Below the pieces are notes generated by a model. It was given only the letters and a program-made list of their open reading frames with translations, did not search any database and was not told where the DNA came from. Made by a program: the position numbers and the translations under genes. DNA of 62,371 nt, counting the filler. It is 19 parts of 19 records of this genome, joined end to end, with 100 filler letters (N's around TTAATTAATTAA, not from the genome) between each part and the next. Parts side by side here need not be neighbours in the genome. Positions count along the whole stretch, not along the records: positions 40,034 to 44,178 come from SRR9670534_1530; 18 more parts are not named here. The stretch is one strand, 5' to 3'. Below are positions 1 to 62,371 of the stretch, one piece after another. Position 1 is the first letter of the stretch. The number at the start of each line of letters is the position of its first letter.

Positions 1-790
1 TATCAGATTTATACAGAGTAGTTCCATCAGACTTCAAATCTGGTATTGTTTGAGATTCATTTTGTAGTCTCTTAACATGATTCCAAAATTTACTCAAAAA
101 TTCTTCTTCATTGCCAACTAGATGTCGCTCAAACGAAATATTCGCTTGACGATAATTGTACTTATAAATCTTGTTGGCCTTGTTAAAAGCTGTTTTGTCA
201 TCTGGAATTTTGGTTCTTTTAGCCCTTTTTTCTAAGGAATTGCAAAAATTGCGTTCTTTTCTGAGTTCAGGAGGCATAACAAAGGTACGATAATACTTTC
301 CTATGGCTATTCGTTTGACAGGTGTGCTACAGGTAAGGGCAATATTAACAGCATCTTTGAATCTATCCCAAACGTTATTCAGCACAAATCTGCTACAACC
401 AGGAATAACAAGTTGTGGCACATCTATGTCGAATAATAAAGAGGACAAGCACTTATTAAAATGGGGCCAATTTGTCTTCTTAAAAAGTGGAACCATTCTG
501 TATCGGGTCACAATGTTTCGAAAATGAATGGTACAGGTTATTAAATCATGATCAGTATTGATAAGTTCGTTATGATATGCTATCTTTGATACAGTATCTG
601 GCCTTTGAACACACAGCAGATCAAGCGTGTTCTTTAAATGCATGGGTTCTATAACAACATTTGACAAAAAGTATCTACTTAAGAAATTGTACAGAAGCAT
701 CGATGAAGTGGTAGGAAAATTAAAATTCTTCCAGTCACAATCAGGACTGTTGATATCTCCTCCAAACAAAATTTCACTATAATGATCCAG
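1..790 (-). mobile_element. Non-LTR retrotransposon (CR1/L2-like) ORF2 fragment: C-terminal half of APE endonuclease plus linker
   Basis: Minus-strand frame not in the ORF track reads ILFGGDINSPDCDW...VIEPMHLKNTLDLLCV...INTDHDLI...TNWPHF...KFWNHVK. This matches the GDxN, xTLDL and (S/T)DH endonuclease motifs and the LINE linker. Confidence 0.8.
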
Positions 791-876
791 TGGAGGTTTT
801 GGAATCGACTTTGGTGTGGGATCTGCTGTTGCTTCATCAATGTCTTCAGAAATTGAGTTTTTGATTCAAACCACTT

Positions 877-2374
877 TTGCTACTTTCACGAGTAACTACA
901 ATAGCAAAAGAAAAACAAGGGTTATGTTTAGCAATGTCACTCTCTCAAAAGCTGTCTCTCAGGCAGAAAGTACATGCAAGCATAATGCACGAAATCATGA
1001 AAGGTGCTGATAGTGTTGACAAGATTTTATCTTATCTTGATGGCATCTTGCTACAACCAGATTATGTACAAGAATATGAATCATTCGCTCACCTGAACCC
1101 ATTTACCAAAAGTCCTTCAATGACCATGGCTCAGTATGTCTTTACATTCGATGAAAGATACACAAATTTATCGGCTCATAAACTGACTATTCCTATGAAC
1201 ATTCTTTCTTTCATGCTTCTGGATAACTCTGGCTTGAACATGCCACAAAGACAACAGATTCTGATCAGCATGAATGATGGCACTAAAATTGAGAAAGATA
1301 AGATGTATGAATGAATGAAGGTTCTTCTCAAAGGATACTATGCTCCTAACATTCAAAGTCAAGCTTAGAGCCAAAAGTTCAAAGCAACTTCCGGATATGA
1401 GACAGTTAAAGGTATACTTACATCAACAGATGAGGAATCTCTTAGCCAACAATTATCTTCTTTGTCTACTGGCATGACAATGGAAGGTTAGGCATCAGGC
1501 ACGACATCTATATCTGTGAAAGTGGAACCAGTATCTACAATGTATGGATTTGATGATCAAGGTAATCCAATTGAAGCATATACTAACCAACACCAAGTGT
1601 ATTATGGTCAACGATTTCCAGGAAATTTTCGCACTCATCCTTTATATCCAGGAAATGTCCAGATATCACAAAATCGTCCATTTATAAACCAAAGCCAAGC
1701 ACCATTCCGAGGAAACTGGCAAAATCGTAGAAGAAGCAACTTCTACAGAATAGGACGTGGAAGTGTTATGCCTAGATATAATCCTATAAATATTCAAAGT
1801 GGCTTACGGTATTAGTGTTTCTCCTGTGGATCACCAGAGCACATGGATAAGAATTGTCCTAGTTACCAATATCGGCAAGGAATGAGACCAAGAATTATCC
1901 TAGTTACCAATATCGACAAGGAATGAGACCAAGAACTATGTTCTATTCCACAGATCATATTTCATTAGAACATGAGGCTTATCCAGATCAGCCAGAATAT
2001 GAAGTCGACAGTGCAGAATTTGATCCCATGGAACCATCAGAAAGCAGCTCAAATGTCCAAGAAAATTTCATCACTGAAACTGTCAAAGATTTGATGACAG
2101 ACGATGAAGATAGTGATAATGTGTTGCATACTTACGATGTCATGATGAGTGATGATGACAATGGTAACAATAACAATCAGCTGCTGCAGGAAATCAAAAA
2201 CCATGCTGTGATGGACTCAGGCTGTAACAATACCGTTTTAGGAGAAAAATGGTATCTGGCATATAAACAATCCTTATCCAAACATCTAAGAAAAAGAATT
2301 ACGAAATGGAAATCGAATGGAAGATATAAATTTGGAAGCAGAAAAACTTACCAAGCCAAGTGCAAGATGGTCAT
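877..2374 (+). mobile_element. Degenerate Ty1/copia-like (probably GalEa-type) LTR retrotransposon gag-protease remnant
   Basis: Gag-like KQGLCLAMSL...ILSFMLLDNSGL...MYE. CCHC knuckle CFSCGSPEHMDKNC at 1816-1857. Aspartic protease motif AVMDSGCNNTVLGEKW. In-frame stops at 1312, 1366, 1489 and 1813, plus one frameshift. Confidence 0.8.
1857..1938 (+). repeat. 41-bp tandem duplication inside the gag remnant
   Basis: tcctagttaccaatatcggcaaggaatgagaccaagaatta starts at 1857 and again at 1898 with two substitutions. Confidence 0.95.
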
Positions 2375-2474
2375 NNNNNNNNNNNNNNNNNNNNNNNNNN
2401 NNNNNNNNNNNNNNNNNNTTAATTAATTAANNNNNNNNNNNNNNNNNNNNNNNNNNNNNNNNNNNNNNNNNNNN
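2375..2474. other. Artificial contig-joining spacer (N44-TTAATTAATTAA-N44), first of 18
   Basis: Identical 100-bp spacer with stops in all six frames, starting at 2375, 4587, 6863, 9015, 11459, 15387, 17806, 20733, 27991, 30801, 33334, 39934, 44179, 49040, 51439, 53611, 55926 and 59736. All complete contigs are >=2 kb, suggesting a length-filtered assembly or bin. Confidence 0.99.
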
Positions 2475-3149
2475 AATATTAATCAATGGTATAACATTCA
2501 GGGCATTGGTAGCTACTGTAAATAATGTTTCTGCCATGATGTGATCTTTATGTGCAAAAGTATTAATGTTCTCATAAATAATGAATTTTTTGTAATCTCT
2601 GTTTTGCAGTTCCTATAAAATTGTTAAGAGATTGCTTCATTTAAAGCAATATGAACTTGTGTACAGCAGATTATAGAGCATAATGATTATAATTTTTGTG
2701 CCTATAAATAATTATTTAAATACTATATAGTTGTGCCTGTATGGGCTTAAGCTATAATTCAATTCTGGTTTGTTAAACAAAATAAATTAATTGAAACTGT
2801 TTTCATAAGTTAGATTAAAATTAGATTATTAAAGTTAAATTCTTAAGTAGTAAACATTGAGTTAGTTTTAGTTTAAAATAATTCAAAAATTGATAAATTT
2901 AAGAACTAAAATCTGTTTAACTTAAACTCAAGAAAATAAATTAAATAAATTACAATTAAATTTTTAAAACCATTAAAATTTAAAATTTTAATAAAATATC
3001 AATAATATTTGAGTTAAAGTAAATTTATTAAAAAGTTAAAATTGAAATTGTTAATATTAAATGATAAGTTAAATAATTTCATAATAAAGTAAATCTAAAT
3101 AAATTTAGAATAATTTTCCCTTACTTTCATGTTTAAAGAGAACTACCAA

Positions 3150-4150
3150 GCTGCTTTCTGCAGGTAAATTATCCAACCCAAATAATAAGATATTAATTTT
3201 AGAGATTCTGTGTTTGGTGTAAGCTAAGAGAGCTATGCTACCATAAAGAAATTTTCCAGGGGTATCTTCAGATCAGCCTATGGCTAAAGTTATATAGTTG
3301 TTAAATTAAATTTCTTTAAAGAAGCTCTTCAAAAACCAGGTTTCAATAAATATTACAAAATTAAATTTTAATGCTAGAAGAAGGCTTTCTAATCTCTGCC
3401 TTCTAATGTAACCAATAAGACTTCTGCAATTGATTAGAACTGAGTGAATAGTGCAAGAGGTATATAGAGTAGGAATTTTAAGCATAGATTATTGTGAGAA
3501 AATGTTGACTAGAATTTGTAGATTAGTAGGTCTGTCCAGTTGGCATGGTTTAACTAGTTATTAATGTCTGTTATGTCTGCTACTGTCATCTAATCATCTA
3601 GTTTTCTTAATATGAGAGCCTGTATCTAATGAGTTTCTGAAAGATTGACTTTGTGAGGGCACTAAGTTATAACATTCTTGCTCCTTCTTCTTATCCAAAA
3701 ACTTATTGGCCATATCCACTAAAATCTTTGTTGTTTTACTATCAAACATGCCTAAAGATAAGTCATTACCAGAGTCTCTGCAACATCTTTTACCATTGGC
3801 ATTGTTTTCTCCATTGGCATTGTTTTCTTTGTTATCTCTGGCAGCAATCTTATTTCTTCTACTTTTGCATTCTCTGGTTTGAGTACTGTTCTTATGAAGA
3901 AAATTCACATCATTTAAGCTAGAAGAATCAATTACTACTTCAGTTAAAAAAAAATCTGAGAGCCCAAAACTACCCTATAAATAATTTGCTTAATATTTGA
4001 AAACCTAAAGATTTATGAAATTGATTCAGATCTATCACCAAAATCTTTGGTAAATAAGTGAACTTTACTATCTTCTTTGCAGGCCTTTTCATTTGACATC
4101 TTGGACAATTTCATTCAGAAAGCTCTTCTATTTCTAAATATAGTTTTAAG
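3150..4150 (-). mobile_element. Heavily decayed LINE-like remnant (possible ORF1 tail and endonuclease start)
   Basis: Minus-strand FVIFIETWF at about 3334-3360 resembles the APE ITETWL motif, followed by a YGSIALL-like segment. Many stops and frameshifts. Confidence 0.35.
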
Positions 4151-5108
4151 AATTCATGCAAATCAGAACTTACCATCTTCTCAGTTATAGGTATAGATAG
4201 TATCTTAAATTTGTCAAATACTTACTTATTTAATTTAATATATGTAACTTTACCTTAGAGCTGAAATCAATTTCATCTATGCTTTTATATGGCAGATTAT
4301 CCTCAAAATCCAAAACTTCAAATAACAACTCAATATTACCCTACAGTTAAAACATTTATTATTATTAATAAACGAAATAAAGTACTAATGTTATTTTTAC
4401 AAATTTGTTCAATTCTACATTCTTATAGCCTATCCAACAATCTAGTTTATAGATGTTTTTGGTATTTGTGCTCTTTAATTAAATTCACTACTTTTTCTTA
4501 ATATTTTTACTAAGATTTAACTACTAAGATCTTTCTGGTTTTATTACTATCCTAATAATAATTTTTTAATATATATATATATATATNNNNNNNNNNNNNN
4601 NNNNNNNNNNNNNNNNNNNNNNNNNNNNNNTTAATTAATTAANNNNNNNNNNNNNNNNNNNNNNNNNNNNNNNNNNNNNNNNNNNNAGATTTAAAAACTG
4701 AGTGAAAATTTATTAAATAAGTTTAAAATTAAGATTCATAGCATGTACACTTTAAAATTAATTAATAAATTTACATATGTAAAAGAAACCAGATGTCGTT
4801 ATTGTCATTCGTCTACAAGGGCTTGTAAAGGCTACCTATGTTTGAATAGATTGTAATAATAGCTTCCTATATTTATTAGCAACAACATTTCCTTATAATA
4901 AAAACTAAATTAGCAATTATGATACAAGGTCAAGTAAGCAAGAATGCATGATGAATGACCTCATCAAGAAAAATTGATTTTTACCCTTATGTTGTTTTAT
5001 TAATAATAATTATATTATATTTTAAGAGGCACTTTTGCTAGTTAGCCATAATTATTCTCAGTGATATCAATCTGCCATGTAGCAAAGTTGTTATTAATAA
5101 AAATTGGA

Positions 5109-6722
5109 ATGATGAAACCAAAATATGATGATATTATACAGAAAAATACTTGCAAATTTGGGGCATATCAAAAACTTTATGTTGGCCTCTTTTGTCTATT
5201 TGCAATACCACCATCATTTTTGAACATGAGTTTAGGCTTTACTGCCTATAAGCCAGAACACTATTGCCAATTTAGTGAGGAAGTTCTAAATATTGTTAGG
5301 TAAGTACCTCATTAAATATTCTTAATTTTAGTTATTGAAGTTAATAATATCCCATCTTATTTATTAAAATCAACTTTAAAATCAATTTTTAATTTTTAAA
5401 TATTTAAATAATTTTTAATTTTTGAATAATTTTTAAATAACTATTAACTAATCAAATATTAATATTTAAGTAAGTTTAAAGAAATTTTGAAATCTAAATT
5501 TTTTAAATTTTAAATATTTATTAAAATCAATTTTAAATTTTTATGAATAAAACTAGTTAACATAAATACTTCATTACTAAATCTTTATTAATTTAGGAAC
5601 AGATCCTGGAGATTAGATGAAGGAATGTATAAACTTATAACACCCCTCAAGGTTACTGGAAAACCAAATTCATGTTCTATGTTTGATTTGGAATATGGAA
5701 AGGTTTTCAGGTCATCTAGCAACATTGAAGAGGCTAATAAGTCAATAGAATTGTTGCTAAAAACTACTAATGTTGCGACAAAATGTCCTAATGGATGGAA
5801 ATACAACCATGATGTCAGAAAAGACAGCGCTGTTACTCAGGTAAAAATAAACAAAAAGTGACTATAAAAAATTTAATTTTGCATTTTTAATAATTTTTCA
5901 TAATTAGTAAGTAAGTTAAGAAAATTGACTATATAATAATTTGTATTTAAAATTATTTTTAATTTTATTTTTGAATTTTGTATTTAAAATTATTTTTGAA
6001 TTTTTTTCAAAATTATTAAAGTTCTAATATAAATTTGCATATGCATTATTGTTATTATAAAGAGTATCATCAATTATACATAATAAATTATTAAATTTCT
6101 AATAATGGTGTCATCACACTGAATACAAAAATAACATTGGAAAATAATGAATAAGCATATATGTAAATAGCAACATAATAATGACGTATCATGTAAACAG
6201 CAACATAATAATGTTATTGCAGTGGGACTTGGTTTGCTCCAAGGAATGGCTAGAAGCTCTCAATGTTGCCCTCAATTTTCTTGGAGTGATGCTTGGAGCT
6301 TTAATATGTGGCCATCTGGCAGACTGGTAATACTTGAATTGATGTTTATCAATTTAATTAATTTCTAGCATGATGACAGATTTCTCACTTATTATTAGGT
6401 ATGGAAGGAAAAGGGTTTTATTAGTTTGTACAATATCACAAGCAATGTTGGGTGCCATTGAAGGCTTGGCACCAAATCTGAACTCTTGGCTGGCCATGAG
6501 ATTTTGTAGTTCCATTGTTCTTATGGGACAGTTTGATACAGCATTTTCTCTATGCTTGGAAAATGTAGGCAAGGAATATAGGGCAATCCCTGGGATACTA
6601 CTATGCCTGGTTTGGGCTATTGGATACTTTCCACTAATCCTATTGGCCTATTTGATTAGAACAAGAATGTATTTGCAAATTACATTATCCTTGTGCTGTC
6701 TATGCTTTGTACCAATAATCCT
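5109..6722 (+). CDS. SLC22/organic cation transporter family MFS protein, 3'-partial (exons about 5109-5299, 5597-5840, 6223-6326, 6399-6722)
   Basis: KFGAYQK start, PEHYC, CPNGWKY, spliced TQ|WDLVC and ADW|YGRK, ENVGKEYRA. All junctions GT-AG and in phase. Confidence 0.92.
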
Positions 6723-7038
6723 GTATGTCTGACTTTCATAATTCTGTATAATAACCTAAACACTGAATTTGCCCAGATATAAACTAAGAAAACAGAAGTT
6801 ATTAACAATTATTATGGGAAAGTGGGAATTTGCCCTCTCATAAAAACCAAATAGATGTCACCNNNNNNNNNNNNNNNNNNNNNNNNNNNNNNNNNNNNNN
6901 NNNNNNTTAATTAATTAANNNNNNNNNNNNNNNNNNNNNNNNNNNNNNNNNNNNNNNNNNNNGCTCTCACTATTAATGAGAAATGTTACTCTCAAATCCT
7001 TACATTTTTTGTGTAACCCTGTTTTTTGTGCACCCTGT

Positions 7039-7143
7039 ATAACAGATCTCCATTTTGAAGTACCAACTTCAATCACAGAACATCAAAATTTGACGTTCTG
7101 TGATTGAAGTTGGTACATGTACTTCAAAATGGAGATCTGTTAT
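7039..7143. repeat. About 105-bp fold-back palindrome
   Basis: Left arm ataacagatctccattttgaagtaccaacttcaatcacagaacatcaaa is followed by its reverse complement with one mismatch and a 6-nt insertion. Confidence 0.95.
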
Positions 7144-7393
7144 TGGTATTCAGTACGTACCTAATTATGGACCGGCTTACGGTAATTACGGAATTTTACG
7201 GTATGTGCGTAGTAGGCAATGCTACTAAGCACAAGTTGTGCTACACAACATAGTATGTTGAACATACATACCTAGGTACATAGACGCAGCGTGTATCAAG
7301 TGTGTGGTCGAATAATAGACGTTCTCTTTATTAAAGAGAAATATAATTATATTTGATGTCAGTTGTAGGATCATTCCAAAATTTGGAATCCAA

Positions 7394-8983
7394 ATGATCA
7401 GAATTGTTTTGTTTACATTCCTTCTCACTGTCGGCTTTTACGGAGTCGGCGCAACGTCGTCAGGTAAACAGTCAATCAGAACTTTGTTCGCTGGCTTAAA
7501 TATGAGATCACTTCTTCAAGAGACTATTGGATTAATGGAAGAGTTGACGCTGAGAAATCATGAAATTTTTTATCTAATCGAAGAACATAGGATGGATGAC
7601 CTGAAGTACATTAAAGATATAGTTCCAAGCCTGAAATTTCTCACGTATAAGTCGTCAAATGTGCTAGATATTGATAGCAAAACATTGACAAGTTTGGTCG
7701 GAAAGGACGGTTCAGTTTCGGACAAAATGAAAAGCCACATTATTCCACTAATGGACGAATTTTGCAAAGATTTTGTTTCCAATGAAGATTTATTTCTAAA
7801 CATTCCAAAGCAAACTAAATTTGATATAATTATTTATACAGATGTTCCCTTTGTATTATGCTATTACATATGGTTTTATCATCTTGGTACAAAATGGATA
7901 TATTTAAGTACATATTACCCATATAATTTTGCAAGAATTCCAGTTTTCCCATCGTTTGCACCAAGTCAAACTTTATTTGATTTACCCTCAGAGTATCCAA
8001 TGTCTTTTATGAGCAGGGTTAAAAATTTTGCATTATTTTTTGTTGATGCTCAATACATGTTCTCAAACTGGATGCTCGATTTTCAGGGGTATAGAGAACA
8101 TGCCCTAAACAAATCCTATCCCACTTCAGTCAAAGAGTTGGTTCAATCTGCTGAACTTTTTCTGATTAACATGGATCCCATTATGGATTACCCCAGACCA
8201 ACGATGCCCAACGTTATTTTTGTTGGTGGAATCCACATTCCCAAAAGTAAACCAATAGTTGGTGATGGAAAGGTTACCCAGTTTCTTGATGTGAAGAAAA
8301 AGGGTATTATTGTTATGGCTTTGGGAAGTATCATGGAATCGATGCCATATGAAATGTACGTGAAATTTGCTGAAGCATTTAATACGTTCCCAGAATATAG
8401 AATTATCTGGAAAAATAAGATAGCTTTTGAAAATGTAACGCTAAAGGATCATATTTTGATGATGCCATGGATTCACCAAAATGATTTGTTGGCTTTGCCA
8501 GAAACTCGGTTATTTGTAACACATTGTGGTAATAAGGGTACGTATGAAGCATTATTCCATGGTGTACCAATGATTGGTTTCCCCCTGATTGGTGATCAAT
8601 TGTATAACTGTGCCAGGTTAAGAAATAGAAAGTTTGGCCTTGTTCTTGACATTAGCTCTTTCGTGAGTTCAGAACTGATTTCGAAAATGAAGGAAGCATT
8701 AGCGCCATCTTTTAGCGAAAAAATTAGAAAAGCTGCTGAATTTGTTGCAGATCTTCCTCCTCCTTCTTCTACTGCTGCAGATTGGATAGAAATTGTTGCT
8801 AAACATGGTGGAACGCTATTGAGACCAACAGCTGCGTACGAATTGTCGTGGTTACAATTTTATTGCGTTGATATAATAACTTTTATACTATTTTCGATAA
8901 TGGCAATTTTAATGATACTTTTTTACTCTTTAAAATGGATTAAAAACAAGTTTTGCAAGAAAGACAAGCAGAAGACTGCTTGA
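7394..8983 (+). CDS. UDP-glycosyltransferase (GT1, UGT-like), intronless, 529 aa
   Basis: Signal peptide; DYPRPTMPNVIFVGG; signature WIHQNDLL...FVTHCG...EALFHGVPMIGFPLIGDQ; C-terminal TM helix and Lys-rich tail KKDKQKTA. Confidence 0.96.
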   Translation: MIRIVLFTFLLTVGFYGVGATSSGKQSIRTLFAGLNMRSLLQETIGLMEELTLRNHEIFYLIEEHRMDDLKYIKDIVPSLKFLTYKSSNVLDIDSKTLTSLVGKDGSVSDKMKSHIIPLMDEFCKDFVSNEDLFLNIPKQTKFDIIIYTDVPFVLCYYIWFYHLGTKWIYLSTYYPYNFARIPVFPSFAPSQTLFDLPSEYPMSFMSRVKNFALFFVDAQYMFSNWMLDFQGYREHALNKSYPTSVKELVQSAELFLINMDPIMDYPRPTMPNVIFVGGIHIPKSKPIVGDGKVTQFLDVKKKGIIVMALGSIMESMPYEMYVKFAEAFNTFPEYRIIWKNKIAFENVTLKDHILMMPWIHQNDLLALPETRLFVTHCGNKGTYEALFHGVPMIGFPLIGDQLYNCARLRNRKFGLVLDISSFVSSELISKMKEALAPSFSEKIRKAAEFVADLPPPSSTAADWIEIVAKHGGTLLRPTAAYELSWLQFYCVDIITFILFSIMAILMILFYSLKWIKNKFCKKDKQKTA

Positions 8984-9332
8984 ATTATGTTATTAGATTA
9001 TATTTGTTATTAATNNNNNNNNNNNNNNNNNNNNNNNNNNNNNNNNNNNNNNNNNNNNTTAATTAATTAANNNNNNNNNNNNNNNNNNNNNNNNNNNNNN
9101 NNNNNNNNNNNNNNTATTGTTATTATTATTAATAATAATAAATGCATGTATAATTACATGTACTATATATGTACTTTATTTTTGTAAGACAGCTGTTGGT
9201 AATGGTATACTAAAGCAAGTCTTGCTGAATCTTATATGCTTGCAGTATTACCAATAATAGTAAGCTTAAAAAATATTTCCTTGATTTTTAGAAATTTTTG
9301 ACTTCAAAGCATATTTTTATCTATCCAGACAA

Positions 9333-10331
9333 ATGGTGCATTTCAAATTTACTTTGTCAAATTTTCATTTGAAATTCTTATTATTAATAGCGACTGTCAT
9401 ACCAATTAATGAATTCATTGCAAATGGACTAACTTGCTATTCTTGTGTTAATAGCCATGATAATGAAATGTGTAATACAAACACAGTTTTATGTGAAGAA
9501 GATCATGATACATGCTTCACAGTGGTTCATTGGTCAAGTAAGTGTTTCTAATAATATAGTATTATATTAACTAATGTTTATGCTCATAACTCAATAGCAG
9601 TAAGGTTTTATGGTGACCTCTATATATTGCTGGATAAACTGTTCTTTCTATTATTAATTTACATGTTCAGTCTTATTGATTTACATTTGTTCCTTCTACT
9701 TTCATCATGGATATCACCAGGCGACATCTGTTTCCAATAATATTTACACACCTGGAATGTATAATGTGTGGTTCACAGCTTCATAAATTTCTACAGTAAA
9801 TTTCAGTTGGTAGTGGGACATTTTTTAATAAAAACCTAAATATTTTCTGGAGAGCGTTTTTGCACCTAGCTCAATTAGAAATATCCATTATAAAAAATTT
9901 TCAACAATTTTTAAATTTTTTGTAAAATTTCAAAAAATATTTTTAAGATACTCTAAACAGTACCTAGTTATCATTATATCATTTAAATGCATTATCTTTA
10001 TAACATGCATTGTCTTGGCATAGATATTGCTTCAAAACATACCATCTCTAAGAAGTGCACAAATTGGATATCTTGCAATAATCAAATTAATGCAACAGAT
10101 CCAGATAGATATGAAATTAAAACTAATGACAATGAAAAAGATAAATTATACTCTCATATAGTCTGTGATAAAAGTTTACCTGAATGGCAATGTAGTTACT
10201 GCTGCAAAGAAGATAACTGTAATATGAATTCATCGTTAAAAGCAAGTCCACTATATCTTAATAGTGTTCAATTATTTCTACAAGAAGCATTCTCAGTTAC
10301 AGTTATATTCTGTACAATACAGCTACTATAA
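9333..10331 (+). CDS. Ly6/uPAR (LU, three-finger) protein, probably GPI-anchored (exons 9333-9537, 10024-10331)
   Basis: Signal peptide, LTCYSC start, KKC, terminal CCxxDNCN motif, hydrophobic tail. Phase-1 GT-AG intron joins the two ORFs. Confidence 0.88.
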
Positions 10332-11429
10332 TATATTTTTTAAAAATGCTATAAAACTACACATTGTTAGAACAATTAATTTTTTAATTATTATATTCAA
10401 ATTTCTTTATATATGTACATTGTACCAATGCTTTAAAAGGCATCTTTTTGTTGTTAGTGATTTGATAAATACAAACCATAAATGGTTATTATTAAGTATA
10501 ATAATGGCAATTACAATTGTAATTATTACTACCATTATTGTTATTAGTAGCAGCAGTAGTATTAGTAAAAAATGATTGACAAATTAAATTAATGATCATA
10601 AGCTTAGTAAAGCTATAATAACTAATTTAAACACTTCAATTTTGGTAGGTTAATTTGTATTGGTATTTTGATTTGTATTTTAATAAGTTTAACTATATTT
10701 TAATACATTTTAGCCTATAAATAATTCTGAAAGAAATAAGCATGTCTATAAATTAATAATATAAGTTATCTACAAAGATTAGAAGTATTATTACATAATC
10801 TATAAATATATCAAAATAAAAATCTCATAACCTTATAGCCTATTTATATTAATATTAAAATTTTGTAGAAGAATTATTGAGCAATTTTTATTATTGTTTT
10901 ATTTTTTAACTAATATTATAATATTATGATATATCAGATTTATTTTTTCAACTATTTCAACTATTTCTAACTATTTATTAAAACTAATTTGAATAGTTTT
11001 CTAAATTATTTACTAATTAATCTAAAAAATATTTTTATTAATAATTTATTCAAGATACATATTTAATTTTAGATTTAAAAAAGATATACATATATTATTT
11101 TTAATGTATTTATTCATACTAAAAAATTTATTTTTTTAATACATACTAACTAATTTTATTATTTGTTTAACTTTAGTAAAATTACTTTAAATAGTTTTTC
11201 TAAATTATTTACTAATTAATATAAGAAAAGATTTTTATGAATAATACATGCAAGTATGTATTTAGTTTTAGAATAAAAAATATAACTTACCTATTATCAA
11301 AGTAACTAGTTATGCTAAAGAATTTATTTTTGTTTCTCTTTATATATGTCTTTTCCCATATTTATATATTATTTATATGTAATACAGTATCATACACATG
11401 ATAAATATTGTACAATACGATACATATAA

Positions 11430-11458
11430 TACCCTAAATCCCCGTTTATAAGCCGCAC
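11430..11458 (+). mobile_element. Probable Tc1/mariner-pogo-type MITE terminus at contig end
   Basis: taccctaaatccccgtttataagccgcac starts with TA and shares cccgtttataa with the termini at 59710 and 62290. Confidence 0.45.
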
Positions 11459-12459
11459 NNNNNNNNNNNNNNNNNNNNNNNNNNNNNNNNNNNNNNNNNN
11501 NNTTAATTAATTAANNNNNNNNNNNNNNNNNNNNNNNNNNNNNNNNNNNNNNNNNNNNATTGATGAGTATAAAATTGGTCCTCAACAATTAATCATAATT
11601 TGTACAATTAATAATCATAATACGTAGGTAATTTGTATTATGTATTCGAATGCCTGTCACTGAGTGTACTACACATTGTGTACACTGTACACCGACCGTG
11701 TACAATACCTGTACATTGTGCTGGTACTGTACAGTGTACATTGCAATGTGTAGAGTACAAGCACAATGTACATACTATGTGCTACACTGTACTCCATTGA
11801 AGGTTGAACGTATGTATAAACTTTAGCCCGTAACTTTGTTGTACCTAATAAAGTTTATACGTTAGACTTGCAATAGATTACAAAGAAGTCTTTTCAAAAG
11901 TGCGTTGTGTACTGTGCACACTGAATATGCTGTGTACATAGCCAATTTCACCAAGGTTGTCAAGTTAGCCTACTTGGCTATGACTGTGTACAATACAGCT
12001 GCACGAAATGGTAGAGCTACACAGAGAGGTACATACCTTCAAAGAGTTGTACCTAATAGGTAGTACCTATATAGAAATTTTGCGATAAAATACTAGGTAC
12101 ATGTAAATATTACGGTAATATTATTATTACCTAGGTACAATACTTACCTAATCGATATTGTGCAATGCATACCTGTGTGCTTACCACATCATTATTATTA
12201 CGATAAAATATCACTACAATGTAGTGACTACTTGTACATAACTTATGTAACATAAGGTACCTTTCATATTACCTATAGGTATTATAATACATATACAGAT
12301 ACTGTACAATACATGATGTGTGATACATCATAATGATGTACTTATCATGCATCATGACATGATGATCATGTACTATTTGTAGTTACTCTAATGAGGTATA
12401 GTACGTTTCTTATTCCTGTATTGGCCCAATAAATTTGTTACATACGTTACATTGTATAG

Positions 12460-14889
<2,430 letters not shown>

Positions 14890-15486
14890 ATTTATACCTG
14901 GTTGAATCATATATTAACCCAGTGATTGACGGAACATACTGCATTTTACTACCGTGTTATATGTGTGAACTTTAGTTTGCTTTTCATACTCTTGTTCACT
15001 TTTCATTATTATGAATATTAATACACAATAAGGTTAAACTATATTAGCTATGATATGTAACAGGTGAAGCATGAATTACTGCCATAGGTACTATTAAATT
15101 TTGTTTAATAATAATATAGGAATTGCTATAGAATTTTGACTACTAATATTTTTTCACCCCTTTTTGTTCTTGGAAAATGGCATTGGTTTTTTAAGTTGCT
15201 AGGTATTTATAACAGAGATAATAAATATGTAATAGAAACAGGTATTGCATATTGCATATTTATCATATCTTTGATACAGAGCATGAAGCATTATAATTCT
15301 TAGGGTGTAACACCTTCGCAAGTATTAGTACTGGGTGCACCATAAAAAGGGAAAGATCATGGACCACTTAATACAGGTGTATTAAGNNNNNNNNNNNNNN
15401 NNNNNNNNNNNNNNNNNNNNNNNNNNNNNNTTAATTAATTAANNNNNNNNNNNNNNNNNNNNNNNNNNNNNNNNNNNNNNNNNNNN

Positions 15487-17805
15487 AATCATTTTCCTCA
15501 ACTTTTCGTGTAAAACTTTGTAATCTTCACCACGAATTAGTCTTTTTTGTTTGAAAGCTAAGTATCTCTTTGTAGATTTGTCATAGGTTTCCGCCAATGA
15601 ATAATAAAGATCTTTCAGGTAAGTGGTTTCAAATTTCTTCCAAAGTCTATAATGATGCTTTTTCTCTTTGCACATGTTTTCAATTCAAGGTGGAAAGTAA
15701 TGATTATCTTTCACATTGCACAACAGGATGTACTTGTGTACCAGGTTGCGAATTGTCACAATTAAAAAGGAGTAATACTGCTCAATGCCATTGTGCTCCA
15801 TGATTTCTTTCCAATTGATGTTTTTCAATTCAATTTCAATAGCTTTGTAATTGCCATTTCTATAATCAATGTACCATATATCTTCAGGTTTGTTGCATAT
15901 TACACTTTGGTCTAAAATACAGGAGACTCCTGTGTGATCACAGTTCAAAGCAATATTTTCTTGAATATTAACTTTGAGGATTGGTACTTGAGTACATACT
16001 AGATCAAGGACTTTATCTTGGTTGTGATTTGTAGGATCTAAAACCACTTGGTTCATATTTAAAGATTGTAACATAATAAGACACTTTCTACCACTGGTAG
16101 ATTTACAAGATAAATCTGGCCACTTGATGTTGCCAAGATTAAAATCACTGAGCAGAATGCACGGAAAATGCGTGTTGACATATTTTTCAATGATATTAAT
16201 TAATGATTTTACAACTGCTAAAGTATATGAAATATCAGGAGGAATGTATGTAGCAATTAAATGAAGTTGGGATGAATGAAGTCGCAAATCGACTGCAACA
16301 ATCTCGAAACCTTTGTTATCTTCTTCAGTGAAGTGATTCACAGGAAGACAAGACAATGTGTTACTTACAATGATTGCAACTCCACCATTAGCCTTGTTTG
16401 AAGCTCTGTCCTTTCTGTAGCTGTGAAATCTTAAATCATTGAGATATAGAAAATCACTGATTTCTGGTTTCAGGTGTGTTTCCGTCATAACTATAACATC
16501 AAAACGTTTGTTAATCATAAATGCATAAAAATTGTCTCTTTTCCTAACAATACCATTTACGTTACATAAGAAAATCTTAAGCAAATCATTGTTATCTATA
16601 ACTATCGATTCAGAGTCATTATAAAAACTATGATCAAAAGACAAGTTTACGTATGTATTATTATTAAATTCTATCTCAGTCGAAACTGAGCTTACAGAGC
16701 TATCAGAGGTGGTACATGATACATACGAGATATGAAATAGTCCAGAAGTACCTAACATTGACAACAAACTAGAGACAGAGTGTTTTGACTTAATAATAAA
16801 AACATTCGATATCCATGATTTGGGTAAAACAAAAACGCTCAAAAATTTGAAGTTTTTGTACGATAAAATTGTCGAAATACATGTAAATGACAATAAAGTA
16901 ATAAAATAAGGAAGTTGTCTGCCTTTGTAAATTATACTATTATTAAATAAACATGTAAATTTAATTATGTATAAACTAAAGTAAAATACATAATATAAAA
17001 TACCACAAAGTTGAAAAAAGCCCTGGGTAGACTCGATAGCCCTCTTTAGTTTAAAGGTAATTCTACCATACTGGCTACATCATCATCCATTAACTCTTGA
17101 GTTGCAGGTGTACTATGCTGAGCAAGTGGACCCGAAGGTGGCGCCATCTCTTTAACTTCCCAGTTTTCTAGATCAAAACCTTTTCTTACTATCGTAAAAA
17201 CAGTACCTTGATTCGTTGGGTCACTCTGTTTGGCAGCTAATTCTTTATTCAGCTCAGCTACTCTTGCTCTTTGTAGGCTGTTATGAGGAGGACAAATGTA
17301 CACTTTAGAAAAAAGAGGATGTCCCTTTAACTGTTTGGAATTTGCACGGATAGTCTTCCTGTCATCCATGCTGTTGAATTTCAGCTGTAAAAGACGTGGT
17401 CTGTTGGGGTTGCTTTTACCAAGACATTCGGCATCAACTAATTTGACTTCTGGTGCAATTGCATCAATAATTGATTGCACAAAAACTTTATCAGCAGCAA
17501 CAGAACCTTTTTCTTCCACATTTGAAGCAATAAGCATAACTCTGTTTAAGACCATTTCAATACCAGCAATAATTTCACTACATGATGATGTTGCTGACCT
17601 TTTCATATCTTTTTCCAGAAGTGACAATCGGATGTGAACCGACAATCGGATGTTAATACCATCAAGTTCATCGTTAACATTTGTGGCTAAGGCCTTCAAT
17701 TCAGCTTCGTTCTTTTTGGAGGAAGAAACTAACTTGTCAAGTTTTTGCGACATAACATCAACTTGATCCAGCTTGTCTAGTTTGTCAGCCATAGAATCAA
17801 TGGTT
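15487..17805 (-). mobile_element. CR1/L2-clade non-LTR retrotransposon: ORF1 (17046-17792) and ORF2 endonuclease (15685-16893), frameshifted
   Basis: ORF1 has a coiled coil and LGKSNPNRPRLLQLKF...VYI. ORF2 has CNVNGI, MTETHL, RKDR...GGVAI, YIPP, SDFN, VLDLV, CDH. A frameshift near 15685 continues into the 15487-15675 frame. RT domain lies beyond the contig end. Confidence 0.92.
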
Positions 17806-18676
17806 NNNNNNNNNNNNNNNNNNNNNNNNNNNNNNNNNNNNNNNNNNNNTTAATTAATTAANNNNNNNNNNNNNNNNNNNNNNNNNNNNNNNNNNNNNNN
17901 NNNNNTGGTCCATTTTAGGCCATGCTACCCTAGTAATATTTTAAATATACAATTGCTTACTATACATATTTTAATAAGAAATATGTATGTAATTTTTGGT
18001 GTAATTATTATATAAGTTATGTCATAAAAGTCAACTATAAAAATTAATTTCGATTAAAAAGTCAATTAAAACTTAACGATTACTATAATAGTAATACTAT
18101 TATTTATTACTTGAACTTAAATTAAAATTTTTAAAGTATTTCCATCTTGGTTGTTTTCATTTTGTGCTGGTGAATGAGATCAAGTATGCTGGATTAGTCA
18201 ATAAAATTATTATGTTTTTATTATTAACATTTCAATAATTTAACTTTTCAAAAAGTGTTAAATTATTACTGAACATTTGTTCATATTCATATACATTGCT
18301 ATAAAGTTAAGAAAAAACGACATCTGCCTTATAGATTGGATGCCCCCAATGTACAACATCTGCAAAACTATTATTATAACACTCTTAGCAATAACATTCT
18401 ACACCATTGGGCTTCAAAATCAATCACTGCCATAATAATAATAATTAATTTTCTTAACTTTGCTAAAAGAAGTTAATTAAAATCGTATGTAGCCAGCTTA
18501 ATAATAAAGGACACAAATACCAATTACACTTCACCCAACAAAATGGCTTCTTCTTCTTATCTTCTGATTTGTGACAGTACGACTCTACCAAATAATTATT
18601 TTCTTGATAAATGCAATTTATAACGCATAGCAGCAAATGACAGCATTAATTGCTTTTATCATTCTTTGCCTGAAAG

Positions 18677-19843
18677 ATGGTCATTTTAACAATTTTGTCT
18701 GTAACTTATGTTGTATTGGTTTTGGGTTTGTTGGCAGTTGTGACAGCTGGTCTTGTATTGAGTTATTTTATCAAGTTATTGTTTGCTATTGAGGCTTTAA
18801 GAAATCGAGAGGAATGGGAAAATCATAATTGGGAAAATGAAAGTGATGAGGTTGTTGATTCTAGAAAAGATGAAGAAAACTTCAAAGCTGTAATAAAAGC
18901 AGCTAAGCAAGTAATACCAATGTCAGGTGTTATTAATTAATAATTCAAGTAATTTAATAAGATATTGATTCAATATTATTTAGTACTCAATACTTTATAC
19001 TGAATACAATATCAGTCTCATAGTATTAGATAAAACAGAGTTAAAAATATAGATAACATTTTTATCCTATTTCATTTAAATGGAAATCTATAAAATTTAC
19101 AAAAAATGAATTCACACAAAATAATTAATCATTCTGATTTGATTTCAATCATTAAACTATTTATTTTATAATGGTATTATTATGCTACATACATTCTTCC
19201 AATTTTAGATCTTTGTCAATGCTTGTTAATACTTATGTGAAATTATTATTTGTATTAGTATTACAATGTTTAGTTTTTGAAGAGCAACAGATATGCTAAT
19301 GGCAGGGTTCAAGGAGATGATTTGACTGATACCAAGCTATCTAATCAAGACAAGGTCAAGGAATGGGTATTTGAAATCATTAATAAATATTTGAATTCCA
19401 CAACCATTATAAATATTTAAATAGTTACTTTTTGTCCAGTTTTTCAAGTTTCTTATTATAATAACCTTTATTGCACACAACTTCATAAAGTATACTTAGA
19501 TATATCTATAGATATATAATCGATAAAAATATATTGATAAAACTTCAAAACAAAAAATCACGATTATTATTAACTAATGCAAAGTAATGATTATTATACT
19601 AAATAAGACATGATAATTAATAATAATAACTCTAATTACCAATGACTATTAGTTTAATGAATCATTAAATTAATAATAAATATAGTTATAATAATGAATA
19701 ACAAACAAGTTTTGTGGAAATTATAAAACTAATCTTTAAAAGCTAACTACTTTCAATTTAAATAACAATAATAAGAATGATATATGATATATCTTCATAT
19801 ATTTTAGGTTACAGCAAACTGTTCCTCAGTCCCTCCTACTTAA
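18677..19843 (+). CDS. Predicted 120-aa single-pass membrane protein of unknown family (exons 18677-18910, 19274-19366, 19808-19843)
   Basis: Long N-terminal hydrophobic helix. Two downstream higher-GC islands are bounded by TTTAG and GT, all phase 0 and stop-free until TAA at 19841. Confidence 0.55.
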
Positions 19844-20832
19844 AAAATAATTTCAAAGTAACAAATCATGGTATCAAATTACCATTAATGGTATCAAAGT
19901 TGTTATTATTTACATCATTGTAAAACTAATTTCACTGACAAATTGTCAGTGACAATATTGTTTTAATTTCATCATACATGTATGCATAACTGCAGTTACA
20001 ACTACGTTATGCCTGAACTAATATACACTATATGATATTGTCATAATACCACTTCACATTATGAGGCTCATAATATTATGGATCCAATAATATTAAATAA
20101 TACTGTGACAATTCGATCTCATATATAAAGAAAATATATTTCAAGTTGACTATATCAATGAAGTAAAATCTCTTGATTATATTTCAGTTTCTGTTAGGCT
20201 TTCTGTAAACCATTTACTAAATAGCAATGTTTATTGGTAATATCACATTTGATTACTCACCATGATCCCAATAAACTTCATATGTAATTGTAGTTTACTT
20301 ATAGTTTATTCTATATAATATAGACTATATTTATAAGCAGTTTATTATAAACACTACTAATGGAGAATTTCTCTCTGTGCCAAAGTCTTTTTTTATTAAT
20401 TAATAATAATGAAGTTTTGAAGCTTCACCAAATGATTTCATCGAACTTTAACTATAATTAATCACCTGTATCGCATTTGAAAGCCCTAAAATTCTTTTTA
20501 TGTATTACATGTAGATGTCGCCTTTTGATGAAAAAGATATAGTAAATGGAATATCCTTAAAGATGCATTTTTTCAAATTTGGGGCCATTTTGCAAGAAAA
20601 CAAGATTTGATGGAACAAAATGGTGTGCATTTTCGAATTCAGCGTACTCGAGTTGACTTATTAAATTCAATACTTACTTTGTTGTACAGTGTAATTAATT
20701 GTTTTAAGACTTTACTTATTTTTGCCTTACTTNNNNNNNNNNNNNNNNNNNNNNNNNNNNNNNNNNNNNNNNNNNNTTAATTAATTAANNNNNNNNNNNN
20801 NNNNNNNNNNNNNNNNNNNNNNNNNNNNNNNN

Positions 20833-23800
20833 ACTTAGGTCCATTAGTACCAGAGCTAGAACTCCAACAAACGCATATCTAAAACAGATGTTAATAACTG
20901 AAATATTTGAAAATTTGAATTTCAAATGTTACCTTTGTCCAGGAGAACTCCTCCAAGTCTTGTCAGAACTATCCTCTAAACATCTCAGAATGCAGATGAC
21001 AAAATGCTTCTGACTAAGCAAGCTCTTGAAATGGCTCATACAAGACCGCAAATGGTCATCCAGGGCTCCATTCTGATTCTGCAAATTTTATGTGATTATT
21101 ACAATATATTGTACTTAATAATAATAATCTTGTAATTTAATAGGAAGTAATTCCTTTTCAACCTGAAAATGAGACAATGTTTGCTAGAAAAATTACGATT
21201 AATCTCTCTCAATCCCAGTTTAATAAGGAACTCTATGAGCAATTATAATCTTATGAGTAAGCATCATACATAAGGAGATTCACACAAATCAGGCATCGTT
21301 GAGAATAAATGAGATCCAATAGTATTGCCACTATGTGGATTCATGAAGGTTTCATATTCCTGCATAAAACAGACTTTGTAGCAAAATGTCTTGTAAGTCA
21401 TGACTGGTGCAACCATTGCACAAATTCGTTCAATTTCAGCGTTGGTTAAAAAATTGGATCCTTTAGTGTGTGTTTCGTAAAATGCTATCAAAAATAGCGA
21501 CATCTTTACAACTTTGTTTTAATAACATTTATATTAAAATCAGTTATCAAGTATCACCTACCATTTCTAGCTTCTCTACTAGCAACTTCGCCAACGACAT
21601 CCAACTCCTTTTGAACGCGTAGGAATTTGTTTTTCAATTTTTTTGTTTTTCTGCGACTGAACAAGTGCAAAATAAAAAACACCATCAAAGTACTAAAGAG
21701 CAAAATAACAACGATGCAAACAATTATAACAATTGTTATTGCTGGGGTTTTCCTGGCTTTTACAGGTTCAGCTTTGGCTGATATAATGGTTTTTCCCACA
21801 AACTTTAAATTATTGCTTGAATTCCTGTACAAGGCAACAAAAACGTCAACAAGCCGTGGTTCATCCGCATCAACAAGCGTTGAAGACGCTGGCAAATTAC
21901 AAACAATCATTGTAGTTGTGAAAGTGTTAATCCAACAAGAAATCGGTGGCTCTAGTTTGACAAATATTTCCTTTTTGTTAATTGCTTCAAAGTCCATATG
22001 GTCCACAGCAATTAACAATGTTCCACCTAATGCAGACAGATTTCTGGACAATACAAATGTTGGGTCAGGTTTTACAATAACGGTTCTGGAAAATTTCACT
22101 TTGGCTGTCATGGTGTCAGTGGACAGATTTGCAGATGCTGTCCAACCAAATGTTAAATCAAGCTTTTTTTCCGTAGGCAATGATCGTTTTACCAAACCTG
22201 ATGATGACAGTGGCAAATGTGGAAAGCTGCAAACAGCCGCAGAGTCGTTTAAAATTTGACAAGCTGTTCCTGGTGTCTACAAGATATCAACTTTAGTAAT
22301 AACAGTTACAACAAATTCCTACATGAATTTCAAAATATACCTTAACATTGGTGTAGAATGCAAAAAAATTGTCAACTATATCAAGGTTCTGTCCAAGAAC
22401 AAGCATTGATCGACCACCACTGAAAAAGATTTTACAGGTTTAAAATAATTTAAAGTATTTTAAAAATATTAAAAAATATAAAAGTTCAAAATATTAAAAA
22501 TACTTTAAAACGCTTCAATTCAATTTAAAATTCATATACAATTTAAAATTTGTTACTTTTTAAACTGTTATATATCATTTAAAAAATTTTGGTACATTTG
22601 TGCATTTCATTATAAGTTTATATTATTAATATTTATATTATTAATTAGTATATTAATAATGGTATATTTAATTTTGAATAAAAATATGAAGTTTAGTTCG
22701 AAAACCTTGAAAATGAAATGGAAGGTTCAAAATCGGATACAATAGGGTCATCCACCAAAGATAATGATGGCTTCAAAAGTAGGTAATCATCTAAGGTAAC
22801 ATTGTCAAGTTTCATCTTTAAACCTATTTGACCAGGAAATCCTTCCGTTGCCTTTTCAGCAACACAGTTTAAATGGGTGGAATTTCTGTCAAAGCTTATG
22901 CAATTTATCTGCTTTTCACCAAAACATATAATAGGGTTTAATTTATTACCAACATCCAAATTGCTACCATTTATCATAACAGACACTTGACCAGACACTG
23001 GATATGTAAGTCGTGAAATGTCTGACAAAGTTGGCTTCTAAAGGCACAATGTTTTTTAACTATTACATTTTGTGAAAAAACTATGAAAATTACCGTTATG
23101 TTCAAATTGGAAAAATGGACCACCTCATTTTTTCGATCATAAAAAGTCATACGAAGACCAACTTGTTGATTTTCCTTCGGGACTTGTAACATGCTGTTCA
23201 CATCAACCACACAAGATATTCTAAAATAAGCGTGTATGTAAAGCGTACGTAACGACAAAGTTCTGTTTCTGATTAGTAAATTCAAAAAATGTTACTTGTT
23301 ATGGGTGTGATTTAGAAGTCTACACTCCACAGGAGGTGGTGACAGCGATATTCTTTCTATAGCTTCTGATCTGCTGCCAAATTCTTCACCATAGATAGTT
23401 AATACAGTACCACCATATGGAGAAATTTTCTTTGGAAGAACCGATGTTATTTTCGGAGGTGGACACGAAGAAGACTCGTAATAACAATTAGAAATGCAAT
23501 CACTTTGAAAGATACATTGATTATTCGACCAAATGCAATGGTATTCTTCAAAAGAGTAACACTGAGAACAACTTTGAGCCATTTGGGAACAATTGTACAA
23601 CAAAACTAAAATTATGAATACGTAATAAAATAATTTTTTGAATAATAATTACTTGATTTGGATCCATCAATTCTAGCGCCATTTCTATTCATTAACTTTA
23701 CAGATGCTTCAAAATTATTTTTCCCATTAAAGCGAGTCAAGTCCAACTAAAGCATGATTCATTTACATAATTGGAAACGAACGTTTGGTATCAGCTAATT

Positions 23801-26800
23801 TACATACTATGCAAACAAATTGCCCAGCATCTTTATCGCACTCAAATTTCTCACTCTCAACCAACGTAAACCAGCCTTTTCCTTGTAGTCCAATTTTCTA
23901 CAAATAGATGGGGACATTGTTAGCGCGTGCCAGAAATCGATCAATATATTTGAATGCTTATTCATTTAACCTCATGATTGTCCACATTCAATTCAATTGT
24001 TACAACATGACCAATTGCCGCTTTGTCCTGCGAAGCAGATTGAATCGTCGGACACTCCTAGAGTCAAACAAGGAAAAAATTACATGTCATGGTCAGGAAA
24101 ATACTTCCTACTTATTGCACAATGTAACAATAATTACAAGTTTGATTTTTGAGTTGATAACACTAATTGCATAATTGGGTGGGGAATTATATGGCAAAGG
24201 GCGTACTTATTACGTCAACCTAATGTTATTAAGTTCAAAAGTTGACAGAAAACACGCGGCACTTACCTTTCTCTCATTAATGACAGTCAAACATGTGTTT
24301 GCAACCACGTCTTTTGAAGCGCAAAGACCCTCATTTGGGCACCAGTTACAGCCCCATTCGCTCAGCATGCAATCTGAACAGCTTGAAAAGTAACTGCAAT
24401 TGTAGAAGGTGATCTTGGAAGTATAGAAACTCCACTTGTTTTCATAAATTAAAGTCATATTGGTGTCTGCAAAATTACGCATGTATGTTTTGAATGAAAA
24501 CAGCCAACTTTGCCCACTTACCAAAGTGATCATCATCTACTTCAGCTGCTCCTTCTGCTGCATTTGCAGAAGTGGCATCGATTTTGTTGGGTTTACTAAT
24601 CTCAACGGAAAACCTTCCATCAACATCATATTGTAACTGACTAACAATGCAATCGAGCCCTCTACCAACTTTACATGAAACTTTTTCCGTTAAACTTTTT
24701 ACAACGACACGACTGGAGAATTTCATATGCATCTACAAATGGCAATGTTTACTATTTTTACGAGCAACAGCTGGACAAAATCGTTGAAATGAAGTTATTA
24801 TATTTGCTGGACATGACCTTTTTAAAATTGTCCAAACACTTGTATTTGTTTTCTGATTGGTTTTTAAATGGAGCGTTTTCAGCACGGAAGATTGTACAAT
24901 ATTAATCATCGTAATGTTTATTATGTGTAATTTGAAAATGCACTTACAATATTTAACTGCTTTTCTAGTGGGAATAACGCAATCTGTTCTTGCTGGACTG
25001 ATGGGCAAACAGAAGGATTAAAAAGGGTGGAAACCCTCCCAGTTAACTCATGCTTATTACATTGTTTAGCGCTGTCATTTGCGTAAGTGCATCTAAAGAT
25101 GAGCAAATGATGTATTTTTCATCAAAAAAAATTGTAGGCGTTATTAACCTAGGCTGAAGAGTGCACCAAGCACAAAATGGGTTCTGGATGCAAGTGTTAC
25201 AATCTTCATGAAGTTCACATTGGGCTAGAGGCATGGAAAATATCTAAAAAACACATGTTATTCAGGAGAAGGGAGATGAAATACAAATAGGGAGTTGTCT
25301 TGGCTCATAGCAGAGGACTGATTTTGGTAAACCATTACCAAGCTGGTAATACCATCAAGCCCCTGATTATAAGCTTAACATATTAATAAGCCTATTGTTA
25401 ACTAAAAATGAAGTGTGTACCTAAAATTAATAGATTCATATTTTATATAAATAAATTTAAAATTAATATTTAAATTTAAAAAAATATTTTATATAAACAA
25501 TACAGTTTCAAACTTTGAATAAATTAGTTCAAATTGATATTCAACATTTTAATAAAAAAAATAGAATTTTTAAATAATTTAATAATTAAATTTCATGTTA
25601 AATTTAGTAAATTTATATTAGTAAGTAATGCATGTTTTACTATATATTAAAAGCATCATGCATTAATTTAAATTGTTATTATTGTATTGCCAGAACTTTT
25701 ACTAATTACAAAGAATAACACAGAAGTGCACTTCTTGCTCCTAATTGGTAATGCAAGGAAAAGCTGATTATATAAAAACTTGCAAACTAATTAAGTGCTA
25801 AGTGAACTAATTAGGAAGTACACACTATTGACCCACCTTGTTTGTAATTGATGCAAGAATTCTGCCATCAACTATTTCCAGATGTGACACCATATCTCCT
25901 TTGCTACTGCTGTTATGGTTGTTCCAAGCACCAAATTTTGCCATCTTTCCCTGTCCACCAGCAAACTGCACATACTAAGCATGCATAAATCAATATACAC
26001 TATACGTATAACGTACATGGTGAATTAAATTCCGCAGAGAGCTTGATTCAATTAAGATGAAAACATGCGGTTTTTAAACTATTTATCCCTAAGCAAGCGT
26101 AAGTTGTATATCTATAGTAGTATTCCAAATATCAAAAGCATTAGGACTTAATAAGATATTCAATACAAAGTTAACTACCTTTGCCTGGCTACTTACCTTC
26201 TGAATTAATCCGTTTTTGAAGCCAACTACAATAACTGAGAATCTATCAAAGGTTTTCAACACTATAGAGGTCACTTCATTTTGCGGATCAAGATCTTCAA
26301 TGATGATAGAAGGATTAACGTCTTTAATGAAACCTCCAAAGATCGGTAACTCTAGCATTTTATTAAACTCCAAGTGACATCCGAAATGCTGCCTGAAATA
26401 TTTGGAACTTTCTGCCACTTTTTCCTAAAAAATAAAAACGATGGAAACTCAGTGACATCTACTGGCAAAATTGCTTAAGAACGCTCATGTTATTGATATG
26501 TATTTCTACAACTGTCAGTGTTGTTAATAATAACTTAATGCAAATTATGAAACTTTATAGCATTACCACATTAATTATGATAAGTGATATAAATGATAAA
26601 TACACACAAGAAATAACTAGTATTGTACATACTGGACCCAGTACTCCAAAAGGTCCACCACATGTCCGGCTGCTCGCGGCTTTTAGATAATCGAATTCAT
26701 CATTGATAGTTACTCCTTGCCTTTCTTTAAGGCATCTTAAAAATTGATCATAAAAAATATTCTCCCAATCACTCATATTGAGTACAGCTATAGCAGGGCC

Positions 26801-27664
26801 ATTTTCCAAATCTCCATTATTTGGTCGAAAAGCTAGTACCAAGTAAGGACTAAAAAAGTAAGCAGCTGTCACGTTGGTATAATAGCGAACAAAAGCGCCT
26901 TTTGGAGGTGATGCGATTCTGATAAGGATGTCTCCAAAACCTCCAGACAAATCTTCTTCTTTAGCGGCATAACCAGCGCATGTTCTTATCATTCGTGTTT
27001 GGACTATGTCTCTGGAATAATCATTGGCCATCAGAGCAATATAATAGGTCACGTGATTAAACACAAAAGATTTCACAATTTTAAAGTCATAATGCGTGCT
27101 AGAAGTGTACAAGATCATTGCTTTTTGCTCTGGATGAGATAGGTTGTGAACTGAAAATAGTTCCTTTGTTCCCATAATGATGTTCTCCCGCATTGAACCA
27201 GTAACAACAATGGTTTCCTTGTGAAATTCCTTGATGTCACATGTCTGCATTTCGGAACAATCACGCGTTGGCAATGAAGGGATGAATACTTTAGCACTTG
27301 AAGTTAAATTGGGCAAAGAGTAATTTAGGCTTGGGGTTAAACTCAGTATTTTGTTATCATACAAAAGGCAAGACCTGGACAAATGAGAACAAACCCATAT
27401 ATTGCCACTTTTGCTAACAATTATGGGAGAAACAATGCCAGGGATATTGAGAGATTCTTTAAGTTCTAGTGTATCCAAATCAAGTTTGTACAAACAGTTT
27501 TCAGACGAGACAAAAAGCTCTTTGTAATCATCACTTGCAACAAAGTCTTTGATGGGATGAACGCCAAAAGATCCATGTCGTATATTGTTTAGACTTCGGT
27601 ATAAACTGCATGCATAAGAAAATAATAATAATATTATTAAAAGGAATATTTTCCCAGAAACCAT
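20833..27664 (-). CDS. Plexin (Sema, PSI and IPT domains, TM helix, start of cytoplasmic GAP region), multi-exon, 3'-partial
   Basis: Signal peptide and Sema-like exon; three PSI repeats (CNTCIQNPFCAWC, CSDCMLSEWGCNWC, CSQCYSFEEYHCIW); IPT repeats (PKITSVLPKKISPYGGTVLTIYG); TM helix; plexin-like juxtamembrane PVMTYKTFCYKVCF and FKSLLSQKHFVICILRCLE. Confidence 0.88.
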
Positions 27665-29442
27665 AATTTTGTTGTAATCACAGCATGTGCAATTTTCTCA
27701 GTCTAAAAATCAATTAAAATGAAGAATTATAAAAGAAATTATTCTAAAGCAGATATTGTAGCCATTTTAAGTCATTACTAGCACAAATTGTACCATTACT
27801 ACTACATGTATTGCCAAACATCATCATTATCATGGTCATACATAATTATAGTAAACGTAATGGAAATTAGATGACATTGCAGCAACATTACTACCACCAA
27901 TATATGAAAGCAATAATAGGGTACTGTAATAGTGAACTTAGCAAACGCTTACTACAGTACTATTATTAATAATACAAATTGTATTATACANNNNNNNNNN
28001 NNNNNNNNNNNNNNNNNNNNNNNNNNNNNNNNNNTTAATTAATTAANNNNNNNNNNNNNNNNNNNNNNNNNNNNNNNNNNNNNNNNNNNNTTCGAAATAT
28101 TGCTTGGAGTGTGTTGCTAAACACTTCATTAAAGTTCAAGAGCAAATACAGCGTCGAGGTGATCGGAGCTTTTTGCTTCAGCATTTCTATTGCAGATATG
28201 AAACAGAAGTTCCTTCTACATCACTTTATTTTCTTTTTGAGAAAACCGTTGAATATGTCTTTTTGGATTAGGTAATCATGTTATTGCTCTAAGAGTTGTG
28301 TTGTTCAAACATTATTATTGTAGAGGAGAGAAAAAGGGTTGAATAAACGATTGAGAATTTTCTAGAATTGATCTACAGTTTTGCATTAGTGATTATTAAT
28401 TAACAATATTTATGTTTTAGTAATACAGATTTTTAGAATTGCATACAAATTTAGCAGCGTTAGTTATTATTAATAAGAATAATAATATTATTAAAATGGC
28501 TTTTTATCCTCAGAAATTTTCATAGATGAATGAATCATCCTCTAGGTCAATAAAACTTGCCATGGATATTATTAGCAAGCAGTTTGGGCAAAGTAATTTA
28601 TTAATTCTAACTAATCATATTTATTCAGAAAACAGCAACGATTTGTTACGAATAATGTATCTTTGAAATTTTCAAATTGAAAAGCAATACAGTGGTAAGT
28701 AACTAAATACAGCAATAGTGCAAAGGTACGTACTTTTCGAAAGTTTTCGTAGTTTTGAAAACCTCTGCATATTTTGTACTTTTGAACCTCATTTTTGTAT
28801 TTTTAAAAAGTACGAGAATTTCTCGTCGAGAAATGTTGAAAAATTATGAAATACCTAATATAATAACGTTAAAGATTTTAAGTTAATATGAGTACCCTAT
28901 AATAGGAAAGTGTTGAAAAAAGCAGACTTGTTTTCATATTATTAATAAGATATCACTGATATGGGGTTTCATATCTTTGTAAAAATTTCATATTTTTTAT
29001 GGCTAAATTTAGGGTTGTGCTTGAAGCGAGAATGTTATTTATACCATTTAGTATAAGAATGTTCATCAGGAAATACTATATTATTAAATAGCAAGAAAAT
29101 AGCATGAGTTACACCAGATGCAATTAATAAAATGATGGGTTAATAAACAACAAACAAATGTAACATTTGATAATTAACATCAAATGACATATCAATATCT
29201 ACATAATAATAGAAGTATTACTTATGAAGTAAAGAAACAAAAAAACAACAAAGTTCTTGTTTAATCATAATAACATCATACTATCATAATAGCAGTCCTA
29301 TAATAGCACATCGTCTTCAAGATATTACATATTTTATATGGTACAAAAAACTAGCAATAAAAGGATTATAATAATAAAGAAGAAACGTTATAATTTTCTT
29401 TACTGCAATGAAGAAAAGTATACTATTATATTAGTACAGAAT

Positions 29443-29542
29443 AGTATTACTATTATTACATAATATTGTGGTATTACTATTATTATATAATATTGTAGTA
29501 TTACTATTATTATATAATATTGTAATATTACTATTATTATAT
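29443..29542 (+). repeat. 27-bp minisatellite, about 3.7 copies
   Basis: Unit gtattactattattatataatattgta repeated with few changes. Confidence 0.85.
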
Positions 29543-29543
29543 G

Positions 29544-29643
29544 TGAAAGAGTTCTCTATTAGATTTTTCACAAGCACTATAGTAGTATTACTATAGTAAT
29601 ACGACTATAGTGCCTGTGAAAAATCTAATAGAGAATTCTTTCA
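29544..29643. repeat. 100-bp spacerless palindrome
   Basis: Two 50-bp arms centred at 29593/29594 (cta|tag), three mismatches. Confidence 0.95.
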
Positions 29644-29754
29644 GTTATCTCACTATTAGGTATAGTTATCTAAATATTAGGTATTAAGTAATTTTGTCAT
29701 TACTAATAATGTATCCATTTGTAACAAATGATTTGATGGGCTAATTAGAGTAGC

Positions 29755-30743
29755 CTAATCTAAATCCAAAGTTTCGACCTGCAACTTTTTGTTTGGGCAT
29801 TCCATAACACCAAATTGAAAGTGAAGAAAACCATCTTTTGATAAGAAGTTTTTAATATCTGGGTGTTGATGAGCACTGCTACTAGTTATTAAAGACACAA
29901 ATCTTGAACATCCAGTAGGTCCATCAGTTGGTTTGAATAAATCACAAGTCTCATAGAAGAGATCTCCTCCAATATGATCCATAGGATAAATTATTGGTTT
30001 TGGAAAAAAATTATATGCTGGAATAAATAATCTGTCCAAATTTGCTTTGTTGACCAATCTAAATGAGATATACATCTTCATTTCGCTCTTCAATGTCCCA
30101 GAAACAGGTCCAACATGAGCAGATAGGAATTTGCCCTTTGCACTCCCATAGCCATTTTGATTCACTTCCAGCTGCCATTCTGATACCGATTGTAAGTCGA
30201 TGGAATGAATTCTGATTTTTTCTGGAGATAGGCAGGTTTCTGTATTTTGAGGATTCCACTTCAATTTCCATGTTCCGCTTAAATGGAGAGAAATACGATT
30301 CGGAAATTCAACCCCTCTACCAAGGATATTTAACTCAAACTTATATGGTATGCAATAATCACCATCATCAAGCTGGTATCCAAATAATGCTTTAAGTTCA
30401 GACTTCTTGCATAAAACTAATGTAGAACCTCCTTCATTGGCAAATTTGTGAGAATCTGTCTTTGTAATGAAATATGTTGGTATTATACGAGATTCATTTT
30501 GGTTTGGTAATTTAGGAAACAAATACCATGTCCATGTGACTTCTATAGGCAGTTGTTCAAAATTATCCAAATACATTCCAAACCTTACATTTTCATACTC
30601 ATCAATATAGTAATAGGCATGAAATACATATCCACCGAAGCATGAGCATTCATCTCTAATTAAATATCTACCTCCTTTAGGTGATGACTCTTCGGTTAGG
30701 TAAAACTTATAGGGTGGTACTCTGACATCCCAGACAGGTATAT
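29755..30743 (-). CDS. Terminal exon of a protein with two tandem MATH/TRAF-like domains
   Basis: Frame is open upstream of the listed ATG to an acceptor near 30744. WQLEVNQNGYGSAKGKFLSAHV and FLSKDGFLHFQFGV resemble MATH strands; a first copy reads FGGYVF...FGMYL...GYQLDDG. Confidence 0.6.
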
Positions 30744-33700
30744 CTGTAAGACACTGCTTTATTAATAGTACACAACTGAGTATTGTTATATCTATAAGTT
30801 NNNNNNNNNNNNNNNNNNNNNNNNNNNNNNNNNNNNNNNNNNNNTTAATTAATTAANNNNNNNNNNNNNNNNNNNNNNNNNNNNNNNNNNNNNNNNNNNN
30901 CTATATTTGATATAAATATATTTTTGCTAATATTATATTATATATTTTATTTTATAGATTCTTTTTTATATAACTATATATATATATATATACATTATAT
31001 TTTTAAGAGAGATTGCTTAGAAAATATAAAATTAATAGCTTTAAAATGCAGCTAAAATATACATAGATTTTTTAGCTACATTTTAAAGTTATTTATCAAA
31101 CTTAAATAATAATAAATGGTAATTATGGACTATAATTTATTAATATTTGATTGATTTGTAAACCTAGCTTTTCTGGACTATGTTCTGTTTTTAACAATAT
31201 ATGATATATGTGTGTTTTTTTTGTTATGTATTACTGTATATTAATGATACATATGCCTAGGTAAAAAACAATGTAACCCTTTTCACATGTACCTATATAC
31301 ATTACAGTGCTCAGACGTATTGACATATAAAGATTTTTTGGCTATCTGTCTTAAAGATTGACAAATTGTGTGTTTGTCAATTTTACATATACAGTGTATT
31401 ATGATACACTGTACAATATTGTGCGTAGTTGTATATTTACTGGAGATTCTCTAGTAACAAATATAACATTGATGTAGTGAGTTGAGCTTACTAACTCTTG
31501 TCGTCATTACGCAGGTACAGTACCTACTATTCCGCATGCACATTTTTTAGTTGTCATAGTTACAGCAATTTCGTGAGTAGTACTGTAATGATCTGTAAAC
31601 ACTTCAGATTGTGAATGTTATGTAGGCTAGGTAGGTACATTGTTCTAGGTAGGTACAAACTGCATATCGTGTGATGGGTATGTAGGCTACTAGGTATTGT
31701 ACAAGCTGCAGTCGACGACAAGTGTTACCATTAGGATTTTCCCATAAATTCTTGGCAACCAATTGTTATTAAAAATATATTTTGAAAATACCTAATCAGT
31801 AAACAATTCTTGTTGAAGTTCATCGCATACAGTGTTTAGGTACAAATAATAACGTCTCGTCCGATACTCTTCCGAAACCATTTTGTTCAGTTCAAACGAA
31901 GTTCCCATAATACTTTGATAAAGTAACTACTTTTAGACGGTACCGTACCGTACGAAGGGCCTTTGTTATTTGCACGATATTTTGCAATGAATATAATATC
32001 TTATACAATGCTTATCTACTACAGTAGTACTACTATCGTTCATATGTACGGTTACCGTACTACGGTACACTATCGTTATTATTTATAAGGCATAATGACT
32101 TTGAGTACCTAAAGTGGCTTTGAATACGTCGAGTACAGTATGGTTTCAAACCGATGGTTTATTTGATATGTACTTTTTGGTTTTAAATAATAATACTTAC
32201 CCTAATAATAATGTTTTCTTCTCGAATCGGTAAAATCGATGTTGTGTTATGTATCTCTACCTGAAAGTTTCAGGCTGAAACCCAGCAACAAGCTTGCTAC
32301 AATTCTTTTTCGATTTCTTTCTTATGTGGTATCGTGTTTGCCAAGCTGTTACCTTCATGTCGCATCACGCGATACATTTTGATCTCTCCTCAATGCTACT
32401 GTTATCCTATTGTTGTTAGGTCCCAAATGTAGAATTGTCCATTCCCACAGAATGTTCAGCATTCATTTTTCATTTTTGTCTAATTTGTAGAATGAATATA
32501 GCATTACTTAATAAAGTAAATTAAAACAATACGGACTCATTGTTAGGTAATATGAGAGAACATCGTATGGCCCATACGGTACGGTAGGTACTACCGATTA
32601 GGTAATTCTATGTACAGTTCACTGCTGGTACTTCGAATATATCAAGTGTGATTATTAAATAATCATTATTTAGCTATTTTACATGTTGCCTGCACACTGC
32701 TTCGAGTACGTTGACTCAAACGTCGTTGAGTACAGTATGTGCAATGCACTACTTCAAAGTTCGAATATGTGGAATACAATATTATTGGCCACGCTACACT
32801 ATTATTATGAGTACCTCGGATTGTGTACATATTACAGTACATTACGAATAGGTCGGATAGTGAATTACATTGTAATACTGTTATATTAGGCTACTTCGAG
32901 TACGTTGTATACAGTATTATTACAGTACACAGTACAAACTTCATGTTCGCCAAGTACAGTATTACTGTACACATTGCGTACTACACAACTTCGAATACGA
33001 CGAATACATTAAGCTGCTTAATGTATTCGTCGTATGTGTAGAATACCGTATAATACGGTCTGTATTATTAATAAGCATATACGACGAATACATTATTAAG
33101 CATATAAAGTATTCGTCGTATTCTATGTTGTATACTATTGGATAACTTTTTTGAGTACTTGAATACGTTATTGAATGTTTTATATAATATGTTCTCGTTC
33201 CTTGTAGTTCGAACACTGTAGGTAGTATCGTATACTGGCAGTTTGTATGATATTTCATGATCATCATGCGGCATGTCGTATGAATCATTATTATTCGCAT
33301 ACGGTATGATCCATTGGTCATTCAAAGTTGCAANNNNNNNNNNNNNNNNNNNNNNNNNNNNNNNNNNNNNNNNNNNNTTAATTAATTAANNNNNNNNNNN
33401 NNNNNNNNNNNNNNNNNNNNNNNNNNNNNNNNNAGTGGGAGGAAGATTGCTCAGTAGAGCCTTTCACTGTAATAAAAAGTCAATTTGTAACACATCCGTT
33501 TGCTAGTAAAAAGTTGTCGCTATTGTTGGTTAATAATAATAATACCTAATTAAACCTCAATTTTCTATGTAGTAGGTATTATATAATAAAGGAAATTCGT
33601 TGATTGAATATGTGCCTTTACCTCAAAGTTCCGTTCCTGAACAGTGAACCTATTTTGTATTTAATTACAGAAATTACCTACTACTTCAAGGTACCTACTA

Positions 33701-33893
33701 CAAGGGAGGCCTCCATTCAAGGGGGCTTCTATTACTATGTAATAGACTACTAATTAGTAGTAGCCCTATTTTATAAATAGGTATAAAGAAAGTGTATTCG
33801 CATTGTGAATTTCACGTAGATCTATAGTGACTCATATAAAATTGTCATTATTATTCTTAAATAATGTTACATTTAGCTCTATGAAGTACAATA

Positions 33894-35041
33894 ATGATGG
33901 CCACAATTAAAACCATGATAATTCTTGGTTCTGGTGGTCATACAGCTGAAATGGTACGCTTAGTGGCAACATTGCCTCCAGATAGGTTTTCTCCTCGATT
34001 GTATGTTTGTGCTCAGACAGATGCTCTAAGTAAGGTAAAAGTAGATGCTGTTGAATCAAAAGAATCGTCAAAGGTATAATACGTTACCTGCGTTTGCTAA
34101 TGTTACATAGAGCATTTTGCTTTTGGTTACTTAATACGACGCGGGTTTATTATTACTAATAATTTATTAGTAATTGTTCACCTTCAGTCGATTGCCAACA
34201 GCAATTTGCTATGCTTCAGTAGTGGGTATAAAGAAGTTATAACAACACGTTTTTAGTTTAGAACTTTGAACTGTTTGAGATCCCACGCTCACGCGAAGTG
34301 GGTCAGTCATTCATCAGTTCCATATTCACAACCATATGGTCCTTATTGGTGTGCATTCCGTTGATCGTAAAGAATGTGCCTGATTTGGTTTGTCTTTCAT
34401 TTGTTTTACTTTACATTGGTCATCATGTGTTGAAATATGCTTGTGATTATTACAATTATAATAATAAATATATTTCAGCTTCTTTGCAATGGTCCTGGAA
34501 CCTGCATACCCATCTGCTTTATCATATGGACCCTCAGGGTAACTCAATTGTTTGTTGTATCTTTTAATGAAAAATGTTCTTAATTTCCATAATATAAGCA
34601 CAATATTATTGGCAGTAATTAAGAACATTGATTTTTTTAAATAATAATTTTCTATAAAATTATAATAGATATTATTAATATATATTTTTAAATTGTTTAA
34701 TTTTTTATTATTTCTATGTGTAAGCTTAGCAGTACGATACATCATTCGCTTATGCTTTGAAGACTGGCTATTTACAAAATTGAATCAAAGTTTATTAGTA
34801 CACATTGACTGTTTGGATTATGTAAACAATAATTGATTTGTACAAATAATTATTTTTTTAGGCTTTCTGTTTGTGCAAGTGCAAAATTGTGTATGTGGAA
34901 AGTATTTGCCGAGTCCAAAGCTTGTCCTTATCTGCTTGGATCCTTTACAAACTTAGGATATGCGATTCCTTAATTGTTCAATGGCCAGAACTGGCCCTGG
35001 AATTTCCTCGATGTACATATCTTGGTACACGAATTGTTTGA
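33894..35041 (+). CDS. ALG14: UDP-GlcNAc transferase subunit ALG14 (exons 33894-34073, 34262-34387, 34479-34538, 34862-35041)
   Basis: ILGSGGHTAEM, IPRSREVGQS, PDLLLCNGPGTCIP, VYVESICRVQSLSLS, VQWPEL. Junctions phase 0. Confidence 0.96.
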
Positions 35042-35351
35042 CCAAGGTTAATTTTTTCAGAAATATTTATTGAAAGACATCCATACCATTATTATTATTA
35101 ATATCTATTATCGATGTGAAAAGTCAACCTAACGTACAATAGAGTCACTCAAGAATTTAAGAGTCAAATCTGTTTCAAATAAAATAATAATAAAAAATTC
35201 TGTTATATAATTCATATTGATAGATTTAATAATCAATCTAATACTGTATATACAGAAATATAATGACTATGTAAAGGGATAACACTCAAATATCGCAATT
35301 ATTTATATGATTAATTAATAGATGAGAAAATGCAAGAACGATTGCATTCTT

Positions 35352-36578
35352 TTACACGACTACATGCCTTTTCATATGGAGCGAAAGATGGTCGCTTCTT
35401 GCAAATGCCCTTTCGCAAAGTTTACATTTGAAAGGTCTCTGGCCGGTATGTTTCCTAAAATAACAGACTTGTCATAATAAACTTATTATTAATCATTCGT
35501 TTTGACATTTAATAATTTTCTGAAATGAGCTAAAGATGCGTACCTATAATGTCTGGTCAGCTCATCAGAACGGGCAAATCTCCAGTCGCAACCTTCCCAT
35601 TTGCAGCAGTATGGTTTTTCGCCAGTATGGGTTCGTATGTGTGCTTTTAAATGCGAACTTTTGGTATAAGTTTTACTACATCCTTCAAATGGACAAGCAT
35701 GGATCGTCTGCTTCCTTTTCTTTCTATTGGTAATCTTTGGTTTCTTGTTAATAGCTACAGTTGGTGCCATAGGAGGTTCAGGTTGAACTTCAGAAGGTCT
35801 TGCATTCTCCTCTGGTGAAATTGGTGGTGTTATTAGTGTGGTAAAATTGGGTATAGTTGAGGGCGTTGTGTAGTAGGGAAGAACATTTTGACCCATTGAT
35901 GCCAAAAGATTTGAATCGTAATAATTTGGTAGCTTAGCACTAAAGTGTTCAGGTGAATCTGGTGGAGAGCACGTGCTATACAGCAAAGGTGTACATTGAA
36001 CAAAGTGGTGCTGAAAATAACTTTGACATACAGGTGGCTTCACCGTGTTATTGAAATGATTTGGCACATTTGTTACCATTGGGGGCGGGAGTTGTTCCAA
36101 TTTTAGGTGTTCTTCAGGTGTTGTTTCATTCTGGGAGGATTCATCTGAAGTTTCTGGAGAAATTGGCTCTTCTTTGATAATATACGAAATTGATTTGTTA
36201 CTGTTTTGTTCTTCTATATCTTTAATTAATATAGTAACTAAATCATTGTCAGCCTTGTTGATGTTGGGAGTTTCCAGCTTTGCCGATGGTAAATTAGATG
36301 CTTTACCCGAGATGTTACCAACGGTGGTATCAACGTATAAGGGATCATGATAATTCAGCAGGTAGTTTTCATATTCTTGTAAGTTCTAAATTTCGAACTT
36401 TAGTTGATCAACTTATTAAGATCTCAAGTAATGCGAAATCATTCATAATTATAATGTAACTATTATTAATAATAGTAAAACTTACGGACGGTTGCCCACA
36501 TTGCACTTGAGACAGGGACTGCAACTGCAAACTTTTTGAAATTATGTAAGGCGACGTCAGCAGCTCAATTCCTAGCAT
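35352..36578 (-). CDS. Kruppel-like factor, KLF1/2/4-like (exons 36486-36578, 35544-36385, 35352-35454)
   Basis: Three C2H2 fingers: [69 protein letters not shown] and a basic patch precede finger 1. Confidence 0.93.
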
Positions 36579-36658
36579 GATCAATAGTTGTTAATTTGAT
36601 AAAAGACAAGTTTGTGATTAACTACTTATGAGACAATATTTATTGGGGAAATGTTTGA

Positions 36659-36782
36659 TTATATAGTGTTATCAATATTATTACTGTATTAGCTATTATC
36701 AAGTGATTCATGGTAACAAGTGCTAGCCAATAAGAGGCTCGAATATGACGTCATTTTCCTTATAAGTTGTTGCTATTTTTAG
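36659..36782 (-). promoter_or_regulatory. Putative KLF proximal promoter: TATA, CCAAT, CRE and MEF2 sites
   Basis: TATATAA on the minus strand at 36659-36665, CCAAT at 36727, TGACGTCA at 36746-36753, CTATTTTTAG at 36773-36782. Confidence 0.6.
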
Positions 36783-38209
36783 CAATCCATACAAGCGAAC
36801 TAACTATTGTGGATGACTGGCTTCGATAGACAGTATCAGTCTTTTGTTTACCTGACCTCATACAGGTAAGTAAGAACACAGTATTGGAATCCGTGTGCTA
36901 ATATCGCTGTCCTACTATTTGTGTTGGTACAACTTGGTCAGCCTGGAAATTTACTGAAGTAATAATGCAAATATTGTAAATGCTTACTTACAATTATTAG
37001 TAATAATTTATTACTGGATCAGTAAATATGCTATGGAGTATAGCCTATGGTAACATCATAATTAAATGAGTACCAAGGTTAATGAACGAAAAGTTAATTA
37101 GCAAAAAAAGTGCTTATTAATTAATTACTTAGCTAACTGTTTAGATCTATTAATAATACTTATTAGTGAAAATGTGAAATATCACATGTGTGTCACTATT
37201 GATTAAATAATAATTATAGTTATAACTATATATACAATACATTATGCTAATTTCAATAGTTATTATATGTATGTTATTATTAATTATTAAATAATGCTAA
37301 ATATCTCTGTATTGTAATAAATTGCAAATTATTATTAGTATTTCAACTGTTGAAATTCAACATGATTTATTATACCATATTTAATAAACTTAGTATTTTT
37401 AATAATATGTACATTGAGGAAATATACATAAGTTATAACATTTATGAGTATTAAACAGACTGATTATTATTAACAATATCACACCACTTATCTATTATTA
37501 TCTATTATCACACCACTTATCTATTACACCACTTATCTATTAGTATACTAATGCGTAAGTTATTTGTCATTACTATTTATTTACTGTGAACAATCTACAG
37601 CAAACAATTATTAATTAATAGGGATTGCTATTCAATGATGATTAATTATTAAAATAAAGATGGTATAATATTCAGGTCGCAATTTGCCAAGTCGACAAAC
37701 TATACACAAGTAAGTACTTATTATTATTAAGCAATTTGTTTTCATTTTCTAATGAGTGACATAAATCTGGAGTAAATTTATGATGCAGTAAGAAATGTGA
37801 CAATTGTCGCGACGATGTTGAAATCTTTAGCTGATAAATAGCTTCACACTTCATCACACTTTTGAGATGCTGACCGCTACCTTATACTTCAATAAATTTA
37901 GATTGAAATGACTCATCGTTATGAAGGTCTTCTAGTAAATTTCAAAGAACTACACGAATAATTTGCTACGAACGCTTTGATTGGCAGACGTAAGTTACGT
38001 AATAGAATTAAGATGATAAGTTCAGGATATCCTTTATTATTTTTCCATCAAATGAGTTACAAGCAATTAAGGAAGGAAATACACTGTTGAAATAAACATA
38101 CCAAGATCTTTATCACTGTAGTTTGAAAGATGCTCTGTCAACACTTCAACAATTAATAATTAATTACTAATTTCTAAGAGACATTGTGTCTGTGAGAAAG
38201 ATTTTTTTA

Positions 38210-39544
38210 TTAAAAATGGTATGTTTCCACTTTTGTAACAGTATCGTAATTAGAGACGAACTCTTCTATTAGAGCTACAGTAAAGTCAGTTTCCTGTGGT
38301 ATTCGGTAAGGATCTGGATAAAATGCTGCCTCATTATGGTTATTCCAATCAATCAAGTACAGTCTTGGATACTGAAACCATGGTGGAACCATTTCCATAT
38401 CCACCTCCATCATACGGTTTTTTGGGGCAAATAGCCCAACCCAATAGCTCAATTTTCTCACATCAACAAAGGCTGTCAAAATTTGGTCATATTTTTTCTC
38501 TGCTATTAATTTGACACAATTACCAAAACTGGACCTGCTGGTCATGTTTTCTTTATGTGCAAGTACCATAAGAAATGGTAAATCTTTGTTCAAAGCAAAG
38601 ATGCTACAAAAATAAGCATTGCATTCATTTATCATGTTATTTGTTTCTTCTTTACAATAATTCCCATGGAAAACAGAGAAATGTGTAATCTATGATATTT
38701 AGGTACCTGTTGTCCATATGGAACATCTCAACAGACACTTCCTCAATTGGAGACCTTGCATGATCCATAGTAAATGAATACAGATACTCTGAACATGCCG
38801 CAAAATTGTCTTCACATTTTTGCTTTGGCTTTATATTATACCTAAAGTCAAAAAGCGATTTATTTTTCAGCCTCAGGCTGAACGTTTGAACGTTAGGTGT
38901 ACATCATGGCATAATATCTGCCGGCGAGACGTCGCTACTCTGTCACTGTTAGTGCACCATGGTGAAGCCTCCACCAATTTAGCTCCTGTGGGTGGAGTTA
39001 CTTGGAGGTGGAGCTTTTTTATAATAAATATTCGTATAGATGTATTCGAGTAGTTGATTATTATAGTACATAGTAATAATTACTATAGTATTAACTGATA
39101 ATTATTATCACATGGGAGTCGTCATTATGAAAATTACGTAATGTAGTAGAAGGTAATACACGCAATATAGTAAGTCCAATGTATGTACGGTACATAATAA
39201 CTACGTACGGTACATAATGTACGCATTTACGTAAATACATAACATACAGTAAAGTGTATCGTCGTCAAATTATAAATTACAATTTATAATATGTAATATC
39301 GTATCGAACATATTTGACGTCTATGTAAGTAATATATTATGAAATAGTATGTGATGTACTTGTTGTAATTGTAAACTAGTATTATAAGTTTAAAGCAAAA
39401 CCTATGTGTTTTGTGAAATTTGTGCAAATAACCACTTTCATCTGCTCCTTCCATTAGAACTAGACTTTTCTGGAGCTGCATGATTGGCACGTTCACAATA
39501 ATCCTATTGTCTGTAAATGTATAATCTTTTCTGAGGAAATTGAC
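38210..39544 (-). CDS. Thioredoxin-fold (PDI b/b'-like) protein, 5'-partial (exons 39402-39544, 38707-38841, 38210-38603)
   Basis: Three exons join in phase 2. FTMDHARSPIEEVSVEMF, ILTAFVD, YPRLYLID and TVALIEEFVSNY follow the non-catalytic PDI domain pattern. No CxxC seen. Confidence 0.5.
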
Positions 39545-40509
39545 CTGCACAATTTAAATTATTAATAAACCTTGTTATTACTATTATTATGAATGAAAAA
39601 GTTAGTCATTCTTTATGATCGAGATTTCATAAGCGTCGCTTTTATCAGTATACTAATAATTCGAATTTTTCTATCACATACCTACAGTATAAATAAAAGT
39701 TATATCTACCTTACTGTTATTAAATGTACTTATCATAATATTATTATGGCAAGCACATATAAGGTAAGTATAACCTTTTTTGTTTGTACTCTATTTTATA
39801 TTGTGATATGCCATATATGTGCAATATTGTTTAGATGAAATGCATACTATAGATACCCACTATCAGCATTCTAATGAATTTATTTATTTATAATAGATTT
39901 TTACTTCTATATTAGGTTATAGAACTAAGGTATNNNNNNNNNNNNNNNNNNNNNNNNNNNNNNNNNNNNNNNNNNNNTTAATTAATTAANNNNNNNNNNN
40001 NNNNNNNNNNNNNNNNNNNNNNNNNNNNNNNNNAAGTCACTCACAACATCATACAGTCAAGCTACACTATAATGTTATATCAGGTACTTTATAACGCCAA
40101 CGCATATTATATTATATACTTAGTATTGTACTTACAATTAGAACAATGTACTATAGACTATAGTATACTTACATGCGTTATTATTAATAAGATTATCATT
40201 ATTATTAATTAATCTAACAACTGTAATTAAGCTTATTAAACTTATTATATAATTAGCTAATTACTAGTACATACCCATAGGCTCTATATTAACCTATACA
40301 TGTTTATTTATAGATTTAAATCTTGTATTTCTAAATACAATTAATCCAAATGGCATTATGTCTTAAAAATAATAAGTCTATTGCTGTAGGCAACGCAAAT
40401 GCTACTAAAGATAGCTTATTAATAAGCCATTATGGTACTTGTTCTATAACGTACATAAAATTATTATCAGGTAAAAAACATTATTATTAGCAAAATTAAT
40501 TAATAATAC

Positions 40510-43500
40510 TTTTTTTGTTGTAGTATGTCCCTTTGATGAAAACCAAATCTCCAGGCTTCATATCTTTCTCGCTTTTCACGTCTATAGGCAATGTATCTAA
40601 CATGTAGGCTTGATTCCAAGGCCCAATATCAAATCCAAAATCTTCTTTTAAATCCTTCAAGCATTTCCTTACCAAACCACAGCAATCCAAAAAGAAGGGA
40701 GATTCATATTCTGGATCTTGAAGAAAACAAAAATTCAAAAATTATATTTTTCTTTAATTTCAAACCTTCAGGAGTCCAATATTTCTTTCCATATGGAACT
40801 CCAATATAAGACCTTGCTTGTTCCATAAACTTTGCTCTAAGACGTTCTTTATGTTCTACATCTTGAAGATGTGACTTCTTCCTACTTCCACGATGCCTTT
40901 TCCGTTCCTTTCTTATTATTTTCTACATTTTTAAGTTGCATTTACGAAGTCTGATGACATCTTTACCTGACAGTATTAGAAAATCGTGCCAAATTGGAAT
41001 TAATTCCAATGCGGCCAGGTAAGACGCCAACAGAGATCTTTGATGATGATGACAAGTTTCCGAAACTTCGACCGATAAAAGCCTACCTTTTATACACTCT
41101 CTAGACGAGAATGCAAATTTGCACAAGTTACGCAAGTTATGGGATGACACGGAAATAGCAGAGGTAGGTAGGTAGTGAAATATTATTAATAATATTCATC
41201 GTCATCACCATATTTATAGAAGCCAGGTTGGCAAACATAGGATGAGGTTTGAAATTTGGACAGGAGAAAAAGAAGAGAGAAAAAGGCCAACTACACCTTA
41301 AGTAAACAGGTGAGAGAGAAAAGCTGCAGCACACCTGTATTAGTTCAAAACACAATAGAGGGGCTAAAGTTATACATTTACTATTATATATCCATCTAGA
41401 ACAACTAATTGTTCAATTATGAGCAATAGAAGAATCATAAAGCAGAGTCATCACTATTATTTCCAAGTTAGTATGTAGTTGGGTTGGTTGGTTTTGTTGT
41501 AGCTGGGAGGTAAAATGAACAACAACCATCTTGAAGCAAGAGAGCAAGCAAGCAAGTAAGAAATGAATGGCTTTTGTTTTGCAGAAGTAGTAGTAGCATT
41601 AATAATAATATATTGCAAACACATAGGTAAATAACGGTACATTGAATGATAAAGGAAAAGATCAATAATTGCTACTATTGTTATAAAGGGTGCTCCTGCC
41701 TCCTGAATGAAATGATCAATTGGGGCTATGTGAAGCTTGCAAGCAGCCAATCTAGAAAAACCACTTGAAAGGCACCCTACCGATCATCAGCCATCACTTG
41801 GACAAACAGGAATATTTAATAATGATGATGAGAAGGATAGTACTGACAAACATCCTTAGGAGAAGATTAAACATCCTTAGGTAGTGGACATTGGTCAATT
41901 TGACCAGGATGTTGAATAAATAAATAATAATGAAGTTTAGGCTTGGGAAACAACTGCTACAAATATTACATGATATTGCAACTTTAAAAATATATCATAG
42001 TACTACTATGATATATGTACATAATATACAATATGTAGTATATACATAGATACCCTTATTAATAATAATATACCTACTTTTAGTATACATTTTTCAACAT
42101 TATGATATATGATACAGTGGTACACACTTATATAAATAGTATTAGTGTAATACTATGTATTATATTTGATATTATTAATAAATATAATACTTTATTAACA
42201 AGTTATAATACTGTATTAGCAATTGGGTATTAGTAAATATAATTAGTTATTAAAACATATTAATTTAATAATTACTTCCTATTTTAGTAATTAATAGACA
42301 GTAATATAAGATCAATTTGATAGACATTTGTATACATTATCATAAAAGATAAATTCTCCATTATAATTTTAAATAGAATTAAACTATAATAATTATCAAT
42401 AAATAAAATTAGCAATTAGTAAATATTTATTATATATTTGACAGGTATTACTTACTAATAACATAATGCAGTAGGCTTACTTACATTCATATACATGTAT
42501 TTACATATTTGCTAAATTAAAAAAATATTTATAGTACATATCTTTCATATTATAAAATAATTATTCTCATTCTCTTTAATAACGTAAATAAAAATAATGA
42601 AAATAATAATATTTTCAATGTATAAGGCATATTTCTATAGCATTAATTACCGTAATACATATTATCGTATTATGTGTAGACAACAACAGAGCGGAGTAAA
42701 AGCTGGATTATAAATTGTACTTATAACTTATCCGCTAAAATCGATCATGATGATGAATAAAATTGAAAGTCACGTGATCATATACATCGCCATCTTTTTA
42801 CGGTCTGATAGGTATAGATTAATTACTGTCGTAAATTAAGCGTAAAATTGGTGTATATAGTGAACTACAGGTGGACAAATTGGAGAAATAATGACCATTA
42901 GGGTTGCTCAAAGGTAGGAGGCAAAAGATGAAAGAAGATAGCGTCAAGGTGTTAAGTGGCAAATACCAAACATGATCGGTCATTATTAATAATACATAAT
43001 AACAAATTTTATAGCGCTGCATAGATACATATGCTACACGTGGTGTAAAATAGGGTACGAGATATGAGTCGTAAGAAAACAAATATGTACACAATATAAC
43101 AATCCATATTTCTTGTTGTTATTATAAAGACTGTACACAGACACACACTCCTCATTATTGTTAATCCAACAATTCAAATTTTGAATTGTTCCTTCTCCAT
43201 GGAAATGTAGGTCCAAATCCAAAATGGCAACCACTATGGCTTTGACAATTTGAATGTACATAATACAGAAAAAAGTTTCCATAAAAAACATGAAAAAACT
43301 ACAACCGAATGTTTTCGAAACCCATTTTATATAACTGTAATAATCATTTTGAGCGTTCAACGTGCTAAGTTTTTTCGTAAAGTTATCATCAACATCACAA
43401 TATGCAATATAAGTAATACGTTATAAATTTGCGTAAATCATGGTACATACAGTAAATCCATGATCATCATACCTGTTTCTTCTTTCGAAACTTCTTAAAT

Positions 43501-43553
43501 GCTTCTTGCAAACTCACAGGCTCATCATCCACAGTGGTATCACAATACAGCAT
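40510..43553 (-). CDS. NlpC/P60-family cysteine peptidase-like protein, 3'-partial (exons 43473-43553, 40766-40922, 40510-40716)
   Basis: Spliced translation gives EQARSYIGVPYGKKY...FLDCCGLVRKCL...MKPGDLVFIKG, the YxGxPY / DCxG / PGDLVF pattern. 49-nt intron at 40717-40765. Attachment of the first exon is inferred from phase. Confidence 0.8.
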
Positions 43554-44278
43554 TTCTTAAGCTAGGTCAAAAAACAAAACTACATACAAAGAATTCATAA
43601 AAGGCTATAATAATAAGCAATAGGTACCTCTTGCAAACAAGTTTGAAACAACTTGCATGATACAGCCTCGTATCGTACATATCACGATTAGTAAATACCT
43701 AGGTATGTACACTGTACTTACTTTTTAGTACAATGTATACGCTAATTAGTCTACCTACATATGGTGTAACAGTGTTAGAGTAACATTATTGGCTTTGTTG
43801 CTCAGTGCAATCCATAGTCTGTGCTTACCGCGCATGTACAATGCACATATGTATTACAAACAATTGTAACTTACCACATTACTTGGTACTACATCATATA
43901 ATATTATTATATACAATAAATACATCTGTTAATAAGCTACATAAATAATTTATCATATGTACATAAATTATTTATCTAGGTAAGGTCTTTACAAAACTTT
44001 CATTCATGCTTAGGTATTTTCTGTGAGGCCTAAGGTAAACTTAGTAAAATAAAAAATACCTAAACGTTTTAGGTTATACACTGTATAACATAAAACGTTT
44101 ATTTTTTATTATTGTATTGTGCGTATTATATACAGTACGCCTACCTACGTACCAACTGTAAATATGTTTCACGTTTAANNNNNNNNNNNNNNNNNNNNNN
44201 NNNNNNNNNNNNNNNNNNNNNNTTAATTAATTAANNNNNNNNNNNNNNNNNNNNNNNNNNNNNNNNNNNNNNNNNNNN

Positions 44279-45803
44279 TTTAACTTGATGAAACTTGATC
44301 ATCAATGGAGAACAATTATGAGAGAAGCAAAAACGAAGGAATTGAAAAAGGAGATTGAGATAATGAGCCAAACCTTTGAAAGAATCATTGATGGAAAAGA
44401 TGCTACCATAAAGTCGTTGGCTAAAGACATCTCTGAAGCGCAAGAACAAAGCGCAATGAGTTCTAGAAAACATGAACAAAACATAGACACGTTGATAGGT
44501 ATATCAAATAAACTAGATGTAGTTCTGAAAGGTAATTTTTGCAGATTTTCAAAGAAGAACCATCAATGACTTAGAAACAGGGTACAACGAACAACTACAT
44601 ATACTAGAAGAAGAGTTCGACACAGAAAGGGAAAAGATTATGGAACATCACAGAAAAGAGATGGAGATGCTAAATAACATTGTGTATGGAATGGAGCAAG
44701 AATTCATCGAATGGGAAACAGAAACTAAAGCAGAATTTCAAAGCTTGAGAGATGAATTGAAGAACAGAAATGTGGAGGAAAAAGAAGCTCTTCGTGCTCA
44801 ACTCGAAATAAAGGTTCAAGAAATTTGGGAGCAATTCAAAGAAGCTATGGATAACTACAACCAAACTACTGAAGAAAGACGCCAAACCTTTGAACAGTTG
44901 CGAGAAAAGGATCAGGGCAACGCTAAGCTCATGGAACAACAAATGAAGAAGCTGCAAAAAAGAAGTGATGAAATAGCAGCAATCAAGGCTAAAATGGCTC
45001 AAAATGAAAAGGAATGGGAAGAGGCCAATAATGAAATAAAAAAGGTAAACAAGAAATTTAAAATAAGTTAATAATTTTATATAGCATTATCATCTACCAA
45101 AGTATTGTTTAAAAACGCATGTACTCTTCATAATAGAAAAAGGAAATAATGGCGCAAAAGTCACGGCAGTTAAAGGCTGAAGTCAACAGCGTTAGAGAAA
45201 ACAACAGGAAAAAATTAGCAATTTTAACCAAGCAAAGCAACGAAGCGCTAAATGGTCTAAAAGCAAAAATAGCAAAGGGTGAAAAAATTATTAAAACATT
45301 GGACCAATGTAGAAAAATTGAAACCGAGGCAGAAAAGGTTCTTCCTTTCTTTGGAACCATTTTAACCGAAGATGAAGAACAGGAAGTAAACGATGCTCTT
45401 CAGCAGATACCAAACGAACCTCTTGCGCAATGCATGTATAAATATGAGCAACTGGGCAATTTTTGGAAAAAGTTTAACAAAGTCAAGCTTGAAAGAGTTG
45501 CCATGGAAAGGGAAGAACAAGCATTACAGCAAGAAAATCTCCTCTTGCGTCGACAGCTAAAGCAGTATCTAGATGGTATATCTGTCAATGACGAAGTCAT
45601 CAGTGATGTAAACCCATTGGTTGTCGTTAACAATCAAGTTAATTTAAGGTAATCAATTAACGTGTCTTAAATTAAACGTTATGAAAAATATGCATTGCAA
45701 CTTTAGATCAATGGCCTTTTTTGACAAAAGAGTAAAGCCAGTACCAACTGTTACCATAGAGGGAGCCACATCAACTGCTGTGAAACATGCTTCCCATGAA
45801 TGA
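44279..45803 (+). CDS. CCDC65: Dynein regulatory complex subunit 2, 5'-partial (introns 44499-44544, 45045-45136, 45649-45706)
   Basis: QWRTIMREAK...QTFERIIDGKD, CRKIETEAEKVLPF, FWKKFNKVKLE, LKQYLDGISVNDEV. Coiled coil throughout. Confidence 0.93.
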
Positions 45804-45891
45804 TAACCGAATTTACGCTAATTAATAATTAATACCAATTATCAAAAATGTACATTTAAAAAAGGAAATATTATTCTGTCATGACTTAAAT

Positions 45892-46896
45892 TTACGTTAA
45901 CTAAATTAATCTCTAATAATTATCAATAAATGTTATATTGCTATACCTCAGAAAATGTTTCTGCTGCTCCTTGTTGAGGTTGTTGACCTTTAGTATATTC
46001 TGGAACTGGTGGGATCGTGTATGCTGGGACAGGTGGTACATTAGTTTGTATTGGAGGTATTGGAATCTTTTTCTTTTGTACAGGAGGTGTAACTGATGGT
46101 ATCCTGTGCAAGTAACCATAGCCAATACCACAGCCAAGACTTCCTTCACCTCCCCAAGCTGAATTTGGTACCACTGATACTTCTCTACAGCAATCCATGT
46201 CACTGTTGTATACAAACAGTTTAACTGTTCTACCAATGTTACTCTCAATCAAAATAAAGAAGTCTTCTGCCTAATTGTAACAAGAACTTAGCTACTTATA
46301 GCATTTGGTTACGCTATTGTGGTATAACTTACATCAAGCAAAGAAACTTCTGCTCCAATTACGTAGTCTGTGTATGCTTTAAATCCTGCCTCTGATGCCG
46401 GTGAATTTGGCTCTACATCCTAAACATAACATGGAAATTCCGCAATAATCCTAACTCAGTCCAAACAATACATACCAAAATGTGCCAAACATGCTCATTA
46501 ACACCCTCAAAGGAACAAAATCTGATGCTAACACCTAGAAGACCTTGACCACCCCAAAGATTACTTGGTAAAACGGCAACGTCTCTACACAGCATCGTTT
46601 TACTATTATACACGGTCAACATAGTTGATCTCTCAACATTCGCCTTTAGAATCTCCATTAATTTACCATCCTCTTTCAACTAAAGTATTCATACTTTGGA
46701 ATCATTGGTAGTGATATGCCTAATTATGGATATAATGATTGTACAATCATACCAATCTCACACCATTAACTGCTATAATGAAATCGAAAAAAGGTTGAAG
46801 TCCTGCCCTTTCTGCTGGTGAATTTTCTTGAACTTTTAAGACATGGTAGCCTTCTGTTCCACCACCAGGTAAATCCGTACTTTGCGATCCTCCCAT
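45892..46896 (-). CDS. GORASP2: Golgi reassembly stacking protein (GRASP55/65 family)
   Basis: Myristoylation start [60 protein letters not shown]. The last micro-exon (45892-45900) is inferred; the alternative stop is at 45941. Confidence 0.95.
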
Positions 46897-47199
46897 TGAT
46901 TAGCAAAAAACTACGAACGAACAAATTTTAAAATGTATGTATTGTAAAAATCAAAAACGCTAATTATATGAACATTCAAATTCAAAAGTTTAAAGATTTA
47001 TCCATTTCAAAAGAAGACAGTTATGAACATCTTTACATTTAATAAGGAAAACATTGTTCAGAATCCAGTATGTACAGCTGTAAAACATAATAATAATAAC
47101 TGTATAATTCCAAGAAATAAACAAAATCATTAACTTAATCATAAACTATGAATAATCAACAAAAACGCAAAAACTTGGCTTCAATTATTCAATACTCCA

Positions 47200-47894
47200 T
47201 TACTCCAATACAGCCGGCAATTTACAGGCGGAAAACTTGGCATTGTATATGAGTTCCTTTATAGGTTGCAAACTCTAAATTTACAAATTTTATTAATGTA
47301 TGTATTATTAAAATAACAAAAAAAAACTATAATACTATATTGCACACCCCATTATTAATGTAGCAATCACAAGCGTAACACCAATTACTTAAGTCACTAA
47401 ATGATAGGACAACATTATGGCCAGACGACTCAAAATGTCTCAACATGTGACGATTTACATATCGACCACAATAAACCTGGAAATATAAATACAAATTACA
47501 TTACGTAATCATGAAAATTAAAATGGTATTCTATTACTATAGAATACTCTAGTACTTTATAGCAACTAAGGCAAATCCAGTTTTCAGTTTTATCAAAACA
47601 GTCTTGGCATTGAGCAAAAGGATTTATTCGACGATTGGTTTGAAAAGAAGAAGGACAATGAGGGCAATCAGTTTTGGGCACAACATAAAACCCTTGCTGA
47701 TCGGCATCTTCATTATAATCACTTCCGCCAGAAGCTGTTGCCAACAGATTGGAATCGTCATATGCAGACGTTTCACAATTTTGGTAGATATTTTTTAGCA
47801 GGTCAATATCCACTTGGAGACCAATACTAGAAAATGAAGAAGAACATACTATAGTATTATGATTTATCAATGCTTTCCAGTGGAAAGTTTCCAT
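47200..47894 (-). CDS. HDAC6-type ZnF-UBP (BUZ) domain, 3' exons (ending 47556; 47348-47476; 47200-47274); upstream exons to about 48700 unresolved
   Basis: FYVVPKTDCPH...CQDC...ENWICLSCYK|VYCGRYVNRHMLRH...VLSFSDLSNWCYACDCYI...YNAKF closely follows the HDAC6 C-terminal domain. Confidence 0.9.
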
Positions 47895-49139
47895 AATTTC
47901 TACCGATTAAATGTGTCAGAAACATGAGCAGTGGAATCAATTTCCGGAACATTGATTGAAGTAATTCGCAATAAATCTGCCACAGAAGAATACACGAGAA
48001 ACTTAATAGAACAACCAGCTTTCTCGGACAACATAAGATTAAAACTGTCAATATTTCTAACCTATAAGGTAAAGTCTAATAACAATGTTCCGAGGAGTTA
48101 AAAATTGCAAAATTAGGACCATCGTTTTTGAAAAGAGCATTATGTATAAAACAGAATAACAGAAAATAAATAATTATTGCTAATTATAAATGGCATTTGT
48201 TATTAATAATTATATATTGTTGATTATTGTTCAATATGAACTCCCAATAGGTCTTACTATAAAATTCATTATAAAAGGTTATAGATCCTCTGCACGTAGG
48301 CGTTGTCGAAAATTGATTACCTTCCAATTGTTTGATTGCTAAAAAATGTAATCCCAATTGTTTATCAATGGGAAAATTGCTTCTTTGGAATCGATTAGAA
48401 AGATAGCAAATAATTGGGTCCAATTTGACTACTGCATTTACCAATTGCAAACGATTGATTTTTGAAATCAATTTCAAGCAATCTTTGAAAACGCCTAATT
48501 CTACGTAGAGAACATGTTTATTAATAATTAAACTTTAATTGATTTTCTTATTATTAATAAGCTCAATCTCCTGCTTTTACGATTGACTGCTGACTTAGGT
48601 AGTTGTACTAACTTCATGCACCTGGATATAATACTATTCAAAAATACCTACTTCTGTAGAAGAGAGCACAAGAACTATAACATCGCCTGATAGCAGACCA
48701 CATTTCTCAGCCACAGAATCACATTGAACAGACTAAAAATAAAAGCAGTACATCTACCATATATCAGTAACTTGGGTATAACTACTAAATTAGTAGTACT
48801 AATCATACACATAGGAATTCTTATTAATAATATTAAATACTACGGGACTGTTTACGTTAATATAATATGAATCATGTTACGAATCGCTAAATCTACCTTT
48901 ATCATACCGGTACAGACGGATACATATATGCATACGTATTACAGAGTCTGTGATACAGACTGTACTGCATAATTATGTAGTATGCAGTGCATACTGTGCA
49001 GTGCACGCTGTTTTATATTTTACCACTGCACATGTATGTNNNNNNNNNNNNNNNNNNNNNNNNNNNNNNNNNNNNNNNNNNNNTTAATTAATTAANNNNN
49101 NNNNNNNNNNNNNNNNNNNNNNNNNNNNNNNNNNNNNNN

Positions 49140-49548
49140 TGTTAATATTTTCTGGTGAACTTAGCACAAAAACAAGAATTTCAGATTTGTTATAATTGCA
49201 AGTAGTTTTTGGGTATTCAAGAAATTTAAAATTATACAAATTAGAGTTGTTTTGAATCTGGAAGAAATCATCTGGAATTCTGGTTGCTTCAGGTCTATAC
49301 AATTTTAAGAACGATTTCACAGAATCTTCAGTGACGTCATCAAGTTCACGATGGAAATCAAAATACTTTTTTGAAATGTTGCTAAATGCAAGATTTTTTC
49401 GTAATATTAGAATCCTTGGATTTGTGTTCTTTGGTGAAAAATACGTAGGATTATTCGTCAAAGAAAACAATATCAAAATAGTGACAATCGATAGCAATAT
49501 TGACAATATCGAGTATTTGTGGTTATTGCTTGAAATTTCTGTTTGCAT
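49140..49548 (-). CDS. GT31 beta-1,3-glycosyltransferase, N-terminal part (type II membrane protein)
   Basis: Short tail, TM helix, stem, then YPKTTC...ILVFVLSSPEN (start of the Galactosyl_T domain). Cut by the contig end. Confidence 0.7.
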
Positions 49549-50713
49549 TTCTTCAGACAATAATAACAAAAAGATTCTTTGAATAAACCATCATGACTGC
49601 CTCCAAGCTTTCACACTCATTAGTACATAGTAAATATACAGAAAGATAACAATAAAGGAACTATTATTAACATAATGAGATTCATTATTGATCAATTGTT
49701 ACCATAGCAATAATAGTGAGTCAGTGTGCGGATACGATGATAATCTTCCTATTGTAATAATGGTGAATAATAATGTTGCTATGGAATTACATGTAGCTTA
49801 TTCTACCAAGTATGCTTGTAAATATGCTAGGCCATGTGAAAGCAATAAACAGTGACGACATTATTATAATAATACCTATAAATACTGTGGTTCTATAATT
49901 AGTATTTATTAGTAATGATAAATACTGTAACCATGGAGCTAGAAGAGAAAACTCCATGGTACCTACTTATTAATAATATACCTACGTTTACTAGGCCTGC
50001 GTGAAAGCTTTGTTCGCAGAATATAGTAGGCGAGCATTTGAAAATAGCTATCGCCTAGGTACTATGTTTATTCTTATGAGTTTGATGTGATTTTGGGCCA
50101 AGCGATTATTATTAGAATACATTCAAATTCAGCGTACAAAATTTATTAATCTATTATTAATAAATAGTTTGAAACTTGCTTTATTATTATTAATAATAAA
50201 TCAAGAATTATTATTATTATTAGTAATTATAATCATGTCGCAAACAAAATATATTATTATTACTATTAATTATTGACTAAGTCTATATCAAAGCATTTTA
50301 TATATTCATAAGTACAAAGTTTGATCATAAGTTCATTCAGAATGTATAATAATAAAACTTTTCTGAGAGAGAATACAACTGCAATAACAGCAATCTACTT
50401 ATTATCAATAATAACTTCTATGTATTATTAATAATAACAATCGACTTATTATTAATTATAATAATTTCTATGTATAAAACCAAAGTTGGCCAAATTTATT
50501 AATTTAAAAGATGCAAGCAGATGTCACCTATATATGCACATTATCTATTAACAATCTATTCTCTATTAACAATCTATGCACATTACTATTAATTATTGAT
50601 TATTAAGCCTATATAAAAAGATTTTACAATGTAAAATTTGCGTGTTTATAAAAACAAAATTTGATCATTAGTTCAACTTGATTGTAATTGCACATTTCTC
50701 GGATAATAATCTC

Positions 50714-51010
50714 TTAGTAATGAATTAAACTAGAATTGTTAATTAAGGCATTCCAGTATGTTTGATTTATGTGATTCCAAATCATATCTGTTAGTTCTGA
50801 CACTTTGGGAAGGTTCTTTTTGTTGTTCCAGTGGCCTACAACACATCCAAAGGTTGACTTAATATTTTGATCTAAGCACTGCTCTTCTCCATATCCAGAT
50901 GCTATGGGGTACTTAAGATATCTGGGAATATCCATTCTTTCTGCTAAAACACCAGTCAAATAAACATCATCCATTGTTAATAATTTAGTCCATTTTCCCG
51001 CCAAAAATAT
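50714..51010 (-). CDS. GT31 beta-1,3-glycosyltransferase, last exon of a second tandem gene
   Basis: LLTMDDVYLTGVLAERMDI motif, later VVGH and MIW. Acceptor at 51011. Confidence 0.8.
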   Translation of the reverse strand: MFLAGKWTKLLTMDDVYLTGVLAERMDIPRYLKYPIASGYGEEQCLDQNIKSTFGCVVGHWNNKKNLPKVSELTDMIWNHINQTYWNALINNSSLIHY

Positions 51011-51407
51011 CTAAATATTATGCAGTTATTATTTAGTTAATAATATGCAGTTAATATTGTACAAGTTAATTTTAGTAAATACAGTCAATATATATATTAT
51101 ATAATAATAAGTTAATTAATTATTATACGATTATAAAATTAAAATTAATTATATTACTATTTATTATTTATTATATAATATAATTATATTGATATAATCA
51201 ATCTATTATGACTTTCATATTATTAATAACCATTATTATTAAATATTATAATCATTATAATGATAATATATAATTAATAAATATTTTAATAGCTAGTAAA
51301 TGATAATAATTATTATAATAGCTAGTAAATATTAATAATAACCACTAAGTACTAATTTTCATATTAAATGGTATAATTATTATTAACAATAGTAGTTAAT
51401 AAAAAAA

Positions 51408-51438
51408 ATCAAGTCAAGTCAAGTCAAGTCAATTTATT
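51408..51438 (-). mobile_element. 3' tail of a non-LTR retrotransposon
   Basis: Minus strand reads AATAAA followed by (TTGAC)4, the poly(A)-signal plus short tandem repeat tail typical of CR1/L2/RTE ends. Contig breaks here. Confidence 0.55.
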
Positions 51439-51623
51439 NNNNNNNNNNNNNNNNNNNNNNNNNNNNNNNNNNNNNNNNNNNNTTAATTAATTAANNNNNN
51501 NNNNNNNNNNNNNNNNNNNNNNNNNNNNNNNNNNNNNNTTTTGAAACACAGTAATATAGTATACTATCTATAGACGCCTACTATCAATATTTAATAAATA
51601 TTTGTAAATATTTCGTATTATAG

Positions 51624-52064
51624 ACTTGAACATCCGAAGTCAGGCAGGTACTTGGAAGTTATAACAGATAGACCGGCAATGCAGTGCTATACTGGCAATT
51701 TCTTGGATGGCGTTTCTGGTAAAGATCAATATGCCAAGCATGCTGCAGTTGCTCTTGAAGCACAGTCATATCCTAACGCAGTCAACAGGGTATCTGTTAC
51801 TACAACTAGATATTATTATTGACAATAGTTATTATTATTAATATATATTATAATATTAATTATAATTATTAAAAATAACAAATAAGTAGCTATAGAATCT
51901 ATAGCTACTTATTTGTTAAATAATTATTTATAGTATAGATACAGTATAGATATAGCAAATATGAATTATTATTTTTGATTTAGCCAAATTTTCCATCTTG
52001 TGTTCTGCGAGTGGGAGAAACTTTTAAAAGTAGAACTGTATACAAATTTGGACTACTTGACTAA
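51624..52064 (+). CDS. GALM: Aldose 1-epimerase (galactose mutarotase), last two exons (51624-51789, 51984-52064)
   Basis: SGRYLEVITDRPAMQCYTGNFLDG, ALEAQSYPNAVNR|PNFPSCVLRVGE...YKF. Not in the ORF track. Confidence 0.93.
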
Positions 52065-52518
52065 TGCCATTTTACATTTTACACTATGGGATGGTACTTT
52101 TATCATAGATCGCCCTCGAATTTTATTATTAAACTATTTATAAATTGTTTTCAGCTGCTGTCGTTATAATATATTTATTCTCCTCTAGGTATTCTTCCTA
52201 TTATTGAAAAATATTTATTAATAATAACTTAACAATGTTAGTAACAATAACAACAATATTATTATTAATTGTAATAGAAGTAATAATTACTAGTAATATA
52301 CATAAATATCAATTAGTAATGTGAGATAACAAATAGATCAATTTGTTCAGACTACCAAATATGGTAACATCGAGTAGTACTTACGAATAACTGTAGTTCG
52401 AACGATCAACAGCAAGCGATATCATTTTCATTTTCATTAATAAGCTTAAGCTTATTAAATAATTATTTAATAAATATAGTATTATTGGTGACATCTAGCC
52501 ATTATTATAATCCTCAAA

Positions 52519-53549
52519 TCACAAATTGCCACTATCTATATTGTTGTTACTAATAATGTTTGTGGAGGTTGGATAATAAGGAAAACATAAATCTAAAAAA
52601 TACAAAAAAAGTCCAAAAGCAGTATAAATTTTTGTCTATGTTATTATTATTAATAATAACATAGACAAGTTACCTATTTCACATATGAAGGATTTTTTCT
52701 GCGTGCAAGAGTTTGATTTAAAACCAAATTTAAGATTTTGAAAGTTAAAAAATGATCCGCAATGTTCTCCATACAGCCAAGGATCATCTAGTATAATAAA
52801 TAATACTGCAACATTCATAGAGTAGTAATATGATAGTACTACGTAACAATTGTTATTATTAATATATTAATAACACATTATTATAATATCACATAAAATA
52901 ATTAGATTATTGTTGATATGAATGATATCTACATGTCTGAAACATGTAGGCAGCGGCTGTACTGATAGTTGATAACCGACTATTGTAGTACCTGTCGAAA
53001 AGGGCAAGATGTACTCGCTTTGGGCGTAAACCATAGACATAATAGCCTGCCTATGTCTATGGCGTAAACATGTGCGACATCTGTTACCTTTGTCAAGCTC
53101 ATGACTAATTATATAAATGGAAATATGTTGTTTAACGATATAATAAGGCCTACATAATTGCATATGTTAGGCTCATTATAACATGTACCTTCAATGAAGG
53201 ACACTTTGTTTTTCATTCGATCTCCGTTATACCATATTATGTTATTAGGGTATGGAATGTATAGTCCAATATGAAAATCATAGTCGCTAAAAATAGGCAG
53301 TTAGGTTAGTAGTGTTGGCAATATCTATATTAGGTTTAGAAATTGAGTTTTACTTAATAATATCCTGTTTGAGAAAGAAATCAAGTTCTGCTTTGGATGC
53401 GACAGTAGCTAAATGGCCAACTTCAAATACTTCGCAAAATTTTTTTGCTTCATTCCATGTCTTGGGTTCATAGAAAATTTTAAAACAAGAACTTTTACGA
53501 AAGGTTTGGTATCCTTCAGGACAGTCTTTAATGCAGCTGAATGACCTAC
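52519..53549 (-). CDS. C-type lectin domain protein, 5'-partial (exons 53354-53549, 53189-53286, 52674-52787, 52519-52592)
   Basis: CPEGY...SCFK...TWNEAKKFC...GHLATV, FHIGL, EHC, CTQKKSFICE. No EPN/QPD or WND motif. Confidence 0.85.
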
Positions 53550-53710
53550 CTAAACGTACTTCTTAATTGTTTTAAGGTTTTATATTATATTATATAATAT
53601 AATTTATATANNNNNNNNNNNNNNNNNNNNNNNNNNNNNNNNNNNNNNNNNNNNTTAATTAATTAANNNNNNNNNNNNNNNNNNNNNNNNNNNNNNNNNN
53701 NNNNNNNNNN

Positions 53711-55372
53711 ACCTTTGGGGGTGTTTGAGTGCACGTGCCCAGATGGGTATTTTTGGGATACAACATTACATGGTTGTGTGAATTCGTCAATTGCTTGCAC
53801 AGAAGAGGAAGTTTGGGATTATGATAAAGGAACTTGCGTTTTGGTAGAAAATGCAACATTTGGTGGAAATTATTCCTGGGGTATATAATTTTTGGTAGAA
53901 ATTTCTTCAGAAATGAATTTGGTAATTTTAGTTTGTGAAGATTATGACCCAGCAAGGTACATCCAGCAACACCCTGCAGATCCTGAAAAGTTTATCGTAT
54001 GTGCTCCATCTGGGGCATTTGAATACAGTTGCCCAGATGGGTATCATTGGGATACGAAATTGTATGCTTGCGTGGATCCATCAATTACTTGTACAGGAGA
54101 GAAGATTTGGAATTATGATATTGGAACATGTACCTTACCTGGAGAGGATGTACATGATATTGCAGAATCATTTCCATGTAAATGTTTATTTTTAACTTAC
54201 AATTATCTTACTAAATTTAATTTTTAAATTTTTATTCTTATTAATAATAAATAATACCTTTTATAATATAAGTTATATATCTTTATTACTAGTTAAAATA
54301 TAATAATAGCTGTCATAATTTTTATTTTGATTAATAAATTAGAATATTATCCTTAAAAGAATTAATAATTTGTAAAGTTGTAAAGTTATTATATACATTA
54401 AGTTATGATTCTCTATTAAATTTTTTAATTTAACTGTAATTTTAATACTATTAAAATTAATATAATTACTAATACTATTAATTTACTAAATTTAGCTTTA
54501 TTAATTATAAATTAAATGTTGGAGATCATTTTTAATTCAATTATCTAAGCTACAACTTTGCTATAACACTTTAGATTTTCAATGCAATTCCCATGGATAT
54601 TACCACCATCTTTTTAACCAAGATAAGTACTATTTTTGTTCTTGGGATTGGTCTGAAGATGGCTCGACGTATGAAGTACATTCCTGTCCTCCTGGTACCA
54701 TATTTTGTCCATCTCCACTGGCTTTAAGTCCTTTTCCTAGTGAGGAGTGCGCGACTTCTTGTCAGTACCAAGTTCTGGTGGATGAACAAGGTGAGCTAAA
54801 TATAAATTTACTACAAATTTATCCCGCTTTATTATAACGGTGTGAAATCAGAGCTAATTGGCGACATCTGCCCCGGTTTATAAAAAATATAAACTTGCCA
54901 TAAAAGTTTCAAACATTTTGATTTAGCACTTACTGTCACTTTCTAATATTGTCAATAAATTCAATCTTTTTGGCGACATCTACCTAGGGATATGAATGAT
55001 TTAGGTTTCCTACAAGAATAACCAAAATCTTGTTTACTAGAATATACAGCTTTCTAACATTGTCCAATTCGATCATATAGGCGACATCTGCCTAGGTATA
55101 TAAATGATCTAGATATGCCAAAAATGTTGGCAACAATGAAAAGTATGTGCAAGCGGCAATAATTTACTATATGTTTAGGCACATTATGCAGCCAGCATGG
55201 GGTGGGTATTTGTACTGATTACCCAAGTAGTGATTTTACCTATTTATGCCATTGGAATCAAGGATTAGTTGAAAGTAATTTGGTTCTTGGTGGATGGATA
55301 ATCTACAAATTTGATGATTGTGATGCTTGTTGTGGGTATGGAGCATATCAAACGGCGACATCTTCATCCTAA
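53711..55372 (+). CDS. Cys-rich repeat protein with chitin-binding type-2 (CBM14)-like modules, 5'-partial (exons about 53711-53880, 53932-54177, 54575-54791, 55179-55372)
   Basis: Repeated CPDGY(F/H)WD...CV and HPADPEKFIVC; GYYHH...KYYFC...HSCPPGTIF. One module per exon, phase-1 introns. Confidence 0.7.
54860..55120 (+). repeat. Degenerate about 110-bp intronic tandem repeat, each unit starting GGCGACATCT
   Basis: Motif at 54860, 54972 and 55080; ctttctaa(t/c)attgtc recurs before units 2 and 3. Confidence 0.75.
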
Positions 55373-55758
55373 TGGTGTCATAGCTTACCGAAGCAAATGA
55401 ATTATATCATAATAAGATAAAAACCCTACTTGAAGTTAATGTATTACGTTATTTACAATGTTACACGTTATTAAATTGCACGTATTTGCACGTGGCACGT
55501 GGCACGCAAATTGCATGGCTTCGAAATAAAAGATATATAAAAGTACGTTTTATATGCACTTCGTGAATTCATCATGATTATTTACCTGATACTATTCTAA
55601 AATTGTACTCTTATGATCCTACTTAACTTGAGTGACTTACTTTTATTAATTAGTAGAATTAATTAATTACTTAATAAAAAGAAAATAAATTAGCGTTTTT
55701 TAATATATGTTTATTAAATACGCTCTTTTCTCAAGTTTTATTTAATTTTATAATAAAA

Positions 55759-55925
55759 ATGACAACCGAGGGTTATCGAAGCGATTATGAAACTGCTCCA
55801 CCAGACCATCAAAAACCCAAATCAAAAACTCCAACAAAGCTGATTCATTATCCTTCCAGAGAAAGCAGATTTGTCAGTGAAATTATACCAAATTTGCTCC
55901 TGGGCAACCTGCATTTTGCCGCAAA
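55759..55925 (+). CDS. Probable dual-specificity phosphatase, N-terminus only
   Basis: VSEIIPNLLLGN...AA is the typical DSPc domain start. Cut by the contig end. Confidence 0.55.
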
Positions 55926-56824
55926 NNNNNNNNNNNNNNNNNNNNNNNNNNNNNNNNNNNNNNNNNNNNTTAATTAATTAANNNNNNNNNNNNNNNNNNN
56001 NNNNNNNNNNNNNNNNNNNNNNNNNTATTAATAATAATATCATATTATTAATATGAATTGACAATACAGTATTGTAAATAAAGTAAACAAATACTTTGTA
56101 TACTTTGTTTATTATTATTAACAAATAAATATCAAATTACAATGAATAAACAATCCCTAATATAAAATCACAAAAATAAAATAACTTATTTTAAATAAGC
56201 AATATAATAATAAATTTTCATAAACATAATAACTTTTAATATAATATGTATAATAGTAATAGTTGTTATAAATTATATTACATATTAATTATACATAATA
56301 TTCATTTTAAAATTTAATAATCTTCTAAATTAGAAGTTCCAATTTTATAAATGTTTAACATTTACAGTTATAGGCTATAACTTATAGCTATAATTTAATA
56401 TTTCATAATAATTAGAAATTCTGTTAAAACCAAATATTAATAATAAAGTTAATTATTAATAACTTTTTTATATTATTAAACAAGAATTTTTTTCAATACT
56501 ATTATTAATAGTATGTATTACCAATTAATGCTAAATTTAATATTAATAGCAATACTAAATTACTAATAATATTTTATAAGAAATATTATTAATTTATTGC
56601 TACTAATAAACATTTGCACCTTGATCTGTCAAAGTCATTACCCTTTTTACTAATCATCGGCGTCTAAATTATAGACTCCATAATCATTATTATAGCAGCT
56701 AGACTGGAGTGATAACGATAACTCTTACAACAAATTCTTAAGATCATTTAAAAATGGATAATAACACTCAACAAATTAAATTTCTGCGAAAAATATCACA
56801 CATAAAATTAATCTGTCACATCTT

Positions 56825-59128
56825 CTACCAAGCAACTGAATGGCAAACACCACAAGCAATATTGTTTATTCCTCTACCTAAAAATTATTCTCCAGTCATT
56901 TACATATCAAATTATTAAAAGCAACAATTGCGCCAAAAACATGCTCCAAAAACACCAGCACATTTCGTAGTAAAAAAGTGCTCCCACCTCAACCTGAAAT
57001 TTAAACCATAAGAAAATCAACAAAAAAGAAATTCAATTAAATCCTGTGGGGAAATATAAATTAAAATGTCGCCAGATGTCGCCTATGAACCCTGGAACAA
57101 TATTGCAATAAATGGTTTTTCTAATAATATATGTGGTGATGACAAATTATGTGAAAAATATTTAATAATGATTATTTATTATTTTTTACATATATTAAAA
57201 AATATGGATTTACTATGGAAAAATCTATTATAATTTTTCCCTATGGGATTTTGTATGATAAAATTTACCTTATGGGAATCCCATAGGGGCAAAACTAGTA
57301 TGAATTCAACCATAAAAATTTATTTCCTTAAAATTAATGAAAGTTTGCTATACATTACTATTATAAAGCGCATGAAATTTAGCTTCCACCTTATGGTTCA
57401 TAGGCGACATCTTTTCTATTTTTCTTACACAGCTGTATTTTAGACCATTTTGTGATAGGATTTCTATGTTACATTTTCACTGAAAACTTATCATGTGAGG
57501 TGGGGGCCTTTTTCACTAAATTAACTAATAACTCTTTGGTCATGTACTTGTCAAAAATGTTTACAAGAATGGGACTTATTTTGACAAAAATTTGAAAGCT
57601 AATTTCTGGCACATCGTTACTAATAATGTATGTATGTACATACCACTTAAATCTTGTAGTTCCTTGGGCCATGGAGAACAAGGTTCTTCACCTAATCCTA
57701 ACTGCCCATATATATTTGTTCCCCAACCAAATATCTTTCCTAAGACAACAATATCACTAATAACAGTGCATAACAGTGAACAACAAAAATATAAAGTAAA
57801 ACATATTCAAATATTAAATTTGATAATAATAATAATAATGTATAAATAACTCATTGAAACTCTTTAACATTTATTTATATATTAATAATAATATTTAAAA
57901 AAAGTAATAATAATTTTTAATACATATCATAATATTATTACATACATTAATTTAATAGTTATAATTACACTAATTATTGATAATAAACTTTTTACATAAT
58001 AGATATATTAATTAATTAGTTGTAATAAATAACAAATTTAGTTTACAACTACTATACTTTTTTATGAAATATTCCAAAAAGTTAATATCAAAATGATTAT
58101 CAAAATTTTTTAAATTATCATCAAAATATAAAATCATACCTTGATCAGTCAATGCAAGGCAATGACTTGTCGCCACAGAAATAGAGACAACTTTTTCACC
58201 CCCAAATCCTTCCACCAGGATAGGCTCATTTACTGACTCTTGAGAACCATTGCCTAAATAAAACTTATCGCCTTTTCCCCAAGCAAAAACCTTCCCTGCC
58301 TTATTCAAAGCAATAGTAAATGCAGATCCACATTCAACTTGTACTATTTCTTCATCACAAAATGCATCAATTTTGACAAAATTTAAACAACTTCCAACAC
58401 CCTCGGAATGCCCCAATTGTCCATCGCAATTTTTACCAACTGACCAAAGGTCATTATCACTTGTTATACAATAAATGTTCCCATTTCCACAAGTTACAAG
58501 TTTTATGGTAGAATTCTTGAAAAAATCAACAATTTTTGGCTTTTGAACATTTTCTTGATCTCCATGACACAATTGGCCAAACATTCCACAACCCCAAGTT
58601 AAGAGGGTCCCTGGGTCAACTATACAGGCACTATTTCTTTCCCCAGCAGAAATATCTGTGACGATTTGTCCCTTTAGAGATTTGATTAATCTTGGATCTT
58701 TTGCAGATTTTGAGGGCAAAATCTTTGAAACAGATCTTCCCAATTCACCATGATTGTTGAATCCCCATGAAAAAACTTGATGTTCAGAAGTTAAAGCAAG
58801 ACAATGGGCTGACCATGCTGTCGGACCAATGGATACTTTGATAATGCTATGCTCGTTTAACGAAGTTATTGGAGTCGGAAATAATGACATGTATTTGGAG
58901 TTTTTACCAAAGATTTCATCGTTTGATGGCTTTCCAAAACCGCATATGAAAACTTTGCCTTCATCGGAGATGATAAATGTACAGTAAAAACCGATGGTAA
59001 CTTTTCTGGGCTTTAAATCTGACAAAGCAGAACATTTCAAAGGCGTTTTCGTTGACGGAACATCAGCAATTAATTCGGTATCTGGTCCGGAACCCCAAAC
59101 CCAAACGTTCATGTCCTTCGTACTCGTT
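56825..59128 (-). CDS. RCC1-repeat beta-propeller protein resembling a HERC2 RLD (exons 58140-59128, 57644-57739, 56825-56877)
   Basis: HCLALT..VFSWG.N.HGELG, LLTWG.G.FGQL.HG, VECGSAFTIAL...VFAWGKGD; spliced end GKIFGWGTNIYGQLG...IACGVCHSVAW-stop. Confidence 0.9.
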
Positions 59129-59709
59129 CTGTAAAATTTTCTATGGTAATGGGTATGTACAGAATTAATAAGATACAAAGTATGAATTCATTGCATAGCC
59201 TATGTACGGTACACGCCTAGGGTACCATTTTTTCAGGAAATGTTGCTGTACGGCATACCAAATGATTACCTAGATAGTGCAGTTGTATAAGTGTATGATA
59301 ACGAAGAATACATACGTACGTACAGTTCGTACGAAGAATACCTACCAGTTCGTACAAAAAATGTACACAGAATACGAAAAGTACCTACCTATGTACTGTT
59401 ACAGTACTACTGTACAGTTACAGTACTACTGTACTACTGTACATACACTTCAAACGTTGTACAACGTACGGTTGTTACACTTCATGACGAAAAGAATCTT
59501 TACTAAAGATTTCATACCTACGACGACTCATTTGTACTTCGGAAGTACAAACAAAATACGTAGTAGGGTAATAATCAACCCTGTACAATACCTTCATATT
59601 GCTGCTGTACGACATTTCAATAGTTGCTGCAGTAGAGTTACAATGACGAATGTATTGCATGTATTGAGTCATCTGTTATGGTAGTCGTACAGAATCTGTA
59701 CTACAGATG

Positions 59710-59735
59710 TACAGTAAGGTCCCGTTATAACGAAT
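59710..59735 (+). mobile_element. Pogo/Tigger-like TIR end at contig break
   Basis: TA-CAGTAAGGTCCCGTTATAACGAAT, near-identical to the terminus at 62290. Confidence 0.6.
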
Positions 59736-59938
59736 NNNNNNNNNNNNNNNNNNNNNNNNNNNNNNNNNNNNNNNNNNNNTTAATTAATTAANNNNNNNNN
59801 NNNNNNNNNNNNNNNNNNNNNNNNNNNNNNNNNNNGTACATTACGTACATTATGTACATTACGTATGTCTACATTACGTACATTATGTACTACATAATAT
59901 GTACCATAATTTAGAAGTATTATTTCAAAATGCTTTAC

Positions 59939-61992
59939 CATATATTTCTTTCATCTGGACTGATTGTATTGTCAATAAATGCAACATCGTTAAAAGAAAC
60001 GTCTCTTCTATCACTAATATCGATAGGATAAGATCGCAATGATTCATTTTTCAATCTCCATACTCGAACATTTGAGTACCCACAGCTTATCATTCTAAAG
60101 GCAATAAATTATAAGGATACCTATTTCGAAAGTTAGACTTAAGTAGATTTTGTCAATGTTACGATTTATTAATAGGATTTATAAATATCCGTACTGCTAA
60201 CCGATCGTTGTTATCAGGAAAAAATTTCATTATTAAAATAGGAACATCCGTGTGTGCTTTAGCCAAAAGTAGAACTTTGTGGCTTTGACGTAAAAACGCT
60301 AAATCGAATAAAGCTACAACATTTTTATGATGCTGATCTTTCCCAACAGATAACAGTCTTTCACCTGATTTATCAAAGCTAAAGATGTAGCATAATTTAA
60401 ACACAGAATTTCATAATTTTTTTATACTATTCATGTTTATTATTAGCAACAATAATAATAATGTTAGATACCAAAGAGAGAAAACGGAAGAACAAGATGG
60501 ATTGAAAAAAGTCAATGTTGTTCTAGAAGTCAAATCCCATATTCTGCCTACACTAGGTGCTCCAGCTTGAGCTGATGCCAATATGTTGCATTTGTTATTT
60601 ACAGTTAATGCTGAAATCTAAATTGTGAAAAATTAGGATTTATGTTACTTAATAAGTGTAACTATATTATAGTTACTATAAGTACCTTTTCCGTATGACC
60701 AACGAAAAAATTTTGTTTTAAAGAATGTATATTTATTGAGATTATAACAGCATGGCAGACATATACGATCCATTGATCATCTGATGTCCACTCAGCCTTA
60801 TACGGATGCACTTCGGATGCCAGCCGACTTGTGCCAATAACAAAAGATAGGTTCATAATGGGATCTGGTTCAAAAATCTAAAATGAAGTATATGATAAGA
60901 ATATGTGCTAGCTAGTAGCAAGTTATTATTGCATACTTTCATTTGATACATTTAGATCAGCTTATTATAAAGTATACCTTTTCTTTAACAACATCCACTT
61001 TTTTCTTAGAATGTACAGGAGAAACTGCAGTTTCGTCCAGTTTAGGAGGGTCTACTAATTCTATTCCAACTTGGGGTAACTGAGAGACATCTGTTATTGC
61101 TTTTCGATTCCCTTTTACTGGTTTTCGGGCAGCAGTTTGTACGCTTAGCATTAGTGGATTATCATCTGGACCTTTAGCACAACCAGTATTTTGCAAATTA
61201 ACATTAACGAGCTTTGCATTGGATATATCTTGTTCTAAAAAGTGTTAACAAAAGTGCGCGAAATTTAAATTTTATTTACTATAACAATGGTATAATACCC
61301 TGACTTGCTACATCTCTTTTTCTTGGTGAACCTTTCTGAATTGAATTAAATGGCAGTTTCTTCATGTGTTTGTTAGGAAAAGATATGTAGTCAAATATAC
61401 TATGCCAGTCATCTTCCTTGATGAGAACATTTAGTCCCATTTCTCTTGGCAATGGTGACAAGCCTTCTGGCGAGACACCAACGGTACCAACAGCTTTCTT
61501 ACTTATGTCTGGATGAAAACAAAGGTCGCTGGTAAAAATATTCTTTACAAAGCAGTTAGCACAAATTTTGATGTTTTTTATATGAGAATAATGTCTATTT
61601 AAATATACTGAGAGCAAATATTGTATATCCATACACAGTAAAATCCATTTCGTGTTAGATGGTGCAGCACCAGCAACATTAGCTGATGACTTAGATGTTT
61701 CATCATCTAAAGTACCGTGAGCGGTTGGACAAATAAAGGGAAATTGCAACCAAGTAGAAGTTGATCTGAATTCCTTAAATAAGTTAGAAAAAGAAATTCG
61801 TATAATTAATCCTTCTGTTGTTACTATATCCAGATGGATGACAAAATATTTTAACGGAATTGGTCGAAATATTAGGTAAAAGAATTTTCCGGTTAAGGAT
61901 AAACTGTGGCTTGATGTTTTAGGGAATAGCAAATAATTGCTAGCTGGTATGGCACCAATAATTCGAAAGACTGAACATTTTAATATTTTGTC
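59939..61992 (-). CDS. WDR90: WD repeat protein 90 (N-terminal CFA20-like domain plus first WD40 repeats), partial at both ends
   Basis: DKILKCSVFRIIGAIPASNYL, LTGKFFYLIFRP, IRISFSNLFKEFRSTSTWLQFPF; later FFVGHTEK, RIWD, LLSVGKDQH, SCGYSNVRVWR. Confidence 0.93.
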
Positions 61993-62289
61993 CTAAACAT
62001 TTTTTACATGTAACATGACTATAGGACCTATATTACATCTTCTATTGCAATAGTAGGAATTAGGTACTTACTTATGTGAATATGTGTAGGATTTACACTG
62101 TACAGGTATGAACTACTAGGTACACAAGTATGTTAAATGAACTACCTACCTTCAATATGTTATACAGTACGTATGTTATACAGTACATACCTGTACAGGT
62201 ATGTAGAGTATAATTAGGATGTTACTAACATGTAGTAGTGCATGTTACACAGTGTACTACACTGTACTACAGTACTACATGTTACTTAG

Positions 62290-62343
62290 TACAGTAAAGT
62301 CCTGTTATAGCGAACCCGTTTATAACGAATCCCCGCTTATAAG
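62290..62343 (+). mobile_element. Pogo/Tigger-like TIR end with subterminal repeats
   Basis: TA-CAGTAAAGTCCTGTTATAGCGAA-CCCGTTTATAACGAA-TCCCCGCTTATAAG. Confidence 0.6.
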
Positions 62344-62371
62344 TTATAAGTTATAACGTAGCCCAATGATG

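Follow-up and report, generated by a model that had tools for sequence, protein, structure and literature searches.

The DNA word RGCGACATCT, usually GGCGACATCT, is a real, free-standing word of 10–11 bp, and we propose, with a probability of roughly 0.45, that it is the site of a putative host zinc-finger-type protein and has been spread partly by small repeats. The stretch of DNA analysed, referred to here as the window, has 62,371 nucleotides and consists of 19 contigs of 2–7 kb each, with spacers of the form N44-TTAATTAATTAA-N44; its GC content is approximately 30%, as previously stated in a sequence-only reading of the same DNA.

Enrichment and sequence profile

That reading had claimed an over-represented word with 12 exact copies, and every one was found again at the same position and on the same strand. 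The claim holds, with 12 occurrences of GCGACATCT in 60.5 kb compared with 0.09 expected from 100 dinucleotide-preserving shuffles (at most one copy in any shuffle) and 0.17 under an order-3 Markov model. The ten-letter form GGCGACATCT occurs eight times (0.03 expected), and of the words with at least five occurrences, none of 8, 9 or 10 letters is more enriched than this one. Exact copies are spread over eight of the 19 contigs, which are unrelated to one another, and the 29 sites with at most one mismatch (4.63 expected) over 15. The density is thus approximately one word per 5,000 bases of AT-rich sequence, a figure that becomes an extrapolation when it is applied genome-wide, because the sample is 60.5 kb only.

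The six one-off variants reported earlier are real, and 11 more belong to the set with at most one mismatch (1501, 3780, 8702, 17141, 33512, 38927, 54751, 57064, 60383, 61084 and 61307). The change falls at positions 1–4 in 13 of these 17, including ACG three times, GTG four times and GCGCC twice, and the CATCT part is seldom altered (4/17), which would be the graded profile expected for a binding site. The proportion of 12 exact to 17 one-off copies is sharper than in most sets of transcription-factor sites and is typical of young copies. In an alignment of 15 sites the information content sums to approximately 17 bits; the informative part spans 10–11 bp, and the flanks beyond it add no information. 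A literature search on the word and its sub-words, at the level of titles, yielded no published description of the motif, one match that was followed up proving to be a primer. We also considered metagenome loci with two copies of GGCGACATCT 90–120 bp apart, but these 120 loci, with a median GC content of 0.58 and none below 0.39, were rejected as prokaryote background.

Repeats that carry the word

An all-against-all blastn comparison of ±200 bp around 21 sites, together with a comparison of nine site regions with the window, gave no common MITE or SINE consensus, the sole matches between flanks being those within a tandem array and an 18-bp inverted pair. Apart from three local structures, the ±200-bp flanks have no common alignment, in agreement with the earlier view of a short, free-standing motif rather than one repeat family. 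The same comparison had been suggested as a means of telling a binding motif from a MITE or SINE, and its outcome is divided: the lack of a common consensus favours the motif, but seven of the 12 exact copies do lie in small repeats, namely a diverged tandem array of approximately 110-bp units, a perfect 18-bp inverted pair and a hairpin module found on two contigs. One additional exact copy (120..128, minus strand) lies in an endonuclease/reverse transcriptase-like ORF (2-865, minus strand) of a non-LTR retrotransposon fragment, where a weak 9-bp hairpin adjoins it.

The array (54838..55170, plus strand), downstream of CBM14 exons and in the sense orientation, consists of three diverged units with GGCGACATCT at 54861, 54973 and 55081, and the statement that three copies share one tandem repeat is thus borne out. 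After the word, these units have RCCYMGG, which reads CCTAGG in two of them. Outside the word the units are only 52–58% identical, and of the 117 alignment columns 46 are invariant; no run of invariant columns is longer than the 10-bp word itself, the next one being 3 bp, and column shuffling gave P = 0.003 for a run of at least 10. With the one-off variant at 54751 and the exact copy GGCGACATCT at 55355..55363 (plus strand), which lies at the end of an ORF (55163-55369), five copies in one orientation fall within 610 bp (54751-55363).

The inverted pair (57064-57412) is a perfect 18-bp repeat with the word at its outer end. Its left arm, AGATGTCGCCTATGAACC (57064..57091, minus strand), holds the exact copy at 57074 with a one-off copy, GCGACATTT (57064), directly against it, and its right arm, GGTTCATAGGCGACATCT (57395..57412, plus strand), 303 bp from the left arm, contains the exact copy at 57404 and lies downstream of the RCC1 exons of a minus-strand gene. 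No target-site duplication was seen at this pair, and the copies outside it have no inverted partner within their short contigs.

The third structure is a perfect 21-bp hairpin formed by TCATAGACATAATAAGGAGGT and its complement (13561..13613; −20 kcal/mol, z −8.1), 12 bp from the exact copy at 13541. The CATAGACATAATA arm of this hairpin recurs beside the copy at 53074, where the hairpin CCATAGACATA/TATGTCTATGG (53031-53062, plus strand) is followed 11 bp later by the word (53074-53082). A hairpin followed by a CTRR terminus is the pattern of a Helitron 3′ end, but this candidate was dropped, the terminus being inconsistent across copies.

Genic context

Seven copies (9721, 53074, 54861, 54973, 55081, 57074 and 57404) are non-coding and lie beside Pfam-supported exons for Ly6, C-type lectin, CBM14 and RCC1 domains. 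The copy at 9721..9729 (plus strand; GGCGACATCT) is 170 bp downstream of the Ly6 exon ORF (9285-9548, plus strand) and is probably intronic, in a contig with a CpG observed/expected ratio of 0.23; the copy at 53074..53082 (plus strand) is downstream of, and antisense to, the C-type lectin exon (53353-53562, minus strand). The copy at 13541..13549 (minus strand) lies antisense to the gene in an intron of approximately 295 bp in PGM, placed by tblastn between exons 13122-13469 and 13762-14202; the PGM introns next to it are 61–62 bp long. Eight of the 12 exact copies had previously been called intronic, which stands for 13541 and may hold for the other seven, each placed beside an exon on one side. 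A further copy (21497..21505, plus strand) lies 52 bp downstream of the exon ORF of a plexin-like transmembrane protein (21557-22276, minus strand), antisense to the gene, and another (20513..20521, minus strand; GGCGACATCT) is non-coding, lies in a CpG-poor contig (observed/expected ratio 0.37) and has 19 of 21 bases in common with the copy at 55355. Relative to their host genes, seven copies are sense, four antisense and one of unknown orientation, and the use of both strands fits an action on DNA rather than on RNA. As to the genes themselves, the best matches of the PGM exons, 70–75% identical, were to molluscs, annelids and hemichordates; the UGT in the window is at most 37% identical to any match, and RCC1 has distant matches only.

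CpG retention

The word contains a CpG and had been described as kept in spite of it, which the distribution of CpGs supports. In the four contigs that make up the CpG-poor set, 4 of 30 CpGs lie within RCGACATCT, compared with 11 of 869 elsewhere (Fisher p = 0.001). Word density is 0.42 per kb in these contigs and 0.22 per kb elsewhere, whereas CpGs other than those of the word are approximately six-fold rarer in the CpG-poor contigs; had the word decayed like other CpGs, 0.33 copies would be expected there instead of the four found (P = 0.0004). The variant ACGACATCT at 4791..4799 (minus strand), which occurs also at 1501 (plus strand) and 18317 (plus strand), keeps one of only five CpGs in a contig with an observed/expected ratio of 0.13. 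The change of CpG to TpG is seen in the variant GTGACATCT, at 26452..26460 (plus strand), 6853 (minus strand), 50519 (minus strand) and 52488 (plus strand). A CpG island at the sites was rejected, because the flanks equal the background in both GC content (0.297 versus 0.309) and CpG (1.6 versus 1.8 per 120 bp). Recent insertion alone could account for the intact CpGs; taken together with the invariance of the word in the diverged array, however, their survival may be read as signs of constraint.

Comparison with known binding sites

The sequence-only reading had taken the sites to be bound by a CTCF-like zinc-finger protein, here considered as the organism's CTCF orthologue, with shifted specificity. 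There is some likeness: the word has an AGRKGGCRS-like stretch with a CpG, is abundant and occurs in either orientation, and AGATGTCGC matches eight of the nine positions of the AGRKGGCRS part of the consensus CCASYAGRKGGCRS, as printed in PMC6746451. At up to two mismatches the full 14-mer has six matches in the window (1.5 expected), three of which overlap motif sites, and the CCASY module occurs with at most one mismatch at three of the 29 sites (0.6 expected, P = 0.02), one of them an exact copy of the 12. The CTCF consensus is best matched by the variant at 26452, whose minus strand reads CCAGTAGATGTCAC. However, no site matches the 14-bp core exactly, 26 of the 29 sites have no CCASY half, only the 3′ part of the consensus is fitted, the word has T at the invariant G of the consensus, and no information extends past 10–11 bp, where a CTCF core has at least 14. 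CTCF sites are also far sparser than one per 5 kb. Judged on these matches, the word is not a canonical CTCF site, its resemblance to CTCF being no better than that to YY1 or hDRE, and we consider binding by a CTCF orthologue quite improbable. Of the wider background, CTCF binding is methylation-sensitive (a title in the reference list of PMC6746451; PMC12221973), and operon gene arrangement has been tied to CTCF loss in nematodes by Heger et al. (PMC2749850).

An ACAT-type YY1 site and one hDRE half-site appear to fit about as well as the CTCF core. Like the YY1/Pho site CGCCATNTT of the ACAT core type (PMC3429435, citing Yant et al. 1995), the word has CG, then the ACAT core, then C and T (CGACAT is present in all 12 exact copies), its length suits four fingers, and a CpG lies inside the site; binding of YY1 is methylation-sensitive (PMC1904287; PMC3429435). 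Position 8 of CGCCATNTT is T in 12/12 exact copies, but position 9, where YY1 is reported to need T (PMC1904287), is T in only 4/12. The DNA-binding domain of YY1 is reported to be nearly invariant (PMC1904287; PMC3429435), and a shift to ACAT only would therefore need a paralogue. Canonical CGCCATNTT is not enriched in the window (two occurrences, 0.96 expected). Clusters of YY1 sites are known from intronic tandem repeats of imprinted genes.

The hDRE, TGTCG(C/T)GA(C/T)A, is the site of ZBED1/DREF, and BEAF-32 binds CGATA; DREF and BEAF act at boundaries and housekeeping genes (PMC7471704). The GCGACA of the word equals one half of the hDRE palindrome, and the ATCA found upstream of 6 of the 12 exact copies (uncorrected p = 1e-4) could be a second, spaced half-site. 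Unlike hDRE, the word has no central TCG(C/T)GA, and C precedes GCGAC in none of the 12 copies; CGCGACATCT does not occur in the window. The sites of the word are, moreover, intragenic, whereas hDRE/DRE are promoter elements.

Discussion

The main rival to a host protein site is that the word is a transposase-binding terminal or subterminal motif of non-autonomous DNA transposons, in several MITE-like families that would have only the motif in common, the copies being young insertions without host function. Such elements might leave a structure like the perfect 18-bp pair, whose arms are 303 bp apart and have the word outermost, with a further partial copy adjoining; the five same-orientation copies in 610 bp resemble clusters of subterminal repeats; the CATAGACATAATA module stands 11–12 bp upstream of two copies on different contigs; and the motif-bearing PGM intron is long beside its neighbours, as after an insertion. 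That exact copies are so numerous relative to variants, and that the CpGs are intact, would both fit a young age, and the hDRE likeness is to the site of a BED-finger protein, BED fingers being derived from hAT transposases. Against this, the pair lacks a visible target-site duplication, the flanks do not recur at other places in the window, where no transposase gene was seen either, and the exact copies at 9721, 20513, 21497 and 55355 each lack a partner, a hairpin and a shared flank. In the tandem array, in addition, the carrier has decayed and the word is untouched, which neutral decay after insertion does not predict. We regard this explanation as somewhat unlikely.

That the word acts in RNA, as an intronic splicing or processing signal, or is an assembly or adapter artefact, is hardly credible. 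AG precedes five of the 12 copies, resembling a splice acceptor, and one variant (6853-6861) is terminal in its contig, but of the 11 copies whose host gene is known, 4 lie antisense to that gene, and Rfam and tRNA scans found nothing at the motif sites. The copies lie deep within contigs with unique flanks, and an adapter or vector remnant was rejected, because no more than 9–10 bases, inside unique sequence, are common to the copies.

A protein-binding site remains the best reading of the word, as a prediction. Under the proposal of a host site, a short zinc-finger-type reader would recognize the word sequence-specifically; the bound protein would keep the CpG of the word unmethylated, or selection would keep the word intact; new copies would be seeded partly by small repeats, such as the tandem array, the inverted pair and the hairpin module; and sites inside genes may act as architectural or regulatory anchors, like those of CTCF, YY1, DREF/BEAF and the ctenophore CTEP proteins. 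The window encodes no candidate binding protein, its only zinc-finger gene being a KLF.

The closest counterparts may be the loop anchors described in PMC12221973: in ctenophores, lineage-specific zinc-finger proteins bind unmethylated, CpG-bearing motifs that are mostly intronic; in placozoans, the anchors are marked by a motif carried in the TIR of a Mutator transposon; and 69% of the enhancers contacted by looping promoters are intronic. The word, like the CTEP1/CTEP2 and placozoan motifs, bears a CpG. In contrast to the word, the motif of ctenophores is rich in GC and contains two CpGs, and the CTEP proteins are restricted to ctenophores, whereas the present host is a protostome. The mir-8 in the window is of what we take to be the protostome type. 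As a speculation by analogy, and an unlikely one in its full form, an under-sampled protostome might have its own dense, CTCF-independent architectural system, in which a zinc-finger or BED-type reader would bind GGCGACATCT approximately every 5 kb inside genes, at sites seeded by repeats, kept unmethylated and retained, in parallel with the CTEP system of ctenophores and the TIR-motif system of placozoans.

Were the word a transposon end only, the finding would be ordinary. Lineage-specific chromatin organizers with short, methylation-sensitive motifs have been found outside vertebrates and flies only recently; if the proposal is true, a little-sampled protostome would have such a system, marked by the dense word, and the case would show small repeats seeding regulatory sites.

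Occurrence and form of the word

Every result here is based on 60.5 kb, the window consisting of 19 contigs of 2–7 kb separated by spacers of the form N44-TTAATTAATTAA-N44 (60 571 real bases; GC approximately 30%). The 9-mer GCGACATCT, referred to here as the word, occurs 12 times, at the places where the sequence-only reading had located it, and its over-representation was upheld: shuffling gave 0.09 copies, with a maximum of one in any shuffle, and an order-3 Markov model predicted 0.17. When up to one mismatch was allowed, 29 sites were found against 4.63 expected, and the word was the top-enriched 8-, 9- and 10-mer among words occurring at least five times. The ten-letter form GGCGACATCT is present at eight of the 12 (expected 0.03); copies are found in eight of the 19 contigs, at about one per 5 kb.

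Information in the aligned sites is limited to some 10–11 positions. At -1, 8 of 15 sites carry G, and at -4, 11 of 15 carry A; no C occurs at +1. Thirteen of the 17 one-off variants are changed at positions 1–4, including ACG (three times), GTG (four times) and GCGCC (twice), and the CATCT part is seldom changed (4 of 17). GTGACATCT, the product expected from CpG decay, was seen four times against 0.37 expected. ATCA lies at most 16 bp upstream of six of the 12 exact copies (background 0.077 per site), a marginal result, because its P value of 1e-4 is uncorrected and approximately 1300 words were tried.

The proposal that eight of the 12 copies are intronic held only in part; one, in PGM, is proven, lying between the exon end at 13469 and the exon start at 13762, while the other seven can be placed only in noncoding DNA adjoining Pfam-supported exons. 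Relative to the host gene, seven copies are sense, four antisense and one undecided. Such mixed orientation fits a word that works on DNA, not RNA. An RNA signal, or an artefact, can be given hardly any weight as its explanation.

Genes and source organism

The animal genes in the window are an intron-less UGT, PGM, plexin-like, KLF, Ly6, C-type lectin, CBM14, RCC1, Alg14, GRASP55/65 and CFAP20, accompanied by two non-LTR retrotransposon fragments with endonuclease domains (2–865 and 15688–17849, both on the minus strand), which are two different fragments that share only 26% identity over 104 residues. The UGT (7319–8980, plus strand) is a complete, 554-residue open frame and the RCC1-repeat exon (58015–59187, minus strand) encodes 391 residues, also without introns; together with PGM introns of 61 bp, they point to a compact gene structure. 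The best identities of the PGM exon, 70–75%, are to mollusc, annelid and hemichordate proteins, and no match to the UGT exceeds 37% identity. A mir-8/mir-200 precursor at 40953–41031 on the minus strand (Rfam, 53.6 bits against a gathering score of 47) marks the source organism as a bilaterian; its mature arm, TAATACTGTCAGGTAAAGATGTC, reads as the protostome form.

The CpG observed/expected ratio per contig ranges from 0.03 to 1.21. Depletion is mosaic, with ratios of 0.03–0.37 in the four contigs at 2475–4586, 4687–6862, 9115–11458 and 17906–20732, 1.21 in that at 30901–33333 and 0.46–0.79 in the remainder, which suggests patchy germline DNA methylation.

A second word, the palindrome TACCTAGGTA, is also over-represented, with exact copies at 7269–7278, 12128–12137 and 43696–43705 and, at up to one mismatch, 12 sites against 1.7 expected; near-copies lie at 31254, 43973, 44142, 54981, 55089, 59267 and 59386. 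Its copies occur in GTAC-rich stretches that lie directly upstream of the minus-strand unit in contig 13 and of the points at which the UGT, PGM and RCC1 coding sequences begin, and it may be a promoter element.

Repeats around the copies

The statement that the flanks differ was confirmed: apart from three local exceptions, no shared flanks were found by all-against-all blastn (±200 bp, 21 sites) or by a blastn search of the whole window with nine site regions, and, as judged from these alignments, the word is not a single repeat family. Small repeat structures nevertheless hold seven of the 12 copies, and a retrotransposon one more (copy 120, inside its ORF). Three copies lie in a diverged tandem array of units of approximately 110 bp (54838–55170), in two of whose three units GGCGACATCT is followed by RCCTAGG. 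A perfect 18-bp inverted repeat, whose arms are 303 bp apart, has copies 57074 and 57404 at its outer ends; a partial copy of the word adjoins the left arm, and no target duplication was seen at this repeat. Midway between the arms, at 57234–57293, is another inverted repeat of 12–17 bp (CCCTATGGGATT/AATCCCATAGGG). Copies 13541 and 53074, on different contigs, each have a CATAGACATA(ATA)...TATGTCTATG hairpin 11–12 bp upstream, that in the PGM intron being strong (-20 kcal/mol, z -8.1). Adjoining it, TACTTACTCGCAATAATTG is repeated three times in tandem (13628–13685). This intron, of approximately 295 bp, looks like a short intron plus an insertion, its neighbours in PGM measuring 61–62 bp. Four copies stand alone (9721, 20513, 21497 and 55355), two of them matching at 19 of 21 bases.

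Signs of constraint and possible binding proteins

Outside the word, the array units are 52–58% identical to each other, and 46 of the 117 alignment columns are invariant. Only one long stretch is invariant, the 10-bp word itself; the next longest run is 3 bp (P = 0.003 for a run of at least 10, by column shuffling). In the four CpG-poor contigs, 4 of 30 CpGs fall in RCGACATCT, compared with 11 of 869 in the others (Fisher P = 0.001), and the density of the word is 0.42 per kb compared with 0.22 per kb elsewhere, although other CpGs are some six-fold rarer there; four copies were present against 0.33 expected (P = 0.0004). The flanks showed no CpG island (GC 0.297 against 0.309; 1.6 against 1.8 CpGs per 120 bp). 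The CpG-survival and density results could also be explained by young insertions, but the array invariance argues against youth of the copies as the sole cause. The main rival explanation, which we consider rather unlikely, is a transposase-binding end motif without a host role; the four readings weighed here leave some probability unassigned.

The label of a CTCF site of shifted specificity, given to the word on the sequence alone, was not borne out. AGATGTCGC agrees at eight of nine positions with the 3' part of the CTCF consensus CCASYAGRKGGCRS, as printed in PMC6746451, but the CCASY half, at up to one mismatch, accompanies only 3 of the 29 sites (0.6 expected); we consider this identity very improbable. 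The word can also be read as CG + ACAT + C + T, ACAT being a core type recognized by YY1 (PMC3429435, citing Yant 1995), whose consensus is CGCCATNTT and whose binding is methylation-sensitive and whose DNA-binding domain is nearly invariant (PMC1904287). However, the position-9 T is absent from 8 of the 12 copies, and the canonical YY1 form was not enriched in the window (2 against 0.96 expected). Of the hDRE site, TGTCG(C/T)GA(C/T)A (PMC7471704), the word has one half, GCGACA, but the central TCGCGA is in none of its copies. The word qualifies as none of these three site types.

Functionally, the word comes closest to two motifs described in PMC12221973, one being CTEP1/2 of ctenophores and the other the loop-anchor motif of placozoans. 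The former contains a CpG and is bound in the unmethylated state, among enhancers that looping promoters contact in ctenophores 69% are intronic, and the placozoan motif is carried by Mutator TIRs (PMC12221973). For the word, the best reading, to which we give a probability of roughly 0.45, is a putative site of a host DNA-binding protein: small repeats would have seeded part of the copies, which would afterwards have been retained.

Follow-up and report, generated by a model that had tools for sequence, protein, structure and literature searches.

NlpC/P60 enzymes usually have a third polar residue (His, Asn, Gln, Asp or Glu) which orients the catalytic His, and LRAT and PLAAT (HRASLS) proteins are circularly permuted, membrane-anchored acyltransferases or phospholipases. 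In the glutathionylspermidine (Gsp) and trypanothione synthetase-amidases, the synthetase half has an ATP-grasp fold. These enzymes combine a CHAP amidase with the synthetase and are credited with 'conflicting synthetic and hydrolytic activities' (PMC10318531). The NlpC proteins of Trichomonas are described as laterally acquired peptidoglycan hydrolases targeting bacteria (PMC12612818).

Glycylation is the one major modification of tubulin tails that lacks a known eraser. In reviews up to 2026, deglycylases are called 'unidentified' (PMC11244163) and glycine-removing enzymes are said to 'remain unknown' (PMC12838686). It has been reported on the ligase TTLL10 that residues 105-570 of the Xenopus enzyme elongate glycine chains in vitro without an NlpC/P60 domain, TTLL10 acts solely on microtubules that are already mono-glycylated, and it is 'stimulated by tubulin glutamylation' (PMC12340829).

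Here we describe the 5' part of an NlpC/P60 gene found in a window of 62,371 nucleotides (the whole stretch of DNA that was analysed) and the clade to which it almost certainly belongs, and we discuss the link of this clade to TTLL10.

A spliced and truncated gene

The window consists of 19 unlinked contigs and 18 N/TTAATTAATTAA linkers. Gene neighbourhood across the joins is uninformative, and because of this layout neighbouring genes provide no context; the label 'ciliated animal', given to the source in an earlier note on this DNA, is based on contigs without linkage to one another. The gene occupies part of a 4.1-kb contig (40034-44178), in minus-strand orientation. In our splice model, three exons joined over GT-AG introns give 148 stop-free codons, which represent the 5' part of the gene (Table 1), and an in-frame TAA is located two codons upstream of the exon 1 ATG. 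The NlpC/P60 motifs and the N-terminal peptide quoted previously were all found in their places on the minus strand. Of the two adjacent Cys in LDCCGLV (exon 3), the first is the putative catalytic residue (codon 40684..40682, minus strand).

Table 1. Features of the contig carrying the NlpC/P60 gene, in window coordinates.
Feature	Coordinates	Strand	Description
Linker to previous contig	39934..40033	none	artificial, N/TTAATTAATTAA/N
Intron 3, start, up to contig end	40034..40509	-	no His-strand exon within
Exon 3	40510..40716	-	LDCCGLV, WNQAY, MKPGDLVF; phase 1 end at GT donor
Intron 2 (49 nt)	40717..40765	-	GT..AG
Exon 2	40766..40922	-	basic helical linker and start of NlpC/P60 core ARSYIGVPYGKKYWTPE
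Intron 1 (2550 nt)	40923..43472	-	GT..AG; exon 1/2 junction collinear in family alignment
Exon 1	43473..43553	-	ATG and 27 codons including conserved N-terminal family motif SLQEAFKKFRKKKQ; GT donor at 43472
Linker to next contig	44179..44278	none	artificial, N/TTAATTAATTAA/N

When 9 of 90 close homologues were compared to the 62-kb window by tblastn, exons 2 and 3 were the sole matches (E 1e-20 to 1e-34). Exon 1 was the top window-wide tblastn match for five of five N-terminal pieces of homologues (E 1.7e-4 to 0.026), and all five matches stop exactly at the donor (43473). The spliced product is collinear with the family alignment over both exon junctions. Since the homologues have some 15-30 extra residues before the N-terminal motif, an additional upstream exon is possible. 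The contig ends at 40034, 476 nt past the exon 3 donor, and tblastn gave no match to the His-bearing part in any frame after exon 3 or elsewhere in the window, in agreement with the previous statement that the His exon is missing from the contig. Likewise, no tblastn match to a TTL domain was obtained anywhere in the window with nine homologue queries, six of them fused to TTL.

Pfam NLPC_P60 (PF00877) matched exon 3 alone with 19.4 bits (E 0.0011), below the curated cut-off of 23 bits, and no family matched exons 1 and 2 when these were scanned singly. A low Pfam score is expected for the partial product of a divergent branch. The copy at this locus is an ordinary, truncated clade member with nothing special about it.

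Conserved residues and predicted fold of the clade

The non-permuted NlpC/P60 clade comprises 1062 representatives at E<=1e-3 and 352 at E<=1e-30. All named members seen are eukaryotic which, together with the introns of the locus, upholds the previous view of a spliced eukaryotic gene as opposed to contamination. The 90 close homologues share 54-79% identity with exon 3, and the clade motifs LQxxFxxF/Y (N-terminal), GVPY-x-KKY, LDCCGLVR, WNQAY and MKPGDLVF are all present in the exons of the locus.

In the profile alignment, the Cys was conserved in 363/363 sequences, the His in 360/360, a Glu two residues after the His in 360/360 and a nearby Arg in 354/354; a MAFFT alignment gave 89/89 for the Cys and 80/82 for the His. 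The catalytic His, which the earlier note had suggested looking for in this gene, is present in the homologues. The first Cys of LDCCG aligns with the Cys of DCSG in PDB 3npf, and the His of the homologues with the His of HVGIY in the same entry. The column taken as the third catalytic position, whose register we read ourselves from the strands and the usual spacing, holds Gly in 325 and Ala in 29 of 354 sequences, and the HMMER alignment to 3npf ends before this column. We assume an active site composed of a Cys-His dyad, or one in which the Glu or Arg substitutes for the third residue.

Pfam NLPC_P60 scores of homologues amount to 15-29 bits, and two of nine homologues scanned passed the cut-off (28.9 and 24.5 bits). 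A crude hydropathy test, applied to the 238 members with an initial M and the N-terminal motif, detected a hydrophobic N-terminal window in one, consistent with the earlier reading of this N-terminus as free of a signal peptide. The ESM Atlas yielded leads only, in the form of clusters labelled NlpC/P60 domain-containing protein; the phyla recorded most often for them were Chordata and Fornicata.

Fold tests were carried out with the choanoflagellate homologue P0079 and not with the partial product of the locus. The core of its AF2 model has a pLDDT above 90. Foldseek found 41 PDB matches at E<=1e-3, the listed ones being non-permuted NlpC/P60 domains, and VIA-align gave a Z of 12.5 and an rmsd of 2.7-3.3 A over 119-125 aligned residues. 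According to this model, the clade domain has a papain-like, non-permuted NlpC/P60 fold, and the motif order read previously is borne out in the homologue by both structure comparisons. The top PDB profile matches were dipeptidyl-peptidase VI entries, which we take to be gamma-D-glutamyl-L-diamino-acid endopeptidases with a chemistry near the gamma-glutamyl branch of tubulin.

The clade is old and distinct from bacterial NlpC/P60 proteins. The former description of the protein as 'bacterial-type' holds for the fold, but not in the sense of a recent transfer. A scan for the pattern of clade motifs, which detects only relatives sharing these motifs, returned 23 matches to the pattern, with a single locus (L001) confirmed, from 185,579 prokaryote species genomes. 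Under table 11, L001 contains 2 ORFs of 80 aa or more, versus 40 under the ciliate code; its GC content is 21-31%, and its homologue is interrupted by an intron. On these grounds we rejected it as a prokaryotic relative and regard it as DNA of a eukaryote that carries a bacterial label.

Association with TTLL10 ligases

A TTL domain (PF03133) is carried by 32 of the 90 close homologues, with the NlpC/P60 domain N-terminal to the TTL ATP-grasp domain; the search for TTLL fusions proposed in the earlier note thus had a clearly positive outcome. The best 150 representatives include 62 of at least 400 aa, and 30 of these have TTL C-terminal to the NlpC/P60 domain, the sole other partner domain in the 62 being one MFS. 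When the coral TTL domain was used as query, most named proteins among the best 120 matches were called TTLL10 by their sources, and one named match was annotated 'protein-glycine ligase, elongating'. Where its type was checked, the fused ligase is, as judged from such sequence matches, a TTLL10 polyglycylase.

Animal fusions were found in sponges, cnidarians, echinoderms, a hemichordate, molluscs, a brachiopod, coelacanth, sturgeons, salamanders and turtles, and non-animal fusions in the choanoflagellate Salpingoeca kvevrii and the cryptophyte Guillardia theta, whose ligase is only 26% identical and untyped. Among 28 fused pairs compared, the NlpC part was better conserved than the TTL part in 27/27 with both values. 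Stand-alone forms of ~250-300 aa outnumber the fused forms among the representatives. Altogether, the domain is the N-terminal half of a TTLL10-type ligase in most animal lineages, choanoflagellates and a cryptophyte, and elsewhere, or in other isoforms, it stands alone with ~250-300 residues.

The NlpC/P60 domain is absent from the frog, mammal and most teleost TTLL10 models examined, and TTLL10 biochemistry has been done on the frog and mouse enzymes. As Xenopus TTLL10 elongates glycine chains without it, the domain is dispensable for ligation. In the literature searched, no link between NlpC/P60 and TTLL (TTLL10, tubulin tyrosine ligase) was found; older domain surveys might mention the architecture.

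Possible activity of the domain

We propose that the domain may be an active cytosolic or axonemal thiol amidase acting on TTLL-built chains of tubulin tails, most likely a deglycylase or chain-length editor, and estimate the probability of this reading, which rests on sequence comparison, at roughly 45%. Its substrates would be the amide bonds formed by TTLL ligases at the side chains of glutamates in tubulin C-terminal tails, and its most likely action would be the shortening or removal of glycine chains. Since the fused ligase is a TTLL10-type glycine elongase, glycine side chains are a likelier substrate than glutamate chains. Glycine versus glutamate specificity is not deducible from sequence, and a gamma-glutamyl branch-point activity is possible. 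The glutamyl-tubulin activity suggested in the earlier note gains from the tie to TTLL proteins, but loses from the type of the fused ligase, which is a glycine elongase and not a glutamylase. Writer and eraser would be joined in a single polypeptide, as in Gsp or trypanothione synthetase-amidase, and by analogy the NlpC/P60-TTLL10 clade most probably works like these enzymes. The fusion implies a link between the two activities but does not by itself make them opposed.

More doubtful is the identification of the TTLL10-borne domain, together with the stand-alone members known from choanoflagellates and from ciliate-code DNA, as the long-sought tubulin deglycylase, which the sequence data make conceivable and which we advance tentatively. 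Such an enzyme would cut glycine chains, or the gamma-glutamyl-glycine branch, from axonemal tubulin, and it would have been missed because TTLL10 of mouse, human and frog lacks the domain. To our knowledge, the sole deglycylases reported so far are metallopeptidases of Giardia acting on 14-3-3.

Alternatively, the domain could be a gamma-glutamyl isopeptidase that strips the branch-point Glu from tubulin and thereby frees glycylase sites or tunes the glutamylation sensed by TTLL10. Glycylation and glutamylation occupy the same tail glutamates, the dipeptidyl-peptidase VI entries are the closest solved relatives by profile, and 2evr, a putative gamma-D-glutamyl-L-diamino acid endopeptidase, is among the structural matches. 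The reported stimulation of TTLL10 by glutamylation (PMC12340829) points in the same direction. Nevertheless, all fused ligases of checked type are TTLL10-like (that of Guillardia is untyped) and dedicated deglutamylases, CCP and TMCP, already exist (PMC11244163), which renders an isopeptidase improbable.

We also give little credence to a non-hydrolytic role, in which the domain would be a gamma-branch reader or anchor conferring elongase specificity, a redox or thiol regulator, or a thioester transferase of the LRAT type. It would fit with the apparent Gly or Ala at the third catalytic position, as far as our register is correct, with RipD (4jxb), a non-catalytic peptidoglycan-binding NlpC/P60 protein among the best structural matches, and with the dependence of TTLL10 on mono-glycylated microtubules (PMC12340829). 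However, Xenopus TTLL10 is reported to retain its elongase specificity without the domain (PMC12340829). Moreover, Cys and His are invariant in 360-363 sequences from animals to choanoflagellates and a cryptophyte, whereas binding-only derivatives such as RipD lost Cys/His according to the PDB entry title, and stand-alone forms are abundant.

An amidase with a non-tubulin substrate, either another TTLL10 target or a small gamma-glutamyl or glycyl compound, would accord with the preponderance of stand-alone forms among the representatives, and TTLL10 is said to have been first described as a NAP1 glycylase. The precedent of Gsp and trypanothione synthetase-amidase uses small molecules (PMC10318531). 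In view of the named holders seen, which are all flagellated or ciliated eukaryotes, and of the sole recurrent fusion partner, which is a tubulin-tail ligase family, we nonetheless consider such a substrate unlikely. Finally, an antibacterial or peptidoglycan-degrading enzyme of bacterial origin comparable to the Trichomonas NlpC proteins, formerly held out as the alternative, would share its fold with bacterial peptidoglycan endopeptidases and the Trichomonas NlpC1/2 structures, but it is unsupported and extremely improbable given that 237 of 238 members tested have no signal peptide, the fusion partner is a cytosolic tubulin ligase, Pfam scans of homologues found no cell-wall-binding domains, the clade is remote from bacterial members (Pfam 15-29 bits) and the single match among 185,579 prokaryote genomes has the look of ciliate-code DNA.

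Implications and relation to described enzymes

The candidate eraser, a putative cysteine amidase domain whose catalytic residues do not vary, is conserved better than its own fused ligase and is attached to a glycine-chain elongase in organisms ranging from a cryptophyte and choanoflagellates to turtles. If the proposed removal of glycine chains from tubulin tails is true, a single polypeptide would both write and erase polyglycylation in most animals, and the writer and eraser set of the tubulin code would be complete. Control of chain length in cilia and sperm would be explained as well, and model vertebrates would have lost part of the system. If it is false, the clade still constitutes a widespread, uncharacterised eukaryotic enzyme family with a clear functional link to TTLL10.

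With bacterial P60-like endopeptidases (dipeptidyl-peptidase VI 3npf/3pvq, 2evr/2hbw, MepS, RipA, LytE) the clade shares the non-permuted order, with the Cys on the N-terminal helix and the His on a following strand, aligned DC-x-G, QAY and GDL-x-F motifs, and a common fold, which superposes with a Z of about 12 and an rmsd near 3 A for some 120 residues. It differs from them in being intron-bearing, in its eukaryotic named members and in the fusion to a TTL ligase. It has no signal peptide, SH3b or LysM modules. Its additions are two extra N-terminal helices, which carry the conserved LQxxFxxF motif, and, C-terminal to the core, a conserved extension with Cys/His-rich positions. Near the His, a Glu (two residues on) and an Arg are invariant, and the third residue is seemingly Gly or Ala. 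Like the clade, LRAT/PLAAT (HRASLS) proteins are NlpC/P60 superfamily members in animals, but the present clade is non-permuted. Trichomonas vaginalis NlpC1/NlpC2 (6bim, 6biq) are likewise eukaryotic with a non-permuted fold, whereas the present clade is old, widespread and TTLL10-linked.

The known erasers of the tubulin code (CCP M14 deglutamylases, TMCP/MATCAP and vasohibin-SVBP) remove residues from tubulin tails. They belong to other folds or families than the clade, and none removes glycine or is fused to its own writer; vasohibin, a papain-like (transglutaminase-like) cysteine peptidase (PMC10318531), bears some likeness to the clade. GspSA (E. coli, 2IO7) and trypanothione synthetase-amidase (2VPM) each combine, in one chain, a papain-like cysteine amidase of the CHAP type at the N-terminus with a ligase at the C-terminus, and these two halves make and break the same amide bond (PMC10318531). 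In contrast to NlpC/P60-TTLL10, these enzymes have a CHAP and not a P60 domain, small-molecule substrates and a ligase of an unrelated subfamily; the likeness is one of architecture, seen in homologues of the locus, and we claim no homology past the superfamily. Judged by source names, the fused homologues have as their ligase half the same orthologue as the TTLL10 studied in mouse, Xenopus and human, at 49-54% identity; unlike the frog and mammal models examined, these homologues carry the NlpC/P60 domain.

Structure of the NlpC/P60 gene and its contig

The window contains 18 copies of the pattern N..TTAATTAATTAA..N (0.15 expected), hence the 62 kb are an artificial join of 19 short contigs, and gene neighbourhood across the linkers is without meaning. 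The NlpC/P60 exons lie on one contig of 4145 nt. Genes on the other contigs, which also include a C2H2 zinc finger gene, are unlinked to it and only say that the assembly derives from an animal with cilia genes. The coiled-coil gene on the next contig matches NYD-SP28_assoc, a sperm tail C-terminal domain, weakly (E 3.6e-4, under the cut-off), and possibly encodes a ciliary protein of the dynein-regulatory-complex type.

Features of the window
Feature	Position	Strand	Remark
Linkers	2419, 4631, 6907, 9059, 11503, 15431, 17850, 20777, 28035, 30845, 33378, 39978, 44223, 49084, 51483, 53655, 55970, 59780		N..TTAATTAATTAA..N
Contig of the NlpC/P60 gene	40034-44178		
Exon 1	43553-43473	-	in-frame TAA two codons before ATG; ends ...SLQEAFKKFRKKKQ; then GT donor
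Intron 1	40923-43472	-	GT..AG
Exon 2	40922-40766	-	ends ...ARSYIGVPYGKKYWTPE
Intron 2	40765-40717	-	
Exon 3	40716-40510	-	...LDCCGLV...WNQAY...MKPGDLVFIKGTYYNKK; phase 1 GT donor
Coiled-coil gene	44279-45652	+	multi-exon; next contig
UDP-glucuronosyltransferase	7319-8983	+	separate, unlinked contig
LINE-like endonuclease/reverse-transcriptase ORF	15685-17079	-	separate, unlinked contig
RCC1-repeat protein	58012-59187	-	separate, unlinked contig
CFA20 domain (cilia/flagella-associated protein 20)	61279-61992	-	separate, unlinked contig

Three exons were recovered within the coordinates given in the earlier note and with the motifs it had read, and spliced together they form 148 stop-free codons. 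When nine homologues were compared with the whole window by tblastn, matches fell in exons 2 and 3 only (E 1e-20 to 1e-34), while exon 1 was the best window match for 5/5 homologue N-termini, each alignment stopping exactly at the donor. As the spliced product is also collinear with the family alignment over both exon junctions, the exons are real and the splicing claimed in that note holds. The introns differ in size, 2550 nt for the first versus 49 nt for the second. The note had further reported a missing His exon, and indeed the His-bearing part is encoded in no frame of the 476 nt of contig left downstream of exon 3, nor in any frame of the rest of the window. Its observation that a signal peptide is absent agrees with a crude hydropathy test, which detected no hydrophobic N-terminus in the window's product and one among 238 clade members (M-starting, N-terminal motif present), so that, judged by sequence, the clade is intracellular. 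Apart from its truncation, the window's copy is unremarkable for this clade.

The NlpC/P60 domain is recurrently fused to TTLL10

A search with exon 3 returned 90 proteins at 54-79% identity. The ligase domain PF03133 (TTL) was present in 32/90 close homologues, a positive answer to the test for TTLL fusions proposed in the earlier note. Among the best 150 matches to the family, 62 representatives were 400 aa or longer, and in 30 of these TTL lay C-terminal to NlpC/P60; the sole other partner in these 62, one MFS, is probably a model artefact. Among the best 120 matches to the ligase domain taken from a coral member, most named proteins were TTLL10 according to their source (49-54% identity), one bearing the name 'protein-glycine ligase, elongating'. 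Of the 105 ids first seen among these matches, 20 had the NlpC/P60 domain, including Nematostella, Actinia, Hydractinia, Lingula, Asterias, Amphiura, Oscarella, Latimeria, Polypterus, Huso and Ambystoma. It was not found in the other 85, among them all anurans listed (both Xenopus species included), the teleosts listed and the mammals Meles and Nyctereutes; these absences are provisional, since gene models can be incomplete.

The fused form was also present in turtles, a tarpon and sturgeons and, outside the animals, in Guillardia theta as a collinear 696-aa protein and in Salpingoeca kvevrii, where one transcript cluster gave fused and unfused isoforms. Separate NlpC-only and TTL-only models on equally long contigs occur in several molluscs and a gar (same-species pairs of homologues P0033/P0217, P0060/P0238, P0022/P0262, P0006/P0259, P0032/P0280 and P0038/P0255), with locus tags that differ by three in Batillaria; each such pair probably stems from one TTLL10 gene, as split models or as alternative isoforms. 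The NlpC/P60 part was better conserved than the ligase part in 27/27 fused pairs giving both values (28 compared), for instance with 46-50% versus 23-30% between Guillardia and animals. The fusion is recurrent and ancient.

Sequence databases tag some clade proteins as 'NlpC/P60 domain-containing protein' or 'TTLL10', so the co-occurrence is already on automatic record. No paper pairing NlpC with TTLL10, TTLL or 'tubulin tyrosine ligase' was found in the searchable library, and two papers, on peptidases of cilia and on papain-like families, are silent on the link. The interest lies in this family-level link and not in the window's copy, as it makes the deglycylase question directly testable.

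Fold, catalytic residues and origin of the clade

Pfam NLPC_P60 scored 19.4 bits on exon 3 alone, under the curated 23, and only two of nine homologues passed this cut-off, which points to a divergent NlpC/P60 branch. Of 1.84 billion representative clusters, a profile built from 28 members matched 1062 at E<=1e-3 and, at E<=1e-30, 352. The AF2 model of P0079, a stand-alone choanoflagellate member (Microstomoeca roanoka by EukProt name), had a core pLDDT >90; Foldseek gave 41 matches at E<=1e-3, those listed being solved non-permuted NlpC/P60 domains, and VIA-align reached Z up to 12.5 with 119-125 residues aligned at rmsd 2.7-3.3 A. The solved chains closest in sequence profile were the dipeptidyl-peptidase VI entries 3npf (E 0.0013) and 3pvq, with DC-x-G, QAY, GDL-x-F and H-V-x-I as aligned motifs.

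In a profile alignment of 372 family proteins, counting sequences with a residue in the respective column, Cys (363/363), His (360/360), Glu at His+2 (360/360) and Arg in the next strand after His (354/354) were invariant. An earlier MAFFT count had given Cys in 89/89 and His in 80/82, the two exceptions being short models that are probably mis-predicted. Gly (325) or Ala (29) occupies the column that, judging by strand register and the customary spacing, probably corresponds to the usual third catalytic position; the HMMER alignment to 3npf ends just short of this column. Past the core, the family alignment contains a conserved extension (P0079 residues about 185-225; DSY-x-F ... YHF-x-SID-x-WL-x-G-x-C-x-S-x-C-x-x-H-x-W). 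Its Cys/His positions are conserved, model confidence drops past residue 220, and it might bind metal.

A motif-based scan of 185,579 prokaryote species, one genome each, yielded a single confirmed locus, L001 (1-6759), on a 1.7-Mb contig of a GTDB species genome titled uncultured Desulfobacterium MAG. We rejected it as a prokaryotic member: ORFs of 80 aa or longer number 2 under table 11 versus 40 under the ciliate code, GC is 21-31%, and the clade homologue is interrupted by an intron. It looks like ciliate-like eukaryotic DNA filed under a bacterial name; within the limits of the motif scan, therefore, no prokaryotic member was found. The clade is old in eukaryotes and not a recent transfer.

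Proposed function

TTLL3/8 start glycine chains on tail glutamates (PMC11244163), no glycine-removing enzymes are known (PMC11244163, PMC12838686), and TTLL10 extends the chains solely on tails already mono-glycylated (PMC12340829). The NlpC/P60 domain would be an active thiol amidase hydrolysing bonds that TTLL enzymes make, most likely trimming or removing glycine chains. It may possibly cleave the gamma-glutamyl branch itself, the chemistry nearest to that of the closest solved relatives. We tentatively predict an eraser or editor of TTLL-made chains, at a probability of about 0.45; that the domain is the tubulin deglycylase in the strict sense is less probable. Against an eraser or editor count that the usual third catalytic residue appears to be missing, that TTLL10 ligates without the NlpC/P60 domain (PMC12340829), that fusion is a linkage of two activities and not their opposition, and that, for the window's copy, the contig reveals neither the His nor whether the gene is fused.

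We consider the branch-point deglutamylase of the earlier note unlikely. A non-hydrolytic reader, regulator or transferase has an equally small chance, as has an amidase on another substrate. An antibacterial enzyme, in a clade where hydrophobic N-termini are this rare, is very improbable. The predicted eraser or editor has a parallel in the glutathionylspermidine/trypanothione synthetase-amidases, described in PMC10318531 as having 'conflicting synthetic and hydrolytic activities': these combine an N-terminal papain-like amidase with a C-terminal synthetase, the same architecture as in the NlpC/P60-TTLL10 fusions.
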